Assembly: GCA_002781785.1 (NCBI GenBank)
Contig: PFGC01000050.1
Coordinates: 6,304 to 70,303 of the forward strand
From: Candidatus Kerfeldbacteria bacterium CG15_BIG_FIL_POST_REV_8_21_14_020_45_12
GTDB taxonomy: Bacteria; Patescibacteriota; Patescibacteriia; UBA9570; XYC2-FULL-38-9
Reading direction: 5' to 3'
Length of the DNA: 64,000 nucleotides
This document shows, one piece after another, positions 1 to 64,000 of this stretch (positions are counted from its first letter, which is position 1; each line of letters opens with the position of its first letter). The notes beneath the pieces are model-generated. The model ran no database searches and was not told where the DNA came from. It saw only the letters and a program-made list of their open reading frames with translations. A program made the translations under genes and the position numbers.

Positions 1-74
1 ACAGGCGCGTATGAATGAAGTCAAACTACCATACCGAAAGTCGACCTAGTAGTCAACTCGTTTGCCCCACAATG

Positions 75-392
75 CTATAACTCGTTAGTTTCGTTAGATA
101 CCGCCTTTGCGTCCACTGTCTTCAAGGCGTCCTTCAAGGCTTTGCCGGCTTTGAATTTAGGAATAACTACAGCTGGAACCTCAATCCTTTCTTTTGGGTT
201 TTGCGGGTTCACGCCCATTCGGGCACTTCTATACTTTGGTATAAAAGCCCCAAAGCCAGTAATAGTTACGGTGTCACCTTTGACCATGGCGTTGGTGATG
301 CTGTCTACCAGTGCCTCTAAATATTCTTCAGCTTGTTTTTTTGGTACACCGAGTTTTTCTGCAACGACCTCGGCCAGAATAGCTTTGTTCAT
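75..392 (-). CDS. hup: DNA-binding protein HU
   Basis: 105 aa; the motif GFGAF...RSARMGVNPQNPKERIEVPA is typical of the HU/IHF family. Confidence 0.9.
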   Translation of the reverse strand: MNKAILAEVVAEKLGVPKKQAEEYLEALVDSITNAMVKGDTVTITGFGAFIPKYRSARMGVNPQNPKERIEVPAVVIPKFKAGKALKDALKTVDAKAVSNETNEL

Positions 393-429
393 ATGAATTG
401 GCGTTGGTTTTTTAGCTAAGGTAAGTATA

Positions 430-1221
430 TTATAGCGTTACCTCGCGGTCAATGCGTTCTATTTTCGTTGCTAACTTAGTCACCTCATCAATATCAACTA
501 AAATGCCACAAGCCGTAACTGTGGTTGGTTCCGTTGGGGGTTCAAGTCTAACATCAAGTTCATCAGCCACTTTTTTTAAAGCCAAGTCCTTGTTCATGCC
601 CAGTGAAGATTCGGTGGCACCACACATGCCTAAGTCAGTTACGTAGGCCAGGCCTAGTGGCATGATGTGAGCATCAGCTGTCGGAACGTGAGTATGAGTG
701 CCGACTAGCAGAGAGGCACGACCATCGATATACCAACTCATCACTCTTTTTTCACCCGTGGCCTCAGCGTGAAAATCAACCAGCATAAGCGCCTCCGGTC
801 CTACCTTTTCTAATATGCGATCAAAAGTTCTAAAAGGTGATTGCGTGCGACCTTCCATAAAAACTTCACCAATCAAATTCAGTAGTACTACTTTTGTGCC
901 ATTAACTTCAAGTTCGGTATAGCCGCGGCCGGGTAGTGGGTCAAGATAATTTTCCGGTACCACTACCTGCTTTGGATTTTTTTCTAACATACGCACCCCT
1001 TCGCCATTTTTCCAAGCGTGGTTTCCGGTACTGAACAGATCAACGCCACAGGCTTCTAGCTCAGCTACAACCTCAGGAGAAAATCCAAAACCATGCGCAG
1101 AGTTTTCAATATTAGCCAGCACTAAATCAACCGCGTATTGTTTTCTAAGTTCAGGAACAAGCCTGGTCAGAGCTGCCCGACCAGGCTTTCCAACCACATC
1201 GCCGAAGTAGAGTAATTTCAT
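430..1221 (-). CDS. ymdB: YmdB-family metallophosphoesterase (2',3'-cyclic nucleotide phosphodiesterase)
   Basis: 263 aa; calcineurin-like fold motifs (GDVVG, GNHAW, GTHTHVPTAD); lies directly downstream of rny, as in Bacillus. Confidence 0.8.
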   Translation of the reverse strand: MKLLYFGDVVGKPGRAALTRLVPELRKQYAVDLVLANIENSAHGFGFSPEVVAELEACGVDLFSTGNHAWKNGEGVRMLEKNPKQVVVPENYLDPLPGRGYTELEVNGTKVVLLNLIGEVFMEGRTQSPFRTFDRILEKVGPEALMLVDFHAEATGEKRVMSWYIDGRASLLVGTHTHVPTADAHIMPLGLAYVTDLGMCGATESSLGMNKDLALKKVADELDVRLEPPTEPTTVTACGILVDIDEVTKLATKIERIDREVTL

Positions 1222-2736
1222 CTACCGAGCATATTCGATAACTCTTGTCTCGCGGATGACATTTACTTTAATCTCACCAGGGTATTTGAGGTCCTCTTCG
1301 ATTTGCTTGGCAATTTCCTTGGCTAGATTATGAGCTCTGTAATCGTCAACCATTTCTGGTTCTACGAACACTCTAATCTCGCGACCGGCCTGAATGGCAT
1401 AAGCCTTTAGTACGCCATCAAAACGCTTGGCGGTATTTTCGAGCTCTTCCAATCTTTGGAGATATTGTTCATAGGTGTCCTTACGTGCTCCCGGACGGCT
1501 ACCAGAAATACAATCAGCCGTTTTTACAATCATAGCTGCCAGTGTCGGTGGGTTGTCATCATGATGGCAAAAAGCAGCATCTGATAACTCCTTACTAAAT
1601 CCAAACTTACGTCCGATATCTCGGCCAATTTCTGGATGGGTTCCTTGAATGTCGTGATCAAGTGCCTTGCCGATATCATGAAACAGGCCAGCCTTACGAC
1701 ACATGGCCACGTCGGCTCCTAGTTGCTCTGCTAACAGGCCAGATAGCACACCTACCTCAATTGAGTGGCGTAAGACGTTTTGTCCGTAACTAGTTCTATA
1801 ACGCAGTCGTCCAAGAATTTGAACCAATTTTGGTTCCATAGCTGGAATGCCCATTTCGTAGAGCGCTTCATCACCAGCCTGACGGATTTCTTTTTGTAGT
1901 TCTTTTCTAGACCGCTCAACAGCGTCTTCGATTTTAGTCGGATGAATGCGACCATCTTCAATCAGTTTCTCCAAAGTCCTTTTAGCTAGATGGCGTCGAA
2001 TTGGTGAAAAACCGGAGATCAAAATTGACTCTGGAGTGTCGTCAACAATAATTTCAACTCCAGTGGCTTCTTCTAGGGCTTTAATATTTCGTCCTTCCCG
2101 ACCAATGATTCGTCCTTTCATCTCATCGGATGGAATTTGTAGAACAGTGGAAGTTGTTTCGGCCGCGTGTGATAGGCCACATCGATGAATGGCCATTGTC
2201 ATGATGTCACGAACTTTGGCGTCATAAACCTCTTGAGATTCACCTTCCAATTTTCGAATTCTAGACGCCAATGCCTCAGAGGAATCTTCCTCAACATTCT
2301 TCAGTAACAGTGTTTGAGCGTCGTCCTTAGACATATTTGCTACAGCCTCGAGCTTAGCGGTTTGCTGTTCACGCAAAGCCTCGGCTGACGCCTTTAGCTG
2401 TTCTACTTCCTCGTGCTTGCTTTCCAGCGTCTCTTTCTGTTTTTCCAGATCAAGTAGCTTTTTATCGAACATGGTTTCGCGCTGTTCAATCCGTTGCTGG
2501 GTCTTACTCAGCTCAGCTCTGCGCTCTTGCTCATCCTTCTTAGCCTCGTCCATAATTTCAATAGCCTTCTCCTTGGCTTCAATCAAAATCTCCTGCTCTT
2601 TGGATTTAGCGTCCTTAATAACATGCTCAGCCTTCATTTCGGCTGATTGTTGATTACTTGCGGCTTTAAGCTGTCGCGCTAGCCAGCCTCCTCCGAGACC
2701 AAAAACTAAAGCAACTGCGCCAATTAAAATTTCCAT
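1222..2736 (-). CDS. rny: ribonuclease Y
   Basis: 504 aa; N-terminal TM segment, coiled-coil, KH domain (GREGRNIKALEEATGVEIIVDD) and HD domain (HSIEV...LFHDIGK). Confidence 0.9.
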   Translation of the reverse strand: MEILIGAVALVFGLGGGWLARQLKAASNQQSAEMKAEHVIKDAKSKEQEILIEAKEKAIEIMDEAKKDEQERRAELSKTQQRIEQRETMFDKKLLDLEKQKETLESKHEEVEQLKASAEALREQQTAKLEAVANMSKDDAQTLLLKNVEEDSSEALASRIRKLEGESQEVYDAKVRDIMTMAIHRCGLSHAAETTSTVLQIPSDEMKGRIIGREGRNIKALEEATGVEIIVDDTPESILISGFSPIRRHLAKRTLEKLIEDGRIHPTKIEDAVERSRKELQKEIRQAGDEALYEMGIPAMEPKLVQILGRLRYRTSYGQNVLRHSIEVGVLSGLLAEQLGADVAMCRKAGLFHDIGKALDHDIQGTHPEIGRDIGRKFGFSKELSDAAFCHHDDNPPTLAAMIVKTADCISGSRPGARKDTYEQYLQRLEELENTAKRFDGVLKAYAIQAGREIRVFVEPEMVDDYRAHNLAKEIAKQIEEDLKYPGEIKVNVIRETRVIEYAR

Positions 2737-2992
2737 AGATCTCTAACGTTAGAGATGTGGACTCTACTGTACTCAAAGACCCGGAGATTATCCGGCTATC
2801 CGCGTAAGTTCCTGATTATTCGTGGCGGAATCAATTTCATGGGAGAAAAGTCTTTGGGAGTACAGCTCAACCTATGTTGCGGTTCGGAGTCCCTCATCAG
2901 TAATTAGCTGTAGTGCCAGTCTACGCCCTATGGACCTGCCTCGTCAAGATGAATTAAAAAAAGCCCCGATTTCGGGACTTTTTAATACTAGA

Positions 2993-3817
2993 CTAGACGC
3001 GGCCTACAATCTCTAAGTCAGTTCCGCTACCAACTCCCAAGCTCTCAGAGGCGCTACCGCCTTGCTGCATAATTTCCACGAACCGATTTTGGTGCATTCC
3101 AGAACTGCCCACAGTCAGGGCTACGTAGTCATTTGGAATGTCCTTTAAGCGCTCGTAGCAAGGCAGTCGGAATTGTTTATGTCCAGATACTCGGAAGACA
3201 ACCTCGCGGCCAACTTCAAAGCCAATTTCTTCAGGTAAAACATTTGTTTTCATATTTCCAAATGAGTCCACCCAGCAGATCATCGGTTTCATTTCTGGAA
3301 CTCCTGAAAACATTTCGGTTACTTCTAGCTCTTTACCCATCATGATGGCTGCAGCCAGTCGTGGTAGGTAGTCAAAGCTTCTAAATTGAGTGTGGATAAT
3401 ACGCTCCTGTACCTCAGGCGTTAGGTCCATTTGTGGAACTGTCTTTGGAATATCGTATACTTTTACATCAATATTTTTTCCACGAACTTTCTGTAACAGA
3501 CTCAAGGATAAACCATCAATTGTAGTAAAAAGATCGATATTGTCTAGCTTTACCCAGCCGAAAGGAGTTCCATTGGGCCATTTCTTTTGAGCTTCACCGT
3601 GCCGAGGGGCAACGTTTAATAGTACTACGCCTGGTCTGCCTTCGTATGCATCTACAATGTCTACAAGGTTAATTGCAGCCTCGACGTCGTTTTTAACGCC
3701 CACAAAAATAACGTTGCTCCCTGGAAAGTATGTCGAAACACGAGCGCGCAAGCGGCCGGTTGTGTTGTCGTCACGACAGTCAGAGATATAAGTGATTGGT
3801 TCGTTGAAGTTTTCCAT
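2993..3817 (-). CDS. SAM hydroxide adenosyltransferase-like protein (DUF62, chlorinase/fluorinase family)
   Basis: 274 aa; N-terminus resembles the DUF62 fold, and WVDSFGNMKTNV matches the conserved xIDRFGNLITNI motif. Confidence 0.5.
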   Translation of the reverse strand: MENFNEPITYISDCRDDNTTGRLRARVSTYFPGSNVIFVGVKNDVEAAINLVDIVDAYEGRPGVVLLNVAPRHGEAQKKWPNGTPFGWVKLDNIDLFTTIDGLSLSLLQKVRGKNIDVKVYDIPKTVPQMDLTPEVQERIIHTQFRSFDYLPRLAAAIMMGKELEVTEMFSGVPEMKPMICWVDSFGNMKTNVLPEEIGFEVGREVVFRVSGHKQFRLPCYERLKDIPNDYVALTVGSSGMHQNRFVEIMQQGGSASESLGVGSGTDLEIVGRV

Positions 3818-3819
3818 GT

Positions 3820-4434
3820 CTATTTGATAATTTTATCAATAAGTCCGTATTTCTTAGCCTCTTCTGCTGTCATAAAGTAATCACGGTCAGTATCACCCTC
3901 AATTCGGCTAAGCGGTTGCGTAGTATGTTCAACCAAAATCTTGTTTAGGCGATCTTTAATTCTAAGTATGTGTTCAGCCGCAATTTTAATGTCACTGGCC
4001 TGTCCCTCTGCACCACCCATGACTTGGTGAATCATTATCTCCGAATTTGGCAACGCAAAGCGTTTGCCGGCCGTGCCAGCAGCTAATAGCACAGCACCCA
4101 TTGACGCCGCTAGGCCCACGCAAATAGTGGAAACATCTGGCTTGATGTAGCGCATGGTGTCGTAAATTGCCAACCCGGCAGTTACCGATCCGCCCGGTGA
4201 GTTGATGTAGATTTTAATATCCTTATCAGCATCTTGTGATTCCAAAAAAAGCAGCTGAGCAATAATGGCATTGGCTACTTGATCACTGACTGGAGTCCCT
4301 AGAAAAATAATTCTCTCCTTTAGTAAACGAGAGTAAATATCGTAGGACCTTTCCCCATACTGTGATTTCTCAATGACAGTTGGGATCAGGTAATTGTCTT
4401 CAATCGCGTGTTCTCCAAGCGTTGGCGTACTCAT
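3820..4434 (-). CDS. clpP: ATP-dependent Clp protease proteolytic subunit
   Basis: 204 aa; active-site context [11 protein letters not shown] and catalytic HQ; family-wide similarity. Confidence 0.9.
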
Positions 4435-4446
4435 GAGTAGAAGTTG

Positions 4447-5436
4447 TTAAGCTGGTTCAATATGCCACTGGCCATCACGTTGTGTAATCTGGCCAGAGAC
4501 AGCGAAGCCGGCAGCCTTTTTATGGCCACCACCTCCAAATAGTGTAGCAATTTTAGAGACATCCATCAATGGGTGTGTTGTTCGCAAACTGCCTTTCACC
4601 ACGCCATTTTCACGCTCCGTCAGAACCATTATAGCCTTGGCGTCCGTTTGATCGTCTAAAGAGTTTAGGAAATTAGCTACGCCCTCAACGGCTTCTTCAT
4701 CCGCTCCGCATTCCTCGATATCTTTTAGACGCACCACGGTTGTTACCAGGCCGTCTGGTGATCTTTGTAGGCGCTCCAAGGCTCGGCCCCACAGGCGCAG
4801 GGTGGTCGCCTTCCGGTTCTGCATAGTTTTGTCTGTAATACTTTTCATGTTAACTCCCTTTAACAGCAGCTTTCCAGCTGTATCAATGGCAGATGCTGTA
4901 GTAGCTAGATTTGTAAAACAACCAGTGTCAGTAACTAGGCCGGTCATTAGGCAGGTAGCAATTTCTTTATTTAAAGCCTGAATTGAATCTAGTAAATCAT
5001 GTACTATTTCACAGGTGGAGGAGGCATCTGTAACTACGAGCTGGTGGTGACCATAACCACTATTCGTGGCGTGATGGTCAATATTAATCAATTTGTATTC
5101 ATGGTTCAGTTGGTCAATATAGTCGGCTACTCCCGCATATTTTAAATCACCCGCGTCAAGAACAATAATCAAATCAAACTTAGCTTCGTCTGGGTTCCAA
5201 TGGACGGAATCAGTTGTGACTTTATGCGACCCTGGCAGAAATTTCAAAGTCGGCGATAGGTCATCTATACAAAAACAGGTATGTGGTTTTTCAAGAGTAT
5301 CTAAATAATGAGACAGAGCTAGAGCTGCTCCCGCCGTATCGCCATCCGGCTTCTGGTGCATCACCAGCATTACATGAGAGGCTGCATCAATCTCTTTTAG
5401 AATGTCTTGGTAGATTGTTTTGAGGTCTTTATCCAT
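4447..5436 (-). CDS. nrnA: DHH/DHHA1 phosphoesterase (nanoRNase / pAp phosphatase NrnA-like)
   Basis: 329 aa; DHH motif region (NIDHHATN) and DHHA1 GGGGH motif (FGGGGHKKAAGF). Confidence 0.75.
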   Translation of the reverse strand: MDKDLKTIYQDILKEIDAASHVMLVMHQKPDGDTAGAALALSHYLDTLEKPHTCFCIDDLSPTLKFLPGSHKVTTDSVHWNPDEAKFDLIIVLDAGDLKYAGVADYIDQLNHEYKLINIDHHATNSGYGHHQLVVTDASSTCEIVHDLLDSIQALNKEIATCLMTGLVTDTGCFTNLATTASAIDTAGKLLLKGVNMKSITDKTMQNRKATTLRLWGRALERLQRSPDGLVTTVVRLKDIEECGADEEAVEGVANFLNSLDDQTDAKAIMVLTERENGVVKGSLRTTHPLMDVSKIATLFGGGGHKKAAGFAVSGQITQRDGQWHIEPA

Positions 5437-5546
5437 AGTCTTGTTCCCATTAGGGAACAGCTGACACTACAAGGATCGCCCGTTTGTGTCAAGACTTATT
5501 GCTCAAGGAAATAACTTTTCAGATATTCCTAGGTTTAGTTAAAAAA

Positions 5547-5903
5547 TTATTCAACAGCCCCGGTTTCTTGGTCGGCGGTGTCTATTGAATCGTAGACCCC
5601 CTGGGCTCGAATTTGTCCTTCGTCAAAAAGAAAGCGCAACTTTGGGGTGAATTTTATCTTAATCTGTTTGCCAAGAGCTCGCTGTACGCGCCCAAGTTGA
5701 GATTGCAATGACCTAAGTGTTGATACGCGCTTACCATCTGGAAGCACCATAACGTAGACATCAGCGTGCTTTAGGTCACGAGATGTATGAACCTCTGTGA
5801 TTGTTATAAAACTGCCGCGGGGTAATTCTACTTCTCGGTTAATAGCCTCAGACACCGCGTGCTTGAGGAGCTCATTAACTTGTCGCATGCGGTTACCTTG
5901 CAT
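5547..5903 (-). CDS. rbfA: ribosome-binding factor A
   Basis: 118 aa; RbfA-like; sits directly downstream of infB as in the canonical operon. Confidence 0.8.
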   Translation of the reverse strand: MQGNRMRQVNELLKHAVSEAINREVELPRGSFITITEVHTSRDLKHADVYVMVLPDGKRVSTLRSLQSQLGRVQRALGKQIKIKFTPKLRFLFDEGQIRAQGVYDSIDTADQETGAVE

Positions 5904-5911
5904 GGATTAAA

Positions 5912-7894
5912 TTAGTCACTTAAACCACGTTGCGTTTCTACAATTTCGTAGACCTCAATAATATCGTCTTCCTGTATTTCTACCTCAGTCTGAATTTTCA
6001 TACCGCACTCTGTGGCGTTCTTGACCTCACGAGTTTTTTTCTTGTCTTGTTGTAACTCACTGATAATACCTTCGCCAATATTTTTTCCAGCTCGCAGAAT
6101 TTTTACTGGTGCTTCAAGGCGCATAACGCCGTCCTGAACTCGTCCGCCAGCCACGGTGTATGTTTGCTCTCTTCTGAAAACGGCCAGAATTTTGAGACTA
6201 CCAATTTTATTAAAACTTTTAGCCGCAGACAGTAGTTTTGTCAGCTCTTCCTTAGCTAAATCTATAAGTTCATAAATAATATCATGCAAATGTACAGAAA
6301 TATCTTCGTCTTTGGCAAACTTCAACGCACCATTAGTAATCCCAACGTGGAAGCCCATCACTAGAGCTCCCGAGGCGCTGGCCAGATGGATATCATTTTC
6401 GGTAATGCTGCCTAAGCCTTTCTGAATAAAATCGATTCCTACCTCTTTATGTTGAATGGCTTGTAGAGATTCAACGATAGCCTCAAGCGAGCCTAACTTA
6501 TCGGCGCGAATAATAATGGTGAGTTTTTTCTTACCATCTTCATCTTGCTTTACCCTACCCTTCAGGAAGCCAAAAGAATCATAGCTCTTAACACCATCTT
6601 TCATTTCCTTCTTGTCTTTCACGCTGCGTAGGATATCTCCTACCACTGGAGCGTTTTTTAGGCCCAAGACCTGAGCTGGCGTCGATGGTCCGACTACCTT
6701 CATTTCTAATCCCTGCCAATCTTTTAGAGATCTAATTCGTCCAGGAATATTTCCAACCCTTACTAAATCACCGCGATGAAGTGAACCGTTTTGCACCAGC
6801 ACTGTCGCGATCGGACCGGTGTGTTTATCAACGTGAGATTCAATGATTGTTCCTACCACATCTCCAGCTGGGTTGGCCTTCATGCCATTAGTTTCTACTT
6901 CAGCTAGCAGTAATACAGCATCTAGAAGCTCGTCGAGGTTAGTTCCTGCCTTAGCACTGACGCCAACGGCCACTGTCTTACCACCGTAGTCTTCTGTTGC
7001 TAGATTAACTTCGGATAGTTCTTTTTTTACACGATTTAAGTCTGCTCCTGGCTTATCAATTTTATTGATAGCAACGGCAAAAGGAATCTTAGCTTCCTGG
7101 AGAATATGAATAGATTCAATGGTCTGAGGTTTAATGCCATCATCAGCCGCTACTACCAAGATTGCGATATCAGCCACTCGAGCACCTCGTGAGCGCATCG
7201 TAGTAAAAGCCTCATGACCTGGAGTATCAATAAAAGTTATTTGTTTTCCATTACGCTCAATCTGGTAGGCGCCAATGTGCTGGGTAATGCCTCCAGCCTC
7301 CCCTTCGGTAACATTTGTTTTACGAATAGCGTCTAACAAAGTAGTTTTTCCATGATCGACGTGACCCATAATGACTACAACCGGCGGACGTTCAACCATG
7401 TCTGCTTCAGCTTCTTTGCCTAGAGCCTCTTCGATTTGAGCTGCGCGGTCATCAGTATTATCAATACCAGCATTCTCCAAAGACAGTTCCGGGGTGTAGC
7501 CCATGTCCTCAACAATAATCGCCACCGTATCGTAGTCTAGAGTTTCATTAATTGTCGCCATGATCCCGTTTTGCATAAGGATGGCGATAACGTCAGGAAC
7601 GCGTTTTTCCAGTAGTTCTGCAAGATGCTTCACAGTAATTTTATCTGGCAGTTGGATTTTCTTAATATCTCCTGCTATCGAGTCAACAATAATTTCCTCT
7701 TTAGCTTCGTCTTCAAAGATACTTCTCTTATTATCAGCCTTCCGCTTCTTTTTGATGGCCTGAATTATTTTAACAGCCACAGCGTCATCGAGCTTAATCG
7801 CCCTTTCTCCAATATCAAAACCAAGTTCGTTCACCAGGGTGAAGAACTCGTCTTTAGTCATTTTTAGCTCGCGGTAGAGCTCAGTTACATTCAT
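5912..7894 (-). CDS. infB: translation initiation factor IF-2
   Basis: 660 aa; GTPase motifs GHVDHGKTTLLD and DTPGH, then the IF-2 C-terminal domains. Confidence 0.95.
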   Translation of the reverse strand: MNVTELYRELKMTKDEFFTLVNELGFDIGERAIKLDDAVAVKIIQAIKKKRKADNKRSIFEDEAKEEIIVDSIAGDIKKIQLPDKITVKHLAELLEKRVPDVIAILMQNGIMATINETLDYDTVAIIVEDMGYTPELSLENAGIDNTDDRAAQIEEALGKEAEADMVERPPVVVIMGHVDHGKTTLLDAIRKTNVTEGEAGGITQHIGAYQIERNGKQITFIDTPGHEAFTTMRSRGARVADIAILVVAADDGIKPQTIESIHILQEAKIPFAVAINKIDKPGADLNRVKKELSEVNLATEDYGGKTVAVGVSAKAGTNLDELLDAVLLLAEVETNGMKANPAGDVVGTIIESHVDKHTGPIATVLVQNGSLHRGDLVRVGNIPGRIRSLKDWQGLEMKVVGPSTPAQVLGLKNAPVVGDILRSVKDKKEMKDGVKSYDSFGFLKGRVKQDEDGKKKLTIIIRADKLGSLEAIVESLQAIQHKEVGIDFIQKGLGSITENDIHLASASGALVMGFHVGITNGALKFAKDEDISVHLHDIIYELIDLAKEELTKLLSAAKSFNKIGSLKILAVFRREQTYTVAGGRVQDGVMRLEAPVKILRAGKNIGEGIISELQQDKKKTREVKNATECGMKIQTEVEIQEDDIIEVYEIVETQRGLSD

Positions 7895-8046
7895 AGCTAA
7901 AAAACATTACTGTTTTTAGCCAAAAATGTCAATCTTTACTACTGGCTGCCAAAAGCTTGGTAAAGCAGCCTCCTTGAGTGTCCCTGGATAGAAAACACCC
8001 CCTCTTTAATGGTGAGGGGGCGTTTCTGTCTGGCTTATTGTTTTTC

Positions 8047-10434
8047 CTAACCCTTGGTTGAGAATCTTTTCCACTGAGTAAAGTTTGAGCAGCCAGCGTC
8101 GTTACAGGCTTTCAAACGCCATTGGTATAAGTGAGCGGCTTTCAGTTTTTTTACAGTTTTCTTCACTCCAGACAGGCCGCTGAACTTTCTATATTTAGCC
8201 TTCTTTTGAAAGTCCTTCGCCTTAGCACACTGAGCTTTTTCTTCATTCTTACATTTTCTAACCTGGAGTGTGTAGCTATCGGCGCTGCTAATTGCTTTCC
8301 AGGTTAGATTAACTTGTTTATTTTTTCGTTTCTTGACCACCAATTTCTTCTTCTTTGGTTGGTTTGGTTTTTCAATACTACTGCTTCCCAGCCCCTTGTC
8401 TCCGACTAGGGAGTAGGATGAGAAGTGAGCAACGCTAGCTGTGACCACATTTTTTTCGGTATCAACCGAGGTGGATGAAGTACTGGTGTATGAGTTGGTA
8501 TCTTCATCAAAGCTGGCTGCAGCTAAGTCCTCTTCTACCAAGCCCATATCAGCCAGGCGGTCCTCATCGTAGGATATATGGAGTGTTAGGTCCTGGGAAA
8601 ATTCAGTAATTTCATTTCCAGCACTATCTCTAGCCGAGAAGTCCCAGTTTACTCCAGCGTTATAGTCAGAGTCACTACTTGGTAAGCCAGAAGCTGAACC
8701 AACCGTTAAAGTGATTGTGTCCGAGGCCAAAGCTTCTTTTGGAACAATCAACTCTGACTCACCATCTGGAAGTTCAATCGTAGTTGAACCGGCACTGTTG
8801 TCGAATGTATAAGTCGTGTCATCGTACCAGTTACCGGCCTCTGTTAGGTTAACTGTGACAGAGGTTTCTCCGTCTTTATCTCCGGTCACTACCTTGGTGT
8901 CTGAGGCTCTGTAGTAGGTGTTTTCACCAAATCCATCGCAACCGATCCAAGCAGTGGTGTTGGATAGCCAAGCGATTTCACCACTTCCATTTACTAGCTC
9001 ACCCCAATTTTGTCTGCCAGTTTTTGAGTCATACACGAAGCAGAAGGCATAGTCAGCACCGAAGGCTGTGGCTCCTAACGATTCTGCACCAAATGTTGCT
9101 GTGATGTTGATTGTGTGGTCAGCCTTCACTGCTTGCATGTTCAGGCTCTTTGATCCGTCTTTCTTAAGTAGAACCAACTCATTTTCGGGGGGTAAAACGT
9201 CACCGGTCCAAGCTCCAGTTGGATAGGCCGACACCTCATAGGTAATGCCGCTCTTTACATAAAGAGTAGCCACTCCATTTTCATTAGCCGATGCTCCTAC
9301 ATAGCCGCTCCAATCTGCCGCCGAGGCATCCACTGCGCTAACCCAGGAATATGGATCTGGCTTTCCGTCGGTCCCAAGTACAGTTACTTCAATAGTTCCG
9401 TCTGCTTCCTCAAGGGTAAACGGTACAGTTGTTTCCGCGCCAGATGTTGGTGACGCAATCGTCACCATTTCATAATTCTGAATGTATTTGGTGCCACTTC
9501 CAGTGCTGTAGAGTCCGCCGCTTTTGTATTCATATAGGTCACCACTTCCAGAGTCGACGCTGTCATCTGAGCCAACGTCACTGTCTAGGTTGCTTGTGTC
9601 ATCAACCCAAACACCAACCTGGTAAACGTAGTCACCAGACAGGACGTTTAGTTCGGCGGTACCGTTACCACCCTGACTCCAAGCGAAATCATTATAGTAA
9701 TCATTTCCTTCTGGGTCCGTTACTGAGTAGGCGTAAGCCGAGAAAGATTCAACAGATGTGATAGGATCTCCGTTTTCATCAACCAAAGCTATGTTAAGAG
9801 TGGCGTCGTGAGCCAGCAGTGTAATATCCATCTCCTTAGTTTCACTAGAAGATACGGTTGCGCTTGCTGCTACAGCGCCATAGCCATCAACCCACGCTTC
9901 ACAGGTGTAGGTGCCAGCGACTACGCTAATATCAACAGTGGACTCCCCTGGGTTAAATGACCCCCAAAAATAATTTGTCCAGTCAGCTGTGTAACAACTA
10001 GCAGAGCCCCAGCTGGTTAGTGGAATGGCTACGCTGGCCCCGTCTCCATCGACGAGGTTCAAACGCAGGGTTGCGTCTGTCCTGTTGACTGACAAAGACA
10101 CAGCGGTTACGCCACTGTCTTCAGTTGTAATTCCTTCACTACTATAAGAGCTGGAAAACCCATCCCCCCAGGTGCTGAGGTACCACTGACCAGAATCATC
10201 CTCAGACAGATCCCACGAAGCTACGCCGTTTGAGTCAGTCTGCTCATAGGCCCAACCACTGGTCGTGCTCATGTCGTCGGACCAGCCAGAAACCCAAATC
10301 CCAACAGCTGGATCATCACTCTGATCAGTGACCGTTACTTGAATAGAGCGAGTAGCCGCTTGGGCGCCGGATGCCACAAAAAACACTCCGAGGAGTGATG
10401 TAGTAAACAGCGCAAGCAATGATTTAATGTTCAT
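8047..10434 (-). CDS. large secreted S/T/D/G-rich surface protein with C-terminal Lys-rich Fn3-like module (paralog 1 of 4)
   Basis: 795 aa; signal peptide MNIKSLLALFTTSLLGVFFVASGAQA; repeated beta-sandwich-like segments; C-terminus KKKKLVVKKRK...SYTLQVRKC...YQWRLKACNDAGCS...W is shared with the ORFs at 42823, 51009 and 58115. Confidence 0.6.
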   Translation of the reverse strand: MNIKSLLALFTTSLLGVFFVASGAQAATRSIQVTVTDQSDDPAVGIWVSGWSDDMSTTSGWAYEQTDSNGVASWDLSEDDSGQWYLSTWGDGFSSSYSSEGITTEDSGVTAVSLSVNRTDATLRLNLVDGDGASVAIPLTSWGSASCYTADWTNYFWGSFNPGESTVDISVVAGTYTCEAWVDGYGAVAASATVSSSETKEMDITLLAHDATLNIALVDENGDPITSVESFSAYAYSVTDPEGNDYYNDFAWSQGGNGTAELNVLSGDYVYQVGVWVDDTSNLDSDVGSDDSVDSGSGDLYEYKSGGLYSTGSGTKYIQNYEMVTIASPTSGAETTVPFTLEEADGTIEVTVLGTDGKPDPYSWVSAVDASAADWSGYVGASANENGVATLYVKSGITYEVSAYPTGAWTGDVLPPENELVLLKKDGSKSLNMQAVKADHTINITATFGAESLGATAFGADYAFCFVYDSKTGRQNWGELVNGSGEIAWLSNTTAWIGCDGFGENTYYRASDTKVVTGDKDGETSVTVNLTEAGNWYDDTTYTFDNSAGSTTIELPDGESELIVPKEALASDTITLTVGSASGLPSSDSDYNAGVNWDFSARDSAGNEITEFSQDLTLHISYDEDRLADMGLVEEDLAAASFDEDTNSYTSTSSTSVDTEKNVVTASVAHFSSYSLVGDKGLGSSSIEKPNQPKKKKLVVKKRKNKQVNLTWKAISSADSYTLQVRKCKNEEKAQCAKAKDFQKKAKYRKFSGLSGVKKTVKKLKAAHLYQWRLKACNDAGCSNFTQWKRFSTKG

Positions 10435-10540
10435 ACGCTTCTCATTTTGTTGTTTTATTATTTTCTCGTGCCACTATATAAAAATAGCACATTTAACTTG
10501 ATCATTATAACACAATAGTGAAACTTGATCAAGTCACTTA

Positions 10541-11335
10541 TCAGCTCGTTGCCGCGTCTGATTGATTATCTAGCAGACGTCCCTTGCCAACAATAATTTT
10601 CATTTGAGCAGGCACAATCTCTGCGACGCAAGGAGTATTTACGCTAAAGACATTTTCAACCGACACCTTCAGAGTTTCGCCGGTTGAATCAATGTCTATT
10701 CTTTGAGCAGGAAAAACACTAGCCCGGCCATTAGTCTTAGTTTTACGAGATAACAAGCCGCCGTTAACTTGAGGTGTGATGTTTAGCGATAGGCGACCAT
10801 CCGACGGATCGGCTAATAACGGAGTGCTGCTAGTTAGCACATCACCGGCGTTTAGTATTGAAATTCTATTTGTTTGAGAGGTTGGCGATACCGTGTACTG
10901 TTCATCGCACTGTAGCCTGAGTTCTGCCGCTGCTGGTAATTGCAGTGCCCCAAAAAAGTAATAGTCACCTATTTTACCTAGGTCCACTTCCAGCGTGCGT
11001 CGCTTGGACAATACGTCAACGGCTGCCTCTGCCACCGGCATACCTAAGAGCTTAGCGTAGCGAGAACCAGGTGCTAGTGGGATAAAACCAAAAGTAACGT
11101 CATATGGAGCCACCACGTTGACAGCTGTTGTAAACGTGTGATCATCGCCAACGGCAATAACAGTGTGAGCACCTTTTTTTATTCCGTCCTCTATTAACTC
11201 TTTGGCATTTTTAAAAATGGAGAGTTTCTCAACTCGTCCATTTATACCCAAATCAATCAGTCGCGTTTCGAGAGTTGTGAGCTGAGACTCAAACTGCTTG
11301 TCCTGGGTCAGCTTGTCGTAGAAGTAGAAATACAT
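10541..11335 (-). CDS. DAGK/NAD-kinase-fold protein with degenerate GGDGT motif
   Basis: 264 aa; VIAVGDDHTFTTAVN occupies the position of the GGDGT catalytic loop of the DAGK_cat/NAD kinase family; it may be non-catalytic. Confidence 0.4.
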   Translation of the reverse strand: MYFYFYDKLTQDKQFESQLTTLETRLIDLGINGRVEKLSIFKNAKELIEDGIKKGAHTVIAVGDDHTFTTAVNVVAPYDVTFGFIPLAPGSRYAKLLGMPVAEAAVDVLSKRRTLEVDLGKIGDYYFFGALQLPAAAELRLQCDEQYTVSPTSQTNRISILNAGDVLTSSTPLLADPSDGRLSLNITPQVNGGLLSRKTKTNGRASVFPAQRIDIDSTGETLKVSVENVFSVNTPCVAEIVPAQMKIIVGKGRLLDNQSDAATS

Positions 11336-11357
11336 GCGCGCAGCATGGTGTCACCGA

Positions 11358-11786
11358 TTAGTCTACCTTTTCCTCTGCTACAACTTGAGAGACCGTAGCG
11401 GCCGGCTTTGTGCCAGAGACACAGCGCCCCTGTACCATTGCTCCAGTTTCGATCGAGATAATATCCGTTTCAATATCACCAATAATTCTTGCTGTGCTAG
11501 TCAGTTCAATGATGTGAGTTGCAACAATGTTACCTTTCACTTCGCCGGCAATGTGCATATTCTCGGCACTGACATCAGCTTCAATAGAAGCGTCCTTTCC
11601 AACAGTTAAATTTTTTGTAGTTCTGATTGTTCCGGTCACGTGACCTTCAATCAAAATATTATCTTCACTTTCAAACACACCCTCCACTTTTACAGTAGGA
11701 CCAATCACGGTTTGGGCTGTAGTCTCTCCAGCGCTTACCATGCCATGTTCCGTGCCGTCCTCCTCTTTAGAAAACATCGCTACCAT
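11358..11786 (-). CDS. bactofilin (polymer-forming cytoskeletal protein)
   Basis: 142 aa; typical bactofilin beta-helical repeat pattern (IEGHVTGTIRTTKNLTVGKDASIEADVSAENMHIAGEVKGNI). Confidence 0.8.
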   Translation of the reverse strand: MVAMFSKEEDGTEHGMVSAGETTAQTVIGPTVKVEGVFESEDNILIEGHVTGTIRTTKNLTVGKDASIEADVSAENMHIAGEVKGNIVATHIIELTSTARIIGDIETDIISIETGAMVQGRCVSGTKPAATVSQVVAEEKVD

Positions 11787-11968
11787 AGGATATCTTGTAA
11801 CTCAAATTATCAGGTCCTTAGTGTATCGTTTCTTGCTCTCCCAAGCAAGACTCGCTGCGCGACCTACCGCTAGTTGCAGCTGGCTAGCTATAATTATTCA
11901 GTGAGGGTTGCAGAGAGTAGACGATTAGTGTGTAATGTAGCAACGAAATTCAATTCAAAAAAAGTGAT

Positions 11969-12133
11969 ATGGAAACAACTGCTCGCACAAAAAGTTTTCG
12001 TAAAGACCTACTCTTAATTGGCGCCCTTTCTATCCTTCTAATCGGCGCCATGCTAACTCTGTGGGCAATTGACGGCGACAAGTCAATTGTCGGAGATATG
12101 GCCAGTAGATTTTACACAGGCCTAATTCGCTAG
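11969..12133 (+). CDS. small hypothetical membrane protein (54 aa)
   Basis: Not in the ORF track because it is under 60 aa. METTARTKSFRKDLLLIGALSILLIGAMLTLWAIDGDK... has one predicted TM helix. It is intergenic between the bactofilin gene and tRNA-Arg. Confidence 0.25.
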   Translation: METTARTKSFRKDLLLIGALSILLIGAMLTLWAIDGDKSIVGDMASRFYTGLIR

Positions 12134-12178
12134 AAATATTGTACGACGCCTAATATTAGCTAATATTAGGTAAATTAA

Positions 12179-12250
12179 GTCCCCGTAGTTCAACGGATAG
12201 AGCAAGGCACTCCTAACGTCTAGATGTAGGTTCGATTCCTGCCGGGGACA
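12179..12250 (+). tRNA. tRNA-Arg (anticodon CCT)
   Basis: Hand-folded cloverleaf: acceptor GTCCCCG/CGGGGAC, D stem GTTC/GAGC, anticodon loop CTCCTAA, T arm GTAGG-TTCGATT-CCTGC. There is one A-C mismatch at 31-39, so the identity is less certain than the tRNA call. Confidence 0.6.
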
Positions 12251-12341
12251 CACCAGAGGACTATTAGCCTAGTTGCTTTAAGCACGCGATTCACGTGTAT
12301 GAGGATGCGAGTTCAAATATTGTATTACTTAATCTAATTAT

Positions 12342-12357
12342 TGTTCCACGTAGAACA
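12342..12357. promoter_or_regulatory. 16-bp palindromic operator-like site TGTTCCACGTAGAACA overlapping the Nudix start codon
   Basis: One of five near-identical palindromes (consensus TGTTCCACGTGGAACA) clustered around the TrmB-like regulator gene. Confidence 0.5.
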
Positions 12358-12776
12358 TGTCTAACGACTACCACCTTCCACGTGTCGCCGCTGGAGCGTT
12401 GATACTTAATAACGTCGGAGAGGTTCTTCTTTTATTGAGATCAAAAAATTGTCGTAACGATCAAGGGTTGTGGAGCTTACCCGGCGGTAAGCTTGAGTTT
12501 GGAGAAAGGCTGACCGATGCGGTTCGTAGGGAGGTTAAAGAAGAGGTCGATTTGGAACTGATCAAAATTAAACAAATAGGATACGTTGATCACATCCTAG
12601 ATGACGGCAGCCAACACTGGGTACCACAGATTTTTCTTTGCACTCAGTTCATTGGAACTGCTAGAAATGTGGAACCAGACAAGTGTGATGAATTAGGCTG
12701 GTTTTCTCTTGATAGTATCCCTGAAGAGAGGTCACAGGTGTTAACGGACGCAATCTCACTTTACACAGATCTATAA
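12357..12776 (+). CDS. Nudix hydrolase
   Basis: 139 aa; canonical Nudix box GGKLEFGERLTDAVRREVKEEVDLEL. Confidence 0.85.
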   Translation: MSNDYHLPRVAAGALILNNVGEVLLLLRSKNCRNDQGLWSLPGGKLEFGERLTDAVRREVKEEVDLELIKIKQIGYVDHILDDGSQHWVPQIFLCTQFIGTARNVEPDKCDELGWFSLDSIPEERSQVLTDAISLYTDL

Positions 12777-12781
12777 ACAAA

Positions 12782-12797
12782 TGTTCCACGTGGAACA
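12782..12797. promoter_or_regulatory. perfect 16-bp palindrome TGTTCCACGTGGAACA
   Basis: Exact inverted repeat immediately 3' of the Nudix stop, followed by a terminator hairpin. Confidence 0.5.
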
Positions 12798-12800
12798 AAA

Positions 12801-12830
12801 TAACACCCCGAGGGGTGTTATTTGTTTTTG
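12801..12830. terminator. bidirectional rho-independent terminator (aacaccccgaggggtgtt + T-run)
   Basis: GC-rich hairpin flanked by A-run and T-run. It lies between the convergent Nudix gene and the Cys-rich peptide ORF. Confidence 0.6.
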
Positions 12831-13036
12831 CAGCAATCTTCGCCGCCAGCGCACTCGTGTCCTTCTGTCTGACATTTTTCGCAAGTGCCTTGCTGGCAAT
12901 CTCCACTTTTACAGCCCCCAGCCATATTTGCTTGGACCTCTTTGGTGATATCTTTGCCATCTGGGCTAGTCGCCTCTAAAATTTCATCAGGAGTTACCCC
13001 CTTATTATCGCAGGCACAATTTCCGCCACATCCCAT
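12818..13036 (-). CDS. Cys-rich small peptide (72 aa, 12 Cys), SCIFF-like or metallothionein-like
   Basis: This is the in-frame C-terminal part of track ORF 12818..13240, starting at the internal ATG just downstream of tRNA-Ala. Sequence: MGCGGNCACDNKGVTPDEILEATSPDGKDITKEVQANMAGGCKSGDCQQGTCEKCQTEGHECAGGEDCCKNK. The Gly-Gly is followed by a Cys-dense tail. Confidence 0.4.
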   Translation of the reverse strand: MGCGGNCACDNKGVTPDEILEATSPDGKDITKEVQANMAGGCKSGDCQQGTCEKCQTEGHECAGGEDCCKNK

Positions 13037-13058
13037 AAGTATTTTGTTAAGAGTTCTG

Positions 13059-13131
13059 TGGACCATAGCGGACTTGAACCGCTGACCTCTTCCATGCCAT
13101 GGAAGCGCTCTACCAGCTGAGCTAATGGCCC
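13059..13131 (-). tRNA. tRNA-Ala (anticodon GGC)
   Basis: Cloverleaf folded by hand: acceptor GGGCCAT/ATGGTCC with the G3:U70 Ala identity pair, D arm GCTC-AGCTGGTA-GAGC, anticodon loop ATGGCAT, T arm AGCGG-TTCAAGT-CCGCT. Confidence 0.85.
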
Positions 13132-13175
13132 GTATCGAGCTACTGTATACCACGATTATCTGGCTGTGTCCACAT

Positions 13176-13191
13176 TGTTCTACGTGGAACA
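13176..13191. promoter_or_regulatory. palindromic site TGTTCTACGTGGAACA upstream of tRNA-Ala
   Basis: About 45 bp upstream of the tRNA-Ala 5' end on the minus strand; exact reverse complement of the site at 12342. Confidence 0.5.
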
Positions 13192-13212
13192 ATTGCAATA
13201 ACCAAGAAAGGA

Positions 13213-13953
13213 TTATGAGGCAGTAACCGCCGTCCGCCAAGCCAACTCAAATAGGCCTCTAAAAGTCCTAACCAAGTCCTTTGACTCAATCGCTATGGCG
13301 TATGGAGTGCTATCAAAGGAGGCGACCACAAGGGTGTTTCCAAACATGACGTTGTCACCAAAGAATTGGAACTGATCATCTATAGTACGAATAGTGTGAA
13401 AATTATTACTATATATCTTAGCATACTCTGTATTGAATTTAGTACTTGTCACCACTTCACGCACAGTATATCCACCATTACTGATCTCAGAGTAAAATTT
13501 ATTGAACAGGTCGTTTGACCTAATAACAAAAGGTTCTCTGTCAGATGAAAGCAAGTCAATCTTCGAATGTTCCACGAGGAACATTCTGTATAGCTCTGCC
13601 ACCTCTCTAGCGCCATTATAGTAATTTACGGTTGGCCGTGCCCCCTCCTTTAAATAGATATCTGACAGCAGAGGTTTAATTGATTGAAATAGGGCCAACT
13701 GCTTCTCCAGTGTGTTTCCAAGGACTGATGGTTTTTGAGCGAGAAAGATAGTGGTTGATCCGGTTTTGAGCATTGTTACTAGTCCCATGTTTTGTAACTC
13801 CTCAAGAATAACGTAGGCCGTAGGTCTTTTTATATTAGCTTGTTTTGAGATATCTAAAGCAGAAGCACTCCCTAATTCAAGCGTTGCTATGTAGACCGTG
13901 GCTTGCTTGTCGCTTAGGCCTAACTCAGTAAGTTGTTTGGTGAGTTCCTGCAT
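13213..13953 (-). CDS. TrmB-family winged-helix transcriptional regulator
   Basis: 246 aa; N-terminal TrmB-type HTH (LGLSDKQATVYIATLELGSASALDISKQANIKRPTAYVILEELQNMGLV); the C-terminal ~170 aa are uncharacterised. Confidence 0.7.
   Translation of the reverse strand: MQELTKQLTELGLSDKQATVYIATLELGSASALDISKQANIKRPTAYVILEELQNMGLVTMLKTGSTTIFLAQKPSVLGNTLEKQLALFQSIKPLLSDIYLKEGARPTVNYYNGAREVAELYRMFLVEHSKIDLLSSDREPFVIRSNDLFNKFYSEISNGGYTVREVVTSTKFNTEYAKIYSNNFHTIRTIDDQFQFFGDNVMFGNTLVVASFDSTPYAIAIESKDLVRTFRGLFELAWRTAVTAS
13568..13583. promoter_or_regulatory. palindromic site TGTTCCACGAGGAACA inside the regulator CDS
   Basis: Same motif with one central mismatch; it lies inside the regulator's own coding region. 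Confidence 0.35.
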
Positions 13954-13955
13954 AG

Positions 13956-13971
13956 TGTTCTACGTGGAACA
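13956..13971. promoter_or_regulatory. palindromic operator TGTTCTACGTGGAACA at the regulator's start codon
   Basis: Lies 3 bp from the ATG of the TrmB-like gene; suggests autoregulation. Confidence 0.55.
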
Positions 13972-14627
13972 TATGTTAAATAATGGATAGTGTCAAGAAA
14001 ACGGACACTAGAAAACTCATAAAAAATAGGAGAAAAGAGTAAAAAAACTATAAAGCGTCAAAGATTCAGACAGTCTAGATAATTCCCACAGAATTTTCAC
14101 TTGACTTACTATCTGGAAGGAGTAGCCTTTAAGTACAACTTAACTATGTCTACTAAAGTTTTCCAATTTAATTCAGTCCAGAGCGATATTCTCATCGACT
14201 CTGTTTCTTGGCGTCTGGAGTAGACCCTGCTTGATCTTTCAATGATTACTCCGGTCGCTCCGGAGTTTTTTATTTACTGGCTCCTTCACATTAGCTGCTA
14301 TTTAAGCGGCTGCTGCGAGGGAGTCAGCTGTACGTGCGAGTTCGCGCGAGCCGCTGGCCCCTCAGCTTATCAGTAAGCTTGATGCCATGAATGTTCGGCG
14401 CCTGCTCGCAGTCATGCTGCTGACTGCTTCACTGTGGGACGCCCTGCATGGGCATCACAGTCCCCACGTTGAGCCGTGCACCTCTCGTGTTGTCCGATAT
14501 GTATCTTCTAGATACGAATCGAACACCGAGGTGTTACGACTCCCCACCACGACCCGTTGAGCGCAAGCTCCGGGTCTCTTTTTTTGTAAAAAAAGACTGG
14601 CCATGAAGCGGTGTGCTCTAGGCCAGG

Positions 14628-15323
14628 TCAGGATTCGTCCTCGGCGACAACCGGGCGGCGCAGGCGCACCGTCGGGGCTTCCGTAGGATCGAAGGTAGCG
14701 GTTTCCGGTGGAGCCAGCTCCCGAGCGGTTGCCAGGTCGATGGACTGAAGTCCTCCGCTGGGAAGGCGACGAACCAGTTCGACCCTGGCGCGTGTCTGCA
14801 CGGGGGACTCCTCGCTCTCAGGAGCGATCAGCGGGAACTCTCGCATGACGTCGACGAGCGGGCTGGCCACGCCAACGAAGCGGTTGGATCGACCAGACTG
14901 GGTTTGGACACCGATCTGCTCGTTGATCCGCTCGACCAGGGACTCTGGGGTTTCGACCCCGATGCTGGCAGCGAACAGGTTCGCCTCCAGTACCACCCAG
15001 TCCTCCTCGAAGCCGTCGATCAGCGGCTGACTGCGTGCTGCCGGCCGAGGGTTGAAGGCCGAGGTCAGGCCGTCGCTCTGGCGGAAGGCCAGAGGAGAGC
15101 TGTCGTTTCGCGGCACGACCCTCTCCAGCCGGTAGAAGACGAGCGTCGGATCATCACCGAACACCCTCAGGACGGTGTCCAGGAAGTCCAAGCAGGTATC
15201 GTCTTCATCGCCGGTCGGGGCTGCCCCGAACACCAGCGCCATCATCACCGTGGGCGGTCGCCCACTTCGGGGAGCTTTCATTCTCACCTCCTTAGGTTGT
15301 GTGGTAGCCGAACTGGCTTCCAT
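14628..15323 (-). CDS. hypothetical protein on a high-GC islet
   Basis: 231 aa, acidic, no recognisable motif. The sequence is visibly far more GC-rich than the flanking genes. I preferred it over the antisense track ORF 14904..15398, which has an R/H-rich composition. Confidence 0.4.
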   Translation of the reverse strand: MEASSATTQPKEVRMKAPRSGRPPTVMMALVFGAAPTGDEDDTCLDFLDTVLRVFGDDPTLVFYRLERVVPRNDSSPLAFRQSDGLTSAFNPRPAARSQPLIDGFEEDWVVLEANLFAASIGVETPESLVERINEQIGVQTQSGRSNRFVGVASPLVDVMREFPLIAPESEESPVQTRARVELVRRLPSGGLQSIDLATARELAPPETATFDPTEAPTVRLRRPVVAEDES

Positions 15324-15402
15324 GCACGCCTACTAATTACTCTAACGCACTTAAAAAGTCAATTCTATTTACAGAATACTCTAAGCTGGGTATCGTGACC
15401 TC

Positions 15403-16875
15403 ATGAAAACACTTCAATGGAAAAAGTTGTCAGTTCGAAAGTTCTCAGCTTCTCGCTATGAGATAATTGCTCAAATTTTCTGCGATGATTTTTATCTTTC
15501 AGAATTTGGATCTAACGTACTTAATTTATTAGTCGTTCCAGAGCGTGGTAATCACGCCACCTACTTAGACGCTAATGAGTGGGAAGGATTCGCCAAGAGT
15601 CTTTATCAAACGGTAGCTAAAAGCCGTGAGACATTTGATAGGTATAAGTTGATGATTCAGCATGACCAAAAGCATTTTATCGGCGTGTGTGGAGACGTGG
15701 GCTCGCAAGATCTAACCAACGCTTCAGAGGAACAGTTGCTGGAGTGGTTTGAAGCTTATGTTGCAGCTTATCAGCAGTATTTCAGAACTTCCATCTTGAT
15801 TCCTTTTATAATGGAGCCGCTAATTAGTGATGATGCTAGGCGCCAGTTAGAAAATATTTTATCTGAACGCAAATTAGACGCTAAGTTCCAACATTACTTT
15901 GACGCCATTTTTCTTCCCGAAGAAAAAAATGCCATCACACAAGAACGTGAGGATCTTTTGCGCATAGTAGAAGACGCCGATCTGCATAGTCTCTCAGAGG
16001 TCGATGTCAACTTTCGTTTAGAAGAACATACAGCCAAATATCGTTGGATCCCTTGTTACGATATTAATGATAAGCCTTGGGGAGTTGAAACTTTTAGAAA
16101 GCTATATGATGATCTTCGTGCCGATCACTGGCAAGAAGAGCTAGAAGACCTAGTTCATTTTGGAAATCGCGCCACTGGTTTTCAGACAGCTCTAGACGAA
16201 CTTGTTACAACTGTTGATCAGAGGGTGTTGTTCACTATTGTTCATGATATTGTTTTTCTAAAAGATGAACGTGACGACTTTCGAAGACGCGGTAGTTATT
16301 TAATTCAACCATTTTTTTCAGAACTAGCTAAGCGAATGGGAGGCTTGTCCTTAGATGAAGTCTCGAATTTGCTTCAACGTGAGGTTCAAGTTTTTCTCGG
16401 TACCGGCACTTTGCCCCTGCGTAGTAAAATAAAAGAACGCACGGATGGCTTTGCTATGTTGAAGACGCCCAGAGAAGCTGAGGTTCGTATTTACAGCGGC
16501 CCTGAGGTATCCGCAGTGGCTCATGAGCAATTAGGTGACCAGCCGGAGCGCCAGGGTAATTTCCTGGAGGGCATCGTGGCTTCAGAAGGGGTGACCAGTG
16601 GTCCTGCTCGTCTCGTTATCACTAAAGACGACCTTGCTAAGATCCAACCGGGCGACATTATGGTCGCGGTTACCACACATCCAGACTATGTTCCAGCTAT
16701 GCGAAAATGTGCTGGTATTGTAACTGATGAGGGAGGGCTGACTGCGCACGCGGCCATTATTTCGCGCGAGCTTCAGATTCCATGCTTGGTTGGCGTTCAA
16801 ACTGCTACCGCAATATTTTCCGATGGTGATCAAATTACGCTTGATGCTTCAGCTGGATTTGTTAGAAAGTCATAA
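15403..16875 (+). CDS. PEP-utilising-enzyme mobile (phosphohistidine swivel) domain protein
   Basis: 490 aa; the C-terminal GGLTAHAAIISRELQIPCLVG matches the swivel His motif of PPDK/PEP synthase/rifampin phosphotransferase; the N-terminal ~350 aa are of unknown function. Confidence 0.6.
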   Translation: MKTLQWKKLSVRKFSASRYEIIAQIFCDDFYLSEFGSNVLNLLVVPERGNHATYLDANEWEGFAKSLYQTVAKSRETFDRYKLMIQHDQKHFIGVCGDVGSQDLTNASEEQLLEWFEAYVAAYQQYFRTSILIPFIMEPLISDDARRQLENILSERKLDAKFQHYFDAIFLPEEKNAITQEREDLLRIVEDADLHSLSEVDVNFRLEEHTAKYRWIPCYDINDKPWGVETFRKLYDDLRADHWQEELEDLVHFGNRATGFQTALDELVTTVDQRVLFTIVHDIVFLKDERDDFRRRGSYLIQPFFSELAKRMGGLSLDEVSNLLQREVQVFLGTGTLPLRSKIKERTDGFAMLKTPREAEVRIYSGPEVSAVAHEQLGDQPERQGNFLEGIVASEGVTSGPARLVITKDDLAKIQPGDIMVAVTTHPDYVPAMRKCAGIVTDEGGLTAHAAIISRELQIPCLVGVQTATAIFSDGDQITLDASAGFVRKS

Positions 16876-16960
16876 GAAAAACTGGGCAAAGATTTACCGA
16901 TTTGCCATTAGGGGGCTTGCATTATATTGAAAAGCCTGTATTCTATCTCTAGATCCAGCT

Positions 16961-18250
16961 ATGGACCAAGCATCGATATACATTCTTATAATCTTAATCC
17001 TTTTATCGGGATTTTTCTCAGGGGCAGAAATAGCCCTTTTTTCTCTATCTTCTGCAAAAGTACGCGCTTTAGTCGCACGTAAGTCTAGGAATGCTAAGCT
17101 TTTACAGCGAGTTAAAGCTAGGCCACAGCGCTTGCTCATCACTATTTTAATCGGAAACAACCTGGTTAATATCAGTGCTTCATCGCTCGCTACCGTTGTG
17201 GCGATCGACAAATTTGGCAATGCCGGAGTCGGTGTGGCTACAGGAGTGATGACCTTTTTGATTTTATTCTTAGGAGAGATTACTCCAAAGAGCATTGCGC
17301 AAAAATACGCCGAACAACTCTCGCTTAGAGTAGCGCCAATTATGCGGTTCTTGATGCTGGCCCTATCGCCGCTGGTTTGGGTCATGTACATCTTAACCAG
17401 AGGTGTCCAAGTTATTACCAAAACTGATAAGCTAACGTCTTCAGTGTCTGAGGAAGAGGTCAGGGCCATGGTTGACATTGGTCACGAAGAGGGCAGTTTG
17501 GAGCATGGCGAAAAAGAGATGATTCAAAATGTTTTCTTGCTCAATGATATTGCGGCTGAGGACGTCATGACTCCAGATGAGTACATGGTGTACTTCAATA
17601 CCGACACGCTCTTACGCGAAGCCATTGCCGTAATTGAAGAGTCTGGTTTTTCTCGTTTCCCAGTTCGTAGCGCCACTGGCGACGAGGTTGTAGGTGTTTT
17701 ATATATCAAAGATGTTTTTGCACTACTGGCAAAGCAAGCACACGCAGGTGCCACAGATGAAGTTTATGATACGCCGATTTCACAACTCATAAAATCACCG
17801 TTCTTTGTTCCTGAAACCATGCACGTTGATGATTTAATGAAAGAATTTCAAAAAGTTCGCAAGCACATCGCTATCGTTGTAGACGAACACGGCAAAACCC
17901 GAGGCCTTGTTACCTTAGAAGATCTTCTGGAGGAAATCGTTGGCGAGATTGTCGACGAAACCGACATTGACGACAAGATGATACGCCGCATCAACAAGCA
18001 CACCATCATGATCGATCCACGCATCGCCATTGGTAAAGTTAATACATTCTTTAACTCAGAGCTCAAGGGTCCCACCCACAAAACCATTGGCTGGTTGACC
18101 ATTAAGCACTTTGGTCGGATTCCTCAGAAAGGAGACGCTGTCACAATAAATGGATATAACTTTACAGTTGAGGAGGCAGACGAGCGCAGGGTGAAGCGCC
18201 TGTTGATGATTAAAACTGCTGAGGCCAGGGCCCTTGAACACGCCAAATAG
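16961..18250 (+). CDS. CNNM/CorC-family protein (DUF21 TM domain + CBS pair + CorC_HlyC)
   Basis: 429 aa; four N-terminal TM helices, tandem CBS region and a C-terminal CorC/HlyC transporter-associated domain. Confidence 0.85.
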   Translation: MDQASIYILIILILLSGFFSGAEIALFSLSSAKVRALVARKSRNAKLLQRVKARPQRLLITILIGNNLVNISASSLATVVAIDKFGNAGVGVATGVMTFLILFLGEITPKSIAQKYAEQLSLRVAPIMRFLMLALSPLVWVMYILTRGVQVITKTDKLTSSVSEEEVRAMVDIGHEEGSLEHGEKEMIQNVFLLNDIAAEDVMTPDEYMVYFNTDTLLREAIAVIEESGFSRFPVRSATGDEVVGVLYIKDVFALLAKQAHAGATDEVYDTPISQLIKSPFFVPETMHVDDLMKEFQKVRKHIAIVVDEHGKTRGLVTLEDLLEEIVGEIVDETDIDDKMIRRINKHTIMIDPRIAIGKVNTFFNSELKGPTHKTIGWLTIKHFGRIPQKGDAVTINGYNFTVEEADERRVKRLLMIKTAEARALEHAK

Positions 18251-18346
18251 GTTGACTTTAGCTCTGACATAACGTAAATAGAAGGCGACTCAAAAGTGAG
18301 TCGCTCTTTGTTAAACAAATCAACTCGCACGCCGACGTGCAATTTT

Positions 18347-19231
18347 GGAGGAGTGATGAAAATCTCTCCAGACGTGCTGTTCGGCGTGGTGGCAATGCTC
18401 GGCTTCGGCTGTGCAAACCTCATGTCGCAGCCAGTGGCGAAACAGGTAGGAGCTGCTCGCGCCTTGCTCTGGCGCACGATCTTCACGATCACGCTGTCGG
18501 GCATAGCGGCTCTGTCGCTAGGTGACTGGCACCGCCTGACGGCATCTGCTGTGCTGCAGTCCCTGTTCCTGGGGGCGGTCTCGTACATTCCGATCTACTG
18601 CTTCTACAAGGCTATTGAGCACGGCAAGCTGGGAGTAGTTGTGCCCATTGCCAACGCCTACGCCCTAATCACCGTGGCGGCAGGAGTGCTCATTCTCGGC
18701 GAGGTGCTGACGCCCGGGATTGTTCTTGGAGTGCTGTGCACAACACTCGGTCTTGTCATCATGACATGCAACCCAAAGGACTGGCGCAAATCGGACGTCT
18801 GGCATTGGCGCAGCGGAGCTCCCTACGCCCTGATCACGATGGTCACCTGGGGCCTCTTCTTCCCAGCCATCCAGATCCCAGCCAAGCAGCTCGGGGCTGT
18901 TACCAACACCTTCTTCGTGGAGGCGGCCGTAGGAGTAGTCGCTATCGGTCACGGTGTTTACCTGCGACAGTCGCTGGCACCACCAACCGGACGCTACTTG
19001 GTATTAGTTTTCGGGGCAGCCTTGGCTGGAGTAGTCGCCAGCCTCGGTATGTACACTGGACTGGCTGTTGGTAGTGTGAGCATCGTTGGCCCCGTGGCTG
19101 CGGCTAGTCCTGTCGTTGCTGGGATCGGTGCCTGGCTCTGCTTCGGTGAGAAGTTGCGCCCTGTGCAGTACCTGGCAGCGGTCACCACCGTGGCGGGGGT
19201 GGCCGGACTGGCTTTGTTGGCAGGAGGATAG
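18347..19231 (+). CDS. EamA/DMT-family transporter on a high-GC islet
   Basis: About 294 aa from the internal ATG preceded by GGAGG. It has ~10 predicted TM helices and a duplicated EamA-like layout. GC is visibly elevated compared with flanking corC and trxA. A hairpin terminator lies at ~18286-18305 upstream and a hairpin plus T-run lies after the stop. Confidence 0.6.
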   Translation, partial: GGVMKISPDVLFGVVAMLGFGCANLMSQPVAKQVGAARALLWRTIFTITLSGIAALSLGDWHRLTASAVLQSLFLGAVSYIPIYCFYKAIEHGKLGVVVPIANAYALITVAAGVLILGEVLTPGIVLGVLCTTLGLVIMTCNPKDWRKSDVWHWRSGAPYALITMVTWGLFFPAIQIPAKQLGAVTNTFFVEAAVGVVAIGHGVYLRQSLAPPTGRYLVLVFGAALAGVVASLGMYTGLAVGSVSIVGPVAAASPVVAGIGAWLCFGEKLRPVQYLAAVTTVAGVAGLALLAGG

Positions 19232-19338
19232 GCGTCGCCCCGGGCAACGCCACTTTTTTTACTTTCTGGGTCGGTAGTTGCCAGAGCCGTGATCAGCTCC
19301 TATAATACCGCTACCCTAATAACTAGTTATAATATTAT

Positions 19339-19662
19339 ATGGCAGAGCAAGTAACCGATACATCTTTTGAACAGGATGTTTTAAAATCAGAAGTTCCTGT
19401 GTTGGTTGATTTCTGGGCACCGTGGTGTGGTCCTTGTCGTGTTCTTGGTCCAATTGTTGAAGAATTGGCCAAAGATAACGAAGGTAAGCCTGTTAAAATT
19501 TTGAAGATGAACATTGATGAAAACCCAAACACGCCATCTCAGTATGGCGTAATGAGCATTCCAACTTTGATGATCTTCAAAAACGGAACTCCTATTGAAC
19601 AAATGGTTGGAGTCCAAGATAAAGTTGTATTACAAGGCAAGCTCGATGAGCACGCCGGATAA
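19339..19662 (+). CDS. trxA: thioredoxin
   Basis: 107 aa; WCGPC active site. Confidence 0.9.
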   Translation: MAEQVTDTSFEQDVLKSEVPVLVDFWAPWCGPCRVLGPIVEELAKDNEGKPVKILKMNIDENPNTPSQYGVMSIPTLMIFKNGTPIEQMVGVQDKVVLQGKLDEHAG

Positions 19663-20638
19663 CAATCTGCCCCAGGCCGACTACGACGTTGTTATTATTG
19701 GTGGAGCCGCCGCCGGTCTGACAGCTGCTCTGTATGCTTCAAGGCGCGCTATGCGTACTTTGGTGCTTACTAAATCTCTTGGTGGCCAGGCAGCTATGAC
19801 TCCATCAATAGAAAATTATCCTGGCACCAAACAAATTGGCGGTATTGAATTAATGCAGAACTTCTTGGCGCACGCTCAAGAATACGGAGCTAGTATTGCA
19901 TATGAAACTGTTCAAAAGGTAGAAAAAAATGGCGACGTCTTTACCGTTACAAGTAATGCCAAGTCATATACTGCCCTCACCGTCATTCTGGCCTTTGGTT
20001 TAACTCCTAGAAATCTGGAAGTACCAGGTGAGTTGGAGTATCAGGGAAAAGGGGTGACTTACTGCGCTACTTGCGATGCTCCACTCTATAAAAAGAAAAC
20101 TGTAGCAGTAGTCGGGGGCACCTTTGAGGCGTTGGACGCGGCCTTGTTTCTGGCGAAGCTGGAAGCCAATGTCACTCTCATTCATGATAAGTCAGGCTAC
20201 CCGGCCTACAAAAAACTATTTGCCGAGGCCGAAGCCAGTAGCAATATTACAGTTCGGCTAAACACTCGCGTCACTAAAGTAGTTGGAGAATTAGTTGTTT
20301 CTGGAATTGGCTTGCAAGCAGTGGGCGATGATTCAGCAGCTGAGGAGTTACTTCCTGTCCAAGGTGTCTTCGTAGAAAAGGGCCATAAGATAGACTCGCA
20401 GTGGCTGGGGGAGATGGTAGAATTTACTAAGGGGAATGCCGTTGTTGTAGATGAGTTAAAATCAACCAAAACCCCAGGACTGTTTGCGGCTGGTGATTTG
20501 ACTCCACAGCGAGATAAACAAGTAGTTGTATCTGCTGGAGCTGGAGCCACCGCTGCGCTGTCTGCCTACACCCACATTCAGAAGCTCTCTGGTAAACCAA
20601 CGCTGTTGGTTGACTGGGAGCACACTGAAGACCTTTAA
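19646..20638 (+). CDS. trxB: thioredoxin-disulfide reductase
   Basis: FAD motif VVIIGGAAAG and redox CATCDA. I chose the start at the internal Met (MSTPDNN), giving a 17-nt overlap with trxA. The track ORF begins at 19595. Confidence 0.8.
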   Translation: MSTPDNNLPQADYDVVIIGGAAAGLTAALYASRRAMRTLVLTKSLGGQAAMTPSIENYPGTKQIGGIELMQNFLAHAQEYGASIAYETVQKVEKNGDVFTVTSNAKSYTALTVILAFGLTPRNLEVPGELEYQGKGVTYCATCDAPLYKKKTVAVVGGTFEALDAALFLAKLEANVTLIHDKSGYPAYKKLFAEAEASSNITVRLNTRVTKVVGELVVSGIGLQAVGDDSAAEELLPVQGVFVEKGHKIDSQWLGEMVEFTKGNAVVVDELKSTKTPGLFAAGDLTPQRDKQVVVSAGAGATAALSAYTHIQKLSGKPTLLVDWEHTEDL

Positions 20639-20661
20639 ATCTATCCGTTAATACAATTACC

Positions 20662-21852
20662 ATGCCAGGACTTTCTCAGCGCGCGGCTGCTATGCCAGCG
20701 TCTCCCTTGCGAAAACTTGCCAACGCCGCCGAGGAGCGCAAGAAAAACGGTACTACTGTTTACCACTTGAATATTGGGCAGCCAGACATGGAAACACCTG
20801 TCGAGTTTATGGAGGCCGTGCGAGAGTTTTCTCAAAACCCAATTGCTTATGCCATGTCACAAGGAACGCCAGACGCGATTGATGCTTGGCGTGGTTACTA
20901 CGAAAGCTTGGGCATCGCTTTGGAAAAAAATGAGTTAATGATTACCACAGGCGGGTCTGAGGCGATCATCTTCGCAATGTGTGCAATTGCTGACCCGGGC
21001 GATAACATAATGGTTTTTGAACCCTTTTACACGAACTACAATGGTTTTGGAAAAATAGGCGGAGTCGATATGAAGCCTGTTACCTTAAGTATTGATAACG
21101 GCTTTCACCTTCCAAGCGACGAGCAGATTGAAGCCGCTATTGATGAGCGGACGAAAGCTATGATCGTGTGTAACCCAAGCAATCCAACTGGAACAGTTTA
21201 CACAGCTGAAGAGCTTAAGCGACTGGTAGATATCGCCATCAGACACGATATCTTTATTATCGCCGATGAGGTTTATCGAGAGTTCGGCTTCGATCAAGTA
21301 GTTACAAGTCTAATGTCTTTTCCTGAAGCGCAAGACCGAGTTATTATGATTGACTCGGCTAGTAAGCGATTCAATGCTTGTGGTATTAGGATTGGTACTT
21401 TAGTTTCAAAAAATACCGACGTCATAGCCACGGCGGTTAAGTTTGGAATGGCGCGCCTCTCTGTGGCAACTCTGGAGCAGCAAGCCTTAATTCCTGTCTT
21501 GAAGCAGGCAGCTACAATTATTCCGCCTGTAGTTGAGGAGTACAAGAAGCGTCGAGATGTAGTTTATGATGGACTTCTGGCTATCCCGGGAATTAAAGCA
21601 GCTAAACCAGAAGGAGCCTTTTACATTATTTGTGAGTTGCCAGTTGATTCCACGGAAAAATTTGCTAAGTGGATGATTGAAGAATTTGAGCATGAGGGTG
21701 AAACTGTGTTGGTGGCTCCGGCACCCGGTTTCTACGCCACAGCCGGTAAAGGTGAGCAAGAAATTAGGATCGCCTACGTTTTGAACGTCGAAAAACTTGG
21801 GCGAGCTCTTGAATTGCTCAAACTGGCTATTGAGGAGTATACTGCTCTGTAA
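20662..21852 (+). CDS. class I/II pyridoxal-phosphate aminotransferase (aspartate aminotransferase-like)
   Basis: 396 aa; SASKRFNACGIRIG lysine motif and overall AAT-family pattern. Confidence 0.8.
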   Translation: MPGLSQRAAAMPASPLRKLANAAEERKKNGTTVYHLNIGQPDMETPVEFMEAVREFSQNPIAYAMSQGTPDAIDAWRGYYESLGIALEKNELMITTGGSEAIIFAMCAIADPGDNIMVFEPFYTNYNGFGKIGGVDMKPVTLSIDNGFHLPSDEQIEAAIDERTKAMIVCNPSNPTGTVYTAEELKRLVDIAIRHDIFIIADEVYREFGFDQVVTSLMSFPEAQDRVIMIDSASKRFNACGIRIGTLVSKNTDVIATAVKFGMARLSVATLEQQALIPVLKQAATIIPPVVEEYKKRRDVVYDGLLAIPGIKAAKPEGAFYIICELPVDSTEKFAKWMIEEFEHEGETVLVAPAPGFYATAGKGEQEIRIAYVLNVEKLGRALELLKLAIEEYTAL

Positions 21853-21919
21853 TACTTCATCATACTTTTGTTCGGCGGCTGTCGATAAGGTGTGTAAGTT
21901 AAAAACTTGAGTAATATCT

Positions 21920-23155
21920 ATGGCAAATCCATTCAAAGAGGGTTTAAAACAATTAGAGCGAGCAGCCAAGCATTTGGAGGATATTAATCCAGGCGTTCTT
22001 GAGAGATTGCGCTCACCAATGCGCGAGGTGCACATTAGTATTCCTGTGCGCATGGACGACGGCAGTCTGCGGACTTTTCCTGGATACCGTGTTCAGTACG
22101 ATGATTCACGAGGTCCATTCAAAGGTGGGATTCGCTTTCATCCAGATGCCAATATTCACGAAGTTCGTGCCTTGGCTTTTTGGATGACGTTCAAATGTGC
22201 CACGGTTGGAATTCCTTACGGCGGTGGCAAGGGTGGAGTTCAGGTTGATCCAAAAAAATTGTCTGAGCGAGAGCTTGAGGTTTTGTCTCGCGGATGGGCT
22301 CGTGCCATGTCTAACGTGATCGGTCCAGATATAGACATTCCAGCACCAGATGTCTACACCAACCCAAAAATCATGGGCTGGATGGTTGATGAATTTTCTC
22401 AAGCGGTCGGTAAATGGAGCCCTGGTGTTATTACTGGAAAGCCAATTTCTATTGGTGGATCACAAGGACGTGGTCAGGCTACGGCTCAAGGCGGTATTTA
22501 CGTGGCACAGGAATTGTTAAAGCATTTGAAAATAAAAAAGCCGTCAGTGATAATTCAAGGTTTCGGTAACGCTGGCTCAGTTTATGCGGAGCTTGCCAGT
22601 GATCTTGGATGGAAGGTTATCGGCTTGTCCGATTCGCGAGGAGCAATTGTGAACACAAAGGGTATAGATATTGCCAAGGTATCAAAGCACAAGCTCCAGA
22701 CAGGTAGCGTTGTCGGATTTCCGGGTTCAGTGGAAATGGATAATGAAAAATTACTACTCCAAGCCTGCGATATTTTAGTACCGGCGGCGCTTGAGGGGGT
22801 TATTACTAAAACTAATGCTGGAAGAATTAAAGCCAAGGCTATCTTGGAGTTAGCTAATGGTCCAACTGTTCCAGAAGCAGACGATAAGTTATTCAAGAAG
22901 GGAATCATTGTAGTTCCAGATATTCTTGCCAACGCCGGCGGGGTGACAGTTTCCTATTTTGAATGGGTGCAAAACAACATGAACTACTATTGGACTGAGA
23001 CAGAGGTGCTTGATCGCCTAAAACCAATTATGGTGTCTGCCTTTAATGATGTTTGGATGGCAGCTACCTCTGCTGGAGTTGATCTTCGCACTGGAGCTTA
23101 TATTCATGCCACTCGACGAATTGCTGAGGCCATGGTAGACCGCGGACGGGTTTAA
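21920..23155 (+). CDS. gdhA: glutamate dehydrogenase
   Basis: 411 aa; Glu/Leu/Phe/Val dehydrogenase signature (GGGKGGV) and a Rossmann domain. Confidence 0.9.
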   Translation: MANPFKEGLKQLERAAKHLEDINPGVLERLRSPMREVHISIPVRMDDGSLRTFPGYRVQYDDSRGPFKGGIRFHPDANIHEVRALAFWMTFKCATVGIPYGGGKGGVQVDPKKLSERELEVLSRGWARAMSNVIGPDIDIPAPDVYTNPKIMGWMVDEFSQAVGKWSPGVITGKPISIGGSQGRGQATAQGGIYVAQELLKHLKIKKPSVIIQGFGNAGSVYAELASDLGWKVIGLSDSRGAIVNTKGIDIAKVSKHKLQTGSVVGFPGSVEMDNEKLLLQACDILVPAALEGVITKTNAGRIKAKAILELANGPTVPEADDKLFKKGIIVVPDILANAGGVTVSYFEWVQNNMNYYWTETEVLDRLKPIMVSAFNDVWMAATSAGVDLRTGAYIHATRRIAEAMVDRGRV

Positions 23156-23167
23156 ATTATGGTAACA

Positions 23168-23200
23168 AAAAAGCGTGATAGCTATAATGGCATCACGTTT
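23168..23200. terminator. bidirectional terminator hairpin (aaaaaagcgtgat...atcacgttttttt)
   Basis: Inverted repeat with A- and T-runs between convergent gdhA and the nucleotidyltransferase gene. Confidence 0.55.
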
Positions 23201-23205
23201 TTTTG

Positions 23206-24021
23206 TTACCAGTCGTTTTTGGCCAGTTCTAAACCCTTTTCGTTAGAGACATCAAACCATTTTCCCTGGAAAGGATAACCCGCTAGCTTTCCGTCGGCCG
23301 CCATTTTTGGCAGAACTTCCTTTTCAAGCGATCGAGTATCATCGTTGATATATTCAAAGACGCTTGGTTCAAATAGATAAACTCCTGCATTAACCAATCC
23401 GTGTAGAGCTTCAGCTCCAGGTTTCTCCTCGTAGTTTGCTATTTTACCGCCCTCAAGTCGGGCTACGCCGTATTTACCAGCAGATCTAATATAGGTTAGA
23501 GCCACGGTTCCGACAGCCCCAGCCTGTTTATGGTGATCTACAAAGTCAGTCAGGTTAAGGTCAACTAGCATGTCTGAGTAAAGCAATAGAAAAGCTTCAT
23601 CCAAGAGAGATTCAGCTAATGCCAGAGCCGCGGCTGTACCGCGAGTTTGATCGTCTTGTACAACTGTTAAATGAATGCCCCACTGTGAACCATCGCCGAG
23701 ATAGTCTTTTAGTTCGTCTCCTTTATCATCAAGTACCAGTACGACATCCCGAATGCCTGACAGTCTTAATGTGTCGAGCACATAGGCAATTACCGGACGA
23801 TTCTTCACTCGGGTAAGCGCAGTGACTTTTCCAGTGTCACTATCGGCTCCTGCTAGGATGACCGCTCGCTTGATGCCTAGTCCCAAGTGCTGGGTCAAAA
23901 TATACTCAATGGCGTGTGAGCGATTTCTGATTTTCTCGCCATCTACAAAATTATCAAGCGGCGTCAGCAGGTCATTCCTTAGTGTTATTGTAATTCTAGC
24001 CTTTCCACTATTTTGAGCCAT
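23206..24021 (-). CDS. sugar-phosphate nucleotidyltransferase with N-terminal ribbon-helix-helix segment
   Basis: 271 aa; N-terminal KARITITLRNDLLTPLDNFV...NRSHAIEYIL has an RHH (CopG/Arc)-like beta-alpha-alpha pattern; the rest resembles the NTP_transferase fold. Confidence 0.55.
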   Translation of the reverse strand: MAQNSGKARITITLRNDLLTPLDNFVDGEKIRNRSHAIEYILTQHLGLGIKRAVILAGADSDTGKVTALTRVKNRPVIAYVLDTLRLSGIRDVVLVLDDKGDELKDYLGDGSQWGIHLTVVQDDQTRGTAAALALAESLLDEAFLLLYSDMLVDLNLTDFVDHHKQAGAVGTVALTYIRSAGKYGVARLEGGKIANYEEKPGAEALHGLVNAGVYLFEPSVFEYINDDTRSLEKEVLPKMAADGKLAGYPFQGKWFDVSNEKGLELAKNDW

Positions 24022-24096
24022 CTTTGTATTTCACATCTAATCACACACCATCATACGTCGCACTAGCAACACCGTCAAACCAGCTCATGGTACAAT

Positions 24097-24723
24097 GTGT
24101 CTACTATGAGTGCCGCAAAAACCGCCCCGCTAACCCTTGAGCTGGAATTAATCGCTGCCGGTTACCGCTTGATCGTAGGTGTAGACGAGGTCGGACGAGG
24201 AGCCTGGGCAGGACCGATTATGGCAGCGGCAGTTATCATGCCAGTCGACAAGGTTATTGTTGGAGTGCGAGACTCAAAAAAAATAACCCCAAAACGCCGA
24301 GCTGTCCTGGCAAGCGAGATTGAGCAAGCTGCCCTCAGCATTGGCCTTGGATCAGTCGACAGCACAGAAATAGATGAAATAGGGATAGGGCCGGCTAATG
24401 CTTTAGTAATTCGTCGAGCGGTTGAGGCTTTATCCCTAACTCCGGATTATATTTTAGTTGATGCCTTCCCAATGAAGGACTTGTCTGCCCCCTCTCGCTC
24501 CATTATTCGGGGGGATAGTGCTAGTTATTCAATCGCCGCGGCTAGTATTTACGCTAAAGTGGCTAGAGATAGTCTGATGCAAAGCTATGATGAGAAGTTT
24601 CCTGGTTATTCTTTCTCGGCACATGTTGGTTATGGCACCGAAGCGCACCGTGCCGCTCTAGATCAGTTCGGGCCTTGCCCAATTCACCGCCTCTCTTTCC
24701 AGCCTATGGCCGCAATGATATAA
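24097..24723 (+). CDS. rnhB: ribonuclease HII
   Basis: 208 aa; GVDEVGRGAWAGP motif. Confidence 0.9.
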   Translation: MSTMSAAKTAPLTLELELIAAGYRLIVGVDEVGRGAWAGPIMAAAVIMPVDKVIVGVRDSKKITPKRRAVLASEIEQAALSIGLGSVDSTEIDEIGIGPANALVIRRAVEALSLTPDYILVDAFPMKDLSAPSRSIIRGDSASYSIAAASIYAKVARDSLMQSYDEKFPGYSFSAHVGYGTEAHRAALDQFGPCPIHRLSFQPMAAMI

Positions 24724-24732
24724 TTAAATTCG

Positions 24733-25302
24733 ATGGCCAACTCCCCCGAACATCCAGCTTTCAGCGAAGACAACCTCTTAAACGAGCGGGGCTTATTAGA
24801 GCACGTTGGAGTTGACGTTGGCCAGACAGTGGCTGATATGGGCACAGGTAGAGAATGCACCTTTTTATTAGAGGCGGCTAGAATGGTGAGTCAAACTGGC
24901 AAGGTTTATGCCCTAGATGTGGTAAAAGAAATCCTTGAAGTTGTTCAGGGTGTTGCCACTCAGGCCGGACTTCAAAACGTGGAGACAGTTTGGACTGATT
25001 TAGAAATGTACGGTGCTGCCAAAACGGTGGCCGATCAAACTATCGATATTGGCATACTCGCTAACACGCTTAGTCAGTCTACTGACCATATGGCGATGAT
25101 GAAAGAGGCAGCGCGGATGATGAAGGCGGGCGGTAGAATCCTGGTTGTCGAGTGGAAGCCAGTCGAAACCGTGCTTGGCCCCCCAGTGGCACAACGGGTT
25201 TCTCCAGAGGAGATCAAACAAATTGCTTTGCAGCTTGGAATTCAAGTTACAGACGAATTTGAGGCTGGCGAATACCATTGGGCCCTTGTTCTCACTAAAT
25301 AA
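24733..25302 (+). CDS. class I SAM-dependent methyltransferase
   Basis: 189 aa; glycine-rich motif I (VADMGTGRECTF). Confidence 0.6.
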   Translation: MANSPEHPAFSEDNLLNERGLLEHVGVDVGQTVADMGTGRECTFLLEAARMVSQTGKVYALDVVKEILEVVQGVATQAGLQNVETVWTDLEMYGAAKTVADQTIDIGILANTLSQSTDHMAMMKEAARMMKAGGRILVVEWKPVETVLGPPVAQRVSPEEIKQIALQLGIQVTDEFEAGEYHWALVLTK

Positions 25303-25338
25303 AGTTACTACAAACAAGCTATTCACCACCCGCCTTGG

Positions 25339-25713
25339 GTGTTTTTTATGACAAATCACAAGCAAAAACTTGGAGCAGCGGGTGAGCAACTTGTTGTTAA
25401 TCACTTAATTGCAGAAGGTTGGCAGATCTTGGCGCGCAATCTTCATACTCGCCACGGTGAGCTTGATATTGTCGTCAGTCGCGGCCGTGAACTGATTGTG
25501 GTAGAAGTGAAGGCCCGCCAGGCTGGAGTCGCCACAGCGGCTGAAGCCCTGACTCCTAGTAAGTTCAAAAAACTCAGACACGCTGCTTGGGAGGCCCAAC
25601 AAGCTGACCTGATTCCACTTGGGCACGTTCAATTTGCTCTGGCCGCGCTGGAGCTTCGTAACCAACGAGCCAAGTTGACCCTCTATTGGAGGCTTGGTCC
25701 AAATAGTTGGTGA
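25339..25713 (+). CDS. yraN: YraN-family endonuclease (UPF0102)
   Basis: 124 aa; GELDIVVSRGRELIVVEVKAR motif; conserved rnhB-yraN neighbourhood. Confidence 0.8.
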   Translation: MFFMTNHKQKLGAAGEQLVVNHLIAEGWQILARNLHTRHGELDIVVSRGRELIVVEVKARQAGVATAAEALTPSKFKKLRHAAWEAQQADLIPLGHVQFALAALELRNQRAKLTLYWRLGPNSW

Positions 25714-25945
25714 TTTATATATTTTTTCCACATTGCGCCCATTTCCTAAAAGCCGTACAATACTGGCCGTGTTCTTTAAAATACTTCTAACCAGATCGGT
25801 TGGAGGGGGGTTCCCTGTTTTTTATTTTCTCAGGGGCTCCACGGCAGTGTGTCATTTCTTGAGCGATTCATCGCAATAGAAGCCGCCGTCGTGAGCACAA
25901 TTTATTCGTAAATGTGTATCCTTCAATAGTGAAGGCAATGAAGCT

Positions 25946-27127
25946 ATGAAAAGAACTGTACTCTGGGTATTGAGTACAATCGTTTTCTCTCTCTTCAGTG
26001 CTGGGGCAGCTTCGGCTGCTACTATGCCAGCTGCGCCTACCCTCATTGCTCCAATGGAGCAAAGTGTGGTGACAACATCTCTCCCTGTCATCACCGGGTT
26101 GGTACATGCTGATTTGCGAGTCGCTGTCTACATTGATGATGTCTTCAATGGATATGCCACCATGGTCTCCGAGGCCAATGGCGTCCAGAGCTTCGCCTAT
26201 GAACCATTTCTAGGTCTAGGAATTGGTGAACATTCGGTGATGGTTCGAGCAGAAGACACTAACGCAGGAACTAGAAGTGATAAGAGTGATGTCCGCATGT
26301 TTCATGTGGTTCATGCACTACCTGCGCCTACGGTAATCGGTGCTGTTGTCAACGACGACTCAAGCGCTAGCCAACCTTTTATGGTTGGTGTTGCGCCAGC
26401 TGATTCTACCGTAACAGTCATGATTGATGGCCAAGAGGTGGGGACAACCACCGCTACTAGTCACGTCTCTGGAATCGGTGACTTTGCTTTCCGAGCGCCA
26501 AGCAACTTGCGCGCCGGTTGGCACAATGTCACCGCTATTGCCTCTGAGCCTTCCGGCTTTGGACGCACCAGTCGCGTGTCTCAGAAAACTGCCATTTTAA
26601 TCTCTGCTCCTGCTGTTACAGCAGAAGCTTCAACATCAAATTCCAACAACGACGAGCCATCAGGCTCTGCTGGTCAAGCTGACCAAGAGACTCAAGAAAC
26701 GATTGCACCAGAAGAATCATCCTCAAATAATGAGGTAGGAGATGTTACCACTGATGACACGCTATCAAGCGATGTATCAGCTGGTGATGCCGTCGCAGAG
26801 GTAAGCGAAGTTGAAACTGACTCCAAAGACGAAGAAGATGAATCAACTGAAGCTGGCACAGATGATCAGGACAACAAACTGACCTTTCTGGGCTGGATAG
26901 CTCTGCTGATTGTTGCTATCACGGTAGTTGCGCGTGCGCGAAAACGCCGGAGTGGCGATATGTCAGAAGTAACTTTCTCACCATCAAGTGATACTAAAGG
27001 TTCGGTTGATGGTTCGGGTAAGCCGCAGGGTCAACTAGACCTCCAAGCTCCCATTGAGAATAAAAACATCACGGTTATTAAGCACGACTCTGATTCAACT
27101 GACCACAAGGAAAACGGGCAATCGTAA
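25946..27127 (+). CDS. membrane-anchored surface protein with Ig-like repeats and acidic disordered linker
   Basis: 393 aa; signal peptide, two Ig-like segments, D/E/S-rich linker, a C-terminal TM helix (LTFLGWIALLIVAITVVA) and a basic stop-transfer. Confidence 0.5.
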   Translation: MKRTVLWVLSTIVFSLFSAGAASAATMPAAPTLIAPMEQSVVTTSLPVITGLVHADLRVAVYIDDVFNGYATMVSEANGVQSFAYEPFLGLGIGEHSVMVRAEDTNAGTRSDKSDVRMFHVVHALPAPTVIGAVVNDDSSASQPFMVGVAPADSTVTVMIDGQEVGTTTATSHVSGIGDFAFRAPSNLRAGWHNVTAIASEPSGFGRTSRVSQKTAILISAPAVTAEASTSNSNNDEPSGSAGQADQETQETIAPEESSSNNEVGDVTTDDTLSSDVSAGDAVAEVSEVETDSKDEEDESTEAGTDDQDNKLTFLGWIALLIVAITVVARARKRRSGDMSEVTFSPSSDTKGSVDGSGKPQGQLDLQAPIENKNITVIKHDSDSTDHKENGQS

Positions 27128-27241
27128 TTACGAAACTCATATTACCCAATCACCAAACACCGCCTCAGGGCGGTGTTTTTGGTTATCTAGACTAGCTGGC
27201 CAGGTTTAGAAAATATCAGACGACTTACTTTTTTAACTAGA

Positions 27242-28123
27242 GTGTTTTATAGTACCAACATGCGGAATCATCGGCACAACGAAACGCCCAGACGGCCAAT
27301 GGCGGCTGATCTTAAAATTGAACAGGCCTCCTTACCAACCCTTGCAGACTATTTAGCAGCTATCACTCCTGAACAAATTGAGGCTCACCTAGAGCGTACA
27401 GCTAGGTTTTTGGAAGTTAACACGGAAGTTTTAACAAATCTGGTAAATCTTGGTTTATTGCCGATTGAAAAAATCCAAGATTTAGGACTCAGTTTAATTA
27501 CAACAATAAGATCTACCATACAACGGGAGTGGGTCGCCTGGGAGGCTGAAACTAGCCTACCGACCGGTAGTCGGTACATTCTTTTTATGCGGGATTTTTT
27601 TCCTGAAGCTGCCAGAAGTCTAGGGATAGACTGGGACGAATTGATCAAGCGCGAACGTAGCGACTTTCAGTCTTGGAGTGAGCTTGAACCTAACTATGAT
27701 GAGTGGGTAGAAGGTGCCCTGGCTATGCGTCGTCTGCGACCTGATTTAGCCGCTGACTTTACACCAACTGAGGCTGCCTTGGAGCACTTCTGGCACTACG
27801 CTTATTCCTGGATAGACGACCCCTTTGCAGATGACGGTCATGATCCAATTATTTACTTCATAAACAATGCTGCGACCCTGCGCTTGTTTTCAGAGCCTAT
27901 GTTTCAAATTAAGCTCCGTAGTATGGACGAAGTTAAGGTTAAGATGCAGCGCCTGTTTGATTCGCCAGACAGAGATCTAGCAGATGATGTAAAAGCAGCC
28001 TGGGGCTTTAAGGTTATAACAGCCCAGTCTGCCTATATTGATGAACAAGGGGCAATAGTCATTTTACCAGAGCCTGCTGAGGCTAAAGCCAGCCCTCCTC
28101 TACCAGGACGCAGCCCTCTGTAA
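27242..28123 (+). CDS. hypothetical protein
   Basis: 293 aa ORF with balanced composition and no recognised motif. Confidence 0.4.
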   Translation: MFYSTNMRNHRHNETPRRPMAADLKIEQASLPTLADYLAAITPEQIEAHLERTARFLEVNTEVLTNLVNLGLLPIEKIQDLGLSLITTIRSTIQREWVAWEAETSLPTGSRYILFMRDFFPEAARSLGIDWDELIKRERSDFQSWSELEPNYDEWVEGALAMRRLRPDLAADFTPTEAALEHFWHYAYSWIDDPFADDGHDPIIYFINNAATLRLFSEPMFQIKLRSMDEVKVKMQRLFDSPDRDLADDVKAAWGFKVITAQSAYIDEQGAIVILPEPAEAKASPPLPGRSPL

Positions 28124-28129
28124 AAGGGC

Positions 28130-28157
28130 TTGACATAGGCAGTGTCCGCGCTATACT
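28130..28157 (+). promoter_or_regulatory. sigma70-like promoter candidate (TTGACA-16bp-TATACT) upstream of nusA
   Basis: Consensus -35 and near-consensus -10 hexamers with a 16-bp spacer, ~65 bp upstream of the nusA ATG. Confidence 0.35.
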
Positions 28158-28220
28158 GCGCCGTAGATGCTAGTATCTGTTGATACTGGCTTTTTTAGTG
28201 TCTAATGTGTAATTCAATCT

Positions 28221-29579
28221 ATGGCAAAAAGTGATTTAGCTCAGGCCATCGAGCAGCTTTGCGAAGAAAAGAACATCCCTTATGAGGCGGTGATTGATTC
28301 TATTGAAGCAGCGCTCGCTGTCGCCTATCGTAAGGAGTCTGGAAATAAAATGCTTAACGTCCGAGCCGAGTTTAATCCGGACGACGGCGCTTCCCAGTTT
28401 TTTGATGTTAAGACTGTGACCGAGGATCCTTCTGAGGAAGAGCTCGAAGCTGTTGCGGCTGCTGAGGCAGAAGAGCAAAAAATTAGAGAGGAACGACGAG
28501 TTGGTCGTGATGACCGGCGTGGTTCAAGACATGATGAACCAAGAGAAGGAGAAGAAGAGGAAGAAAAACGTTTCAATCCAAAGACTGACCTTGGCATTAC
28601 CCAAGCCAAGGAGTTGAAAGCGGACGCTGAAGTTGGTGATGAAATGATTACAGAGCTCCCGTTGCTCGATGACTTTGGTCGAGTTGCCGCCCAGACGGCC
28701 AAGCAGGTAATTATTCAGAAGCTGCGTGAAGCCGAGCGACAAACCTTGTATGATGTTTATAAGGACCGAGTTGGTGAGATCGTTAACGCTACAGTTCATC
28801 GCGTAGAGGGACCAATGGTTTACATGGATCTTGGTCAGGCTACCGCCATGATGCCACCGGCTCAGCGTATCCGTACTGAAAATTATTCTATTGGCGCCCG
28901 CTTTAAAGTTTTACTACTATCCGTTGAGCAGGGTCGGCGTGGTCCCGAGATCATCGCTAGTCGGTCTGCCGCTGAAATGGTCGAGAAGCTATTTGAGACC
29001 GAGGTGCCTGAAATCGGTGGCGGTTCAATTGAAATAAAAGGAGTAGCTCGTGAGGCTGGTTCCCGAACCAAAATTGCCGTATTAAGTTTAGCTGACAACA
29101 TTGACCCGATTGGTTCTTGTGTTGGTCAGCGTGGAGCTCGTGTTCAGACAGTAATGAATGAACTTGGTGGTGAGAAGATCGATATCATTGAGTACAACGA
29201 AGAGCCGGTGAATTATATTGTTAACGCCCTGTCTCCAGCTAAGGTAATTTCTGTTCAACTAGATGAAGAGGAGCGTGTTGCTAAAGCCTTCGTCGCCGAA
29301 GATCAGCTCTCATTGGCAATTGGTAAAGGTGGTCAAAATGTACGCCTGGCCGCTAAGTTAACTGGTTGGAAGATTGATGTTGTAAATGAGTCTGGCGAGG
29401 ATAATGGTCCTGTCGAAAAAACTGACGACAGCGAAGAAGTGACTGATGAAATAGCTACTGAAGCATCTGACGAAACAGTTGTAGAGGTGGTTGACGAAAC
29501 AGTTACCGGTGAAGAGTTAGCCGCCGACAGCGAGGAGACTCCTGCTGTAGAAGAGGCTGCTTCAGAAGATACAAAATAG
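28221..29579 (+). CDS. nusA: transcription termination/antitermination factor NusA
   Basis: 452 aa; S1 and tandem KH domains; acidic insertion in the N-terminal region and an acidic C-terminal tail. Confidence 0.9.
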   Translation: MAKSDLAQAIEQLCEEKNIPYEAVIDSIEAALAVAYRKESGNKMLNVRAEFNPDDGASQFFDVKTVTEDPSEEELEAVAAAEAEEQKIREERRVGRDDRRGSRHDEPREGEEEEEKRFNPKTDLGITQAKELKADAEVGDEMITELPLLDDFGRVAAQTAKQVIIQKLREAERQTLYDVYKDRVGEIVNATVHRVEGPMVYMDLGQATAMMPPAQRIRTENYSIGARFKVLLLSVEQGRRGPEIIASRSAAEMVEKLFETEVPEIGGGSIEIKGVAREAGSRTKIAVLSLADNIDPIGSCVGQRGARVQTVMNELGGEKIDIIEYNEEPVNYIVNALSPAKVISVQLDEEERVAKAFVAEDQLSLAIGKGGQNVRLAAKLTGWKIDVVNESGEDNGPVEKTDDSEEVTDEIATEASDETVVEVVDETVTGEELAADSEETPAVEEAASEDTK

Positions 29580-29598
29580 GAAGAGTAATACAAATATT

Positions 29599-30138
29599 AT
29601 GGCAACCAATCTTTGGCACGATGTTCCACTGGGCGATAATGTTCCAGAAACCTTTAACACCATCATTGAAATTCCTCGTGGATCCGCAAACAAATACGAG
29701 GTAGACAAGGAGACCGGTCTTATCAAGTTAGACCGTGTTCTGTTCAGCTCACAGTATTATCCATTCGATTATGGATTTGCGCCACAAACCTACTGGCACG
29801 ATAACGATCCACTAGACGTCATGGTGCTGTCCACCTTCCCGCTAGTACCAGGACTCTTGCTCGAGGTTCGTCCTATTGGTGTCTTGGGTATGATTGACGG
29901 AGGTGAATCAGACGATAAGATCATCGCGGTTCCATCTGAGGATCCTCGTTATGACCACATTAAAGAAATTGACGATATCGGCGAGCATCGGCTCAAGGAG
30001 ATCGAGAATTTCTTCCAGACCTATAAAATGTTACAGAAGAAAGAGGTAGAAACCACTGGTTTCCGCAATAAGGCAGAGGCACTAAAAACTGTCGAAGAGA
30101 GCGTTAAGCTCTATACTGAAAAATTTTCCAAGGAATAA
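29599..30138 (+). CDS. ppa: inorganic pyrophosphatase
   Basis: 179 aa; YPFDYGFAPQTYWHDNDPLDVMVL family-I PPase signature. Confidence 0.9.
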   Translation: MATNLWHDVPLGDNVPETFNTIIEIPRGSANKYEVDKETGLIKLDRVLFSSQYYPFDYGFAPQTYWHDNDPLDVMVLSTFPLVPGLLLEVRPIGVLGMIDGGESDDKIIAVPSEDPRYDHIKEIDDIGEHRLKEIENFFQTYKMLQKKEVETTGFRNKAEALKTVEESVKLYTEKFSKE

Positions 30139-31452
30139 ATGAAAGTTACTAGCAAACCACTTGAGAACTCACAAGTTGAATTAACCATCGAGGTATCTGT
30201 TGAGGAATTGCAGCCACACATTGATGAAGCTGCTAAGCGAATTAGTAAAGAGGTCGAGATCAAGGGATTTCGTAAAGGCAAAGTTCCCTATGATGTTTTA
30301 GCCAAGCACGTTGGCGAGGCCACAATTTATGAAGAGGCCTTTAACTCTGTTGTTGAGTCTACCTACCCACAGGCCGTAGATGAACAAAAGCTTCAGGTTG
30401 TTGGTCGTGCTGACATTACACCGCACAAAGTAGCTCCAGGCAATCCACTGGTCTACACCGCGACGGTACCTTTAATGCCAGAAATTACCCTGGGTGACTA
30501 TAAAAAACTCAAGGCCAAAAAAGGTTCCAAGCCTCTTGATGAGAAAAAGTTTGAAAAAACTATTACGGACCTTAGGCGAATGCGAGCCACTGAAAAGCTG
30601 GTTAATCGTGAAGCTAAGGATGGCGACAAGGTTATGATCGACTTTGACGTAAAGATTGGTAAAGTTTCAATCGAGGGCGGTCAGGGTACAAACCAAGCGC
30701 TAGCTTTAGGAGAGGGTAGATTTATTCCAGGCTTCGAAGAAAATATTTCTGGAATGAAAAAAGGTGAATCAAAGAATTTCAAGACAACCTTCCCAGCTGA
30801 CTACCACAAGAAAGATCTGCAAGGCAAGGCCGCGGATGTTGATGTTACTCTTAATGAGGTTTACGAAATTGAGTTGCCTGAGATGACAGACGAATGGGCC
30901 AAGGAGTCAAACTTTGAAACCGTCGATGCTCTAAAAAAAGAGTTACGTGAAAATCTAGTCAGAGAACTTGAACAAGAGGTTAATCAAGAATTCGAAACAG
31001 CTGTGATTGATGAAATTCTAGAAAAATCTACAATCGGAACATTGCCTGACCAGCTCGTGGAAGACGAGGCTAAAAAAATGCTTAGCGAACTTAAGCATGA
31101 CATTTCTCAGCAGCAAGGTTTACAGTTTGAAGACTATTTGATTCATATCAAAAAGACCGAAGACGAGTTGTTGGAAGATTTTAAAACCCAGGCGGTGAAA
31201 CGCATTCAAGCCGCGTTAATCTTACGGGAGCTAGCTGTCGCTGAAGACATTAAAGTTGAGGCCAGTGAAATCCAAGCAGAGATTGATGAGATGAAAAAAC
31301 TCTACGGGCAAATTCCAGAGATGGTGCAGCAGATTGAGTCTCCTCAACATCGTACCAGACTGGAAAATCAAAAAATCCACGAAAAATTATTTGCTAAGCT
31401 AGCTGAATACTCAGTTGGTAAAGTTGAAAAAAAGAGCGATAAGGCAAACTAG
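30139..31452 (+). CDS. tig: trigger factor
   Basis: 437 aa; N-terminal ribosome-binding GFRKGKVP motif and an FKBP-like PPIase domain. Confidence 0.9.
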   Translation: MKVTSKPLENSQVELTIEVSVEELQPHIDEAAKRISKEVEIKGFRKGKVPYDVLAKHVGEATIYEEAFNSVVESTYPQAVDEQKLQVVGRADITPHKVAPGNPLVYTATVPLMPEITLGDYKKLKAKKGSKPLDEKKFEKTITDLRRMRATEKLVNREAKDGDKVMIDFDVKIGKVSIEGGQGTNQALALGEGRFIPGFEENISGMKKGESKNFKTTFPADYHKKDLQGKAADVDVTLNEVYEIELPEMTDEWAKESNFETVDALKKELRENLVRELEQEVNQEFETAVIDEILEKSTIGTLPDQLVEDEAKKMLSELKHDISQQQGLQFEDYLIHIKKTEDELLEDFKTQAVKRIQAALILRELAVAEDIKVEASEIQAEIDEMKKLYGQIPEMVQQIESPQHRTRLENQKIHEKLFAKLAEYSVGKVEKKSDKAN

Positions 31453-31672
31453 GTCAAAATAAAAAGAAGCGGCAGATAGCCGCTTCTTTTTATTGGTGAC
31501 AATAACCCAACATAAAAAATCAAAAAACTCTAGTATTATTACACAATTCATACATCATAATCACGTCGTCCACATTTCGGATTGACCCAAGCCCTCTCTG
31601 TAGTAGACTGTCTCCCAAGTTAGCGCTGACCCGTTCATTCACAACCGAGCTATCAATCAATAACTTGATTAC

Positions 31673-32161
31673 ATGTCGTTATCAAAAATAGTGCGCGTGA
31701 TCGCCATTGGCTTATCCTTTGCGACTAGTGTTAGTTTGCCTCAGGTTGGGCTAGCAGCCAAGGATTCAAGCTACTGTGACTACTCAGCGCCAGTTGATCA
31801 ACCCTACACGGTGTCCGCTCCTTTTTCTCAGAAGCACCAAGCGGTTGACCTGGCTATCGAACTTGGCAGCACTGTTCATTCAGTAGCAGACGGAACTGTT
31901 GTAAAAATTAACCGCCCAAGAAAAGATGAGCAGGAAAGACCTGCCCGCATTGTTATAAAACATAGCGGAGGTAATCGCACTATCTATTCCCAGCTCAGGC
32001 GAGTAGATGTAAAAAAGGGCGATAAAGTTCAGGTTGGCGATTCAATCGGTCTAAGCGGCGGGAGTGGCAAGGGTTCGTTCCGTTCAACTGGCCCTCACCT
32101 TCACTTCGCAGTTAAAAATAGTCACGGTAAAAACGTAAATCCAATTTGCGTTGTCCAATAA
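31673..32161 (+). CDS. M23-family metallopeptidase (secreted)
   Basis: 162 aa; signal peptide; HxxxD...HLHFAV zinc motifs of LytM-type peptidases. Confidence 0.8.
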   Translation: MSLSKIVRVIAIGLSFATSVSLPQVGLAAKDSSYCDYSAPVDQPYTVSAPFSQKHQAVDLAIELGSTVHSVADGTVVKINRPRKDEQERPARIVIKHSGGNRTIYSQLRRVDVKKGDKVQVGDSIGLSGGSGKGSFRSTGPHLHFAVKNSHGKNVNPICVVQ

Positions 32162-32333
32162 ATTAAAAAAGAGACCCCGTTCAGGGGGTCTCTTTTTTAA
32201 CACGTCTATTACTTATAGATTTAGGCCCAAAGATGGCAATTAGAGATTTCAGAATGAGATCGAATTGACCTTGGTTGTTTCCAATCCCCGTTGGCTATTC
32301 TATACTACATAGGTAAACAAGTTATCTTCATAT

Positions 32334-33179
32334 ATGCAAAAAATCGGAGCGCACGTATCAGCGGCTGGCGGAGCACAAAACGCCCCACTTAATGCCAAGC
32401 TAGAAAAGTGTGAGACCTTTCAGTTCTTCGTTAGTAGCCCGCGCACTTTTCAATTTAAGCAACCTACTACTGAGCAGATAGCTGAATTCAAAGCTAACTG
32501 TGAGGCCGGCGGCTTTACCGACACCTATGTTCATGCGTCATATCTCATTAATCTAGCCTCAACTAACAACAAGACCAGACATGGCTCTATCAGCTTACTG
32601 AGGAAGGGTCTAGATGCCTGCGCTCTGCTGGGTGTTACTGGTATGATGTTTCATACCGGTTCGGCTAAGGATTACGAAAATAAAGCTGACGGCATCAAGC
32701 AAGCAGCCGCCTCAATCAATAAAGTTCTAGATGGTTACAAGGGCAAGACAAAATTATTAATTGAAAATGCGGCTGGCGCGGGCAGTACCATTGGTATGAA
32801 CTTTACGGAAGTTGGCGAGCTAATGAAGTTGGTAGATAAAAAATATACCAAACACCTAGGTGTTTGCTTAGACACTCAACACTCCTTTGCTAGCGGGTAC
32901 GATTGGCGCACAAAGGCAGGCACTGATGCCGCCGTTAAGGAATTTGATAAGAAGATTGGCTTAGATAACTTAGTGGTAATTCAGTACAACGATTCTAAAA
33001 CAGAGTGCGGTAGCAATAAAGACAGGCACGAGCACATCGCCGACGGCAATATGGGCCTTCAGGCGGCTAAAAATATACTTGGACACCCTAAGCTTAAGAA
33101 CTATTCGTTTTGCCTAGAGACAGAGCCGGAGGGGCGTGCCAAGGATATCAAAACTCTAAAAACTATTCGTCAAAAATAA
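32334..33179 (+). CDS. nfo: endonuclease IV (AP endonuclease family 2)
   Basis: 281 aa; Nfo-like TIM barrel, conserved His/Asp/Glu metal ligands. Confidence 0.85.
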   Translation: MQKIGAHVSAAGGAQNAPLNAKLEKCETFQFFVSSPRTFQFKQPTTEQIAEFKANCEAGGFTDTYVHASYLINLASTNNKTRHGSISLLRKGLDACALLGVTGMMFHTGSAKDYENKADGIKQAAASINKVLDGYKGKTKLLIENAAGAGSTIGMNFTEVGELMKLVDKKYTKHLGVCLDTQHSFASGYDWRTKAGTDAAVKEFDKKIGLDNLVVIQYNDSKTECGSNKDRHEHIADGNMGLQAAKNILGHPKLKNYSFCLETEPEGRAKDIKTLKTIRQK

Positions 33180-33940
33180 TGAAACTAACCTTACTAGGCA
33201 CTGGAGATTTTCGCCCATATAGACCACTCGGTTCTGCTGGTTACACACTGACAAATGGTGACGATATGTTGCAGTTAGATTTTGGTCGTGGGAACTTGGT
33301 TAATATGGCAAAGTCTGGAATAGACTGGACGGTCCTTCACGCTGTCTGCATATCACACGTGCATCCAGATCATATCTCAGATCTGTTTCAATTTCTCCAA
33401 GCTTGGACAGTCACTAATGCTTGGAAGGAGATTGATAGCGAATTGGTTATCTATGGACCGCGGGGATTTTCAGCATTCTTTGAGCATTACCGCACGGTGC
33501 TAGTCACAACTTGGGATAAGCTACCGCAAATTGTTGAAATTTACGATGACACCTTTACTGTCCAGGGGTTTACTGTGACCACCAAATCCATGCAACATAG
33601 CACTGATTGTAACGGCTATCGGGTGGAGGCAGGCGGCAAGGTCTTGTGCTACACTGGAGACACCGAGATTAATTCCAACCTCCTAGAACTGGCTCAAGGA
33701 GCAGACGTTTTGCTTACTGAGTGCTCTGGAAAAAATGCCGACGAACTGCTTGCCAACCAGTATGGTCATTTGCGGCCCACGGATATTGCTGCCATTGCTA
33801 ACCAGTCAGGTGTTAAAAAGGTGGTTGTCACACACTATCCTGACGATCCAGCAGAACGAGAACTTCGCATCGCTGAAATCGCCAAGGAATACAAAGGGCA
33901 GATCATTCGCGGAGAAGACTTACTAGAAATAGATTTTTAA
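33179..33940 (+). CDS. MBL-fold metallo-hydrolase
   Basis: HVHPDHISD (HxHxDH) motif. I chose the start at the internal Met (MKLTLLGTGD), which overlaps the nfo stop (TAATG). The track ORF begins at 33110. Confidence 0.7.
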   Translation: MKLTLLGTGDFRPYRPLGSAGYTLTNGDDMLQLDFGRGNLVNMAKSGIDWTVLHAVCISHVHPDHISDLFQFLQAWTVTNAWKEIDSELVIYGPRGFSAFFEHYRTVLVTTWDKLPQIVEIYDDTFTVQGFTVTTKSMQHSTDCNGYRVEAGGKVLCYTGDTEINSNLLELAQGADVLLTECSGKNADELLANQYGHLRPTDIAAIANQSGVKKVVVTHYPDDPAERELRIAEIAKEYKGQIIRGEDLLEIDF

Positions 33941-33943
33941 ATT

Positions 33944-34756
33944 ATGCCGAACCCAAGGCCAGAGCTGCCTCCTTTCAAAGAGTTTGCCATCGGACTTAGC
34001 ATGCGCTCGGGTACTATTTTGATGAGAAACTTTCATGATCGTCATCGGATCAATCCATCAAAAAAGTCTCGTTATGAATTAGTCACAAAAAGTGATACTG
34101 AGGTGGATAAATTTGTGCGTTTCAAAATCCGTCAACAATTTCCGACCCATAATTTTATTAGCGAAGAAGGCAAGGCCATCAATAATGGTTCTGAGTACAC
34201 CTGGGTTTGCGACCCGCTAGACGGAACTCTCAACTACACTATTGGTAATCCATTTTTTTCAACATCATTAACCTTATTGAAGAACGACGAGCCCATCATT
34301 GGAGTTACCTACGCGCCGTATACTCAGGAAATGTTTGTCGCCGAGCGCGGACGTTTTTTCCGCCTCAATGAGCGTAATATGAAGGTATCAAAAATAGGTA
34401 CCATTCAAAAAAGTGTCATCGCTTTTGCGTACTTTGAACGTAATAAAAAATCGCGCGAAAAACTCCTCAAAGTTTGGAGTAAGTTTGAAGAACGCGCACA
34501 GACTATGCGTCATTTTGGTTGCACCTCACTTGAGCTAGCTTATGTGGCTTGCGGGCGGATGGAGGCTCAAATTATCTCCCCGCCCTTGCGTTTGTGGGAT
34601 GTAGCAGCTGGACGCCTAATGATAGAAGTGGCTGGGGGTAAGGTAACAAATTTCTCTGGAAAAAAATGGGAAGGATTGGAGGAAGGGTTAGTTTGCAGTA
34701 ATGGCCTAATCCATAAGCAGGTACTAGATATTCTCAAAAGCAATAGACTAACCTAG
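33944..34756 (+). CDS. inositol monophosphatase-family protein
   Basis: 270 aa; WVCDPLDGT and the other IMPase motifs. Confidence 0.8.
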   Translation: MPNPRPELPPFKEFAIGLSMRSGTILMRNFHDRHRINPSKKSRYELVTKSDTEVDKFVRFKIRQQFPTHNFISEEGKAINNGSEYTWVCDPLDGTLNYTIGNPFFSTSLTLLKNDEPIIGVTYAPYTQEMFVAERGRFFRLNERNMKVSKIGTIQKSVIAFAYFERNKKSREKLLKVWSKFEERAQTMRHFGCTSLELAYVACGRMEAQIISPPLRLWDVAAGRLMIEVAGGKVTNFSGKKWEGLEEGLVCSNGLIHKQVLDILKSNRLT

Positions 34757-34813
34757 ACAGCAAAACACACGTCAACCAGACGTGTGTTTTATAATAATTC
34801 AGCCTTTCATACT

Positions 34814-34899
34814 TGGTGCCGGAGGTGGGACTCGAACCCACGAGGTCAATGACCGGGAGATTTTAAGTCTCCTGTGTATACCAATTCCACCACTCCGGC
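34814..34899 (-). tRNA. tRNA-Leu (anticodon TAA)
   Basis: Acceptor GCCGGAG/CTCCGGC, anticodon loop CTTAAAA, long variable arm, T arm GTGGG-TTCGAGT-CCCAC, encoded CCA. Confidence 0.85.
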
Positions 34900-35014
34900 A
34901 TGATATAGACAAATATCATGCTCGCCCGATGCCCACTAGCCACTTCTTGTGATATTTCACTAGCGGCCAATAATAGCCAATGTAAGGTACGTGAAGATTC
35001 CTAAAAATGCAACT

Positions 35015-36094
35015 CTAATTATGGGGAATACGAGACGGTATGTATTGAGTATCAGCTGGATCATCCATTGGCCAGGTAGTGTACTCAATACTAAATTCTA
35101 GTGCATTTTTGCTATTATGTCGCGTTAGCCACAGATAGTATTGCTTATTTACCTCCACTACAAAAGGGTCAAAGAAGTCGTCTCGGTCATCTTGCACTAG
35201 GGGATTTTGCTCATCTTCAACCCAAGCCTTTCCGTCTGCGCTATAGGCGCGTCCTAATTGTGACCTGCCCTGGCTGGTTTCGCCAGAAAACCACATTTCG
35301 TAACCAGTTCCGTTATTGTACGATATAATAGATGGGCCACTCACCCTAACGGAGTCCCAGGCCTTCTTCTTAGACTGCAACACCGGAACGCCTTGTGGTC
35401 GCCTCCAGTCTTTTCCGTTTGTGCTTTCAGCATAACCGATGGCAGAGATGCCAGCACGTGATCCATCAGTGTTAGCAGGATATCCGGTGTACCACATTTT
35501 GTAGGAATTTCCCTCCTTAATAACAAAAGGTTCCGAGACAGAGTGGGTGTCCCAACTTCCTGCGGAATCAAAGGTTACCACAGGGTTGCCAGAGTGCTTT
35601 GACCATTTAATACCATCTGTACTTTCTGCGTATCCTATTTGCATCCGCTTTGGCTCAGCATATTCTTCTGCGGCATACCACATTTTATATAGATTTCCAT
35701 CATGTATTACCGAAACTGCTCTAAAGCCACCGTCTTCCCAAGACAAAGATTGATTCAATGTTGGGTCAATCAGCCGTCCTTCTAAAACCGGTGAGGCACT
35801 GCTTACTGACCAAGTTACTCCGTCTGGACTTTCTGCATAGCCAATACCAGCGCGTTCAAATACTCCGTTTCCGACGTACCACATTTTATATAGTCCCGCG
35901 TTACTGTCGTAGAGTACTGACGGACTAGTAACCTTTTTGGCGTCCCAGTTTGGCCCTGGATTTGGCTGGAGGATAATATAACTAGCTTGATCGTGCTTAG
36001 AAAAGCCAGCCAGACCAAAGGGGTTATAAACAATAATCAGTCCAAGTATAACCATGACTACCAGGATCGCTAGAATTGTTTGGAGCTGTCGCAT
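35015..36094 (-). CDS. membrane-anchored beta-propeller glycoside-hydrolase-like protein (GH43/GH130 superfamily-like)
   Basis: 359 aa; N-terminal TM helix; four or more repeats of hhMWY.G.......IGYAES.DG..W, typical of the 5-bladed propeller hydrolase/phosphorylase fold. Confidence 0.45.
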   Translation of the reverse strand: MRQLQTILAILVVMVILGLIIVYNPFGLAGFSKHDQASYIILQPNPGPNWDAKKVTSPSVLYDSNAGLYKMWYVGNGVFERAGIGYAESPDGVTWSVSSASPVLEGRLIDPTLNQSLSWEDGGFRAVSVIHDGNLYKMWYAAEEYAEPKRMQIGYAESTDGIKWSKHSGNPVVTFDSAGSWDTHSVSEPFVIKEGNSYKMWYTGYPANTDGSRAGISAIGYAESTNGKDWRRPQGVPVLQSKKKAWDSVRVSGPSIISYNNGTGYEMWFSGETSQGRSQLGRAYSADGKAWVEDEQNPLVQDDRDDFFDPFVVEVNKQYYLWLTRHNSKNALEFSIEYTTWPMDDPADTQYIPSRIPHN

Positions 36095-36360
36095 GCCTGC
36101 AGTATATCACGAGAATCAAAGCAGGCCAGTAGATGGCCCTGAGATCATGTTAGGCATTGCTCGCTGGATGTAGGAGACGTATACTAGAAAGATATAAGGG
36201 CATAATCGCTTCATATGGGACAACACACCAGATTTCTATTTATACTCCTGGCTGCCATTGTGGCCTCTGTTTTAGTTTGGATTCTCTGGGCTGCAGCTGC
36301 ACGCTAATATTATTTGGTAAATAAAAAGCCCGCCGGTATGGCGGGCTTTTAAAATCGGGC

Positions 36361-37455
36361 TTATTCGACAATTACCGTTCCGGTCATTCCTGGATGGATG
36401 GCGCAATGGTATGTGTATGTACCCGCCTCAGTAAAGGTCACCGAGTAAGTATCATTTTTACTTAGAGTGCCACTACTTTCAAATGAGTCGTCGTCGCTAG
36501 TTACTGTGTGGGACATGTCGTCTTTATTTTCCCAAGCGATTGAGCCACCAACCGAAATTGTCACTGTTTGATCGTCGAAAGCAGAGTCTTGGATTTTAAC
36601 GTTCTCTACCTCGTTATTGTTATTATCCTCGCTATCCTCACTGTCATCATGGTCATCAATTTCATCTGTGGTACCGTCATTGTCGTGATCCCACTCCTGG
36701 CCGTCCTCCTCTTTTTTGTCTTTTACACCGTCATCATCGTCATCCTTGTCATGTTTGTCCATCTTACCGTCATTGTCGTGATCCCACTCCTGGCCTTCTA
36801 CTTCATCCTTATCATCTACACCGTCATTATCATCATCGTCATCATGCTTATCGGCAGTCTCGTCGTTATCATGGTCATGCAACGCACTGCAAGATCCTTC
36901 AGCCCAATCTTTTAAGCTGTCGTTATCATCGTCCATGTCGGGACGATCTTTTTTAGCATCATTATCATGATTTCTACGTTCCGCCTTATCTTCTTCTGAG
37001 TCACGAGTTCGGTCGTTATCATCGTCCAGGTCTGGACCATCTTTTAACTTATCATTATCATGATTGCCGCGATATACTCCTTTTTCAATAGCATCTGGAA
37101 TGCCGTCTCGATCTTCGTCGGTTTCAAGGTCAGTTAGGCGATTATCTTTTTCTGAGCCCTCTACGGCGTCATCATCCTTATCATCATCAACGCCATCGTT
37201 GTCATTATCAAGTCGATATTCCCCCTTTTCAACACAATCTGGAAAACCGTCGGCGTCATCGTCGACATCCTCGTTATCATTTAGACCATCATTGTCATGG
37301 TCATTCGGCATCTCATCTGCCGAGTCTACTATGCCGTCTTTGTCTGTATCTTTTGATGATTCAGCAGTCACAGTAGTAGCTCCAAGGGCTAGAACTGCGA
37401 TCATGGCTGCGGCCATTAACCAGAGCAGTTGTGTTTTTTGAAACAGATGTGTCAT
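36361..37455 (-). CDS. secreted cupredoxin (plastocyanin-like) protein with acidic TSP3-like Ca-binding repeats
   Basis: 364 aa; signal peptide; ~250 aa of D-rich DxDxDGxxD repeats; C-terminal SHTVTS...TYTYHCAIHPGMTGTVIV carries the His/Cys/His/Met type-1 copper ligand pattern. Confidence 0.6.
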   Translation of the reverse strand: MTHLFQKTQLLWLMAAAMIAVLALGATTVTAESSKDTDKDGIVDSADEMPNDHDNDGLNDNEDVDDDADGFPDCVEKGEYRLDNDNDGVDDDKDDDAVEGSEKDNRLTDLETDEDRDGIPDAIEKGVYRGNHDNDKLKDGPDLDDDNDRTRDSEEDKAERRNHDNDAKKDRPDMDDDNDSLKDWAEGSCSALHDHDNDETADKHDDDDDNDGVDDKDEVEGQEWDHDNDGKMDKHDKDDDDDGVKDKKEEDGQEWDHDNDGTTDEIDDHDDSEDSEDNNNNEVENVKIQDSAFDDQTVTISVGGSIAWENKDDMSHTVTSDDDSFESSGTLSKNDTYSVTFTEAGTYTYHCAIHPGMTGTVIVE

Positions 37456-37583
37456 CTTTTTTGTCTTTACTTTTAAAGCGCTATGCTTTGCATTCTATCA
37501 TATATTCAGCCGTTGTCATAAAGCCTGTTGAACTGTACTTTTGCCGTTTAAACTGAAATACTAATACGTGCAAACGAAGTAAT

Positions 37584-38162
37584 ATGAGCGATACTATTTT
37601 GACATTATTAATAGACCATCAGTTTCCGGCTATTTTTCTAGGCGCCGTTTTTCTTGGTGAAACGATCATCCTGTCTGCCGCCTATCTGGCTGGTCAGGGA
37701 ATGTGGTCAATCACCACAGTGTTTTGGTTAGCAATGCTAGGTACGGTTTTGTCAGACGTGGCCTGGTTTTTATTTGGGCAGTCAATTTTTTCAGCCACCA
37801 AGCGTTGGCGTGAAAAACAATTATCTTCAGAACGACTTTTAAAAAAACTGGAAAGCATCACCGGTAGCCGACCATTTTTAGCTCTGCTCTTTATTAAATT
37901 CCTTTACGGTACGCGCATCCTCACCATAGTTTATTTGTCAGCTAGAAAAATTAGGCCTTGGAAATTTATATTTTTTGATACGCTCGGTACTATTATATGG
38001 TTAGTCGTTATGTTGACGGTTGGCTGGTTGGCGGGGCGTGGTGTCTCGAACATAATTTCCGTCGTTGATAAAACTGAGTATGCGCTACTGGTCCTGGTTG
38101 TTATCATTATTTTGTATAGAGTCATCACTGTATGGACAGAAAAGAGACTCATCAAAAAATAA
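37584..38162 (+). CDS. DedA/TVP38-family membrane protein
   Basis: 192 aa; typical DedA re-entrant helix region. Confidence 0.8.
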   Translation: MSDTILTLLIDHQFPAIFLGAVFLGETIILSAAYLAGQGMWSITTVFWLAMLGTVLSDVAWFLFGQSIFSATKRWREKQLSSERLLKKLESITGSRPFLALLFIKFLYGTRILTIVYLSARKIRPWKFIFFDTLGTIIWLVVMLTVGWLAGRGVSNIISVVDKTEYALLVLVVIIILYRVITVWTEKRLIKK

Positions 38163-39121
38163 CAGCAGTAGTGCCCACCTATAACGAGGCTAGTCGGATA
38201 GCTGCTGTTTTACAAACTCTGTGTACGAGTCCAGATATAGCAGAGGTTATTGTGGTAGATGATGGCTCCACTGACAACACTGCAGAAGTTGTAGGCGCTT
38301 TTGATGTTCGTTATATACCAAGTCATTCCAATCAAGGTAAGGGAGCCGCAATGGAAATTGGCGTGCAGGCATCTTGTAACGCAGTAATCTTTTTCGCTGA
38401 CGCTGATGTGACCGGCTTAACGCACGACATGATTCATACTATTACGAATCCTGTTGTTAGAGGTGATGTTGATATGTTCATTGGTATGCGCAACCGAAAG
38501 ATTTACTATCTTCAAAAAATAATTATCTTTGTTCCGCTAGCTGGAGGTGAACGAGCTGTCACTAGGCGACTTTGGAATACTCTCCCAAACTATTATAAGC
38601 ACAGATTTCGTGTTGAGGTTGGTCTAAACTTTTTTGCACAATACTATGGTAATGGATTTCGGTTCACTATCATCAAAGGACTTAAGCAGGTAGTAAAAGA
38701 GAAGAAATACGGCTTGCTCAACGGATTGCTTCAGCGCTTCAAAATGGTGTTAAATATAATAACTGCTCAAATCAAGCTTCAGTTTGTTCATGTTCCAAAA
38801 TCAGCCAAGAACCGCCGTTTGCTAGCTCTAGTTTCTGTCCAGAGTCTCGTTGGCCTCGGTATTGGGATCATGTTAGTGATGGCTGCCTATTACGGTCCGG
38901 CTGACTTTATTTCCCTGATATTTTCTGAAGAGCTACAGGAGGATCCAGGTGCATTGTTCCCTAAATTACTGCTCCGCATTTCCAGGGCAACGGCTTGGGG
39001 CACACTCTTGTCCATTGGGGCATTTATCGCGATGGCTAACCTTATATCTTTTTTGTTGACTGCCAAAAATCTCTTAATGGTTTTTCGAGGGATCAAGAGC
39101 AAGATAGATTTGCAAGAGTAA
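38132..39121 (+). CDS. family-2 glycosyltransferase with C-terminal TM segments
   Basis: 329 aa; VVPTYNEASRI...VVDDGSTDNT GT-A motif. Confidence 0.8.
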   Translation: MDRKETHQKITAVVPTYNEASRIAAVLQTLCTSPDIAEVIVVDDGSTDNTAEVVGAFDVRYIPSHSNQGKGAAMEIGVQASCNAVIFFADADVTGLTHDMIHTITNPVVRGDVDMFIGMRNRKIYYLQKIIIFVPLAGGERAVTRRLWNTLPNYYKHRFRVEVGLNFFAQYYGNGFRFTIIKGLKQVVKEKKYGLLNGLLQRFKMVLNIITAQIKLQFVHVPKSAKNRRLLALVSVQSLVGLGIGIMLVMAAYYGPADFISLIFSEELQEDPGALFPKLLLRISRATAWGTLLSIGAFIAMANLISFLLTAKNLLMVFRGIKSKIDLQE

Positions 39122-39186
39122 CTGAAGCTAGCGCAAACTTTCGCCAGCTCTGGTATACTGTTGGCAGAAAAAACTACCAAAAAATC

Positions 39187-40812
39187 ATGCAAAACGTAGA
39201 CGCCTACATTCAAAAAATTCACTCCAGCCTACATGGCAGCGGGCCAGTTAATGTGTCACTATTTGTTAACGATCACATGCTCCTGCAGCCGGTGCTTCAT
39301 TCCAAGCTCTCAACAAAAGAGGTAGACATCGCCGCGCTGACATACTCCCTTCTAAGATTGCCTTTTCAGGTTCTTCAAAGCAAACACCTTTTTCTTGGGC
39401 AGTCAGATAGGGTCATGGAAAAAGCTGGCATTGATCTTAACTCAAAGGACTGGGACCACGTGGAGGCTCTAGCCAGAGCTCGCAAGTGTAGATATAAAGC
39501 CAGCAAGAAACACCTAGCTCTGTTCATCGCCAGCAATACCGATGTCGAGGACATTGTGACAAACTTAACCGCTATCTACATTGAGCTTGTAAAACTGCAT
39601 GCTAAATCAAATAGCGGCACTGCGCTCGAGGACAGTTTTGTTAACCGAGAAGATTTTGACAAGCTACAGGAAATTTTAGGTGACCACTTATCTCAGTTTG
39701 CAGACCTCGTGAAGAAGCCAATAGACTGGAAGGTTCAACTGTTGGCCGGTTCTCAGATGGATTACTCAAGAACTGTTCAGCAGTGGTGGATCAATATCGC
39801 TTCAAGCCGAAAGAAGGTTCCGGTCAACGTGTATGATCAGCCTATTTATTTTGTATCTTCTAACTCACATTCACTAATAAATGTGCTGTCAGGATTTCCT
39901 CTGTACAAAAAAAGTTTTATTGAGAAAATTGCCAAGCAAAGATTGGAGGAGCAGCGGCAGGCATTTGAAGACGAAGGTGTTCCGCCAGAGAACGTCCTCT
40001 ATTATTTATCACGCTTTGCGAATAAAAAAGAACAATATCGTCGTGAGCTAAAGGATTTTGAGAAGAAGTACGGCCTCTATCGGATTGCCCCCTATCACAA
40101 TATTGATATTGAAGGTCAGGTGTTCTCCATCAAGGATTTTATAAAAAATCCACACATGGATCCGCGGCTTAAAATCTCAGCTGCCCAAAAGAAGCAACTG
40201 CTCAAGAGTAACGCGCTAATTGTTAACATAGCTTACCCTTTAGGCATGGCTTCCTATCATATTCTGAAGGAGGTGAGCGAAAACGCTGAAGAGGTCAGAG
40301 GAGTTTATATCACGGGCAAGGCCGCTGCTTTAAACGCCAACATTGGTGATATCACTATTCCCCACTACGTTTACGATCATCACTTTGATAACGAAATTTT
40401 TGTTCACAACGATTTCAACAAAGATACCTTTAAGTCATACATGCAAAAGCAGTCAGTTCTTGATGCTCAAAAGGCGGTAACGGTGCGTGGTACCTATTTG
40501 CAAAACGTTGAGAGTCTACAAGCTGACTTTGCTGCTGGACGGACTATCGTTGAAATGGAGGCCGGCCCCTATCTAGAAAGACTTTATGAAATGATTTACC
40601 CAGAGCGGCATCCTCAAAACTCAACATTTGTGGTAAATCCTGATATCAGACTTGGCATGGCCTACTATGTCAGTGATACTCCATATCGATCAGAGGTAAA
40701 CCTAGGTATAAAACGACTCACCTGGGAGGGTTTAAATGGCACTTATGGTATTAGCCTTGGTATCGTTCAAGACATTCTGAATGTTGAGTGCAGCAGACAC
40801 GGCAAGAAGTAG
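39187..40812 (+). CDS. protein with C-terminal PNP/MTAN-family nucleoside phosphorylase-like domain (AMP nucleosidase-like)
   Basis: 541 aa; ITGKAAALNANIGDITIP...IVEMEAGP matches the NTGSAGG...VEME pattern of the PNP_UDP fold; the N-terminal ~330 aa are unknown. Confidence 0.4.
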   Translation: MQNVDAYIQKIHSSLHGSGPVNVSLFVNDHMLLQPVLHSKLSTKEVDIAALTYSLLRLPFQVLQSKHLFLGQSDRVMEKAGIDLNSKDWDHVEALARARKCRYKASKKHLALFIASNTDVEDIVTNLTAIYIELVKLHAKSNSGTALEDSFVNREDFDKLQEILGDHLSQFADLVKKPIDWKVQLLAGSQMDYSRTVQQWWINIASSRKKVPVNVYDQPIYFVSSNSHSLINVLSGFPLYKKSFIEKIAKQRLEEQRQAFEDEGVPPENVLYYLSRFANKKEQYRRELKDFEKKYGLYRIAPYHNIDIEGQVFSIKDFIKNPHMDPRLKISAAQKKQLLKSNALIVNIAYPLGMASYHILKEVSENAEEVRGVYITGKAAALNANIGDITIPHYVYDHHFDNEIFVHNDFNKDTFKSYMQKQSVLDAQKAVTVRGTYLQNVESLQADFAAGRTIVEMEAGPYLERLYEMIYPERHPQNSTFVVNPDIRLGMAYYVSDTPYRSEVNLGIKRLTWEGLNGTYGISLGIVQDILNVECSRHGKK

Positions 40813-40888
40813 GCCTTGCTCAAGCAGAAGTCCATTGCTGGTGAAAGCATGATATAATAAAGGCTTAATAGATAATGTTTATATTGTT

Positions 40889-41263
40889 ATGGATATTTTG
40901 TTAGTTATCGGACGTGTATTGTTTGGAGGATTCTTCCTGGTATCTGGAATGAATCACTTCATGAAGATCAACGACATGGCCGCCTATGCGCAGATGAAAA
41001 AAGTACCAATGGCCAAATTTAGCGTTATGCTCACAGGTCTACTCTTGATAGTTGGAGGGCTCAGCGTGGTCTTCAATTATGAGATTCATTATGGTTACGC
41101 CCTTCTGGTAATCTTCTTAGTGCCAACCACCTTTATCATGCACCAATTTTGGGCAGTGAAGGAGGATAAGCAACAAATGATGGTAGAGATGACCTCTTTT
41201 ATGAAAAATATCGCTCTACTCGGCGCAGTCGTTATGGGACTGGCTAGCACTTGGCCAATCTAG
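40889..41263 (+). CDS. DoxX-family membrane protein
   Basis: 124 aa; four TM helices, DoxX-like. Confidence 0.7.
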   Translation: MDILLVIGRVLFGGFFLVSGMNHFMKINDMAAYAQMKKVPMAKFSVMLTGLLLIVGGLSVVFNYEIHYGYALLVIFLVPTTFIMHQFWAVKEDKQQMMVEMTSFMKNIALLGAVVMGLASTWPI

Positions 41264-41515
41264 AAAACTGTTAGAATAGTTATAAATAAAGCGCCCCAGT
41301 CGGGGCGTTTTATTTTGTGGGTAATTATAGCTTAGACACTGCTGTATCTCTTGCAGAAAAATTAAAAAGCCCATATCCTGTTCGAGCAGACGTTCGATCT
41401 ATACATTGGTGATTTGTCGTAATGGGCACCGGATAGAGTATTTATTACTCTATAGTATGACCATTAGGATTTCGTCCACTGTATTAGGCAGGCGCTGTTT
41501 AATACATTAGTTAAA

Positions 41516-42052
41516 TTGAGTATGTTCTGGATTTTAGTATTCGGAATTATTATTAGTTTTTTTGCGTGCTGGACAATCGGTGCCAACGATGCGGCTAACG
41601 CCATGGGAACCTCTGTTGGTTCAAAGGCACTAACCTTTAAACGCGCCGTCATTATTGGTGGTATCTTCGAGTTTTTGGGAGCTGTATTGGTGGGCGCCAA
41701 AGTAACAGGCACCATTAGTAATGGGATTATTGATCCAGCTGTGCTTGCCACTAACGCAGGGTACGCCATGCTAGCCATGCTGGCGGCGCTCTTAACTACG
41801 GGACTATTTTTACTTCTAGCTAGTAAGTGGGGAATTCCAGTTTCTACCACTCACGCTATCGTGGGCTCTATGGCTGGCGTTGGTATTGCTTTGGGTGGGC
41901 TCAGCGTTGTGCACTGGAATGTTTTAGGAAAAATTGCGGCTAGTTGGGTAGTATCACCTGTGGTTGGAGGGCTCATCGCCTTTCTGATAATGCGATTAAT
42001 TAAATCGCAAATCATTTATCGAGAAGACGCTGACTACCGCATGTATCTCTAA
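41516..42052 (+). CDS. PiT-family phosphate transporter half-protein (repeat unit A)
   Basis: 178 aa with GANDAANAMG and STTHAIVGSMAGVG signatures. It is one repeat unit of the PHO4/PiT fold. Confidence 0.7.
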   Translation: MSMFWILVFGIIISFFACWTIGANDAANAMGTSVGSKALTFKRAVIIGGIFEFLGAVLVGAKVTGTISNGIIDPAVLATNAGYAMLAMLAALLTTGLFLLLASKWGIPVSTTHAIVGSMAGVGIALGGLSVVHWNVLGKIAASWVVSPVVGGLIAFLIMRLIKSQIIYREDADYRMYL

Positions 42053-42738
42053 CCAAGTAATGCTCTCAAAAAATAGAAGATAACGCCGGCACACATGGCC
42101 ACGAAAGGAATCTGTAAAATCCAGATTGCGAAGGTTTTTCTAAGAAGTTTTTTGTCGAGTACAGCTTTTTCTTTTCTAGCTAGTCCTACTCCGATAATTG
42201 AACCAACAATAGTGTGAGTGGTTGAGATCGGCATACCTAGCTGTGATGCAAATAGAACCGTGGTAGCAGCCGCAAATTCTGCAGCAAAGCCTCGCATTGG
42301 TGTAATTTCTGTAATACCTTTACCTAGAGTTTTCATAACATTACGGCCATACATGGCAAGTCCCAGAAAAATTCCAGAGCCACCCAAGACTAGGACCCAA
42401 AAGGGTACACCCACACTAGCAGCCAAAGATCCATTTTTGTATATATTTGCCATAGCTGCCAAGGGACCAATGCCGTTAGCCACGTCATTGGCTCCGTGCG
42501 CGAAGGCCACATAGGCTGCCGTCAGTATTTGCAAGTAGCCAAAGGTTCTCAACACATTCAAACCTGGCTTCCCCTCCTTGGCTTTGTCTTTTCTCTTGAA
42601 ACTAAGTCCGGCATATACTGCAACTCCTACTAACAGGGCTAAAATAGCTGCCACAATTGAAGCCTCACCAAACGAGAAATCTAGCTTGAGGTTTTTTAGT
42701 CCCTTGAAGACAATAGATAAAAAGAGGACAAAAACCAC
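42049..42738 (-). CDS. PiT-family phosphate transporter half-protein (repeat unit B)
   Basis: 229 aa with GANDVANGIG and STTHTIVGSIIGVG signatures. It is convergent with the other half and overlaps it by 4 bp. Confidence 0.7.
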   Translation of the reverse strand: MVFVLFLSIVFKGLKNLKLDFSFGEASIVAAILALLVGVAVYAGLSFKRKDKAKEGKPGLNVLRTFGYLQILTAAYVAFAHGANDVANGIGPLAAMANIYKNGSLAASVGVPFWVLVLGGSGIFLGLAMYGRNVMKTLGKGITEITPMRGFAAEFAAATTVLFASQLGMPISTTHTIVGSIIGVGLARKEKAVLDKKLLRKTFAIWILQIPFVAMCAGVIFYFLRALLG

Positions 42739-42785
42739 AAGTGAGACCAGATACGGGGTTTAGGTAGCTGCTAATGGCCAAATAA

Positions 42786-42815
42786 AAAATGACCCTCACT
42801 TGAGGGTCATTTTTG
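42786..42815. terminator. terminator hairpin (aaaatgaccctc-actt-gagggtcattttt)
   Basis: Perfect inverted repeat with a T-run, immediately 3' of the surface-protein gene at 42823. Confidence 0.55.
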
Positions 42816-42822
42816 TGTACCT

Positions 42823-43983
42823 TTATTTCAGTTTCTTTGTGGCCGCTTTGCTGCACCCAAAGGCGTTACAGGATAGGACTGTAGCTTTTAGGCCAGATTT
42901 CTTCAATTTCTTTTTATCTTTTTTAGTAAAAGATAATTTGGTTTTAGCAACGTTGCTGTAGGTGATAATCTTTTTACCCTTTTTGTTCTTCACAAAAACT
43001 TTGTAGTAAGATGCGCCACTAACGGTGTTCCAGGACACCAGCTTCTTGCTAGCCTTTTTTACTTTAGACTTAGTTGGTTCAAGCTGATTGCTATCCACCG
43101 AGCAAGTATCTCCTTCAGAGCCGCCAACACAATCAGTTAAATCAGAATCGTCAGCGCCTACAGCAGAAGATTTAACTACCTCACCCTTTTCTGTAGTGAA
43201 GGTTAGCACAACCGGAGTCCCCCATAATCGGTGGTCAACTAGATCATAAATCTTCTTGGTAGAAGCTGTCGCAATTAGAACGAAGTTACCGTTGTAAAAC
43301 TTATTTCTAAAGTCATAGTATTCCCAAGAATCACCGGACGAAGCGTACTTCGTTGTCGAAGTAGATGTCTCCATAGTATCTCCGCTTACCTCAAAGAAGG
43401 ATAGATCAATCTTGACACTGCTGTCGTCTGCCTCTGGGTTTGTCCAGGATACCGTGCCGTCAGTGGCAATAGATAGTCCAGTTACTGGAGCAACGCTGGT
43501 GGCGTAGTATTCATTGTCGGTTACGCTTGGGTATGCTTCGTCAGAGCTAGTTGTAAAAATACCATCAACGCGAAACTGATATTCTGTAGCTGGGGTCAAT
43601 CCAGTAAAGGTGTATTGTAGCTCACCGCTACCGTCGTCATTCAAGACAAGTTGAACTTCTTCGCTTCCAACTGAAGTTTGAATGTCCTCCGTCATGTTTA
43701 CCGTAACGCCTTCAAAGTTAGAGTAGCCCATTGGTAACTTAACTGTGCAATTTGAATCATCAAACGACGGTACGAATTGCATAGTAATTGTAGTCGGTGT
43801 AGCCGCTACTGGTTCAGCGTAGATTTCTAGAGTTGAGCCAGTAGTTTCTGTGTAGGCCTCGTGGGCGCTACAGTCACTAATTGTATTTTCGTAGCCATAG
43901 GTTGCCTGAGCTGCTGAGGCACTGATCATAAATAGACCCGTGGCCACAACGGAGCTTAGAAATAGCGCTCGATGTGATTTCAT
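42823..43983 (-). CDS. secreted surface protein with C-terminal Lys-rich Fn3-like module (paralog 2 of 4)
   Basis: 386 aa; signal peptide; C-terminus KSKVKKASKKLVSWNTVSGASYYKVFVKNKKG...LSCNAFGCSKAATKK. Confidence 0.55.
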   Translation of the reverse strand: MKSHRALFLSSVVATGLFMISASAAQATYGYENTISDCSAHEAYTETTGSTLEIYAEPVAATPTTITMQFVPSFDDSNCTVKLPMGYSNFEGVTVNMTEDIQTSVGSEEVQLVLNDDGSGELQYTFTGLTPATEYQFRVDGIFTTSSDEAYPSVTDNEYYATSVAPVTGLSIATDGTVSWTNPEADDSSVKIDLSFFEVSGDTMETSTSTTKYASSGDSWEYYDFRNKFYNGNFVLIATASTKKIYDLVDHRLWGTPVVLTFTTEKGEVVKSSAVGADDSDLTDCVGGSEGDTCSVDSNQLEPTKSKVKKASKKLVSWNTVSGASYYKVFVKNKKGKKIITYSNVAKTKLSFTKKDKKKLKKSGLKATVLSCNAFGCSKAATKKLK

Positions 43984-44147
43984 GTTGACGTCTTTATAAG
44001 ATAAATTTCAGGCCAATCATAGCCACCCACAGGTCATTAGTCAACTTAAAGTTGGCTGAGTTTTGCATTGGATAAGCATCAATCAAACAAGCTTACTTAA
44101 ATTTACTGCCAGATACAAAATGACCGCCACAGGGCGGTCATTTATTA

Positions 44148-44222
44148 TGGAGCGGGTAACGAGAATCGAACTCGTATCTCTGCCTTGGCAAGGCAATATA
44201 ATAGCCATTATACGATACCCGC
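44148..44222 (-). tRNA. tRNA-Gly (anticodon GCC)
   Basis: Acceptor GCGGGTA/TACCCGC, anticodon loop TTGCCAA, T arm ACGAG-TTCGATT-CTCGT, encoded CCA; a terminator hairpin follows at ~44119-44142. Confidence 0.85.
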
Positions 44223-44378
44223 GTAGATTACGCCCACAAATTGGGCAGCGGGAAACAGTATACCAAACCCCACGGAATCATCAAGTGTTAGTTCCAAAAA
44301 ACCCTAATTATATTGACAAAAATGCAATAAAATGCTATTGTATATAAATCAATTACAATCTCTAAAACTGTAGCTTGT

Positions 44379-44570
44379 ATGAGCCAGGATCAATTTTCAA
44401 AAATAAATCAAGCTGCTAAGCAAGGTTCATCGCCGGAAGATTTGTATGCAGCTTTTCAGGAGGAATTGTTGCAAATACAAAAAGATGGTGAGAGTGAGCT
44501 TGAGACCTTGCGTCGGCATGTAGACGAGCAGAGGCTTGCCGACTTAAAAAATGATATTGAAGAATTGTAA
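44379..44570 (+). CDS. small hypothetical helical protein
   Basis: 63 aa, charged/helical composition; directly precedes the 299-aa hypothetical. Confidence 0.3.
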   Translation: MSQDQFSKINQAAKQGSSPEDLYAAFQEELLQIQKDGESELETLRRHVDEQRLADLKNDIEEL

Positions 44571-45450
44571 TTTTATGAAACCAGGTCAGGACCATCTATC
44601 ACTACAGAGAAGGCGTCAACAGACGGCAGAGTCAGGCGTTGCCCCAGCTGCCAGGGAGCCTCATGTGACTCCCTTAGATATGACTGAGGCTACAGCGGTT
44701 CTCCGTAGAGAAGATCCAGCGCTGCTAGATCAAAGTACGCGCATGCATCTATCCCGAGCTAGTTTGAACGAGTCCTTGCAAGCCAGGCATGAATTTCAAA
44801 GCAGAGTAGATGGCCTGCGTAGAGCTTTTGAATCTGGTCAAACAGAGGCCTATGTCCGTCCCCCTTCTCATTTTAAAGTAGATGGTGAAGGAAGCGTAAT
44901 TCAAGTCCTGCAAGAAGGCGGTACAATTTACACAGCAGATAGAAAGGTTGGCTATCAACTTCCTTATAGCGATTTAGACCGTATTGGCCGCAAAGTTGAG
45001 CATGGTATCAGAGCCGCCACGGCTTTATTTGGGTATCGGCTTCTCGAAATGCACGGAGCCATTAAAGCAGAAGACATCTTTAGGTATATTGATGATGTGG
45101 TTTTGGCGGGCGAGGCGAACACTGGTGATAATAGACATGAGGCAATATTGAGAGAAGCAGAAAAATTATTCGCATTCGATGAACAGCTAAGTCATGACGC
45201 TATTCTCAAAGATGAAATGGGCGGAGATTTTGTAGACTATGATAACAGTGATTACGCTTTTACTCTGCGAATGCGGTCGTTGGATAGCCCGGTAGCGGTT
45301 GAGAGGCTTAATGGAATTTGTGAGATAGCTCTAGCTCGTGGTCGCGAAGAGGAGCAAGCTCGTTTGGCAAGTAAGTATGGCGAAAGTAGCCCTGTCTATC
45401 AGGCTCACGCTGTTATTGCCAAGGTCATCTCCGGATACGATGTCATGTAA
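44551..45450 (+). CDS. hypothetical protein
   Basis: 299 aa; no recognised motif; the true start is possibly the internal MKPGQDH. Confidence 0.4.
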   Translation: MILKNCNFMKPGQDHLSLQRRRQQTAESGVAPAAREPHVTPLDMTEATAVLRREDPALLDQSTRMHLSRASLNESLQARHEFQSRVDGLRRAFESGQTEAYVRPPSHFKVDGEGSVIQVLQEGGTIYTADRKVGYQLPYSDLDRIGRKVEHGIRAATALFGYRLLEMHGAIKAEDIFRYIDDVVLAGEANTGDNRHEAILREAEKLFAFDEQLSHDAILKDEMGGDFVDYDNSDYAFTLRMRSLDSPVAVERLNGICEIALARGREEEQARLASKYGESSPVYQAHAVIAKVISGYDVM

Positions 45451-45515
45451 AATTTGATATTTTTTTTAAAAAAAGAGAGTGAGTCACCAATTTGGCAACT
45501 CACTCAAAATTATTC

Positions 45516-45935
45516 TCAAGCCCGACCAATCCAAGAAACATTGGAGGGCAGGCCAGCTGGACGAAGCGTCCGGATGCGCTCGACGATCTCCGGAACTCTT
45601 GCTGTCAGCAGCAGGAGACGCTCACGGGCTTCTTCCGTCAGTCGAGTCTCACCGACAGCTGCGATGTCACACTGTTGAATGGCGTCCAGCTTTACTCGCA
45701 CCGTGACCCAGGGGCCACTGCGGCGAATCCTGGTAATCATGCGAGCGCTGTAGATCTCATGTCGAACGAAGTGCAGCAGGAGACGCTCCAGGTCGAAGAC
45801 CAGAATCGTGCCGTCGGCTGCGTAGATGACTGCCTCACCATCAGGCCGGCGAAACTCCCAGTCGGTCAGTTCCATGGGCCTGATGACAGTTTCACGGATC
45901 ATGCGCGCTCCCACGAGGATGGCTTCTTCTTTCAC
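45516..45935 (-). CDS. hypothetical protein on a high-GC islet
   Basis: 139 aa; protein-like composition; GC is visibly elevated; the strand choice against the overlapping 45492..46055(+) ORF is uncertain. Confidence 0.3.
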   Translation of the reverse strand: MKEEAILVGARMIRETVIRPMELTDWEFRRPDGEAVIYAADGTILVFDLERLLLHFVRHEIYSARMITRIRRSGPWVTVRVKLDAIQQCDIAAVGETRLTEEARERLLLLTARVPEIVERIRTLRPAGLPSNVSWIGRA

Positions 45936-46169
45936 GGTTCACTCCTGGTTTTTCTGCCAAATTCAGGCAGCTGGTTGGGTGAACAAAAACAAAGACGCCT
46001 CCCCGAGAGGGAGACGTCGCTGTTTCTGCACACGTTTAGTTCCTCTACGGGGTAGGCGAAGAGGAGGAGGATGAAACGAATTGTTTACCACAATACATGT
46101 GCATGAAGAGAATTTACACCTATCAACCAAGCGCGTCAAGATCAGTAGTTGTAATTGGTGTTGCAGTTA

Positions 46170-47627
46170 TTAAACCAAAATGTCCCACCCTTCATCGAGG
46201 GCCACTTTTTTTAACTCTGGATCAGGATGAACAGCCGTCTTATGTTTAATCAGCTCGAGCATAGGTCTGTCTGAGATAGAATCAGCGTAGCCATAACTCT
46301 TTGTTAGGTCGACACCAAATTGCTCAGCAAACTCGGTAACTAAATCAGCTTTGGTTTGGCCATAGTTTAAGCGCGCTACTTCGCCTGTGTAAATGCCTTT
46401 TTCATGAACTAGCTGTGTGTCAATGACTGAAAGTGCATCAAAATAGTTTTTGAATTGTTTAGCGAGCGGCTCAATAATTTCAGTTACCAATATTATCATA
46501 TGGCCCTGCTCCTTGTGGTCCTTCAAAACTGGAATCATGTGTTTTTGGAGGTGTTCCAGAATGTGTTCGTTAAAAAACTTAGCTGCTTCCTCTTCCACTT
46601 GCTTAGTTGTGTGACCCTTCATAATCGAGAGCGCCCGTTTCATTAACGAGCCATGGGGTAAGAGATGGAACTTCTCCAGCATCAACCAGAGGAAAACCTG
46701 AAAGACTACGCGACGGGGTACTAACCCTTTGGCCATTAGGTGTTTCAAGAAATCCTGTTGGGAATACCCCTTGTATAGAGTATTATCAACGTCCACAAAG
46801 ACACCAATATTATCGGGATGGTATTCTTCCATGTATTCTGGCAAGTATCTAACTGGAAGTAGGGTAATCATTGCTTGTTTAACTTCTTCTTGTTGTTTTT
46901 CAACTGCCTCCCGGAATGAAAAATCCTTTGTGACCTCAGCTGGTTCAATCAAGCCATCAAACCGAACGGTTACAGTGCCAGGTCTTTGGTGCAAAGGGTC
47001 CATGGCTATTTTTTCTAAACCAATCAGGCTCATCGGCATAATTGGAGTTTTTGATCGTATAGAAACTCTAGCGGCCCCAGTGTGTAAATAGTGCAGCTGC
47101 TTGGTGCGTTCGTAGTGTCCTTCTGGAAAAACTAAAACATTATGATGCTGCTCATTTACCGCATCAATCAGTTTACGGAGAGCCGCCTCTTTTTCATTAG
47201 CTTCAGTATGCTTCTCTTCGTCAACATTATCGCGCTGGACATCAATGGCGCCAGATCGCTTCATCCATAATCCAATCGGCCACGGAAAGCTCTTAAATGG
47301 AGCTACTAGTGAATTCAGTTCAGGTCCAACGATAGCTAGCACCAAAAACCCATCCATCCAAGAGGGGTGGTTGGAAACAAAAATAACGGGATGTTCATAA
47401 TTTGGGACATGTGTTCTCAGGTCTAACTTGATTCTCGATAATTTCAACAAGCGAACTGAATTATGGTGAGAAACCAAGCGCCAAAATCGCTCTCTTTGGT
47501 CAGGTTCAATAAACTTTTCTGCCAAGAACATTAAGGGTAATAGACAAATCGCTTGTAAGACAAACGCTGCTTTTACCCATATGGCAAAGATCATTTGGAA
47601 CCAGGTTTTGTCCCAGATTGAGTTCAT
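46170..47627 (-). CDS. lysophospholipid acyltransferase (PlsC-like) fused to HAD-family hydrolase domain
   Basis: 485 aa; N-terminal TM helix plus the NHPSWMDG (HX4D) acyltransferase motif; C-terminal FVDVDNTLY (DxDxT) HAD motif. Confidence 0.7.
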   Translation of the reverse strand: MNSIWDKTWFQMIFAIWVKAAFVLQAICLLPLMFLAEKFIEPDQRERFWRLVSHHNSVRLLKLSRIKLDLRTHVPNYEHPVIFVSNHPSWMDGFLVLAIVGPELNSLVAPFKSFPWPIGLWMKRSGAIDVQRDNVDEEKHTEANEKEAALRKLIDAVNEQHHNVLVFPEGHYERTKQLHYLHTGAARVSIRSKTPIMPMSLIGLEKIAMDPLHQRPGTVTVRFDGLIEPAEVTKDFSFREAVEKQQEEVKQAMITLLPVRYLPEYMEEYHPDNIGVFVDVDNTLYKGYSQQDFLKHLMAKGLVPRRVVFQVFLWLMLEKFHLLPHGSLMKRALSIMKGHTTKQVEEEAAKFFNEHILEHLQKHMIPVLKDHKEQGHMIILVTEIIEPLAKQFKNYFDALSVIDTQLVHEKGIYTGEVARLNYGQTKADLVTEFAEQFGVDLTKSYGYADSISDRPMLELIKHKTAVHPDPELKKVALDEGWDILV

Positions 47628-47885
47628 TATTCAAATTGTTTTTTGATTTCTATTTTCTCGATTTCGTTTATGTATTGTATCATTTTTTCCACTTTTAGTC
47701 AACACAAGGGGTTGACATTTTAGTAATAGAATGGTACTTCTAGCCGGCAAGAAGAGGTGCATTTCGGTGCAGATTCTTCTCGTTCTCATACATTTTAGAT
47801 CTCACCTCTATCGTCTTCAGGCTCTGCTTGAAGGCTCCTTCCCCACCAGCGGCAATTATCCGCTCCCACCACCACGGAGGCCGAC

Positions 47886-49685
47886 ATGGCCACTTCTAGC
47901 ATTGCCCCGACGGGCTCCCTCCAGGTCGTCGACCAGGTGTGGCGGGATGTCGAGGCCCACCGCAACCTCAGCCTGCTTGTCGGCGGCTGTGTGAAGCTTG
48001 GCGTCAACCCCAGTTCGGTCTTGGCGGCCATTGCGCCAGCCATCAACGGACTGGCGGCCAAGCTTCCGGCTGCCGCAGACCTGGCCAAGATGACGCCGCA
48101 GGGTGTCGCTTCGGCCCTCGGGTCCCTGCGGGGTACCTGGGTCACCCTCGACGAGTACAACCGCGCTGCGCTGGCGGTTGTGAAGGCCACGGGACACCCG
48201 TGGCACCTCCGAGAGATCGGAGGTTGCTCCCGGTTCATGGGCTTCGGTGCAGACGCGCTGAAGCTGATGATCAACAACCTCATCGGGAAGTACTTCAGCA
48301 GCCCCTGGCACGTTCTTGGTCAGCTCCCCCGCGGTTCCCACCTCTTCAACAACAACAAGGGGTGGGACAGTGAGTTGGTTGGCCGGGGACATGCCCGACT
48401 GTACTGTCGGTACATGCCGGGTGAATACGGCCAGCCGCCGCGCGAGCCCTCGGAGGACTTCCTCTCGCTGTACCACCTGATCCGGGGCATGAACGAGGCG
48501 CTGCCGATGCTCTGGCCGGGCAACAGCCAGGGTGGGCGGGTTCACTACCCGCTCGTGCAGCTGCCCCTCATGGAGCTGCTCGAGCAGTGGGCCCCCCAGC
48601 TGCAGGCGCGTATCGACGGAGGAGGTCTCTGGATCACCAATGCCGGTGAGGATCGTCTCATCGGCAAGGTGGTCTGGGCGGTGCCCGACTCCCGGGGAAT
48701 CTACGCTGGTCACACGGCGGACGAGTACCCAGGAGAAGATGGCATCGAGGGAGTGCGCCTGTCTCAGGCGATCACCACTCCCTGCACCTGCTGCTGCGAC
48801 CCTCAGGGCGAGCCCATCCACCACTCGCTGTTCGAGGCCGGCGAGACCTTCATGATCAATCGTGTGCGGGGCACCTTCCCGTCCACGATCGTGGAGGTGC
48901 AGTGGAACCCGACCCTCGGTGACCTCCTCCCTTTGAACAAGGGCACACTGCAGACCAGGCTGATGGAGGAGCATCGAGAGGACCAGGGCGCTCGCGCTCT
49001 GGTCAGCACGGTCAACAAGCTGGCCCTGGCGGAGGCGGTTCTCGGAGGGATGTTCCCCAACGAGGAAACTGCTGCCATCGTGGCAGACCGAGTGCATCGG
49101 CGCGCCACGGGCACGGAGACCAAACTCCTGTGGTCCCAGGCCGACATCGCCATCTACACAGACATCGTCAGCTCCGAGCAGGTGATGACTGGCATGGATG
49201 TTGGTGACTGGACCAAGCGGGTTCAGCGCATGTTCGACCGGATGCGCGAGCTCGCATCCAGGCACGGGGTCTGGCTCTACAAAGAGACCGGTGACGGGGC
49301 AGTATTCATCGCTACGGCCTCCTTCGGGCAGGTCGCGGCGATCAACTGTGCTGAAGTCGGTCTCGGCGGAATGCTGGACCACGCCCTGGCCTTCGCCTCG
49401 GAGCTCCCGGCCATCGTGCGGGAGACGCTCGGGGCTGAGATCAGGGTCGGAATGCATGTCGGTGAGAACTACTGGAGGATCCAGGGAGCGGGCCTGCTCG
49501 AGGCCAGCGGCGTGCCCATCACCCGAGCCGCTAGGCTCGAGGCGGCGGGACAAGCCGGTCGAGTGCTCGTCAGCCCCGAGGTCGTTCAGATGGCTAAAGG
49601 CCTGAGCTGGGAGTTCCAGCCCCGAGAAGACTACACCGTCAAGCACAGCAAGGTCATCACGGGTCACCTCCTGGTCGTCAGCTAG
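47886..49685 (+). CDS. class III nucleotidyl (adenylate/guanylate) cyclase-domain protein with ~400-aa uncharacterised N-terminal region; high-GC islet
   Basis: 599 aa. The C-terminal ~190 aa carry the cyclase homology domain pattern (IAIYTDIVSSEQVM..., KETGDGAVFIA, EIRVGMHVGE, GVPITRAARLEAAGQAGRVLVS). GC is conspicuously high compared with flanking genes. I preferred it over the fully overlapping antisense track ORF 47856..49697. Confidence 0.7.
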   Translation: MATSSIAPTGSLQVVDQVWRDVEAHRNLSLLVGGCVKLGVNPSSVLAAIAPAINGLAAKLPAAADLAKMTPQGVASALGSLRGTWVTLDEYNRAALAVVKATGHPWHLREIGGCSRFMGFGADALKLMINNLIGKYFSSPWHVLGQLPRGSHLFNNNKGWDSELVGRGHARLYCRYMPGEYGQPPREPSEDFLSLYHLIRGMNEALPMLWPGNSQGGRVHYPLVQLPLMELLEQWAPQLQARIDGGGLWITNAGEDRLIGKVVWAVPDSRGIYAGHTADEYPGEDGIEGVRLSQAITTPCTCCCDPQGEPIHHSLFEAGETFMINRVRGTFPSTIVEVQWNPTLGDLLPLNKGTLQTRLMEEHREDQGARALVSTVNKLALAEAVLGGMFPNEETAAIVADRVHRRATGTETKLLWSQADIAIYTDIVSSEQVMTGMDVGDWTKRVQRMFDRMRELASRHGVWLYKETGDGAVFIATASFGQVAAINCAEVGLGGMLDHALAFASELPAIVRETLGAEIRVGMHVGENYWRIQGAGLLEASGVPITRAARLEAAGQAGRVLVSPEVVQMAKGLSWEFQPREDYTVKHSKVITGHLLVVS

Positions 49686-49772
49686 ACCTGACCACAACCC
49701 GGAGAGTCTGATCGCGCAAGCGGACAGATTCGAAGGGTTCTTTTTTTACCCACATGTCACTAGTTTCTATAT

Positions 49773-50069
49773 GTGTTAACATCAATTAAGAGTACTATCT
49801 TACTCAAGAAAGGAGGTGTATATATGAAAGGAGCACACATGGTCGCTTTCGGTCTCGTCATCATTGGCGGGTTAAACTGGTTGCTTGTTGGGTTATTCCA
49901 ATGGGACATCGGTGAACTATTCGGTGGCATGGACGGAGTCGTTTCACGAATCGTTTATGTCCTGGTTGGTCTTTCCGCGGTTTATCTTGTTGCAATGCAC
50001 AAGAAGGACTGCATGTCCTGTAAAATGGACAGTAAAAAGCCAGCTATGCCAACAGATAGCGTTAGTTAG
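49773..50069 (+). CDS. DUF378-family small membrane protein
   Basis: GLVIIGGLNWLLVGLFQWD signature; the likely start is the internal MKGAHMVAF. Confidence 0.55.
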   Translation: MLTSIKSTILLKKGGVYMKGAHMVAFGLVIIGGLNWLLVGLFQWDIGELFGGMDGVVSRIVYVLVGLSAVYLVAMHKKDCMSCKMDSKKPAMPTDSVS

Positions 50070-50160
50070 GCAGTTTACAAAAACACCCCACGATCGAGGG
50101 TGTTTTTGTTTTGGGATACTTGAAATAACTATCCACCCTTGCTACACTGCGTGAGCTTTT

Positions 50161-50233
50161 GGCGTGGTAGCAAAATTGGTTATGCAGCCGCCTGCAAAGC
50201 GGCTATATGCCGGTTCGAGTCCGGTCCACGCCT
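50161..50233 (+). tRNA. tRNA-Cys (anticodon GCA)
   Basis: Acceptor GGCGTGG/CCACGCC, anticodon stem GCCGC/GCGGC with loop CTGCAAA, T arm GCCGG-TTCGAGT-CCGGT; a hairpin terminator follows at ~50281-50310. Confidence 0.8.
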
Positions 50234-50321
50234 CAATTAGAGAGGCGACGAGGTTATTGCCGTAGCCTCAAGCGATAAAAATAACCCCGACAAGAAGTCG
50301 GGGTTATTTTGATATCTTTTT

Positions 50322-50951
50322 CTACAGAAAAGCAAAGCTCTGTTTAGGAGATCCGTCTAGAATTTCAATTGTTGTAATAGGAGCTCCGAAACTAGGAGGA
50401 TTCAAAGTATGGTCTTGCCAAATATCAATTACAAAGCAACTCTTGTGGGAGGCTAACCTATCTTCAACCACAAAGACTTTGTCACCAAACTGATCCGGCA
50501 TCCGCAGGCGCGTGCCAAATGGCAGGCAGTTAGCAGCCACCGTTCCGTCGTGAACTCTGCTGCCGGAGGCGGTGGTAAATGGATCTCCATCTGTTTGCCA
50601 AGGCACAGAATTATAAACTGTAATTTGAGACTTATATGACCTTAGGACGCGATCTGGAAACGGCTGAATAATTGGTAGTCTGGCGATTGGTTCAGATTGA
50701 TCCCAAGGTGTAGCTGGACCTAGTACATAGGCACTGCGCTCCGAGAGAGTAGAATGAGGTGCAAATATATTATAGGCTATTGTCACAATTAACAGCACGA
50801 GCAAAGGCCAGGAAATTCTAAGGTTTTCTCCATTTTTTCTGCCAAAAGTGACAATATTTTGTATAAATGTGTTCATAGGAATTGGGTTCAAAAAAGCCTC
50901 ACCTATGTGGTGAAGCGGCCGGACCTTAGCAAAAAAATCAATTTTTGTCAA
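50322..50951 (-). CDS. 3D-domain (MltA-like) cell-wall-associated protein
   Basis: 209 aa; TM/signal segment; C-terminal VYNSVPWQTDGDPFTTASGSRVHDGTVAAN...GDKVFVVEDR resembles the 3D domain of YocH/MltA-like proteins. Confidence 0.5.
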   Translation of the reverse strand: MTKIDFFAKVRPLHHIGEAFLNPIPMNTFIQNIVTFGRKNGENLRISWPLLVLLIVTIAYNIFAPHSTLSERSAYVLGPATPWDQSEPIARLPIIQPFPDRVLRSYKSQITVYNSVPWQTDGDPFTTASGSRVHDGTVAANCLPFGTRLRMPDQFGDKVFVVEDRLASHKSCFVIDIWQDHTLNPPSFGAPITTIEILDGSPKQSFAFL

Positions 50952-50969
50952 TGCCTAGCGCAAATCAAA

Positions 50970-50998
50970 AAAGCACCGCCAGGCGGCGGTGCTTTTTG
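50970..50998. terminator. terminator hairpin (aaaaagcaccgcc-aggc-ggcggtgcttttt)
   Basis: Perfect inverted repeat plus a T-run 3' of the surface-protein gene at 51009. Confidence 0.55.
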
Positions 50999-51008
50999 TC
51001 ATAGTAGT

Positions 51009-52229
51009 CTATTTAACTGACTTTGGAGCTGTCTGAAATCTATTCCAGTCAGTATATTCTCCACAACCAGTTTCATTGCAAGCCCTCACCCTCCACTGGT
51101 AGTAGAAATCTGGCTTTAATTTTTTAACAACCTTGGATGTTGTTGTTAAGTCATTAAATTTCTTCCAATTTTTTTTCTTAGCAAAATCATTTTTCTTTAC
51201 GCATTTTTTACCACTATCGTTTTTACATTTTCTAACCTGTAGATCGTAGCTGGTGGCAGTGTCAACTTCTTGCCAACTCAGTGTAGCGGTTTTAGACTTA
51301 ATCTTTTTCTCCTTCAGCTTTTTCTCCTTCACCTTACTTGGTTTCTCTTGCGCGCTGTTTATTGTTACCACGACTCGGTCAGAACTATCTCCAGTTTCAG
51401 ACTGGGTAACAACCTGGTACCCAAAGTTTCCATCACACTTGTCGGTTAGATTGCACCAGTTGCCTAGGGCTTGGCGAATTTCTAAAGAGGCCTGAGGCAC
51501 ATCTGGACCACTGCCGGAACCATCCATATTTGTTTCGGAATCTTCGGAGTCAACCGACCCAATCAAGGTATCTTCTTCCTCTTGGAATCCAGCAGTATCA
51601 CCACTTTCCTCATAAATTTCTAAGAAACTTCTATCTTCTGAGGCAGAGCTTATAGAGTCCCCGAATTCAGCCATGCTGGCAACCTGCTCAGAAGTAAGCG
51701 TGATATTGGCTACCAGGTAGTTTGTATAGACTTCCTCGCCAGATGGTCCGAAGGCGAACACCATGTTGTGATCAAAGTCCTTGGGTAGTGAGGTAATAGT
51801 TCCGGCTAGCGCCAAGTCATAGATAGATTCGAATGCATCTTCTGTTACATTGTAGACTCCTTGCATTGGCCAAGCCGTGGTGAAGCCAACGTACATATCG
51901 GTTGCACTGGTGCCAAAATAGAGCTCAAGTAGGTCTACCTGTGACTCGTCATGGTAGAGGTAAGTAGCACAGTTATCATCACTGGCAACTTCTACCCAAC
52001 TAGACTCATCCCAACAATAAGGAGTGGAGACCAAGGGCTCCTCGCCAGACTCGTCAATAATCTGAGCTTCTTCTGGCCAGTCGCTAAAATCACCATCAAA
52101 GGTAATTGAGTCAGTTTCGATGGTAGATTCAATTGCTCTGGCGTTTGCCGCCGAGATGGTCAGCATAAGCCCGCCGGCTGTTATTAGTGCCGCTAAGGCA
52201 ACGGCAATTTTTCCTGTGGTTAGAAACAT
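51009..52229 (-). CDS. secreted acidic surface protein with C-terminal Lys-rich Fn3-like module (paralog 3 of 4)
   Basis: 406 aa; signal peptide; C-terminus ...TATLSWQEVDTATSYDLQVRKCKND...YQWRVRACNETGCGEYTDW, nearly collinear with the 8047 paralog. Confidence 0.55.
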   Translation of the reverse strand: MFLTTGKIAVALAALITAGGLMLTISAANARAIESTIETDSITFDGDFSDWPEEAQIIDESGEEPLVSTPYCWDESSWVEVASDDNCATYLYHDESQVDLLELYFGTSATDMYVGFTTAWPMQGVYNVTEDAFESIYDLALAGTITSLPKDFDHNMVFAFGPSGEEVYTNYLVANITLTSEQVASMAEFGDSISSASEDRSFLEIYEESGDTAGFQEEEDTLIGSVDSEDSETNMDGSGSGPDVPQASLEIRQALGNWCNLTDKCDGNFGYQVVTQSETGDSSDRVVVTINSAQEKPSKVKEKKLKEKKIKSKTATLSWQEVDTATSYDLQVRKCKNDSGKKCVKKNDFAKKKNWKKFNDLTTTSKVVKKLKPDFYYQWRVRACNETGCGEYTDWNRFQTAPKSVK

Positions 52230-52287
52230 AGTCCTATGTTTAACTATAAGTTATAGAAATAATAGCACGCCACCTATATTGAACAAA

Positions 52288-52812
52288 CTAATTTCTAGCG
52301 TACAAACTAAAAGTAAAGGAAATATCACCCTCGCTGCCACTTTTTAATACTTGCCTGGCATAGCCAGGGGGTAGTTCAGGGAAAAAAGTGTCACACTGAA
52401 AGGTGTAATCAATTTCAGTAAGGTACACTCCGTCCACCGCTGGATGAGTAATAGTGTCATTGTAAACAGCGCCACCACCAATAACAAAAATTCTGTCCAC
52501 CGAGTCATCAACTAACTGGATAGCTTCGTCAAAGCTACTAGCTACGGCGGCACCCTCTGCGACGTACTTTGTATTACGACTAAGAATCACATTATTGCGT
52601 TCAGGGAGTGGACGGAATTTATCAGGAATAGATTCCCACGTGGCTCTACCCATGACTACCATATTTTTTAAACCAACATCCGTAACAGCTGTTGTTAGAT
52701 TTTTAAAATAAGCCATCTCCTTCTTTAAGTGCCAAGGCAGCTTGCCAGCTTTACCAATGCCTCGTTGCTTATCGCAAGCCGCTACTAAGTAAACTTGGTG
52801 GTTACCAATCAT
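52288..52812 (-). CDS. folA: dihydrofolate reductase
   Basis: 174 aa; GIGKAGKLPWHLKKEMAYF DHFR motif; overlaps thyA by 4 bp. Confidence 0.9.
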   Translation of the reverse strand: MIGNHQVYLVAACDKQRGIGKAGKLPWHLKKEMAYFKNLTTAVTDVGLKNMVVMGRATWESIPDKFRPLPERNNVILSRNTKYVAEGAAVASSFDEAIQLVDDSVDRIFVIGGGAVYNDTITHPAVDGVYLTEIDYTFQCDTFFPELPPGYARQVLKSGSEGDISFTFSLYARN

Positions 52813-53681
52813 ACCGCTATATCAAATTTGATTCCCGGAAAACTTTTATAATCAACCACCTTTGTATCTGTGTAGGACCAATCAAAAATAGAAGTAAAGT
52901 TTTCAGTTTCAAGTTTTGCCAGTGGGTGAGCGCTAGGGTCGCGCGATAGTTGTTCGCGAGCTCCAGCTATATGATTTTTATAGATATGAACGTCAGCCAA
53001 AAAACCTGTGAGTCGCCCCTCTTCGTAGCCAGACTCCTTGGCCAGAAGGTGCAAGAGTGTGGCGTAGCTGGCGATATTGAAAGGCAGTCCCAGCATGGTA
53101 TCTACTGATCGCTGGCTCCAAAACAAATTTAATTTGTTATTTAACACAGTAACTTGAAAACCATAGTGACAGAATGGTGGCACGACCTTGTCGCGGTCCA
53201 TGGGGTTCCAGGCCAGCACCAGCATTTGGCGGCTGTGTGGTTGAGTTTTTAAATCTCCAATCAGCCGTTGCAGTTGGTCTACACCTTGCCCTGAATAGTC
53301 AGTATCAAAGGTTTTATATTCCGCTCCAAAGTGACGCCATTGCCAGCCATAGATGGGTCCCAGGTCCCTCTCTTCAAGCATGCGTTGTTTAGTAGCTTCA
53401 TCGTGGGCGTAGGGTATTTTCAAGGGAGTGCACCACTCATCCCAGATGTGGTTATTACGTTCTCGTAGCCAGTCTTTGTCTGAGATTCCCTTAACGAAAA
53501 ACTCTAACTCGCTAGCCACCAGTCTGTAGGGAACCTTTTTTGTTGTCAGTAGCGGAAAGCCATCTTTCATATCGTGTTGAAACATAGCGCCAGGCATAGA
53601 CAGTGTGCCTGTTCCAGTTCTATCTGGCTTCTCCTCGCCTGTCTCTAGTACAGCACGAACAATGTCGAGATATTGTTTCAC
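52809..53681 (-). CDS. thyA: thymidylate synthase
   Basis: 290 aa; PDRTGTGT and the catalytic Cys region (VPPFCHYGFQ) are classic ThyA. Confidence 0.95.
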   Translation of the reverse strand: MKQYLDIVRAVLETGEEKPDRTGTGTLSMPGAMFQHDMKDGFPLLTTKKVPYRLVASELEFFVKGISDKDWLRERNNHIWDEWCTPLKIPYAHDEATKQRMLEERDLGPIYGWQWRHFGAEYKTFDTDYSGQGVDQLQRLIGDLKTQPHSRQMLVLAWNPMDRDKVVPPFCHYGFQVTVLNNKLNLFWSQRSVDTMLGLPFNIASYATLLHLLAKESGYEEGRLTGFLADVHIYKNHIAGAREQLSRDPSAHPLAKLETENFTSIFDWSYTDTKVVDYKSFPGIKFDIAV

Positions 53682-53691
53682 AGCAAAAGTG

Positions 53692-54468
53692 TTAAATGGA
53701 ATTTTCTAGTTCTAGCCATTCGGTTTCAAGTCCCCAACCCTCTACCACTGGCTGCAGAGCTTGAACGCCGAATTTTTCAGTGTGATAGTGACCACCAGCG
53801 ATAAGATTTATTCCAATTTCACGGATTTGTTCACGTGTCCACTCTCCAACCTCTCCAGTTATAAAGAGGTCTACTCCTAGCTCTTTAAGCGAAGCAAAGT
53901 CCTCTTGCCGAGGCGCCCCTCCTCCACTAACTGAGATAACCGTAAAATTTTCCTTTGGTCCAAAGTCATACACTACTGTGTCAGGGCTTAATCTTCCTGA
54001 TAATTTTTCAATAACTCCAGCAACGGTTAGCGGATCCACAAAGTGCGCCAGTCTTCCCCAGGGCGCTTCGTGGGCAGGGTCAAAGTATGGCTCAGTGTTG
54101 TTTGGTGTGCCAATGGCCTGTAGCATCTCAGAGTTGTTACCAAGTTCTGGATGAGCATCCAAAACAAAATGAGCGCTCCAAAGAGCTATGTCATTCTTGA
54201 TTAAAAATTCTAGCCTTTGATAGGTAGAGGTATCTAACTGTTTTGGTAAGATTTGAAGCCCATGGTGTACTACTACAGCATCACAGCCAGCTGCCTTGGC
54301 CAGTTTAAATAATTCAACGCTCGAGGACACACCAAAACCAACCTTTTTAACTTCGCCACTGCCCTGGCTCATTAATCCGTTATACAAGTTATCTTTGGCC
54401 ACAAATGGCATCAGCTCTGGCAAGCAGAGCAACTCTTTCATTTTTTGATCAAATTCGTAGGTAGTCAT
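53692..54468 (-). CDS. Nif3-family dinuclear metal centre protein
   Basis: 258 aa; NIF3/YqfO-like motifs (VVHHGL, GGHYHTEKFG). Confidence 0.7.
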   Translation of the reverse strand: MTTYEFDQKMKELLCLPELMPFVAKDNLYNGLMSQGSGEVKKVGFGVSSSVELFKLAKAAGCDAVVVHHGLQILPKQLDTSTYQRLEFLIKNDIALWSAHFVLDAHPELGNNSEMLQAIGTPNNTEPYFDPAHEAPWGRLAHFVDPLTVAGVIEKLSGRLSPDTVVYDFGPKENFTVISVSGGGAPRQEDFASLKELGVDLFITGEVGEWTREQIREIGINLIAGGHYHTEKFGVQALQPVVEGWGLETEWLELENSI

Positions 54469-54504
54469 GGCCTCAGTATAGCCATTTTTTACCTTCGAGT
54501 CGAT

Positions 54505-55917
54505 CTATTTTTTGAGCAGATAATATACTTGATATCCAGTCACTGTTGTTGCAACGATTCCCAGGAGCCAATTTGGCGCAATTGTGGAGAGCGCCCAGAT
54601 CGAAACAATTCCATAGAAGGCAGTGCAAGCCAGTAGTATCATCATTCGCCACCAAGAGGGCCTAACAGTCGCTGGCAAGCCCAGATTTAGCTTTAGAAGC
54701 AGCGGTGGGTAGAGCCACATGACAATAGCCGAGAGGGAGGCTGACATCACTAAAAGGAAGTACGGCTGCTTGAAGCTTGGTATGACTAGCGACAATAGCA
54801 GCACAAACACGCCTAGCCCAATGGCCCCAATACTTATTTTACTGGCAGTCAATTTCAACAACTTTCCTTCATCTTGAAATGGTTTAAGCATGCGAAAGCT
54901 CAGGCGGCCAATAGCATCTAGTATGGCAACATTGGCCATTACAAAAATTAGAATACCAGCTGTTCCAAAGGCCACTCCAGAAAAAGGTATTAATTCATTT
55001 AGAGTAGCGATCTCAGCAACTAAAACTCCGAATCCTTGGGCGGATCCAAGCGGTAACAGAATTCTCCCCAGATAACTCACGAAGAAGATAGAAAATATAT
55101 TGGCGCAGAAAAACAGTAAAAAGTGCTCAGCGTTGACCATTCTAAACCATTGTCGAAAATTACTGCGTGAAGTTTCTGAAGTAAACTCTAGTTTGTTACG
55201 GTCAGCCTCGGCAACTCCAGCCACTCCGTATTTTTTATCCATTACCCACTCGCTCTGGACTAAGTTAAGCACTCCCGCGACGCCGCCAAAGGCCAGCGCT
55301 CCAAGAAAGTCGAATCTAGGCAAGTCAGCCGGCAAGTACCCCCATGAAACCAGACCACGCAATCCCTCCAAAAATATTGTCCACTGAAAATTCATGGCTA
55401 CGGTAATTCCGATTATACCAATAGCAATGGCTAGGCCAAATTTGGAAAAAGTTTCTATAATCGCGTAGCTTTTTCGGTTTTGGAAAACTCCAATTGCGAC
55501 AAGTAACAAGATGATTGTTACAACCAGGCCAACATTGCGCGCGACTCCTTCATCCAGACTCGGTGCAAAAACTGTCACAATCAAATTACCTGCCGTGCTC
55601 ATCCAAGCTGGCCAAACCAGCGAGACGATGACGGATGCGGCAAAGACCACAGCAATCCAACGAACCGAGCCTACTAAATTTTCCTCAGTACTCTTACCAG
55701 TAACCAGGGTATATCGTTCAATCTCCATGTTAATCACAAATTGCAGTATCAGAATAATTGGAATCGCCCATAACAGACGCAGGGAAAAATTGGCAGACAG
55801 GCTTGGCCACAATAATAGCTCTCCACCGTTTAGGGATAAGGCCACAAAGACTATGCTTGGACCGATCAGTTGCAATAGGCTTCGTTTGAGTTTTGGAAAT
55901 GGAATTGATTTATTCAT
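54505..55917 (-). CDS. polytopic membrane protein, NRAMP-like metal transporter fold (distant)
   Basis: 470 aa, ~11-12 TM helices; the early GPSIVFVALSLNGGELLLWPSL...ERYTLVTGKSTEENL region resembles Nramp/MntH TM1-TM3. Confidence 0.4.
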   Translation of the reverse strand: MNKSIPFPKLKRSLLQLIGPSIVFVALSLNGGELLLWPSLSANFSLRLLWAIPIILILQFVINMEIERYTLVTGKSTEENLVGSVRWIAVVFAASVIVSLVWPAWMSTAGNLIVTVFAPSLDEGVARNVGLVVTIILLLVAIGVFQNRKSYAIIETFSKFGLAIAIGIIGITVAMNFQWTIFLEGLRGLVSWGYLPADLPRFDFLGALAFGGVAGVLNLVQSEWVMDKKYGVAGVAEADRNKLEFTSETSRSNFRQWFRMVNAEHFLLFFCANIFSIFFVSYLGRILLPLGSAQGFGVLVAEIATLNELIPFSGVAFGTAGILIFVMANVAILDAIGRLSFRMLKPFQDEGKLLKLTASKISIGAIGLGVFVLLLSLVIPSFKQPYFLLVMSASLSAIVMWLYPPLLLKLNLGLPATVRPSWWRMMILLACTAFYGIVSIWALSTIAPNWLLGIVATTVTGYQVYYLLKK

Positions 55918-56089
55918 ACGCGGATTATATCACGAAAATGATGATAAATTTCTGAGCCAGCGCAAATTATTATCGGTCAGGCCCACACTTGATAAGAAAT
56001 AGGAGATAGCCAATCCCGGATATTCCATCTCCCATAGATTATTTCTATAAAAAGCAAAACGACCGCAATTAAGCGGCCGTTTTTGTTTG

Positions 56090-56161
56090 AGCGGGTGAGG
56101 GGAATCGAACCCCTATCAACAGGTTGGAAACCTGTGGTAATAGCCATTATACGACACCCGC
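56090..56161 (-). tRNA. tRNA-Gly (anticodon TCC)
   Basis: Acceptor GCGGGTG/CACCCGC, anticodon stem ACAGG/CCTGT with loop TTTCCAA, T arm AGGGG-TTCGATT-CCCCT; a hairpin plus T-run follows on the minus strand. Confidence 0.85.
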
Positions 56162-56256
56162 ACGCTCAAAGGAGTATACAGCAAGATTTAATATTGGCAA
56201 GTTTTATTGGTAAAAATGCTGGACAAACTGCCCTTCACAAGCTACTCTTGCCGCAT

Positions 56257-57030
56257 ATGCAGCCAGCGCAAGATACTTGCCATTGTATCGAGGTTAAAAA
56301 CCTTATGGTGCAATTTGGTGACACTCCAGTATTAGAAAATATCTCCTTTAGAATTGAAGAAGGTGACTACGTTGGCATTATCGGTGCTAATGGCAGTGGC
56401 AAGACAACCCTGCTGCGAGCGATTCTAGGTTTGCAAGAACCTACCAGTGGAGAAGTTTTGATAATGGGTAAATCTCCCCATCAGTCCGGAGAGCTCAAGC
56501 AGATTGGTTATGTTCCCCAAAAAGCCTCACGCGCTGGTTGGGATTTTCCTGCAACAGTTGCAGAGGTGGTATTAAGCGGACGGACTCCCCGAGCTGGTTT
56601 CTTTCACAGGCTTACTAAACAAGATCGTGAGGCTGCTGAGAGCGCTATGCAGCAAGCGGAGATCTTTGAGCTAAGAAATCATCTGGTGGGTGAGCTATCA
56701 GGAGGACAGCGGCAACGTGTGTTTATCGCCCGAGCTCTGGCGGCGGGGCCGTGTACATTAATTTTAGATGAGCCAACGGCCAATGTTGATGAGGCTAGCG
56801 AGCACGCTTTCTATGACTTTTTAAGAAAGTTAAATGCCGACGGTATTACCATCATTCTGGTTACCCACGACATAGACGTGGCTACTCAAGAGGCCAGTAC
56901 AATTATTTGTATAAATCGTGAGCTAGTCTGTCATTTGCCGGCCAGTGAGTTTATTGCCAAGCATCACTTAGAAGCTATCTATGGCAAACAGGCTAAGCAC
57001 ATCATGCATCGCCATCAACACAACGACTAA
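56257..57030 (+). CDS. ABC transporter ATP-binding protein (metal-type, ZnuC/MntB-like)
   Basis: Walker A GANGSGKTTLL, signature LSGGQRQR, Walker B ILDEP. I chose the start at MQPAQD, because the upstream part of the track ORF overlaps tRNA-Gly. Confidence 0.85.
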   Translation: MQPAQDTCHCIEVKNLMVQFGDTPVLENISFRIEEGDYVGIIGANGSGKTTLLRAILGLQEPTSGEVLIMGKSPHQSGELKQIGYVPQKASRAGWDFPATVAEVVLSGRTPRAGFFHRLTKQDREAAESAMQQAEIFELRNHLVGELSGGQRQRVFIARALAAGPCTLILDEPTANVDEASEHAFYDFLRKLNADGITIILVTHDIDVATQEASTIICINRELVCHLPASEFIAKHHLEAIYGKQAKHIMHRHQHND

Positions 57031-57032
57031 AT

Positions 57033-57836
57033 ATGTTTCTCGAGATTTTCCAATTTGAGTTTATGCAGCGAGCTTTTTTAGCTGGAGCTGTGATTGCTGT
57101 GATCGCTCCCCTGATTGGAAATTACCTAGTTGTTCGTCGTTACTCCCTGATGTTTGACACGCTGGCACATGTCGGTCTAACCGGAGTAGCGATTGGCGTT
57201 CTACTACACACCCAGCCAGTTGTCACCGCAATAGTGGTTACGGTGCTAGCGGCACTGGGAATAGAGTATCTCCGTGAGCGCAGGGAAATTCTTGGAGAAT
57301 CAGTGCTGGCCATCTTCCTGTCAGGCAGTTTGGCATTGGCCGTAGTTTTGATGAGTATAGCCGGAGGTTTAAATGTTGATTTGTTAAGTTTCCTATTCGG
57401 TAGCATTACCACTGTTACCTCAACTGACTTGTATTTCATATTAATTCTCGGCGCAGTTACTATTCTGACAATCGTTCTGCTCTATAAAGAACTCTTTTTA
57501 ATTTCATTTGACCAGGAGTTAGCGCGCGCCAATGGCTTGCCTGTTCGTTTGCTCAATAACCTTATTGTTGTTTTAGCGGCCATTACCGTAGCTTTGTCTA
57601 TGCGCATTGTTGGCGCTCTACTCATTGGTGCTTTAATGGTTATCCCGGTGGTGGCGGCTGTGCAAGCACGGCGGAGCTTTGTTCAGACGATACTAATTTC
57701 AATTGTCATTGCTGCCCTGTCCGTTTTCTTTGGATTAATCTTTTCGTACTACTTTGACCTAGCCAGCGGTGGCACAATTGTGCTCCATACCTTAGCTTTT
57801 TTCGCACTTAGTCTGTTGTTTACGCGCAAGACTTAG
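57033..57836 (+). CDS. ABC-3 family metal permease (ZnuB/MntC-like)
   Basis: 267 aa, 8 TM helices, ABC-3 family pattern; translationally coupled to the ATPase. Confidence 0.85.
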   Translation: MFLEIFQFEFMQRAFLAGAVIAVIAPLIGNYLVVRRYSLMFDTLAHVGLTGVAIGVLLHTQPVVTAIVVTVLAALGIEYLRERREILGESVLAIFLSGSLALAVVLMSIAGGLNVDLLSFLFGSITTVTSTDLYFILILGAVTILTIVLLYKELFLISFDQELARANGLPVRLLNNLIVVLAAITVALSMRIVGALLIGALMVIPVVAAVQARRSFVQTILISIVIAALSVFFGLIFSYYFDLASGGTIVLHTLAFFALSLLFTRKT

Positions 57837-57860
57837 CTTGGAATTGTTAGTTGCCTAATT

Positions 57861-57890
57861 AAAAAACGAGAGCATTCGCTCTCGTTTTTT
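57861..57890. terminator. bidirectional terminator (aaaaaacgagagc-attc-gctctcgtttttt)
   Basis: Perfect hairpin flanked by an A-run and a T-run, between the permease gene and the convergent small Cys-rich ORF. Confidence 0.6.
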
Positions 57891-57904
57891 AATTTCAAGT
57901 TTGT

Positions 57905-58069
57905 TTACTCGCCAGCTTCAGTTTGTGTCATGACCTCTGTGTGTTGAGTGTCCTCACAGTGGCACTCTGTTAATGGCTGGTCATGCTTGGGGCAAGTCTC
58001 TGCTTGGCAGGTACCCGGTGTATTTGATAGGCCCCCACACCCACCGGTACATACATAATGACTATCCAT
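57905..58069 (-). CDS. small Cys-rich protein (54 aa, 7 Cys), possible metal-binding
   Basis: Not in the ORF track because it is under 60 aa. Sequence: MDSHYVCTGGCGGLSNTPGTCQAETCPKHDQPLTECHCEDTQHTEVMTQTEAGE. It is convergent with the metal ABC transporter genes. Confidence 0.35.
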   Translation of the reverse strand: MDSHYVCTGGCGGLSNTPGTCQAETCPKHDQPLTECHCEDTQHTEVMTQTEAGE

Positions 58070-58114
58070 AATTTTTTTGTTTATTGATTAAGATGCTAAT
58101 AATATGACCCTGAC

Positions 58115-59194
58115 TTATTTAGTTGTTAACTTTCTATATTTACTCCAATCTGATTTTTCACCTGTTACGTAAATTGCTCGCACTCTAACTTTATATTTCT
58201 TGGCTGATTTCAGGAATTTCTTCTTCAGCTGTTTTTTCTTGACTGTGATTCCAGTAAAGACGTGCTTCTTCTTATTACCTTTCCAAAGCTGGAGTGTGTA
58301 TCTGTCGATGTAGGTGTTGCCTGTCCATTTTACCAGGGCTCGTCTTTTTTTAATTTTCTTAACAATTGGCTGAGCTTGTCTTGTGTTAGACAACTTCCTT
58401 TTTGTGGTGGCTGTCACGGTATCCTGTGCTAGCACACAATTATCACTGCTTAGAGCTCGTACTTGAAAGAAATATTCTGTCTTAGCACTTAATCCAGAAA
58501 CAATACTGGAAGCGTCGTCAGTCATGTCTTCAGTCTCTGCTGTGTCGTTATCAATTGCTGTCTGACTTGTAGCGTAGGCTAGCGAGTAGCTACCAACTGC
58601 GCTGTCTGTGTATGTGCCTCTTTCCATATCTACGTTCGTTCCGAAGACAGTGGCGTCAACTCCGTTAAGTTCAGCGGTTTCAATAGCGGCACAGGGATCT
58701 TCCGCTATTGTGAAAGAATCCGACATGGTGTAGTCATCGTCGGTAGCCTCAAAAGCAGATGACATGCCAATTGCGTAATCGCCTTCCGTTAAAGTATTAG
58801 TTACACCAGTTAACGTAATGGTGTAACTTCCAGAAGTTAGGTCATCAGTAAGTAGCAGGCTGTAGGCATTGTCATTATCAACACTGTCTCCAGTTGCACT
58901 AACATCATCAGACGAAAGAGTTGCTACACTAAAGTCAAAAGTAGTGTCGTCGCTTGAACCGACAATTCCATCAGTCACTTCGTACATTTTTATGTTAACA
59001 CCACCGCCAGTGAAAATGCCAAAAGCAATCGGAAATGAGATAACGTATGTAGCTTCATTGCCAGTAGCTCTACTGGAGACGCTGTCAATTGTTACCGAAG
59101 TAATGTTGGAATCAGAGGCAAAGGCTGTTGTTGGTAGTAGACTTACTAGAGCCAAGCCAAGTCCTGTGATAAATATCCCCACTGTTTTTTTCAT
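58115..59194 (-). CDS. secreted surface protein with C-terminal Lys-rich Fn3-like module (paralog 4 of 4)
   Basis: 359 aa; signal peptide; C-terminus KRRALVKWTGNTYIDRYTLQLWKGNKKKHVF...YKVRVRAIYVTGEKSDWSKY. Confidence 0.55.
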   Translation of the reverse strand: MKKTVGIFITGLGLALVSLLPTTAFASDSNITSVTIDSVSSRATGNEATYVISFPIAFGIFTGGGVNIKMYEVTDGIVGSSDDTTFDFSVATLSSDDVSATGDSVDNDNAYSLLLTDDLTSGSYTITLTGVTNTLTEGDYAIGMSSAFEATDDDYTMSDSFTIAEDPCAAIETAELNGVDATVFGTNVDMERGTYTDSAVGSYSLAYATSQTAIDNDTAETEDMTDDASSIVSGLSAKTEYFFQVRALSSDNCVLAQDTVTATTKRKLSNTRQAQPIVKKIKKRRALVKWTGNTYIDRYTLQLWKGNKKKHVFTGITVKKKQLKKKFLKSAKKYKVRVRAIYVTGEKSDWSKYRKLTTK

Positions 59195-59332
59195 AAATCT
59201 ATATATTACAAGTCTTTTGTATTGTCGTAAGCACTAATATTACGCAGTATAGCATGATACGGTTTTTACTTATGGCTGATGACTACATTTGCAATTGACT
59301 TTAAATCCAGTATCTATAGAATTTAGGAAACT

Positions 59333-59890
59333 ATGGAACCATACAGATTATTTAACAGGGAGCTTAAGACAGTCGGTGAGCCGGAAATTACGGTAGAGGC
59401 TGTACCACCCTTAGCCGTCCCTTACTATTCTCAGCCAGACGATTATTCCTGTGGGGCCGCCTGCTTAAAGATGATGTTGGAATATAATGGCATCAAAACT
59501 TCGTTAGCCGACTTGATGTCCCACCTCAACGTTATTGAGGATGACGGTCCGATGGGTGGACTGCAGGAAGAAGATATTGTTGCTCTTGCCGATAGGTTAG
59601 GTGCTAGAGCCTCGGGTAAGGGTGACGCCAGTATTAACGATATTATTCTAGAGCTTAAAGCTGGTCGATCAGTCATGATTGGCTATCTGGTTAGAGAGGA
59701 AGATGGTCAAGTCAATGGGCACTTCGTTGTCGCTGTTGGCTCTACAGAACACGACCTGATAGTTCATGATCCTTGGGGAGAGCCTAATTCACCAGTTCCG
59801 CTAGATTACCTAGATAAAAATTGGAAGGCCGAATCTAGCAAGGTAGACCGCTGGATGATGACCATGTCCCCTACAAAAAAAGAGCCCTAG
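59333..59890 (+). CDS. papain-like cysteine peptidase, C39-like (Peptidase_C39_2 / BtrH-like) domain
   Basis: 185 aa; VPYYSQPDDYSCGAACLKMMLEYNG motif with the catalytic Cys context and a downstream His. Confidence 0.55.
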   Translation: MEPYRLFNRELKTVGEPEITVEAVPPLAVPYYSQPDDYSCGAACLKMMLEYNGIKTSLADLMSHLNVIEDDGPMGGLQEEDIVALADRLGARASGKGDASINDIILELKAGRSVMIGYLVREEDGQVNGHFVVAVGSTEHDLIVHDPWGEPNSPVPLDYLDKNWKAESSKVDRWMMTMSPTKKEP

Positions 59891-59908
59891 GCTCTATTTT
59901 TGTATCTG

Positions 59909-59981
59909 TCGGGGCGCTGAGACTCGAACTCAGGATCTCATGGTCCCAAACCATGCGCCTTACCAACTAGGCCACGCCCCG
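59909..59981 (-). tRNA. tRNA-Pro (anticodon TGG)
   Basis: Acceptor CGGGGCG/CGCCCCG, D arm GCCT-AGTTGGTA-AGGC, anticodon stem CATGG/CCATG with loop TTTGGGA (G37), T arm CTGAG-TTCGAGT-CTCAG; a hairpin terminator follows at ~59873-59903. Confidence 0.85.
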
Positions 59982-60064
59982 GTATATATTTACAAAGCTC
60001 CTTTCAGAACCGTATCATCCTACCAAAACCTAAAAAAAAAGCAATGGTCGAGGTCCAGCACGAT

Positions 60065-60292
60065 CTAAAGTTGCCCGAGTAGCACTAGACCTCCAAACAG
60101 GCAGGCGAGCACTACAATTAGTCCTAAAATAAGGTAAATCAAAAAAAGCACCCTTTGCCTTTCAACTAAAGGCTGCTCTCGCATGAGGAATAAGCCAGCT
60201 ACGGCCATTACCAAAGCGGCGGCCATTACCCCAAAACTAAAGAAGAGGTTTTGCTGTACCAGGACTAATAAATCGTACACAAAGGAGAACAT
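60065..60292 (-). CDS. small hypothetical membrane protein
   Basis: 75 aa, two TM helices. Confidence 0.3.
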   Translation of the reverse strand: MFSFVYDLLVLVQQNLFFSFGVMAAALVMAVAGLFLMREQPLVERQRVLFLIYLILGLIVVLACLFGGLVLLGQL

Positions 60293-60350
60293 AGGCTCAT
60301 CTTACCGTTTATACGAAAAAACGCCACCTATTAGTGACGTTTTTTACTTG

Positions 60351-60422
60351 TGCCGGGGGGCAGGATTGAACTGCCGACACGAGGATTTTCAGTCCTCTGC
60401 TCTACCACTGAGCTACCCCGGC
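60351..60422 (-). tRNA. tRNA-Phe (anticodon GAA)
   Basis: Acceptor GCCGGGG/CCCCGGC, anticodon stem GAGGA/TCCTC with loop CTGAAAA, T arm GGCAG-TTCAATC-CTGCC. Confidence 0.85.
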
Positions 60423-60477
60423 TAATGCAAAATAGCCAAATCAGAATATCAGGCTGACTCGTCTCAGTCAAGCTCCT

Positions 60478-60783
<306 letters not shown>

Positions 60784-60801
60784 TTCGGTATTCCGTAAAC
60801 T

Positions 60802-62289
60802 TTACTCAAAGGAAGCCCTCTGGGCAGCTACTGCGCCTGAGCAAATTTCTACATACCGAGAAGGCGCACCGCTGCACATGGATTCTGCTGTTGGCAGCGA
60901 TCCTACCTGGTTTAGATACATATTGGCTATTCCAGCTGCGCAGTTTTGCTGATCAGTAGAAGTCGGTGCGTTGTCACATAAGTTAAAGACAGCTGCTGGG
61001 GTGGTTATGTTCCTTTTTATTGCCTCAGCTCCAATACCTTGCATACAGAAGTTCACAAAATCAGCCTTGACCGCAGCGCACTTGGCAAAAACATCCTCGT
61101 ATGGAATTTCCAAGGTTTCAATAAAATAGCTAGGTAGATACAAATAACAAAAAGCCGATTCGTTAACCCGGCCTAAGCAAGTTTCTGTTGGGTCACCAGG
61201 GTCCACAAACCGACTTTCATTGGCCAGTAGTTCATTATTGAAAATCTCCATGTAGACGCCATTATTGCAAGCACCGGCCCCACTACCACCGAAGCTGTCC
61301 TCACATAATTTAAGAGATTCATCCAAGTCACCCCCTGTTAGATACATCAAACCATGTCCTACACCATGCTGACACTCCCATAGATCAAAATTACGTCCAG
61401 TTGTGGCGCTGTATGCCTCACATTGGCCTGGGAGGTCCTGTAGGGGATTTGCTGCCTTTGAAAAGTAGGCTTCAAATACGCCATGAATATAGCCTGAGTT
61501 ACAAAATGAGCTCTGGTAGTTAGTAGCGCCTTGGAAGCTTCCATATTTGCTATACGCCACCTGTCCAATGTCATGTAGTAAGTCATGGCAAAGCGTCGAT
61601 ACCGTTGGATCTGTTTCAGAGTCTTGCTGCAACGTCTCTATTGCATGACTTGGATCTGCTTCCCGGGTTAGTGCCGTATAGTGCTCAGATAAGACGTTGA
61701 ACCGATCGTGCGCGCCAACCGTCGTGGCTAGCTCTACTTCGGGCTTGGCTAAAAAGAAGATCGGCTGCGGCCAGATTCCAATGACGCGAAGCACCGAAGC
61801 GATTTTTATAATTGATCTTCTAGTCGCTAAGTCAGGATTAGCCACTGCATCACTTGCTTCATCCTGGACTACAACAGATCCAGTCAGGTGAGGCCAGAGA
61901 TGATCGTGATAGAGGAATGTTCCGGCTCGATCAAACCTAAATGACCAGCTGTCGCCTGACGCAATAGGCCCACAGGCGTCGAAGGCAGCTGACTGACTAT
62001 TTAGACAGTGCTGCTCCAGAGTAGAGTCGTCATAAAAAGTGTGGGTAGGATGACTATCTGAGGCAGGCCACCTTTCCTCGTTGCTTAGGTTTTCAAACAC
62101 AACCTCTTCTCCTCGGGAAACGGTTATCAAAGCAGGTACATAACCCGTGTCAGTTATGTGGACTACTACAGAACCACTGGAGCTTGTCTCGTGAGCCGCT
62201 ACAGGAGCCGCTAGTGGCAGACTGGAGGCAACGCCTACTACCGTTGATACAATCAATTTCCAGAAAAGTCGCGATGAGAATTCTTTCAT
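60802..62289 (-). CDS. secreted cupredoxin-like domain protein with large Cys-rich C-terminal domain
   Basis: Signal peptide from the internal Met (MKEFSSRLFWKLIVSTVVGVASSLPLAAPVAA). I chose this start because the track start at 62373 overlaps tRNA-Ile. The cupredoxin-like segment is VVFENL...SHPTH...FLYHDHLWPHLTGSVVV, followed by ~330 aa with ~20 Cys. Confidence 0.5.
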   Translation of the reverse strand: MKEFSSRLFWKLIVSTVVGVASSLPLAAPVAAHETSSSGSVVVHITDTGYVPALITVSRGEEVVFENLSNEERWPASDSHPTHTFYDDSTLEQHCLNSQSAAFDACGPIASGDSWSFRFDRAGTFLYHDHLWPHLTGSVVVQDEASDAVANPDLATRRSIIKIASVLRVIGIWPQPIFFLAKPEVELATTVGAHDRFNVLSEHYTALTREADPSHAIETLQQDSETDPTVSTLCHDLLHDIGQVAYSKYGSFQGATNYQSSFCNSGYIHGVFEAYFSKAANPLQDLPGQCEAYSATTGRNFDLWECQHGVGHGLMYLTGGDLDESLKLCEDSFGGSGAGACNNGVYMEIFNNELLANESRFVDPGDPTETCLGRVNESAFCYLYLPSYFIETLEIPYEDVFAKCAAVKADFVNFCMQGIGAEAIKRNITTPAAVFNLCDNAPTSTDQQNCAAGIANMYLNQVGSLPTAESMCSGAPSRYVEICSGAVAAQRASFE

Positions 62290-62366
62290 GTAGTAATTGT
62301 AGCAAGCTTCTGGCACGCCAGCACTTATGTTACAAAAAAGCCCGCCTAAGCGGACTTCTTTTAGTG

Positions 62367-62440
62367 TGGGCATGCCTGGACTCGAACCAGGGACCTCTAC
62401 ATTATCAGTGTAGTGCTCTAACCAGCTGAGCTACATGCCC
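62367..62440 (-). tRNA. tRNA-Ile (anticodon GAT)
   Basis: Acceptor GGGCATG/CATGCCC, anticodon stem CTACA/TGTAG with loop CTGATAA, T arm CCTGG-TTCGAGT-CCAGG; downstream of 16S, as in rRNA operon spacers. Confidence 0.85.
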
Positions 62441-62707
62441 GAATTTTCTAGCTGAATCATGCTACCAGATGAAAATTAGACTGTAAAGTCCCACCCCATA
62501 AAACTAAAATAGAAATAAACAAAAACGCCCCTGAAGGCGCTTAAGCGTTTAACTTCTGAATACACGACCGATCGAGCGCCTATCGTCAAAGCTTACTCTA
62601 CGATGTACCACAGCTTTATTCAAACTGTAGCACCAACACCTAGATATCATCCAAATGTTGTCGACCAAGTGACTGTAACGTGTGAACGCTACAGCATTAA
62701 ACTCCCT

Positions 62708-64000
<1,293 letters not shown>

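Follow-up and report, generated by a model that had tools for sequence, protein, structure and literature searches.

Lysine-supercharged C-terminal Fn3 domains on four predicted secreted proteins of a Candidatus Kerfeldbacteria bacterium

Four genes and their surroundings

The window analyzed here is a 64,000-nucleotide stretch of DNA from an uncultured groundwater bacterium, Candidatus Kerfeldbacteria (Patescibacteria/CPR). It contains four minus-strand genes, here called A to D, that were picked out in an earlier sequence-only reading of the same DNA and whose coordinates and lengths were borne out. Gene A (8047..10434; NCBI PIW36501.1, COW24_04800) encodes a 795-aa acidic protein, predicted to be secreted, with several beta-sandwiches, weak Pfam matches to CarboxypepD_reg, Big_1 and fn3, and a lysine-rich fibronectin type III (Fn3) tail at its end. 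Gene B (42823..43983) is a 386-aa ORF in which an acidic Fn3-like ectodomain, with Pfam fn3 and Pur_ac_phosph_N matches at residues 55–141, precedes the lysine-rich Fn3 tail; its NCBI entry, PIW36536.1, is a 368-aa version without the signal peptide. The 406-aa product of gene C (51009..52229; PIW36544.1, COW24_05040) has its lysine-rich Fn3 tail behind an acidic ectodomain without a recognised fold, and the 359-aa product of gene D (58115..59194; PIW36551.1, COW24_05080) runs from an N-terminal beta-sandwich through an acidic Fn3 domain to the lysine-rich Fn3 tail. In UniProt the name "Fibronectin type-III domain-containing protein" is given to the products of A, C and D.

A strong hairpin had been assigned to the end of each gene, and 13-bp stems with z-scores of −3.2 to −3.8 do follow three of the four, all on the minus strand: a terminator-like hairpin at 7993..8026 after gene A (13-bp stem; −28.7 kcal/mol for a 91-nt stretch, z −3.2), another at 42785..42814 after gene B (13-bp stem between A and T runs, z −3.6), and a terminator hairpin at 50968..50997 after gene C (found by consensus scan; fold z −3.8). 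None occurs within 100 nt after gene D. The neighboring genes proved less informative. The C39-like peptidase gene reported beside gene D is indeed there (PF13529, 3.9e-15), but this adjacency is missing at the orthologous loci of gene D, and the supposed 3D-domain protein next to gene C (50322–50951) has no Pfam match, its C-terminal part even at E=10; arguments from neighboring genes are therefore weak.

Predicted export, acidic ectodomains and absence of known anchors

All four proteins begin with a typical n-h-c N-terminus that ends in an AXA motif (AQA/AT, AQA/TY, ANA/RA and AFA/SD), as had been claimed, with cleavage judged by eye from the sequence. The predicted signal peptides, all on the minus strand, cover residues 1–26 of A (10357..10434; ...GAQA/ATRS), 1–27 of B (43903..43983; ...AAQA/TYG), 1–30 of C (52140..52229; ...AANA/RAIE) and 1–26 of D (59117..59194; ...TAFA/SDS). 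That of gene A has a hydrophobicity of 2.33 and no later transmembrane segment follows it, and the AXA/[AS]D cleavage site of gene D is kept in its orthologues. The ectodomains are S/T/D/G-rich, again in agreement with the earlier reading (37–47% S+T+D+G, pI about 4.05, net charge −29 to −83). They are mutually unrelated, and the basic module stands at the extreme C-terminus of all four. Other secreted proteins of the window are likewise very acidic (pI 4.1–4.4).

The statement that the four proteins carry neither LPXTG nor any other known anchor held for all of them by motif, hydropathy, Pfam and NCBIfam. None has an LPXTG near the C-terminus followed by a hydrophobic segment, a second hydrophobic segment past the signal peptide (maximum 15-aa hydropathy 0.95–1.61) or a lipobox ([LVI][ASTVI][GAS]C) within the first 40 residues. 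SLH, CWB2, LysM, GW/SH3b, choline-binding, PG_binding and WxL domains gave no match (Pfam E<=1, NCBIfam E<=1), nor did SLAP/TAB (PF03217; Pfam E<=1) or the HMMs of the type IX secretion system (T9SS) C-terminal sorting domain (Por_Secre_tail / TIGR04183). To our knowledge, a type IX secretion system is not to be expected in Patescibacteria.

Charge of the C-terminal modules

The polycationic Fn3 module of gene A occupies residues 685–795 (8050..8382, minus; 4 Cys; pI 10.4, net +26), the Fn3-like module of gene B residues 297–386 (42826..43095, minus; SCNAFGCS staple, short G strand), that of gene C residues 291–406 (51012..51359, minus; 4 Cys) and that of gene D residues 267–359 (58118..58396, minus; no Cys; pI 11.1, net +29, 26% Lys). 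The last 105 aa of the four proteins have a pI of 9.8–11.0, 23–25% Lys and a net charge of +16 to +29, and gene B reaches 29% Lys across its final 90 aa. Each protein thus pairs an acidic ectodomain with a basic tail (net charges −83/+26, −29/+20, −47/+16 and −33/+29). Among the 58 ORFs of the window, whose whole proteome has 5.8% Lys, the four tails are the top four 90-aa stretches by Lys content, and they prefer Lys over Arg (24–26 K vs 0–8 R).

An ordinary Fn3 fold with an unusual surface

Structure prediction, which the sequence-only reading had proposed, was run on module A; the AF2 model has a pLDDT of 75.7, and every top Foldseek hit is an Fn3 domain. The seven-stranded beta-sandwich of Fn3 is present, and the tails carry the Fn3 core signature (strand B Trp, strand C Tyr, E-F Leu, strand F Y.x.V.A). 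When they are aligned with six generic repeats, 10–13 of 13–14 core columns are hydrophobic in each tail, whereas the non-core columns are 28–43% Lys/Arg in the tails vs 1–5% in the generic repeats. Pfam fn3 (PF00041; gathering score 25) scores 40.1 bits for D, 23.8 for C (residues 308–393) and 17.5 for A; tail B has no PF00041 match, the fn3 match of gene B being at residues 113–141, and it aligns in register with generic Fn3 repeats. A profile of the four tails matches generic Fn3 proteins with E down to 1e-176. Sequence and model together identify the tail as a genuine Fn3 domain of a very widespread bacterial subfamily.

Its fold and core signature are those of generic bacterial Fn3 repeats such as P0040, P0132 and P0155 ("W..SGA.SY.LQVS ... 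YYWRV.A.N..G.S.WS..F.T"), and tails and generic repeats have in common the P..P start, LSW, SY.LQV, Y.WRV.A and the N..G.S of the FG loop. Even the Cys-stapled FG loop occurs in some generic members (ACNTSGCS in P0132). The Fn3-type pattern noticed earlier was therefore correctly recognized, but its motifs (L.W, SY.LQV, Y.WRV.A.N..G.S) are generic to the subfamily and do not mark a family of their own, and a "lineage-specific" domain does not describe so widespread a subfamily. The "poly-Lys linker" had to be given up as well: in the alignment this stretch corresponds to the N-terminal portion (A strand) of ordinary Fn3 repeats, which makes it a piece of the domain and not a separate linker. 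The tails differ from generic repeats in that the latter form long, nearly neutral tandem arrays while here a single copy lies at the extreme C-terminus, and modules A and C have an insertion of about 13 aa in the C'-E region. What is unusual about the tail is its lysine-supercharged surface on an otherwise ordinary Fn3 domain. In 883 generic repeats, taken from the 138 best profile hits among 1.84 billion proteins, the median Lys content is 1.3% (maximum 12%) and the median net charge 0 (maximum +6); the corresponding values for the modules are 16–26% Lys and net +14 to +30.

Relationships among the tails and size of the family

The claim that all four genes end in the same module stands for A and C, whose tails are 49.5% identical over 109 aa (E 2e-32, z=35 against shuffles) and share all four Cys, as had been noted of their cysteine pairs. 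Tails B and D are only distantly related to the others and to each other (BLASTP E 1e-5 to 3), so "invariant" is not an apt word for the module; for B, the E value is 1e-5 against C and 0.04 against A. Merely compositional similarity, which the earlier reading had named as its own refutation, does not account for the A–C pair (z=35), but the B–D pair comes close to it (z=2.7). An HMM of the module, run against a six-frame translation of the window, found exactly the four tails. Scans of genome and metagenome contigs gave no further member, the 10 kb past each window end held no further module, and a single additional example came from related CPR loci totalling about 250 kb.

Conservation of charge in relatives

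Orthologues of gene D occur in three other Kerfeldbacteria-like assemblies at 45–47% identity. In D and these three, the ectodomain has a pI of 4.1 throughout with 0–3 Lys per about 240 aa, and the tail a pI of 10.3–11.1 and a net charge of +15 to +29 throughout (+15 to +17 and 16–19% Lys in the orthologues). Only 7 of the 24 Lys positions of the D tail are basic in all four sequences. Since the charge dipole is kept while Lys positions turn over, comparison of these sequences points to selection on the bulk charge of the tail rather than on individual residues. The locus syntenic to gene A in a relative (64% IF-2 identity) encodes a protein of 416 aa with the same architecture; Lys makes up 32% of its tail, which can barely be aligned. 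The search returned no orthologue of gene C besides gene C itself.

These data bear on two readings that we consider very improbable. One is that the tails have no special function, being ordinary Fn3 spacers that gained lysine by compositional drift or local A-rich bias in the DNA. The modules are indeed A-rich (37–44% A, GC 36–41% vs 44–49% in the remaining gene), and tails B and D share little beyond composition. However, AAA/AAG codons at non-core positions alone account for the A-richness, core residues are preserved, the ectodomains encoded by these genes contain almost no Lys, not one of the 883 related Fn3 repeats comes near the charge of the tails, and charge is held across orthologues only 45–47% identical despite the turnover of Lys. 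This explanation is disfavoured.

The other would have the Lys amines serve as nucleophiles for covalent attachment, by an L,D-transpeptidase to peptidoglycan or by a transglutaminase-like cross-linker. Braun's lipoprotein sets a precedent, its C-terminal Lys being joined to peptidoglycan by an L,D-transpeptidase; Lys is strongly favored over Arg in the tails, and several members have a C-terminal Lys (...KKLK, ...KSVK and ...LTTK in the window, and ...KKKKK at the relative locus L001). The terminal Lys is nevertheless not conserved, as gene A ends in KG and the orthologues in KE and Q, genes for a YkuD protein or a transglutaminase were not identified beside any of the four, and one or two Lys would be enough for cross-linking, which leaves 25% Lys unexplained.

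A possible electrostatic retention module

Little is known of how Patescibacteria keep proteins at their surface and attach to hosts, and the majority of the proteins they secrete carry only the annotation hypothetical. By sequence and analogy, we suggest, at a little under even likelihood, that the tail is a non-covalent electrostatic retention module for an anionic envelope. Strongly acidic beta-sandwich proteins would be exported by Sec and cleaved by signal peptidase, with the C-terminal Fn3 domain leaving the translocon last. That domain, which has kept its hydrophobic core while about one third of its solvent-exposed positions became Lys (net +16 to +29), might then bind a polyanion in the envelope of the producing cell through multivalent electrostatics, candidates being a wall polymer resembling teichoic acid, the anionic head groups of lipids or a layer of acidic protein. 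Repelled by this anionic surface, the acidic ectodomain would project outward, and the polycationic Fn3 would act as a generic, swappable, non-covalent module. Signal-peptide cleavage, display at the surface, the nature of the ligand and any adhesin role for the ectodomains are inferred. Of the retention idea put forward in the sequence-only reading, the shared terminal module, the lack of another anchor and a dipole now found to be conserved survive; its lineage-specific and invariant character and the support drawn from neighbors do not.

Anchoring modules common to, and swapped among, many proteins of one genome are a known pattern (bioRxiv 10.1101/2025.04.02.646754), which one terminal module type on four unrelated ectodomains would fit. 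The acidic exoproteins elsewhere in the window make an anionic surface on this bacterium plausible. Several considerations speak against retention: genes for teichoic acid were not identified in the window, the scans for further copies of the module gave almost nothing, export of a +26 domain against the membrane potential is unfavourable, and a domain so evenly cationic would bind DNA, host surfaces or minerals just as well.

The same charge evidence would serve a reading in which the anionic surface bound by the cationic Fn3 domain is a foreign one (a host bacterium's envelope, Patescibacteria being typically episymbionts, or an aquifer mineral or biofilm) and the proteins are sticky adhesins or bridging factors. 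Cultivated Patescibacteria are described as episymbionts, with little known of the factors by which they bind hosts (PMC11623550), Fn3-bearing large surface proteins have been proposed to act in host interaction in another patescibacterium (PMC13059738), and the present organism is known from many environmental metagenomes. We nonetheless think it unlikely: if the signal peptide is cleaved, the protein would have no other hold on its producer and no cell–cell tether would result, poly-Lys-like stickiness confers no host specificity, and it is the ectodomains, not the tails, that vary.

Binding of extracellular DNA or other nucleic acid, as decoration of an eDNA matrix or for capture by a nucleotide-scavenging symbiont, seems less probable again. 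The tails are diffusely cationic and Lys-dominated, and Streptococcus sanguinis ScpH, which is secreted and built of several domains (Fn/Ig), has a cationic C-terminal region instead of an LPXTG anchor; this region binds a polyanion, eDNA, through complementary charge (bioRxiv 10.64898/2026.05.25.726231). ScpH differs from our proteins in being from a Firmicute, in its eDNA ligand, and in using a FIVAR3 domain plus an unfolded DNA-binding tail rather than Fn3. Against this role here, Pfam assigns to the ectodomains neither a nuclease nor a ComEA-like domain nor any other that handles DNA, a helix-hairpin-helix or other DNA-binding motif is absent, and ThyA and DHFR are encoded in the window, which argues that the organism does not rely wholly on scavenged nucleotides.

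To head-to-tail self-assembly, with the basic tail docking on the acidic ectodomain of another member of the set or on an acidic exoprotein and so building a coat or fibre, we give a similarly small chance. Each member is a strong electrostatic dipole and further very acidic exoproteins are encoded in the window, but the positive charge of the tail does not scale with the negative charge of the ectodomain, and no repeat or lattice-type domain is present.

Going beyond retention as such, we propose more tentatively, as something for which the chances are clearly less than even, that lysine-supercharged Fn3 domains are an undescribed class of "charge anchor" in Kerfeldbacteria-like Patescibacteria, in which one interchangeable C-terminal module defines the acidic proteins that these ultra-small cells display or use as glue, possibly also in contact with host cells. 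If the tails are retention modules, the displayed proteome of this lineage could be predicted by a simple rule (an acidic body plus a terminal Fn3 domain with Lys above about 15% and a net charge above +14), and the tails would be a minimal case of an ordinary spacer domain turned into an anchor through surface charge alone and a candidate tag for surface display. If not, they are just a very common domain with an odd composition.

Comparison with known systems

Retention by an electrostatic Fn3 domain would be a twist on known surface anchors. The T9SS C-terminal domain and the GW/SH3b modules found in Listeria InlB are small, beta-rich terminal domains common to otherwise unrelated secreted proteins, whose destination they set. 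The GW modules, which are basic and have lipoteichoic acid as a ligand, are SH3-like and in tandem, and T9SS is a system of diderm Bacteroidota; neither type of domain matches our tails by HMM. The positively charged C-terminal domain (TAB/SLAP) of the Lactobacillus S-layer protein SlpA sets a precedent, being C-terminal and strongly basic and binding (lipo)teichoic acid, an anionic wall polymer, non-covalently, so that it faces inward with the rest of the protein displayed (PMC11181022). Its fold and sequence are unrelated to those of the tails, as it consists of two tandem SlpA motifs with phosphate sites (YxY...KxxN), and ligand binding is demonstrated for SlpA and proposed for the tails. 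Among Fn3 domains themselves, the heparin-binding "cationic cradle" of animal fibronectin III-13 is a single patch of six discontinuous basic residues inside a tandem array; the tails described here are basic at about one third of all non-core positions.

Four secreted proteins with lysine-rich tails

The sequence-only reading had described four minus-strand genes for secreted proteins with a common C-terminal module, and all four are present: gene A (8047-10434; 795 aa; PIW36501.1, COW24_04800), gene B (42823-43983; 386 aa; PIW36536.1, COW24_04990), gene C (51009-52229; 406 aa; PIW36544.1, COW24_05040) and gene D (58115-59194; 359 aa; PIW36551.1, COW24_05080). Their NCBI entries are hypothetical proteins of a Candidatus Kerfeldbacteria MAG, and UniProt calls A, C and D 'Fibronectin type-III domain-containing protein'. 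For B, NCBI gives a 368-aa version without the signal peptide, because its start is placed 18 codons after the ATG that the JGI/ENA gene calls and this analysis use. As first proposed, each N-terminus reads as a signal peptide (basic n-region, then hydrophobic h-region, then AXA site); the peptides are presumably cleaved and the proteins located at the surface. A scan of the four sequences found no lipobox, later transmembrane-like segment or LPXTG with hydrophobic tail, and Pfam and NCBIfam HMMs gave no match to SLAP, SLH, CWB2, LysM, GW, choline-binding or T9SS-CTD domains. The tails thus belong to none of these families, and the claim that no known anchor is present holds.

The two parts of each protein are of opposite charge. 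The ectodomains are rich in Ser, Thr, Asp and Gly, as had been noted (37-47% of residues together), and have a pI of about 4.05 and a net charge of -29 to -83; the last 105 residues contain 23-25% Lys, with pI 9.8-11.0 and net charge +16 to +29. Of all 90-residue stretches in the window's 58 main ORFs, the tails are the four richest in Lys. Proteome-wide Lys-richness was rejected as an explanation, as Lys makes up 5.8% of the window proteome overall and only 1-3% of the four ectodomains.

Relationships among the tails

The A and C tails are 49.5% identical over 109 residues and have all four Cys in common, in agreement with the cysteine pairs ascribed to them earlier, as well as 18 of 27 Lys; they are clear paralogues. 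Their similarity is more than compositional (E 2e-32; Smith-Waterman z=35 against shuffles), but that of B and D is nearly of that kind and not significant (z=2.7). The remaining pairs lie between (B-C, E 1e-5; A-D, 8e-4; A-B, 0.04). The set thus consists of one close pair, A and C, and two Lys-rich Fn3 tails, B and D, of other subtypes, so that the 'same, invariant module of ~100 aa' describes A and C well but is an overstatement for the distant B and D. At the DNA level the four modules show only short, weak matches (<=92 nt at 67-83% identity), on which grounds a recent duplicate, a mobile DNA cassette and a DGR-type repeat were rejected.

An ordinary Fn3 fold with a supercharged surface

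The Pfam fn3 model scores 40.1 bits on the D tail, which passes threshold, and 23.8 and 17.5 bits on C and A, just below it. Structure prediction, proposed earlier as a check, was applied to the A tail; its AF2 model (pLDDT 75.7) matches Fn3 domains only in the PDB, and from model and sequence together the tail is predicted to be a true Fn3 domain. A profile of the four tails, searched against 1.84 billion representative proteins, returned 7913 matches (the best 150 listed), and the best-scoring are giant proteins with 6-34 Fn3 repeats. These near-neutral generic repeats show LSW, SGA.SY.LQVS and YYWRV.A.N..G.S.WS..F.T, the very signature taken as diagnostic of the family, and one multi-Fn3 protein (P0132) even has the Cys-stapled loop ACNTSGCS; the motifs are present, but they are generic to a large bacterial Fn3 subfamily. 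In a joint alignment, the supposed poly-Lys linker corresponds to the N-terminal portion (strand A, with P..P) of ordinary repeats and is not a separate element, and A and C carry an extra ~13-residue insertion between strands C' and E. The domain is not lineage-specific, and a novel lineage-specific fold was rejected because both the profile matches and the Foldseek PDB matches are ordinary Fn3.

What is unusual in the tails is their charge rather than their fold. Generic repeats have hydrophobic residues at 14 core columns; there the tails are hydrophobic too, at 10-13 of 13-14 positions, and have 0-1 basic residues. Over the other ~80 alignment columns Lys/Arg make up 28-43% in the tails, with Lys strongly preferred over Arg, against 1-5% basic residues in generic repeats, where Ser, Thr, Asn or Gly occupy more than half of these positions. 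Among 883 Fn3 repeats taken from the 138 best of the 7913 matches, Lys has a median of 1.3% and a maximum of 12%, and net charge a median of 0 and a maximum of +6; the studied tails, orthologues of D included, have 16-26% Lys and net charges of +14 to +30. Two very Lys-rich windows among the listed matches were rejected as Fn3 relatives, being Glu/Lys-rich low-complexity segments of giant multi-domain proteins. In the tails an ordinary Fn3 core has a Lys surface that can be called 'supercharged': the domain is common, its electrostatic state is not, and it occupies the usual anchor site. The feature is real and statistically clear, but narrower than first described.

Further members and orthologues

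A search with the four-tail HMM, put forward earlier as a way to size the family, recovered A-D and no other match in a six-frame translation of the window, and 10 kb beyond each end held no further example. When the alignment of the four tails was used in a word-indexed search of proteins, a fragment of D itself was the sole match, and querying contigs of genomes and metagenomes with the A/C module and the D alignment yielded zero confirmed loci; the module is a low-complexity, fast-diverging sequence on which such searches failed. A screen for at least 18% Lys in the C-terminal 90 aa, run on the window and 15 related CPR loci, flagged seven ORFs, only five of which join a Lys-rich end to a Lys-poor acidic remainder: A, B, C, D and one in L001, a locus of the closest assembly.

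Several ENA, JGI and Logan assemblies also contain the organism, whose IF-2 is 62-64% identical to those of two Kerfeldbacteria-like assemblies and 40-47% identical to those of other Patescibacteria. Gene D has three orthologues at 45-47% identity (P0152, P0153 and P0154, the last named Candidatus Kerfeldbacteria in the database), and a search for orthologues of C detected none. In D and its orthologues the ectodomain has pI 4.1, net charge -21 to -34 and 0-3 Lys in about 240 residues, and the tail has pI 10.3-11.1 and net charge +15 to +29, yet only 7 of the 24 tail Lys of D are basic in all four proteins. The dipole is thus maintained while the Lys positions turn over, a pattern that suggests selection on the net charge of the tail rather than on particular residues. 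That the Lys-richness has no function is hard to believe, given this conserved dipole and the maximum of +6 among the 883 related repeats.

The L001 protein (416 aa) is encoded where gene A lies in the window, between infB and a DAG-kinase-like gene. Behind a signal peptide it has an acidic body, which shares homology with the D N-domain (E 2e-7), and a tail with 32% Lys whose last residues are ...YAVQLTACEDGVCGEWSKMIKFKTKKKKK. This tail was detected by the composition screen and missed by the four-tail HMM, with which it falls in register by hhalign only (probability 49%). At the gene-A position a further Kerfeldbacteria assembly (L002) has an unrelated opposite-strand gene and no Lys-tailed one, so that two of the three genomes have a Lys-tailed gene there. 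Upstream of infB, all three Kerfeldbacteria-like genomes have a bactofilin gene (PF04519, 1.3e-25; window 11358-11786, minus strand; L001 7241-7729; L002 7893-8267) and then the DAG-kinase-like gene. The L001 contig, CAYFNF010000004.1, is labelled 'uncultured Gammaproteobacteria', yet it is Kerfeldbacteria-like by IF-2 identity and synteny. Its positions 12000-14000, ~2 kb with many overlapping Arg-rich ORFs, stand out by a GC content of 60-63% against ~44% for the contig, and may be an insertion or an assembly chimera.

Gene surroundings

Strong hairpins with flanking A/T runs follow A, B and C, but a scan of the 100 nt beyond D found none, so the terminator ascribed to every gene stands for three. 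Divergent from D there is indeed a gene for a C39-like peptidase (PF13529, 3.9e-15), as had been noted, but the D orthologues are flanked by nadA and nadC, and no C39 gene is near them; the adjacency therefore carries no weight, and a functional link is not supported. Two of these orthologues (L082 6908-7984 and L083 7010-8068, both in Kerfeldbacteria-like assemblies) are inside an NAD biosynthesis cluster, between nadA and nadC/nadB, an odd site for a secreted Fn3 protein; gene D in the window adjoins the C39-like peptidase gene and a zinc/manganese-type ABC transporter. The 3D-domain wall protein named earlier as a neighbour of C is not supported, since the ORF downstream of C (50322-50951) has zero Pfam matches.

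Directly downstream of B, a PiT/PHO4 phosphate transporter is present as two halves on opposite strands, 41516-42052 (plus; PF01384 positions 1-146, 2e-51) and 42049-42738 (minus; PF01384 positions 162-349, 1.2e-58), which converge with a 4-nt overlap. This could be a gene-splitting inversion or a two-gene version of an internally duplicated transporter.

Possible role of the tails

A terminal module on unrelated secreted proteins that have no other anchor, with an intact core, a diffusely cationic surface and apparent selection on net charge, argues for a generic localisation role and not for an enzymatic one or for a pocket that recognises a specific ligand. The tail would act by multivalent, low-specificity electrostatics, and for this reason our tentatively preferred reading is that it keeps the protein non-covalently on the cell's own envelope, where an anionic component would be the ligand and would repel the acidic ectodomain outward. 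The proposed working resembles that of Lactobacillus SlpA, whose positively charged C-terminal domain binds teichoic acid (PMC11181022), and the tails fit the picture of anchoring domains as modules that many proteins of a single genome share and exchange (bioRxiv 10.1101/2025.04.02.646754). The animal fibronectin III-13 'cationic cradle', as cited in PMC3182887, is likewise an Fn3 able to bind polyanions such as heparin; a six-residue patch is used there, in contrast to the supercharged surface of the tails.

The tails might instead bind host-cell or mineral surfaces, which seems rather unlikely, or eDNA, a still less probable ligand, as does the ScpH tail of S. sanguinis, which takes the place of LPXTG. 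Other exported window proteins are anchored or built in other ways than A-D: a very acidic type-I membrane protein with Ig-like domains (25946-27127), an extremely acidic Asp-rich protein (36361-37455, minus strand; pI 4.1) with D.D.DG calcium-binding-like repeats and a terminal cupredoxin/plastocyanin-like copper-binding domain (PF00127, 2.5e-11), and, judged from sequence, an M23-type peptidase (31673-32161). The acidity of the first two would suit a head-to-tail assembly of the tails with acidic exoproteins, to which we give about as little weight as to eDNA binding, and we give hardly any to covalent cross-linking through the lysines. Retention on the cell's own envelope would make the tails a charge-based, non-covalent surface module of a kind already known, of which the Lys-supercharged Fn3 is a variant; no account of Lys-rich Fn3 tails from CPR bacteria was found in the literature searched.

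Other features of the window

Two ORFs of ~600 aa, 47886-49685 (plus) and 47856-49697 (minus), overlap almost completely on opposite strands; the former has an adenylate/guanylate cyclase catalytic domain (PF00211, 5.8e-12) and the latter is probably a shadow ORF. The listed start of an ABC-transporter ATPase ORF (56083-57030, plus; 315 aa) lies inside tRNA-Gly (56089-56161, minus), and as gene calls of other assemblies give a 241-aa product, its true start is downstream. The gene at 39187-40812 (plus) gives a full-length match to DUF6909 (PF21850, 2e-135), a family of unknown function, and adjoins a GT2 glycosyltransferase gene (38132-39121).

What the first reader, a model, noticed from the sequence alone, without database searches (positions are those of the whole stretch)
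12818..13036. Unannotated 72-aa Cys-rich peptide immediately downstream of tRNA-Ala, with Gly-Gly followed by a SCIFF-like Cys-dense tail
The 140-aa track ORF (12818..13240) runs straight through tRNA-Ala, so its 5' part is spurious. Its in-frame 3' segment begins at an ATG right after the tRNA. It encodes MGCGGNCACDNKGVTPDEILEATSPDGKDITKEVQANMAGG|CKSGDCQQGTCEKCQTEGHECAGGEDCCKNK, with 12 Cys in 72 aa. The acidic N-terminal part ends in a Gly-Gly. The tail resembles the SCIFF/ranthipeptide core pattern (GGCGECQTSCQ...), suggesting a RiPP precursor or a small metal-binding, metallothionein-like protein. It ends at the same bidirectional terminator as the convergent Nudix gene and lies inside the palindrome-marked regulon.
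Basis: partly seen in the sequence, partly recalled or inferred. Interest (0 to 1): 0.6.

Follow-up and report, generated by a model that had tools for sequence, protein, structure and literature searches.

The report
Conserved cysteine-rich mini-protein beside tRNA-Ala
The 72-codon ORF after tRNA-Ala is a real gene, conserved but confined to one small clade, that encodes a small acidic cysteine-rich protein; it looks like a new metallothionein-type metal binder rather than a RiPP precursor, and the "regulon" palindromes around it match the chromosome-partition site parS.

Summary
The ORF (13036..12818, minus strand) exists as described, but it has 10 Cys, not 12. NCBI and JGI already call it a hypothetical protein. 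It is a genuine coding gene. Eight diverged lineages of Candidatus Kerfeldbacteria-like CPR bacteria keep it, with saturated synonymous change (pS 0.70-0.99), constrained non-synonymous change (pN 0.24-0.40), and third-codon-position change about twice that of positions 1 and 2. All copies start MGCG(G/E)NCxC. They share 7 invariant and 2 near-invariant Cys and contain no aromatic residue in 525 aa. They match no Pfam, NCBIfam or PDB family, SCIFF and known metallothioneins included. The Gly-Gly is not conserved. No radical-SAM, SPASM or C39-ABC gene lies in the window or in six neighbourhoods, so the RiPP reading is not supported. The best reading is a new metallothionein-like metal-thiolate protein, but this function is inferred only. 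In four lineages it lies directly downstream of tRNA-Ala(GGC); in the window the gap is 21 nt with no detected terminator or promoter. The palindrome TGTTCCACGTGGAACA is the canonical parS sequence. Five sites cluster at a GC-skew minimum, and every family member sits between two parS sites. This points to a centromere, not a regulon.

The parts
12818..13036 (-). Coding sequence of a 72-aa (7.36 kDa, pI 4.5) Cys-rich mini-protein, stop codon included. The true start is the ATG at 13036.
   Evidence: Translation. All 8 homologues start at the same MGCG. pN 0.24-0.40 against pS 0.70-0.99. Codon-position differences 0.34/0.32/0.61. MW and pI.
13037..13057 (-). 21-nt A/U-rich spacer between the tRNA 3' end and the ATG. 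It holds no Shine-Dalgarno sequence, no scan-detected promoter and no terminator.
   Evidence: Sequence. No promoter or terminator site reported here. Only 5 of 44 genes in the window have an SD-like motif under a loose criterion.
13058..13131 (-). tRNA-Ala(GGC), directly upstream on the same strand and probably co-transcribed with the mini-protein gene.
   Evidence: ARAGORN. Rfam tRNA 64.4 bits. The same tRNA sits directly upstream in L011 and L016, and a tRNA-like derivative does so in L009/L010.
13144..13172 (-). Promoter-like TGGACA-N17-TATACA, ending 12 nt before the tRNA 5' end. I read this by eye; the scan did not flag it because the last base of the -10 is not T.
   Evidence: Sequence. 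The scan reports another candidate, TTGGCG-N17-CATAAT, at 13240..13212. Both are inference only.
12798..12823 (.). 12-bp G+C-cored hairpin (AAATAACACCCC / GGGGTGTTATTT) with T-runs on both strands. It is a bidirectional terminator shared with the convergent NUDIX gene, and the mini-protein's TAA lies in one arm.
   Evidence: Terminator scan. Inverted repeat I18, 100% complementary.
12782..12797 (.). parS-type palindrome TGTTCCACGTGGAACA (perfect), just downstream of the terminator.
   Evidence: Identical to the P. putida / P. aeruginosa parS quoted in PMC7022226. A parS follows the gene in all 8 lineages.
13176..13191 (.). parS-type palindrome (1 mismatch), upstream of the tRNA-Ala / mini-protein unit.
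12342..12357 (.). parS-type palindrome (1 mismatch) abutting the NUDIX start codon. It is part of the same 5-site cluster.
13568..13583 (.). parS-type palindrome (1 mismatch) inside the TrmB-family gene.
   Evidence: The intragenic sites in L009 and L011 lie at a different position and in a different reading frame, so this is a DNA-level element.
13956..13971 (.). parS-type palindrome (1 mismatch), 3 nt upstream of the TrmB-family gene's start.

Best explanation
The ORF is a real, translated gene for a small (55-72 aa), acidic, cytosolic cysteine-rich protein. The family is restricted to Candidatus Kerfeldbacteria and close CPR relatives.

Its nine conserved thiols are an N-terminal C-x3-C-x-C triad in the invariant MGCG(G/E)NCxC, a central C-x4-C-x4-C-x2-C block, and a C-terminal (H)G-x-x-CC. 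I propose that these close around a metal-thiolate cluster, for example M(II)3Cys9 or a Zn4Cys9His-type cluster. The protein would then act like a metallothionein, as a Zn/Cu/Cd buffer, store or chaperone.

In this genome it is transcribed from a promoter upstream of tRNA-Ala(GGC) as a tRNA-mRNA precursor. tRNA processing (RNase P and a 3' endonuclease) would leave an mRNA with a 21-nt leader lacking an SD, which is normal for this largely SD-less genome. Transcription stops at the hairpin shared with the NUDIX gene.

Shown: the gene is conserved and under purifying selection; its composition and Cys pattern; its operon-like anatomy; the absence of RiPP machinery nearby.
Inferred: translation, metal binding, stoichiometry and co-transcription.
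For: Real gene:
- An exhaustive phmmer search of 1.84 billion representatives found three small homologues. A profile search found three more. A Kerfeldbacteria MAG carries an uncalled copy.
- pS is 0.70-0.99 against pN 0.24-0.40. Third-position differences are 0.61 against 0.34 and 0.32.
- Sense-strand consensus promoters (TTGACA-N17-TAATAT in L012, L014, L015) and hairpin-plus-T-run terminators flank the gene in the other lineages.

Metallothionein-like features:
- Mass 7.36 kDa and pI 4.5; Cys content 11-16%; zero F/W/Y in 525 family residues (P about 1e-19 at the background rate).
- Seven invariant and two near-invariant Cys, in C-x-C, C-x2-C and CC motifs.
- The Cys-free middle segment is dispensable. 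It is missing in the L012 member and replaced by extra Cys motifs in the tandem paralogue of L008 (MSCEGNCAC...NCECSGNCVCENGVCKC...HGDACCKA), which keeps only the two termini.
- AF2 gives no confident apo fold (pLDDT 49.5). That is compatible with metal-dependent folding but does not show it.
- The N-terminus has the same M-G-C-x3-C-x-C spacing as the wheat Ec-1 metallothionein gamma-domain; I validated that sequence against PDB 2MFP/2L61.

Co-transcription:
- The tRNA-to-ATG gap is 21 nt in the window and 20 nt in L009. In L016 the tRNA, a parS and the ATG follow one another with no room for a promoter.
- No terminator is reported between the TrmB-family gene, the tRNA and the ORF.
Against: - There is no experimental or omics evidence of translation or metal binding.
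- No homology to any known metallothionein family was found: no Pfam or NCBIfam hit, no PDB hit, hhalign probability 6% to wheat Ec-1 and 0.7% to SmtA.
- The Cys content (about 14%) is below that of classical metallothioneins.
- G2, G4 and N6 are invariant, and seven of eight members keep an EI(L/V)xAxxPxGKDIT segment. That is more non-Cys conservation than a plain metal sponge needs, and it hints at a specific partner or fold.
- No metal-sensing regulator (ArsR/SmtB, MerR, CsoR) is adjacent. The neighbouring TrmB-family protein has no Cys. An ArsR-type gene appears only 2.6 kb away, and only in L014.
- tRNA-linked expression or a strong consensus promoter suggests constitutive rather than metal-induced expression.
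Confidence: 0.5

Rival explanations
1. It is a small zinc-knuckle or structural-zinc adaptor or regulatory protein. The Cys residues hold one or two structural Zn ions, and the conserved non-Cys residues (MGCGxN, EILEAxxPDGKDIT) contact a specific partner. The partner might be connected with the ParB-parS partition complex in which the gene is embedded, or with the neighbouring TrmB-family regulator.
For: Invariant G2, G4 and N6, and a conserved Cys-free segment in 7 of 8 members. In all 8 lineages the gene lies between two consecutive parS sites. A TrmB-family gene is adjacent in the window and in L009, L011 and L012. A bactofilin gene lies 1-2 kb away in the window and in L008, L009, L010 and L012.
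Against: The middle segment is absent in L012 and replaced in the L008 paralogue. Only one CxxC knuckle is present, and it is missing in L009. The variable Cys-containing tails and the tandem duplication look more like metallothionein evolution. The family exists only in a clade where the whole region is syntenic, so the parS and TrmB adjacency cannot be separated from inherited gene order. There is no similarity to any zinc-finger family beyond noise (zf_CCCH_4 E=0.12 in one member, AZUL E=3.1).
Confidence: 0.22
2. It is a redox-active thiol protein or a small Fe-S protein. It would act as a sacrificial or thioredoxin-recycled thiol buffer, or as a cluster carrier, in an organism that may lack low-molecular-weight thiols.
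For: High thiol density. Thioredoxin and thioredoxin reductase genes lie 3-7 kb away in the syntenic region of the window and of L008, L009 and L014. The convergent or adjacent NUDIX gene could be a sanitising enzyme.
Against: There is no ferredoxin-type CxxCxxC...CP motif and no match to Fe-S, glutaredoxin or thioredoxin families. The Trx/TrxR genes are not adjacent and are simply part of the conserved gene order. Nothing distinguishes this reading from metal binding, which most such thiol arrays perform.
Confidence: 0.12
3. It is a RiPP precursor: SCIFF- or ranthipeptide-like, or a double-glycine leader peptide cleaved by a C39 peptidase. The Cys-dense tail would be the modified core.
For: Superficial resemblance of GGCKSGDCQQGTCEKC to the SCIFF core. 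A stand-alone Peptidase_C39_2 protein exists at 59333-59890 (E 3.9e-15). Only 64 kb of the genome could be inspected.
Against: No hit to TIGR03973 or to any NCBIfam or Pfam model for any of the 8 members. The GG is unique to this sequence. The most conserved part is the extreme N-terminus with its own Cys triad, not a leader followed by a variable core. No radical-SAM/SPASM, YcaO, LanB/C/M or ABC exporter gene is in the window or in the neighbourhoods of six lineages. The C39-like protein is 46 kb away and is not fused to a transporter.
Confidence: 0.05
4. It is not a gene. The open frame would be a chance ORF in a tRNA trailer or terminator region.
For: Short ORF with no SD. Several antisense frames are also open over the same span.
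Against: It is conserved as an ORF with the same start in 8 lineages, including L008, L012, L014 and L015 where no tRNA is found directly upstream. dN is far below dS, and third-position variation is in excess. Its own consensus promoters and terminators lie in the sense direction. The antisense frames are broken in some lineages, for example 23 aa in L015.
Confidence: 0.02

Closest known systems
Plant-type metallothioneins (types 1-3 and wheat Ec-1; Pfam Metallothio_2 / Metallothio_PEC)
   Same: Small acidic proteins without aromatic residues. Cys clusters sit at both ends, separated by a Cys-free linker. The wheat Ec-1 N-terminus MGCDDKCGC has the same M-G-C-x3-C-x-C spacing as MGCGGNCAC, and Ec-1 also contains GCGEHCGC (sequence validated against PDB 2MFP, 2L61 and 2KAK).
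   Different: No detectable homology: no Pfam hit at E<=10, and hhalign gives 6% probability over 10 columns. This family has fewer Cys (8-10 against 12-17), a partly conserved linker, and is found in CPR bacteria.
Bacterial metallothioneins SmtA/BmtA (PDB 1JJD), Pseudomonas MTs and M. tuberculosis MymT
   Same: Bacterial Cys(+His) proteins of about 50-80 aa. SmtA uses 9 Cys and 2 His for a Zn4 cluster (general knowledge), and this family has 9 conserved Cys with a frequent C-terminal His. Only SmtA (Zn) and MymT (Cu) have a studied function (PMC7387436).
   Different: No sequence similarity: hhalign probability 0.7% to SmtA and no PDB profile hit. SmtA contains aromatic residues and a zinc-finger-like fold, and its gene sits next to its sensor SmtB. 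No metal sensor is adjacent here.
SCIFF / ranthipeptide precursors (NCBIfam TIGR03973)
   Same: A short peptide with a Cys-dense segment that follows a Gly-Gly in this one sequence.
   Different: No model hit. Cys residues are also present at the extreme N-terminus. The GG is not conserved. No radical-SAM/SPASM maturase is nearby. The family occurs in CPR rather than Clostridia.
tRNA-mRNA co-transcripts such as the E. coli thrU-tyrU-glyT-thrT-tufB operon (general knowledge)
   Same: A protein-coding gene lies directly downstream of tRNA gene(s) with no intervening promoter or terminator, so the mRNA 5' end would be made by tRNA processing.
   Different: Here there is a single tRNA-Ala(GGC) and a 72-codon gene. 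In one lineage the tRNA has lost its anticodon loop. No transcript data are available.
Chromosomal parS / ParB centromere clusters
   Same: The flanking palindrome TGTTCCACGTGGAACA is identical to the P. putida and P. aeruginosa parS and fits the general TGTTNCACGTGAAACA consensus (PMC7022226). Five sites cluster within 1.6 kb at the cumulative GC-skew minimum and at the gene-strand switch.
   Different: No ParB gene was found in the window, and binding is untested. The cluster is unusually dense and regularly spaced (about 390 bp). Sites sit in every intergenic gap of the NUDIX / mini-protein / TrmB region.

Membership tests
SCIFF / ranthipeptide precursor (TIGR03973) | Sequence matches the SCIFF profile HMM | tested here: not met
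   NCBIfam scans of the protein and of all 8 family members at E<=10 gave no SCIFF hit. Caveat: HMMER filters drop most matches above E of about 0.1.
SCIFF / ranthipeptide precursor (TIGR03973) | Adjacent radical-SAM/SPASM maturase gene | tested here: not met
   No Radical_SAM or SPASM family appears among the called genes within about 8-10 kb in the window lineage or in L008, L009, L011 and L014. No CxxxCxxC motif occurs in any open stretch of 120 aa or more in the 64-kb window. The window ORFs that were Pfam-scanned gave no such family. The rest of the genome was not available.
Double-glycine leader peptide processed by a C39 peptidase-ABC exporter | Conserved GG/GA/GS cleavage motif at the end of the leader | tested here: not met
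   The residues aligned with G40-G41 are R-S, G-A, E-G, H-G, K-E, K-T and K-K in the homologues.
Double-glycine leader peptide processed by a C39 peptidase-ABC exporter | C39 peptidase domain fused to or next to an ABC exporter near the precursor | tested here: not met
   The only C39-like protein (59333-59890, 185 aa, stand-alone) is 46 kb away. The ABC genes at 56083-57836 are of the ABC-3 metal-importer type. No C39 or ABC exporter lies in the neighbourhoods of the other lineages.
Metallothionein (operational definition: small, Cys-rich, no aromatics, metal-thiolate clusters) | Low molecular weight (<10 kDa) | tested here: met
   7.36 kDa; the family ranges from 55 to 72 aa.
Metallothionein (operational definition: small, Cys-rich, no aromatics, metal-thiolate clusters) | High Cys content in C-x-C, C-x-x-C and C-C motifs | tested here: inconclusive
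   Cys content is 11-16% against a proteome background of 0.81%. C-x-C, C-x2-C and CC motifs are present, with 9 conserved Cys columns. The content is below the 20-33% of classical metallothioneins.
Metallothionein (operational definition: small, Cys-rich, no aromatics, metal-thiolate clusters) | Absence or scarcity of aromatic residues | tested here: met
   0 F/W/Y in 525 residues of 8 members (background 8.0%; P about 1e-19) and none in the L008 paralogue.
Metallothionein (operational definition: small, Cys-rich, no aromatics, metal-thiolate clusters) | Binds several metal ions in thiolate clusters | not testable with these tools
   This needs a metal analysis of the purified protein. The AF2 apo model is unconfident (pLDDT 49.5).
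Known metallothionein sequence families (Pfam Metallothio, Metallothio_2, Metallothio_PEC, Metallothio_Pro/BmtA; solved MT structures) | Detectable sequence or profile homology | tested here: not met
   No Pfam hit at E<=10 for any member. No PDB hit for the family profile at E<=10. hhalign probability is 6% to wheat Ec-1 and 0.7% to SmtA.
Chromosomal parS (ParB-binding centromere): applies to the flanking palindromes, not to the protein | 16-bp palindrome matching TGTTNCACGTGAAACA / TGTTCCACGTGGAACA | tested here: met
   One perfect site and four sites with a single mismatch; 0.01 expected by chance. Consensus taken from PMC7022226.
Chromosomal parS (ParB-binding centromere): applies to the flanking palindromes, not to the protein | Clustered near the replication origin | tested here: inconclusive
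   All 5 sites lie within 12342-13971, at the cumulative GC-skew minimum and at the switch from minus-strand to plus-strand genes. However, no DnaA-box cluster or dnaA gene was found there.
Chromosomal parS (ParB-binding centromere): applies to the flanking palindromes, not to the protein | Cognate ParB encoded and binding the sites | not tested
   No ParB family was seen among the window ORFs scanned. The rest of the genome was not available.

The most novel reading that the evidence does not exclude
The tRNA-Ala(-like) element and the Cys-rich mini-protein may form a dedicated module that sits between parS sites of the centromere in this CPR clade.

In one lineage (L009/L010) the upstream tRNA has lost its anticodon: it has a 7-bp stem capped by a UUCG tetraloop. 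It nevertheless keeps the cloverleaf, the G3:U70 alanine identity pair, and compensatory stem changes. This suggests it is retained for a role other than decoding.

That role could be either of two things. It could be an RNase P/Z processing and stability handle that defines the mini-protein mRNA. More exotically, it could be an Ala-charged donor for tRNA-dependent modification of the peptide. In either case the protein would be the first metallothionein-type family specific to CPR bacteria.
Probability: 0.1. Interest if true: 0.7.

Novelty: new variant of a known kind. Interest (0 to 1): 0.35.

Why it matters
If the metal-binding inference holds, this would be a previously undescribed metallothionein-like family in CPR (Patescibacteria) bacteria. 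It has no homology to known bacterial, plant or animal metallothioneins. A full-text search for papers mentioning both "Candidate Phyla Radiation" and "metallothionein" returned nothing. The family would add to the very few bacterial metallothioneins with any studied function (SmtA and MymT; PMC7387436).

The context is also useful to annotators in four ways:
- It corrects NCBI's 82-aa gene model, which starts inside a tRNA.
- It shows that the "regulon palindrome" matches parS and, with the GC skew and gene-strand switch, probably marks the origin-proximal centromere of a Kerfeldbacteria genome.
- It provides a probable example of tRNA-mRNA co-transcription in a largely SD-less genome.
- It turns up an anticodon-less tRNA-like element in a sister lineage.

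None of this overturns current understanding. The protein's function remains an inference from composition.

Tried and rejected
- The first word-indexed protein search found only the query itself. The exhaustive phmmer search was needed to find homologues.
- A genome-contig scan with the TrmB-family neighbour found nothing. The second scan, with the peptide alignment, found one Kerfeldbacteria MAG.
- Both metagenome-contig scans were unproductive. The alignment query gave 113 pattern matches, none confirmed. The degenerate DNA pattern for MGCG(G/E)NCxC gave one locus, L013, which is a chance internal match in an unrelated 210-aa protein.
- AlphaFold2 with the 7-sequence alignment gave pLDDT 49.5, so I did not run a fold search, since it would have been meaningless.
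- The PDB profile search gave no hit at E<=10.
- The search with the L008 paralogue found only itself.
- The long phmmer hits (P0004, P0007, P0009; 890-2661 aa) match only the Cys-free 'EATxPDGxDIT' segment, a cadherin/Calx-like turn motif, and say nothing about function.
- I first read the palindrome as the operator of the adjacent TrmB-family regulator. I rejected this once a literature string search showed it is the canonical parS, and because the copies inside the TrmB gene lie at different positions and in different frames between lineages.
- The DnaA-box search (TTATCCACA, up to 1 mismatch) showed no cluster near 12-15 kb.
- The seven JGI contigs carrying the identical protein are 100% identical over 600 nt, so they give no population-level information.
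Full report
**1. The observation**

ARAGORN and Rfam place tRNA-Ala(GGC) at 13131..13058 on the same strand. The 140-aa TTG-started ORF 13240..12818 therefore runs through a tRNA gene, and its 5' part is spurious. The ATG is 21 nt downstream of the tRNA 3' end. The stop codon lies in one arm of a perfect 12-bp hairpin (12798-12823), which the scan also flags as the terminator of the convergent NUDIX gene.

Three details are wrong:
- The protein has 10 Cys, not 12. It is Gly that occurs 12 times.
- The gene is not unannotated. JGI calls the 72-aa product on 7 contigs. NCBI has an 82-aa 'hypothetical protein COW24_04825' from a Candidatus Kerfeldbacteria MAG. That model starts 30 nt further upstream, inside the tRNA.
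- The Gly-Gly is not a family feature (see section 3).

Against this window's own proteins (Cys 0.81%, F+W+Y 8.0%), 10 Cys in 72 aa has P of about 4e-10, and zero aromatics has P of about 0.0025.

**2. Is it a gene?**

Yes. The word-indexed search found only the query. An exhaustive phmmer search of 1.84 billion representatives found three small homologues. A profile search added three more. A scan of GTDB species genomes found an uncalled 55-codon copy in another Kerfeldbacteria MAG, JACPGJ010000005.1.

All eight lineages start MGCG(G/E)NC(A/G/V)C. Codon-aligned comparisons give pS 0.70-0.99 (saturated) against pN 0.24-0.40. Differences at codon positions 1, 2 and 3 are 0.34, 0.32 and 0.61. 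This is the signature of a translated frame.

Orientation is fixed by sense-strand promoters (TTGACA-N17-TAATAT in L012, L014 and L015) and by hairpin-plus-T-run terminators after the stop codon. Antisense frames are often open too, but they are broken in some lineages.

It fails. In L008, L012 and L014, and in the short contig L015, no tRNA lies directly upstream, yet the ORF is kept.

**3. What kind of protein?**

The family is tiny: 7 clusters among 5.8 billion proteins, plus L012 and one paralogue. It is so far confined to Kerfeldbacteria-like CPR bacteria.

It has no Pfam, NCBIfam or PDB relative. This holds for the query and for every member scanned on its own.

Seven Cys columns are invariant (C3, C7, C9, C42, C47, C52, C69). 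Two are nearly so (C55 in 7 of 8, C68 in 6 of 8). A His often precedes the C-terminal CC, as HG(D/E)xCC. There is no aromatic residue in 525 family residues. The protein is acidic (pI 4.5).

The Cys-free middle segment, EI(L/V)xAxxPxGKDIT, is conserved in seven members but missing in L012. In L008 a tandem paralogue keeps only the termini (MSCEGNCAC... and ...HGDACCKA) and fills the middle with C-x-C motifs.

Small size, high thiol content, no aromatics, terminal Cys clusters around a replaceable linker, a variable Cys-bearing tail and tandem duplication are together the hallmarks of metallothioneins.

The N-terminal spacing M-G-C-x3-C-x-C equals that of the wheat Ec-1 gamma-domain, and Ec-1 also contains GCGEHCGC. 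Profile comparison nevertheless gives only 6% probability, and 0.7% to SmtA, which I validated against 1JJD. The resemblance is therefore one of kind, not of descent.

AF2 gives no confident apo fold (pLDDT 49.5). This is uninformative, but it is compatible with metal-dependent folding.

**4. The RiPP reading**

- No SCIFF model hit was found.
- The Gly-Gly at positions 40-41 aligns with RS, GA, EG, HG, KE, KT and KK in the homologues.
- The most conserved part is the extreme N-terminus, which carries its own Cys triad. A leader-plus-core precursor would not be expected to look like this.
- The precomputed Pfam lists for the neighbourhoods of five lineages show bactofilin, DAGK-like, NUDIX, TrmB, CNNM/CorC, thioredoxin, thioredoxin reductase, glutamate dehydrogenase and similar families. 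They show no radical-SAM/SPASM, YcaO, lanthipeptide enzyme or C39-ABC exporter.
- In the window, no open stretch of 120 aa or more has a CxxxCxxC motif. Pfam scans of 45 window ORFs found no maturase-like family.
- A stand-alone 185-aa Peptidase_C39_2 protein exists at 59333-59890. It is 46 kb away and is not fused to a transporter.

I rate the RiPP reading at about 5%. The caveat is that only 64 kb of the genome was available.

**5. Context: the 'regulon' palindrome matches parS**

TGTTCCACGTGGAACA occurs five times in the window, once perfectly and four times with one mismatch. All five lie within 12342-13971, where 0.01 would be expected by chance, and none occurs elsewhere even at 3 mismatches.

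A literature string search returned ParABS papers. The review PMC7022226 lists TGTTCCACGTGGAACA as the P. putida parS, TGTTCCACGtGGAACa for P. aeruginosa, and TGTTNCACGTGAAACA as the general consensus.

The cluster sits at the cumulative GC-skew minimum, where genes switch from the minus strand (75-11786) to the plus strand (15403-34756). This is the expected place for an origin-proximal centromere.

The copy inside the TrmB-family gene lies at a different position and in a different reading frame in the window (FLVEH) than in L009 and L011 (VPRGT). It is therefore a DNA-level site and not a conserved protein motif.

In all eight lineages the mini-protein gene lies between two consecutive parS sites. 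One is 38-155 nt upstream of the ATG. The other is roughly 5-60 nt after the stop codon, just past the terminator where there is one. I found no ParB gene in the window and no DnaA-box cluster. The parS assignment therefore rests on sequence identity, clustering and skew.

**6. Expression anatomy**

No terminator or scan-detected promoter lies between the TrmB-family gene's stop (13213), the tRNA and the ORF. A promoter-like TGGACA-N17-TATACA (13172-13144, read by eye) ends 12 nt before the tRNA. The scan lists another candidate, TTGGCG-N17-CATAAT, at 13240-13212.

The tRNA-to-ATG gap is 21 nt here and 20 nt in L009. In L016 the order is tRNA-Ala, parS, 22 nt, ATG. In L011 a duplicated parS and a TTGACA-N17-TATTAT promoter intervene. 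Co-transcription followed by tRNA-type processing is the simplest reading for the window. It has a precedent in the E. coli tRNA-tufB operon (general knowledge).

The missing Shine-Dalgarno sequence is not an argument against translation. Only 5 of 44 genes in the window have even a loose SD motif. Many have a TATAAT-like box 6-8 nt before the ATG, although the 16S rRNA keeps CCUCC.

**7. Mechanism I commit to (confidence about 0.5)**

I propose a constitutively or strongly expressed cytosolic metal-thiolate protein, that is, a metallothionein-like buffer, store or chaperone. Its nine conserved thiols, with or without the C-terminal His, would wrap a small metal cluster.

Three things count against it. 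There is more non-Cys conservation than a metal sponge needs. No metal sensor is adjacent. The Cys content, at 14%, is modest.

The rivals are:
- a structural-zinc adaptor or regulator, possibly linked to the partition complex (0.22);
- a redox or Fe-S thiol protein (0.12);
- a RiPP precursor (0.05);
- not a gene (0.02).

**8. Novelty and score**

This is a real, uncharacterised family restricted to one clade. It fits a known kind, metallothionein-like proteins, without belonging to any known family. Its setting is unusual: it is tRNA-linked and embedded in a parS cluster. The function is inferred from composition alone.

A specialist would find it mildly interesting rather than surprising. 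I score interest at 0.35.

The most novel reading still open concerns the tRNA(-like) element and the peptide as a functional module. It is prompted by the anticodon-less, G3:U70-retaining tRNA-like element in L009/L010.

Noticed in passing
window 12342-12357, 12782-12797, 13176-13191, 13568-13583, 13956-13971: Five parS-type palindromes (TGTTCCACGTGGAACA) are spaced 440, 394, 392 and 388 bp apart, at the GC-skew minimum and the gene-strand switch. They probably mark the origin-proximal centromere of this Kerfeldbacteria genome. One site occupies every intergenic gap of the NUDIX / mini-protein / TrmB region and one lies inside the TrmB-family gene.
   Followed up: partly
L009 7907-7980 (identical in L010 2553-2626): The orthologue of tRNA-Ala(GGC), 20 nt upstream of the mini-protein ATG, has a 7-bp anticodon stem closed by a UUCG tetraloop, so it has no anticodon. 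It keeps the cloverleaf, G3:U70, the D and T arms and compensatory stem changes (Rfam tRNA 45.3 bits). It is either a tRNA-like element with a non-decoding role or a decaying pseudogene. L009 and L010 may come from the same sample.
   Followed up: partly
L008 7636-7872: A tandem 78-aa paralogue with 12 Cys (MSCEGNCACK...NCECSGNCVCENGVCKC...acidic tail...HGDACCKA) lies just upstream of the L008 family member. It shares only the N- and C-terminal motifs and has no relatives in the protein database.
   Followed up: yes
window 58069-57905 (-): A second small Cys/His-rich ORF of 54 aa (MDSHYVCTGGCGGLSNTPGTCQAETCPKHDQPLTECHCEDTQHTEVMTQTEAGE) lies tail-to-tail with a Zn/Mn-type ABC importer (ABC_tran 56083-57030, ABC-3 57033-57836). 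It has no Pfam hit.
   Followed up: partly
window 59333-59890 (+): A stand-alone 185-aa Peptidase_C39_2 / C39-like protein (E 3.9e-15), not fused to an ABC transporter.
   Followed up: partly
window, upstream regions of 44 genes: The genome is largely free of Shine-Dalgarno sequences (5 of 44 genes with a loose motif). Many genes have a TATAAT-like box 6-8 nt before the ATG, which suggests widespread leaderless mRNAs. The 16S rRNA 3' end still carries CCUCC.
   Followed up: partly
window 41516-42052 (+) and 42049-42738 (-): A PHO4 phosphate transporter is split. Profile positions 1-146 are on the plus strand and positions 162-349 are on the minus strand of the adjoining segment. This is either an internal inversion or an assembly artefact.
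   Followed up: no
window 14500-15000, 18500-19000, 47886-49685: There are GC-rich islands (0.60-0.62) in a genome of about 45% GC. The largest holds a 599-aa ORF with an adenylate/guanylate cyclase domain and a long antisense ORF. The island at 14.5-15 kb overlaps a 231-aa ORF (14628-15323) with no Pfam hit, next to the parS cluster. They could reflect horizontal acquisition or a chimeric assembly.
   Followed up: no
window 12782-13191 compared with L009 7888-8238 and L011 2059-2557: The tRNA-Ala plus mini-protein segment is inverted in the window relative to the NUDIX and TrmB genes when compared with L009, L011 and L016. The inverted segment is bounded by two parS palindromes. In L011 the parS and the first bases of the tRNA are duplicated on both sides of the tRNA.
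   Followed up: partly
window 11358-11786 (-); also L008, L009, L010, L012: A bactofilin gene lies within 1-2 kb of the parS cluster in the window and in four other loci. From general knowledge, bactofilins anchor ParB-parS complexes in Myxococcus. The link here is untested.
   Followed up: no

What the first reader, a model, noticed from the sequence alone, without database searches (positions are those of the whole stretch)
14200..49700. Four short high-GC islets, each carrying a single complete gene, embedded in an otherwise low-GC genome
By eye, most of the window is AT-rich, with frequent A/T runs and AAA/GAA codons. Four segments switch abruptly to GC-rich composition with GC-ending codons:
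- ~14280-15330 (231-aa hypothetical, minus strand);
- ~18296-19260 (EamA/DMT transporter);
- ~45480-46060 (139-aa hypothetical);
- ~47730-49700 (599-aa nucleotidyl-cyclase protein).

Each islet is one gene long and is flanked on both sides by native low-GC housekeeping genes. The islets at 18296 and 47730 carry their own RBS and terminator hairpin. Piecemeal acquisition from a high-GC donor, without an integrase or repeats, is unusual. If this organism is an epibiont of high-GC Actinobacteria, as many Saccharibacteria are, host-to-epibiont transfer is an attractive explanation. That is inference only.
Basis: partly seen in the sequence, partly recalled or inferred. Interest (0 to 1): 0.8.

Follow-up and report, generated by a model that had tools for sequence, protein, structure and literature searches.

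The report
Long-lived GC-rich single-gene islets, Kerfeldbacteria
Four single genes in this ultra-small groundwater bacterium really are far richer in G+C than their neighbours, but they are not recent gifts from an actinobacterial host: at least two are old resident genes that have stayed GC-rich through speciation, which ordinary gene-transfer theory does not predict.

Summary
Four segments have GC 0.56-0.64 against a background of 0.45. Their genes have GC3 0.63-0.82 against 0.42 +/- 0.035 (z 6-11). Assemblies of several samples reproduce all the junctions at 100% identity.

The interpretation mostly fails. The organism is Candidatus Kerfeldbacteria (Parcubacteria group), not Saccharibacteria. 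No islet protein has a close homologue anywhere, actinobacterial or otherwise.
- The 217-aa protein is a complete ORFan.
- The best relative of the EamA transporter is 28% identical.
- The 139-aa protein has a small family of relatives at 25-47% identity.
- The cyclase belongs to a family whose best member is 42% identical. Six of the seven members examined sit next to the same acyltransferase/HAD gene as here.

A relative with 59-83% identical flanking proteins carries orthologues of islets 3 and 4. They lie at the same positions, with a conserved promoter and leader, and are equally GC-rich, although synonymous sites in the flanks are saturated. So the GC richness is gene-specific and long-lived, and it marks the fastest-evolving genes. 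The EamA islet is a true insertion, or a loss elsewhere: its site is empty in two relatives.

Similar islets are frequent in related genomes. What maintains them is unknown.

Side finds: the cyclase has a predicted H-NOX-like/coiled-coil/cyclase architecture, and islet 1 contains a candidate structured RNA.

The parts
14243..15368 (.). Islet 1 as a whole (GC 0.60). It holds two convergent units, listed separately below.
   Evidence: Flanking spacers have GC 0.35.
14276..14592 (+). GC-rich (0.56) non-coding-looking unit between two plus-strand terminators. It is a candidate structured RNA. It also contains a 57-aa ORF (14387-14560) with no Shine-Dalgarno sequence.
   Evidence: MFE is -137.5 kcal/mol with z = -6.8; 0 of 100 shuffles fold as well. 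The minus strand gives z = -5.8. An upstream terminator lies at 14248-14266. There is no Rfam match at E <= 10, no tmRNA, and no homologue in any held locus.
14628..15281 (-). 217-aa ORFan gene of islet 1. The RBS AAGGAGGTG lies at 15285-15293.
   Evidence: GC3 is 0.746. Its only match among 1.84 billion representatives is itself. There are no Pfam, PADLOC, PHROGs or NCBIfam hits. Gene callers give 217 aa.
18356..19231 (+). Islet 2: a 291-aa EamA/DMT-family transporter. The RBS GGAGG is at 18347-18351 and the terminator hairpin plus T-run at 19231-19260.
   Evidence: Pfam EamA scores 1.8e-25 with two repeats. GC3 is 0.679. The best non-self homologue is 28% identical and sits in a low-GC context. 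The site is empty in L007 and L008.
18284..18305 (+). Native terminator of the upstream CNNM/CBS gene. It marks the left border of islet 2.
   Evidence: sequence.
19278..19306 (+). Native thioredoxin promoter (TTGCCA-17-TATAAT). It marks the right border of islet 2.
   Evidence: 11 of 12 matches.
45516..45935 (-). Islet 3: a 139-aa protein of a small conserved family of unknown function. It has a GTG start, with AGGAG at 45943-45947.
   Evidence: GC3 is 0.629. Ten relatives were aligned (nine from the database plus the L167 orthologue), at 25-47% identity, with 8 invariant residues. An orthologue lies at the same position in L167 (47% identity, GC3 0.83).
45477..45505 (-). Terminator of the 139-aa gene.
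   Evidence: 13-bp stem followed by a T-run.
45985..46075 (-). Acyltransferase 3' terminator hairpin (45994-46018) plus spacer upstream of the 139-aa gene. The sequence is conserved in L167.
   Evidence: compared with L167 8130-8215.
46170..47627 (-). Native-GC acyltransferase/HAD gene (485 aa) flanked by islets 3 and 4. It is the conserved neighbour of the cyclase gene in six genomes.
   Evidence: Pfam Acyltransferase + HAD. GC3 is 0.43. For synteny and co-divergence.
47712..47885 (+). Cyclase promoter (TTGACA 47712-47717, 17 nt, TGG-TACTTC 47732-47740) and ~140-nt 5' leader with a hairpin at 47749-47781. The RBS GGAGG lies just before the ATG.
   Evidence: Conserved with L167 9805-10000 although 4-fold sites of the flanks are saturated. 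The hairpin appears in the fold; the whole leader has an unremarkable z of -1.0.
47886..49685 (+). Islet 4: a 599-aa protein with an H-NOX-like N-terminal domain, a beta-rich middle domain, long helices and a class III nucleotidyl cyclase domain (residues 415-596).
49696..49748 (+). Terminator of the cyclase gene: a long hairpin (AACCC...GGGTT) followed by CTTTTTTTAC. L167 has an equivalent.
   Evidence: Sequence; comparison. The simple scan did not list it, because the loop is long.
50161..50234 (+). tRNA-Cys downstream of islet 4. The identical tRNA follows the cyclase orthologue in L167.

Best explanation
The four islets are genuine chromosomal genes of a Candidatus Kerfeldbacteria (CPR) population. 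Each is a complete transcription unit with its own leader, RBS and terminator. They are fast-evolving accessory genes with few or no relatives, and their GC richness is a gene-specific, long-lived state, not the fading scar of a recent transfer.

**Shown.**
- Islets 3 and 4 were already in place, with the same promoter, leader and terminators, in the common ancestor of this genome and a relative (L167).
- The cyclase gene belongs to a family that has co-diverged with the adjacent acyltransferase/HAD gene. It is GC-rich in four of six such genomes and of native composition in two.
- Islet 2 is an insertion relative to two other relatives (or a loss in them).
- Islet 1 is an ORFan gene plus a probable structured RNA.

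**Inferred.**
- Synonymous sites of the flanks have fully turned over between the two genomes. An inherited islet evolving under the genomic mutation bias should therefore have lost most of its excess GC.
- Its persistence implies a force favouring G/C in just these units: selection on base or codon content of the transcription unit, or biased repair or conversion. A population-scaled coefficient of roughly 1-2 would do. This corresponds to the logit shift of GC3 of 0.85-1.84 in the window's islets and their GC-rich orthologues.
- The alternative is repeated replacement by GC-rich alleles.
- The same directional pressure would push amino-acid composition towards G/A/R/P and speed protein divergence. 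That would explain why these genes look like ORFans.

The ultimate origin of each gene is not resolved. It may be an ancient transfer, possibly from a GC-rich lineage that also has the cyclase family (L177).
For: 1. **Real and reproducible.**
2. **No close homologue for any islet protein.** See, and the exhaustive scan.
3. **Shared order in L167.** The order is 134-aa gene / acyltransferase / cyclase / tRNA-Cys / DHFR / ThyA / NIF3 / 470-aa gene.
   - Flank identities: ThyA 83%, 470-aa 81%, acyltransferase 75%, 209/184-aa protein 66%, NIF3 65%, DHFR 59%.
   - Islet gene identities: cyclase 42%, 139/134-aa gene 47%.
   - Each islet protein's closest relative found is the L167 orthologue.
4. **GC3 in L167.** Cyclase 0.87 and 134-aa gene 0.83, against a background of about 0.60.
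5. **Saturated synonymous sites.** 4-fold sites at identical residues of the six flanking genes are 23-34% identical, against 23-25% expected from composition. GC4 of the flanks has moved to each genome's own level. The islets stay at 0.63-0.71 and 0.80-0.84.
6. **Non-coding conservation.** The promoter, leader and terminator regions are conserved between the two genomes.
7. **A conserved gene pair.**
   - The acyltransferase and cyclase genes are adjacent and divergent in the window, L167, L173, L175 and L176. In L171 three genes lie between them.
   - Pairwise identities are congruent. W-L167: 75% (acyltransferase) and 42% (cyclase). L173-L175: 47% and 39%. W-L171: 40% and 31%.
   - Cyclase GC3 against background: 0.82/0.42, 0.87/0.60, 0.77/0.47, 0.73/0.45, 0.24/0.25 and 0.28/0.22.
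8. **The 139-aa family.** It is GC-rich in L167, L169 and L179, but barely so in L180.
9. **Islets are frequent in this clade.**
   - 14 per 182 kb in Kerfeld-like loci.
   - 11 per 736 kb in CPR-like ThyA loci.
   - 0 per 431 kb in low-GC loci from other, mostly non-CPR organisms.
   - The two relatives fetched without reference to islet genes each carry their own islet at another site. L008 has a 372-aa gene with GC3 0.88; L007 has a 581-aa aminotransferase gene.
10. **Not translational selection.** IF-2, NusA, thioredoxin and GDH have native GC3.
Against: - No maintaining mechanism is demonstrated, and no polymorphism data were available.
- The sharp borders, which include the untranslated leaders, fit an inserted block as well as they fit selection on a transcription unit.
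- The flanking acyltransferase gene shows no GC gradient. This argues against conversion tracts spreading from a recombination hotspot.
- Vertical descent of islets 3 and 4 rests on one close relative (L167) plus family-level congruence. Parallel replacement at a conserved locus is not excluded; the conserved leader and the tRNA-Cys gene could serve as homology arms.
- A uniformly GC-rich contig (L177, GC 0.68) carries a family member. So a GC-rich source lineage exists.
- Islets 1 and 2 have no orthologues, so their age is unknown. They could be recent.
- The loci fetched through homologues of islet genes are an ascertainment-biased sample.
Confidence: 0.55

Rival explanations
1. Recent, independent horizontal acquisitions. 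Each islet would come from unsampled high-GC donors, too recently to have ameliorated. For islets 3 and 4 this also requires parallel allelic replacement in the L167 lineage.
For: - Composition, codon use and amino-acid content all look foreign.
- The borders are discrete and contain complete expression signals.
- Islet 2 has an empty site in two relatives.
- Single-gene transfers averaging 899 +/- 562 bp are documented in Patescibacteria, mostly between Patescibacteria (PMC12455944).
- A GC 0.68 contig carries a cyclase-family member.
- Housekeeping genes such as Tmk and UPRTase are also GC-elevated in some related loci. This suggests that replacement of a resident gene by a foreign copy does occur.
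Against: - No donor-like homologue was found for the window's islet genes, and none closer than 42% identity for the cyclase. The searched collection stands for about 15 billion proteins and includes the same aquifer's metagenomes.
- Islets 3 and 4 would need two genes replaced in parallel in two lineages, by donors that are each other's closest relatives, while the promoter and leader were kept.
- The cyclase tree is congruent with that of the native neighbouring gene.
Confidence: 0.27
2. One reading: host-to-epibiont transfer from high-GC Actinobacteria into a Saccharibacteria-like epibiont.
For: Only the high GC itself and the known precedent in oral Saccharibacteria (from my own knowledge). 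No tool result supports it.
Against: - The organism is Kerfeldbacteria.
- No actinobacterial or other close hits exist.
- In six of the seven cyclase-family contexts examined, the gene lies next to the same CPR acyltransferase gene.
- Orthologues exist in relatives.
Confidence: 0.03
3. GC-biased gene conversion at recombination hotspots. The islet genes would be exchanged unusually often between strains by natural transformation, and a repair bias would drive them GC-rich and speed their divergence.
For: - An association between recombination and GC3 is reported in most bacterial groups tested (PMC4450053).
- CPR commonly encode competence machinery (PMC12455944).
- The required strength is modest, a logit shift of 0.85-1.84.
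- The fast divergence and the amino-acid shift fit this model.
Against: - The borders coincide with transcription-unit ends within about 100 bp.
- Neighbouring genes show no GC gradient.
- There is no evidence of recombination here: all population contigs are 100% identical.
Confidence: 0.12
4. Assembly chimera or contamination.
For: None beyond the abrupt change in composition.
Against: Contigs from ENA, NCBI, JGI and Logan cross the junctions at 100% identity. They come from several samples and assemblers, and include a 231-kb contig and short contigs from other samples. Orthologous arrangements also exist in other species.
Confidence: 0.01

Closest known systems
Individually transferred genes and genomic islands in Patescibacteria (Gios et al. 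2025, PMC12455944)
   Same: They are single-gene-sized segments (reported mean 899 +/- 562 bp) of deviating composition in ultra-small groundwater bacteria. They lack mobility genes, and uptake by competence is the proposed route. Islet 2 fits this description: its site is empty in relatives.
   Different: In that study the donors were identifiable and mostly other Patescibacteria. Here no donor-like homologue exists for any islet. Two islets are positional orthologues that stayed GC-rich across a divergence at which synonymous sites are saturated.
Classical amelioration model of horizontally acquired DNA (Lawrence and Ochman 1997; my own knowledge)
   Same: Atypical GC and GC3 are the signature of foreign DNA. 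The shift in amino-acid composition suggests a long history under GC-rich pressure.
   Different: The model predicts decay of GC3 towards the host value on the time scale of synonymous substitution. Here GC3 stays at 0.82 and 0.87, while the flanks have equilibrated to 0.42 and 0.60.
GC-biased gene conversion, or a selective force favouring GC, in bacteria (Lassalle et al. 2015, PMC4450053)
   Same: It is a fixation bias towards G/C acting unevenly among the genes of one genome, strongest at third codon positions.
   Different: The reported effects are differences in average GC3 between classes of core genes. Here the contrast is about 40 percentage points, confined to single transcription units with sharp borders, and it affects accessory genes.
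Soluble guanylate cyclase (H-NOX / PAS / coiled coil / class III cyclase), e.g. PDB 8hbe, 6jt0, 6pas
   Same: - The predicted domain order and chain length (599 aa) match.
- The best Foldseek hits are full-length sGC chains.
- The profile matches the coiled coil plus cyclase region of sGC and adenylyl cyclases.
   Different: - None of the 39 family members has a detectable HNOB or HNOBA signature.
- The YxSxR haem-propionate motif is not evident.
- It is a single bacterial chain, presumably a homodimer, rather than an alpha/beta heterodimer.
- In the window's copy the transition-state Asn is replaced by Thr, whereas the family consensus keeps Asn.
- Haem binding and product are untested.
EamA/DMT transporters (PF00892)
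   Same: It has two EamA repeats and a typical length of 291 aa.
   Different: It is very divergent. The best relative is 28% identical. The substrate is unknown.

Membership tests
Horizontally acquired genomic island (classical definition) | Base composition and codon use deviate from the host genome | tested here: met
   GC3 is 0.63-0.82 against 0.42 +/- 0.035. The codon-use profile (relative frequencies of synonymous codons) correlates at 0.18-0.56 with native genes and at 0.57-0.87 among the islets.
Horizontally acquired genomic island (classical definition) | Mobility genes (integrase, transposase) or flanking direct repeats, or insertion into a tRNA gene | tested here: not met
   No significant flanking repeats. 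No integrase or transposase Pfam domains among the called neighbours. tRNA-Cys lies 410 bp from islet 4 but is intact and separated from it by a native gene.
Horizontally acquired genomic island (classical definition) | Absent from the orthologous site of related genomes | tested here: inconclusive
   Met for islet 2: the CNNM-thioredoxin gap is 120-133 bp in L007 and L008. Islet 1 is absent from both. Not met for islets 3 and 4, which are present at the same positions in L167.
Horizontally acquired genomic island (classical definition) | Closest homologues lie in a different, compositionally matching taxon (an identifiable donor) | tested here: not met
   Only self-hits, or distant hits at 28-47% identity. 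Most homologues of islets 3 and 4 whose context was examined lie in CPR-like genomes. The exception is L177, a GC-rich contig of unknown origin.
Class III nucleotidyl cyclase (Pfam Guanylate_cyc, PF00211) | Profile match above the curated threshold | tested here: met
   46 bits against a cut-off of 21.9, residues 423-596. The family profile matches PDB cyclases down to E 8e-37.
Class III nucleotidyl cyclase (Pfam Guanylate_cyc, PF00211) | Cyclase-homology-domain fold | tested here: met
Class III nucleotidyl cyclase (Pfam Guanylate_cyc, PF00211) | Catalytic residues: two metal-binding Asp, substrate Lys, transition-state Asn and Arg | tested here: inconclusive
   D426 and D470 are invariant in the family. 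Lys and Arg align with those of CyaB, but the Asn position is Thr in this protein, as in the mammalian C1 domain. Activity and nucleotide specificity are not testable here.
Soluble-guanylate-cyclase-like sensor cyclase (H-NOX / PAS / coiled coil / cyclase) | N-terminal H-NOX fold | tested here: met
Soluble-guanylate-cyclase-like sensor cyclase (H-NOX / PAS / coiled coil / cyclase) | HNOB/HNOBA sequence signatures, proximal His and YxSxR haem-binding motif | tested here: not met
   None of the 39 family members has an HNOB or HNOBA Pfam hit. A near-invariant His104 exists, but its equivalence to the proximal His could not be checked residue by residue. No YxSxR motif is seen by eye.
Soluble-guanylate-cyclase-like sensor cyclase (H-NOX / PAS / coiled coil / cyclase) | Haem binding and gas-regulated cyclase activity | not testable with these tools
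   Needs expression, spectroscopy and enzyme assays.
EamA/DMT transporter | Two EamA repeats in a membrane protein of about 300 aa | tested here: met
   PF00892 scores 1.8e-25 with two stretches. There is a weak TIGR03340 similarity.
Anti-phage cyclase systems (Pycsar, CBASS) | Match to a defence-system cyclase model, with an adjacent effector gene | tested here: not met
   No PADLOC match for the cyclase or its neighbours. The neighbours are an acyltransferase/HAD gene and a DUF378 gene.
Integron gene cassettes | An array next to an integrase gene (intI) and its attI site, each cassette ending in an attC recombination site | tested here: not met
   The islets are scattered and no integrase domain appears in the neighbourhood. 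The 3' hairpins are ordinary terminators followed by T-runs, and they share no sequence.

The most novel reading that the evidence does not exclude
Kerfeldbacteria and related CPR bacteria may keep a scattered set of fast-evolving accessory transcription units at GC3 of about 0.7-0.9, over evolutionary times long enough to saturate synonymous sites elsewhere. This would require a gene-specific force favouring G/C, whether selection on the nucleic acid itself or a targeted repair or conversion bias. The same force would drag protein composition and sequence along, so it would manufacture apparent ORFans. If so, GC-rich single-gene islets in these genomes are not transfer scars, and composition-based detection of gene transfer in CPR genomes would be systematically misled. 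A more speculative version (a few per cent): the GC content is held to match another cell in which the nucleic acid acts.
Probability: 0.4. Interest if true: 0.8.

Novelty: new variant of a known kind. Interest (0 to 1): 0.62.

Why it matters
- **Detecting gene transfer.** Atypical GC is the commonest shortcut for calling horizontal transfer and for guessing donors, including hosts of epibiotic CPR bacteria. Here that shortcut gives the wrong answer for at least half of the islets. They are old, syntenic genes of families found mainly in CPR-like genomes, and they have resisted amelioration.
- **Base-composition evolution.** If the persistence is real, it points to a gene-specific determinant of base composition in bacteria. 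It also suggests a route by which lineage-specific orphan proteins arise.
- **Testability.** The idea can be tested directly with the public Crystal Geyser time-series metagenomes.
- **The cyclase family.** A bacterial, single-chain protein with the predicted domain layout of soluble guanylate cyclase, found next to cNMP-binding genes in one genome, bears on how CPR bacteria sense their environment or host. It also bears on the ancestry of H-NOX-coupled cyclases.

Tried and rejected
- **The search for related loci with single proteins.** The acyltransferase against genome contigs and CNNM against metagenome contigs found nothing, not even the source genome. The second scans, with GDH and ThyA, worked. 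The ThyA loci shared only ThyA/DHFR, so they gave no synteny for islets 3 and 4.
- **Word-index protein searches.** They returned only self-hits. The 139-aa protein did not even find itself within the concatenated query.
- **Names.** The cluster look-ups returned no organism or informative protein name for any homologue, only 'hypothetical protein' and a generic DMT-permease label.
- **Family libraries.** PADLOC, PHROGs and NCBIfam gave nothing informative. tblastn of the cyclase against plasmids found no match.
- **Rfam.** No family matched any islet. There is no rRNA under the GC islets of eight related loci. One call failed on a size limit.
- **Repeat search around the islets.** Only chance-level short matches.
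- **Structure prediction.** Single-sequence AlphaFold of the cyclase was useless, pLDDT 35. Only the family alignment gave a usable model. The afdb50 fold library was unavailable.
- **139-aa family profile against PDB.** Nothing.
- **DnaA-box scan.** No cluster at the GC-skew minimum near islet 1.
- **Rejected: long ORFs as GC-rich noise.** Frame-specific GC3 > GC1 > GC2, strong ribosome-binding sites, Pfam hits and conserved families argue for real genes.
- **Rejected: translational selection for GC-ending codons.** IF-2, NusA, thioredoxin and GDH have native GC3.
- **Rejected: a defence cyclase.** No PADLOC match.
- **Rejected: integron cassettes.** No integrase domain nearby and no shared 3' recombination-site sequence.

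Full report

Yes.
- The window has GC 0.461. Outside the four segments it is 0.449.
- A 200-nt sliding window above 0.55 picks out four long segments: 14243-15368 (GC 0.60), 18295-19344 (0.58), 45475-46036 (0.56) and 47729-49769 (0.63). The only other long GC-rich stretch is the 16S rRNA gene at the right end.
- Per gene, GC3 is 0.746, 0.679, 0.629 and 0.817, against 0.424 +/- 0.035 for 56 other genes (z 5.8-11.2). All four show the GC3 > GC1 > GC2 order typical of real coding sequence in GC-rich DNA.
- The proteins are also shifted: GARP 0.32-0.34 against 0.238 +/- 0.035, and FYMINK 0.13-0.19 against 0.253.
- The GC-rich tract covers the whole transcription unit. Leaders and terminators have GC 0.52-0.59. 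GC then drops to 0.26-0.39 within about 100 bp.

Three coordinates need correcting.
- EamA starts at ATG 18356 (291 aa). The GTG at 18296 is inside the terminator of the upstream CNNM gene.
- The islet-1 gene starts at ATG 15281 (217 aa), behind AAGGAGGTG.
- Islet 1 contains a second unit (see section 7).

**2. Is it an assembly artefact?**

No. The exact cyclase protein is found on 7 contigs and the 217-aa protein on 3. Contigs from ENA (231 kb), NCBI GCA_002790455.1, Logan, JGI (17.8 kb, covering islets 1 and 2) and two short ENA contigs from other samples cross the junctions at 100% identity.

**3. Who is the organism, and where do the proteins come from?**

NCBI names the cyclase protein as from Candidatus Kerfeldbacteria bacterium CG15_BIG_FIL_POST_REV... 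This taxon belongs to the Parcubacteria group of the Patescibacteria, not to the Saccharibacteria.

The word-index searches against 5.8 billion clusters gave the following.
- The cyclase and the 217-aa protein found only themselves.
- The 139-aa protein found nothing.
- EamA found itself plus one 28% hit. That hit lies in a low-GC context of native composition.

I then ran an exhaustive HMMER scan of 1.84 billion representatives. The query was a concatenation of the 217-aa protein, the 139-aa protein and cyclase residues 1-420.
- The 217-aa protein has no relative at all.
- The 139-aa protein has nine relatives of 126-137 aa. Aligned together with the L167 orthologue, the ten relatives are 25-47% identical to it, and the alignment has eight invariant residues.
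- The N-terminal part of the cyclase has 41 relatives. Most are 550-690 aa (three are shorter) and 22-41% identical over the region queried.

The cluster look-ups gave no organism or informative protein name, and most clusters are singletons. Nothing points to Actinobacteria. There is also no match in PADLOC, PHROGs or plasmids.

**4. The decisive result: synteny of the homologues.**

The best cyclase homologue is P0006 (42% identity over the full length). It lies in L167 (GCA_054014515.1) in the same gene order as in the window: 134-aa gene (-), acyltransferase/HAD (-), cyclase (+), tRNA-Cys, a 184-aa gene, DHFR, ThyA, NIF3, a 470-aa gene.

Protein identities between the window and L167:

| Gene | Identity |
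|---|---|
| ThyA | 83% |
| 470-aa protein | 81% |
| acyltransferase | 75% |
| 209/184-aa protein | 66% |
| NIF3 | 65% |
| DHFR | 59% |
| cyclase (islet 4) | 42% |
| 139/134-aa pair (islet 3) | 47% |

The background GC3 of L167 is about 0.60. Its cyclase has GC3 0.87 and its 134-aa gene 0.83. So islets 3 and 4 are positional orthologues, GC-rich in both genomes, and the fastest-evolving genes of the block.

Non-coding signals are shared as well.
- The promoter (TTGACA, 17 nt, TGG-TACT.C) and a leader hairpin upstream of the cyclase gene.
- The acyltransferase terminator and the spacer upstream of the 139-aa gene.
- The form of the cyclase terminator.

At 4-fold sites under identical residues, the six flanking genes are only 23-34% identical, against 23-25% expected from composition. 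Each genome's flanks sit at its own GC4 level, 0.28-0.47 against 0.53-0.66. Synonymous sites are therefore essentially saturated.

Inference: on a simple two-state relaxation model, an inherited islet evolving under the genomic bias should have lost most of its excess GC3. It has not.

**5. The cyclase is an old neighbour of the acyltransferase gene.**

Further family members lie next to an acyltransferase/HAD gene in L173/L174, L175 and L176. In L171 the two genes are separated by three genes: two cNMP-binding genes with a 157-aa gene between them.

Pairwise identities of the two proteins are congruent:

| Pair | Acyltransferase | Cyclase |
|---|---|---|
| W-L167 | 75% | 42% |
| L173-L175 | 47% | 39% |
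| W-L171 | 40% | 31% |
| L176 with any other | 36-46% | 24-27% |

This is the pattern of co-divergence. Yet the GC state differs among genomes:

| Genome | Cyclase GC3 | Background GC3 |
|---|---|---|
| Window | 0.82 | 0.42 |
| L167 | 0.87 | 0.60 |
| L175 | 0.77 | 0.47 |
| L176 | 0.73 | 0.45 |
| L171 | 0.24 | 0.25 |
| L173 | 0.28 | 0.22 |

- In L171 the three genes between the cyclase and the acyltransferase are the GC-rich ones instead: the cNMP-binding genes have GC3 0.59 and 0.85, and the 157-aa gene 0.85.
- Over the family tree, a composition proxy (GARP minus FYMINK) is scattered, not clustered.
- One member, P0017, lies on a uniformly GC-rich contig (L177, GC 0.68) without the acyltransferase gene. 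So the family also exists in a GC-rich lineage.
- The 139-aa family behaves likewise. It is GC-rich in L167, L169 and L179 and nearly native in L180.

**6. Islets 1 and 2, and how common islets are.**

Two relatives were fetched through the native GDH gene.
- L007 is a Kerfeldbacteria MAG. Its GDH is 65% identical to the window's.
- L008 is a Patescibacteria MAG. Its GDH is 63% identical.

Both keep the order DAGK, bactofilin, (TrmB), CNNM, thioredoxin, thioredoxin reductase, aminotransferase, GDH. CNNM and thioredoxin are only 120-133 bp apart. This is an empty site for islet 2. Both also lack islet 1 and the neighbouring 490-aa PEP-utilizer gene.

Each relative has its own single-gene islet elsewhere.
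- L008 11390-12520: GC 0.69, a 372-aa gene with GC3 0.88.
- L007 15159-16904: a 581-aa aminotransferase gene with GC3 0.64.

I counted segments of at least 500 bp lying at least 0.12 above the locus median.

| Set of loci | Islets | Sequence scanned |
|---|---|---|
| Low-GC loci, mostly from other (non-CPR) phyla | 0 | 431 kb |
| CPR-like ThyA loci | 11 | 736 kb |
| Kerfeld-like loci (partly ascertainment-biased) | 14 | 182 kb |
| This window | 3-4 | 63 kb |

None of the islets in eight related loci is an rRNA gene. Their genes are unrelated to one another, apart from two UPRTase genes.

**7. What the genes are.**

- **Islet 2** is a divergent EamA/DMT transporter.
- **Islet 3** belongs to a small conserved family of unknown function.
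- **Islet 1** holds two units.
  - One is the ORFan gene.
  - The other, convergent with it, is a 317-nt plus-strand unit (14276-14592) bounded by two terminators. It folds far better than shuffles (z -6.8; 0 of 100). It has no Rfam match and no homologue in the held loci. It may be a structured RNA, which by itself would explain the GC of that part.
- **Islet 4** is a class III cyclase (Pfam 5.8e-12).
  - Both metal-binding Asp residues are invariant in the family.
  - The substrate Lys and the Arg are present. The transition-state Asn is replaced by Thr in this copy.
  - With the family alignment, AlphaFold gives pLDDT 91. The single-sequence model was useless.
  - The best Foldseek hits are full-length soluble guanylate cyclase chains.
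  - No HNOB or HNOBA sequence signature is detectable in any of the 39 members. Haem binding is therefore open.

**8. Explanation.**

The best-supported reading is that these are accessory genes with few or no relatives, whose high GC is a persistent, gene-specific state.

In logit terms the GC3 excess is 0.85-1.84 in the window's islets and their GC-rich orthologues. Inference: under the standard mutation-selection or conversion balance, this corresponds to a population-scaled G/C advantage of about 1-2. That is modest, but it must be confined to these transcription units.

- Translational selection is unlikely, because IF-2, NusA, thioredoxin and GDH have native GC3.
- Spreading conversion tracts are unlikely, because the borders are sharp and the flanks show no gradient.
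- The main rival is repeated replacement by GC-rich alleles from unsampled relatives. Single-gene exchange among Patescibacteria is documented (PMC12455944). It would, however, need parallel events at two loci in two lineages. It also leaves unexplained why no donor-like sequence exists among about 15 billion proteins.

I cannot decide between maintenance and replacement with the data at hand. Polymorphism spectra and a denser phylogeny would decide.

**9. Novelty and score.**

Compositional islets and single-gene transfer in CPR genomes are known. New here are the persistence of the GC excess across a saturated divergence, its link with the fastest-evolving genes, and its recurrence across a clade. 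I did not find this described in the papers searched.

I rate it a new variant of a known kind, with interest 0.62. The predicted soluble-guanylate-cyclase-like architecture and the structured-RNA candidate are separate leads.

Noticed in passing
window 14276-14592 (+): A 317-nt GC-rich unit between two plus-strand terminators folds with z = -6.8 against dinucleotide shuffles. It has no Rfam match, no tmRNA call and no homologue in any held locus. It is a candidate new structured RNA. The embedded 57-aa ORF has a signal-peptide-like start but no Shine-Dalgarno sequence.
   Followed up: partly
window 47886-49685 (+); family alignment A1: The cyclase protein is predicted (pLDDT 91) to have an H-NOX-like domain, a beta-rich middle domain, a coiled coil and a class III cyclase domain. 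This is the domain layout of soluble guanylate cyclase, in one bacterial chain. A near-invariant His104 is present, but there is no HNOB/HNOBA sequence signature.
   Followed up: partly
window 46170-49685; L167, L171, L173, L175, L176: The acyltransferase/HAD gene and the cyclase-family gene are adjacent and divergently transcribed in five genomes (the window, L167, L173, L175, L176). In L171 three genes lie between them: two cNMP-binding genes and a 157-aa gene. This suggests a functional module linking cyclic-nucleotide signalling to lipid or phosphatase chemistry.
   Followed up: partly
window 47712-47800 and L167 9830-9900: A conserved promoter (TTGACA, 17 nt, TGG-TACT.C) and a leader hairpin (window 47749-47781, a UUCG-type loop in L167) lie upstream of the cyclase gene. 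They are conserved although synonymous sites of the neighbouring genes are saturated. This may be a cis-regulatory element.
   Followed up: partly
window 45985-46075 and L167 8130-8215: The terminator and spacer downstream of the acyltransferase gene are conserved between the two genomes, more than expected for non-coding DNA at this divergence.
   Followed up: no
window ~13500-15400: Cumulative GC skew reaches its minimum here, and gene orientation switches from mostly minus to mostly plus, exactly at islet 1. This could be a replication origin, but no DnaA-box cluster was found.
   Followed up: partly
window 38113-38164: The NCBI assembly (L002) differs from the window by a small indel here (45 against 52 bases). 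The rest of the aligned 21.8 kb is identical.
   Followed up: no
window 41516-42052 (+) and 42049-42738 (-): Two convergent, slightly overlapping genes both hit the PHO4 phosphate-transporter family. This is an odd split or inverted arrangement.
   Followed up: no
window 15403-16875 (+): The 490-aa PEP-utilizer-domain gene between islets 1 and 2 has native GC but is absent from both syntenic relatives (L007, L008). It is therefore also lineage-specific.
   Followed up: no
L179 10837-13707 and 16808-18712: In a related CPR-like contig, a four-gene block that includes thymidylate kinase (GC3 0.75) and an OPT transporter gene (0.85) stands out from a background of 0.50-0.57. So GC elevation is not limited to orphan genes. 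UPRTase genes are elevated in the same way in L119 and L122.
   Followed up: no
L118 2349-2669: A GC-rich tandem-repeat stretch yields an ORF made of WLRF-type repeats. It is probably non-coding simple repeat DNA.
   Followed up: no
window 62710-64000 (-): A partial 16S rRNA gene (cut by the window end) with tRNA-Ile downstream at 62366-62440. It accounts for the raised GC at the right end of the window.
   Followed up: yes
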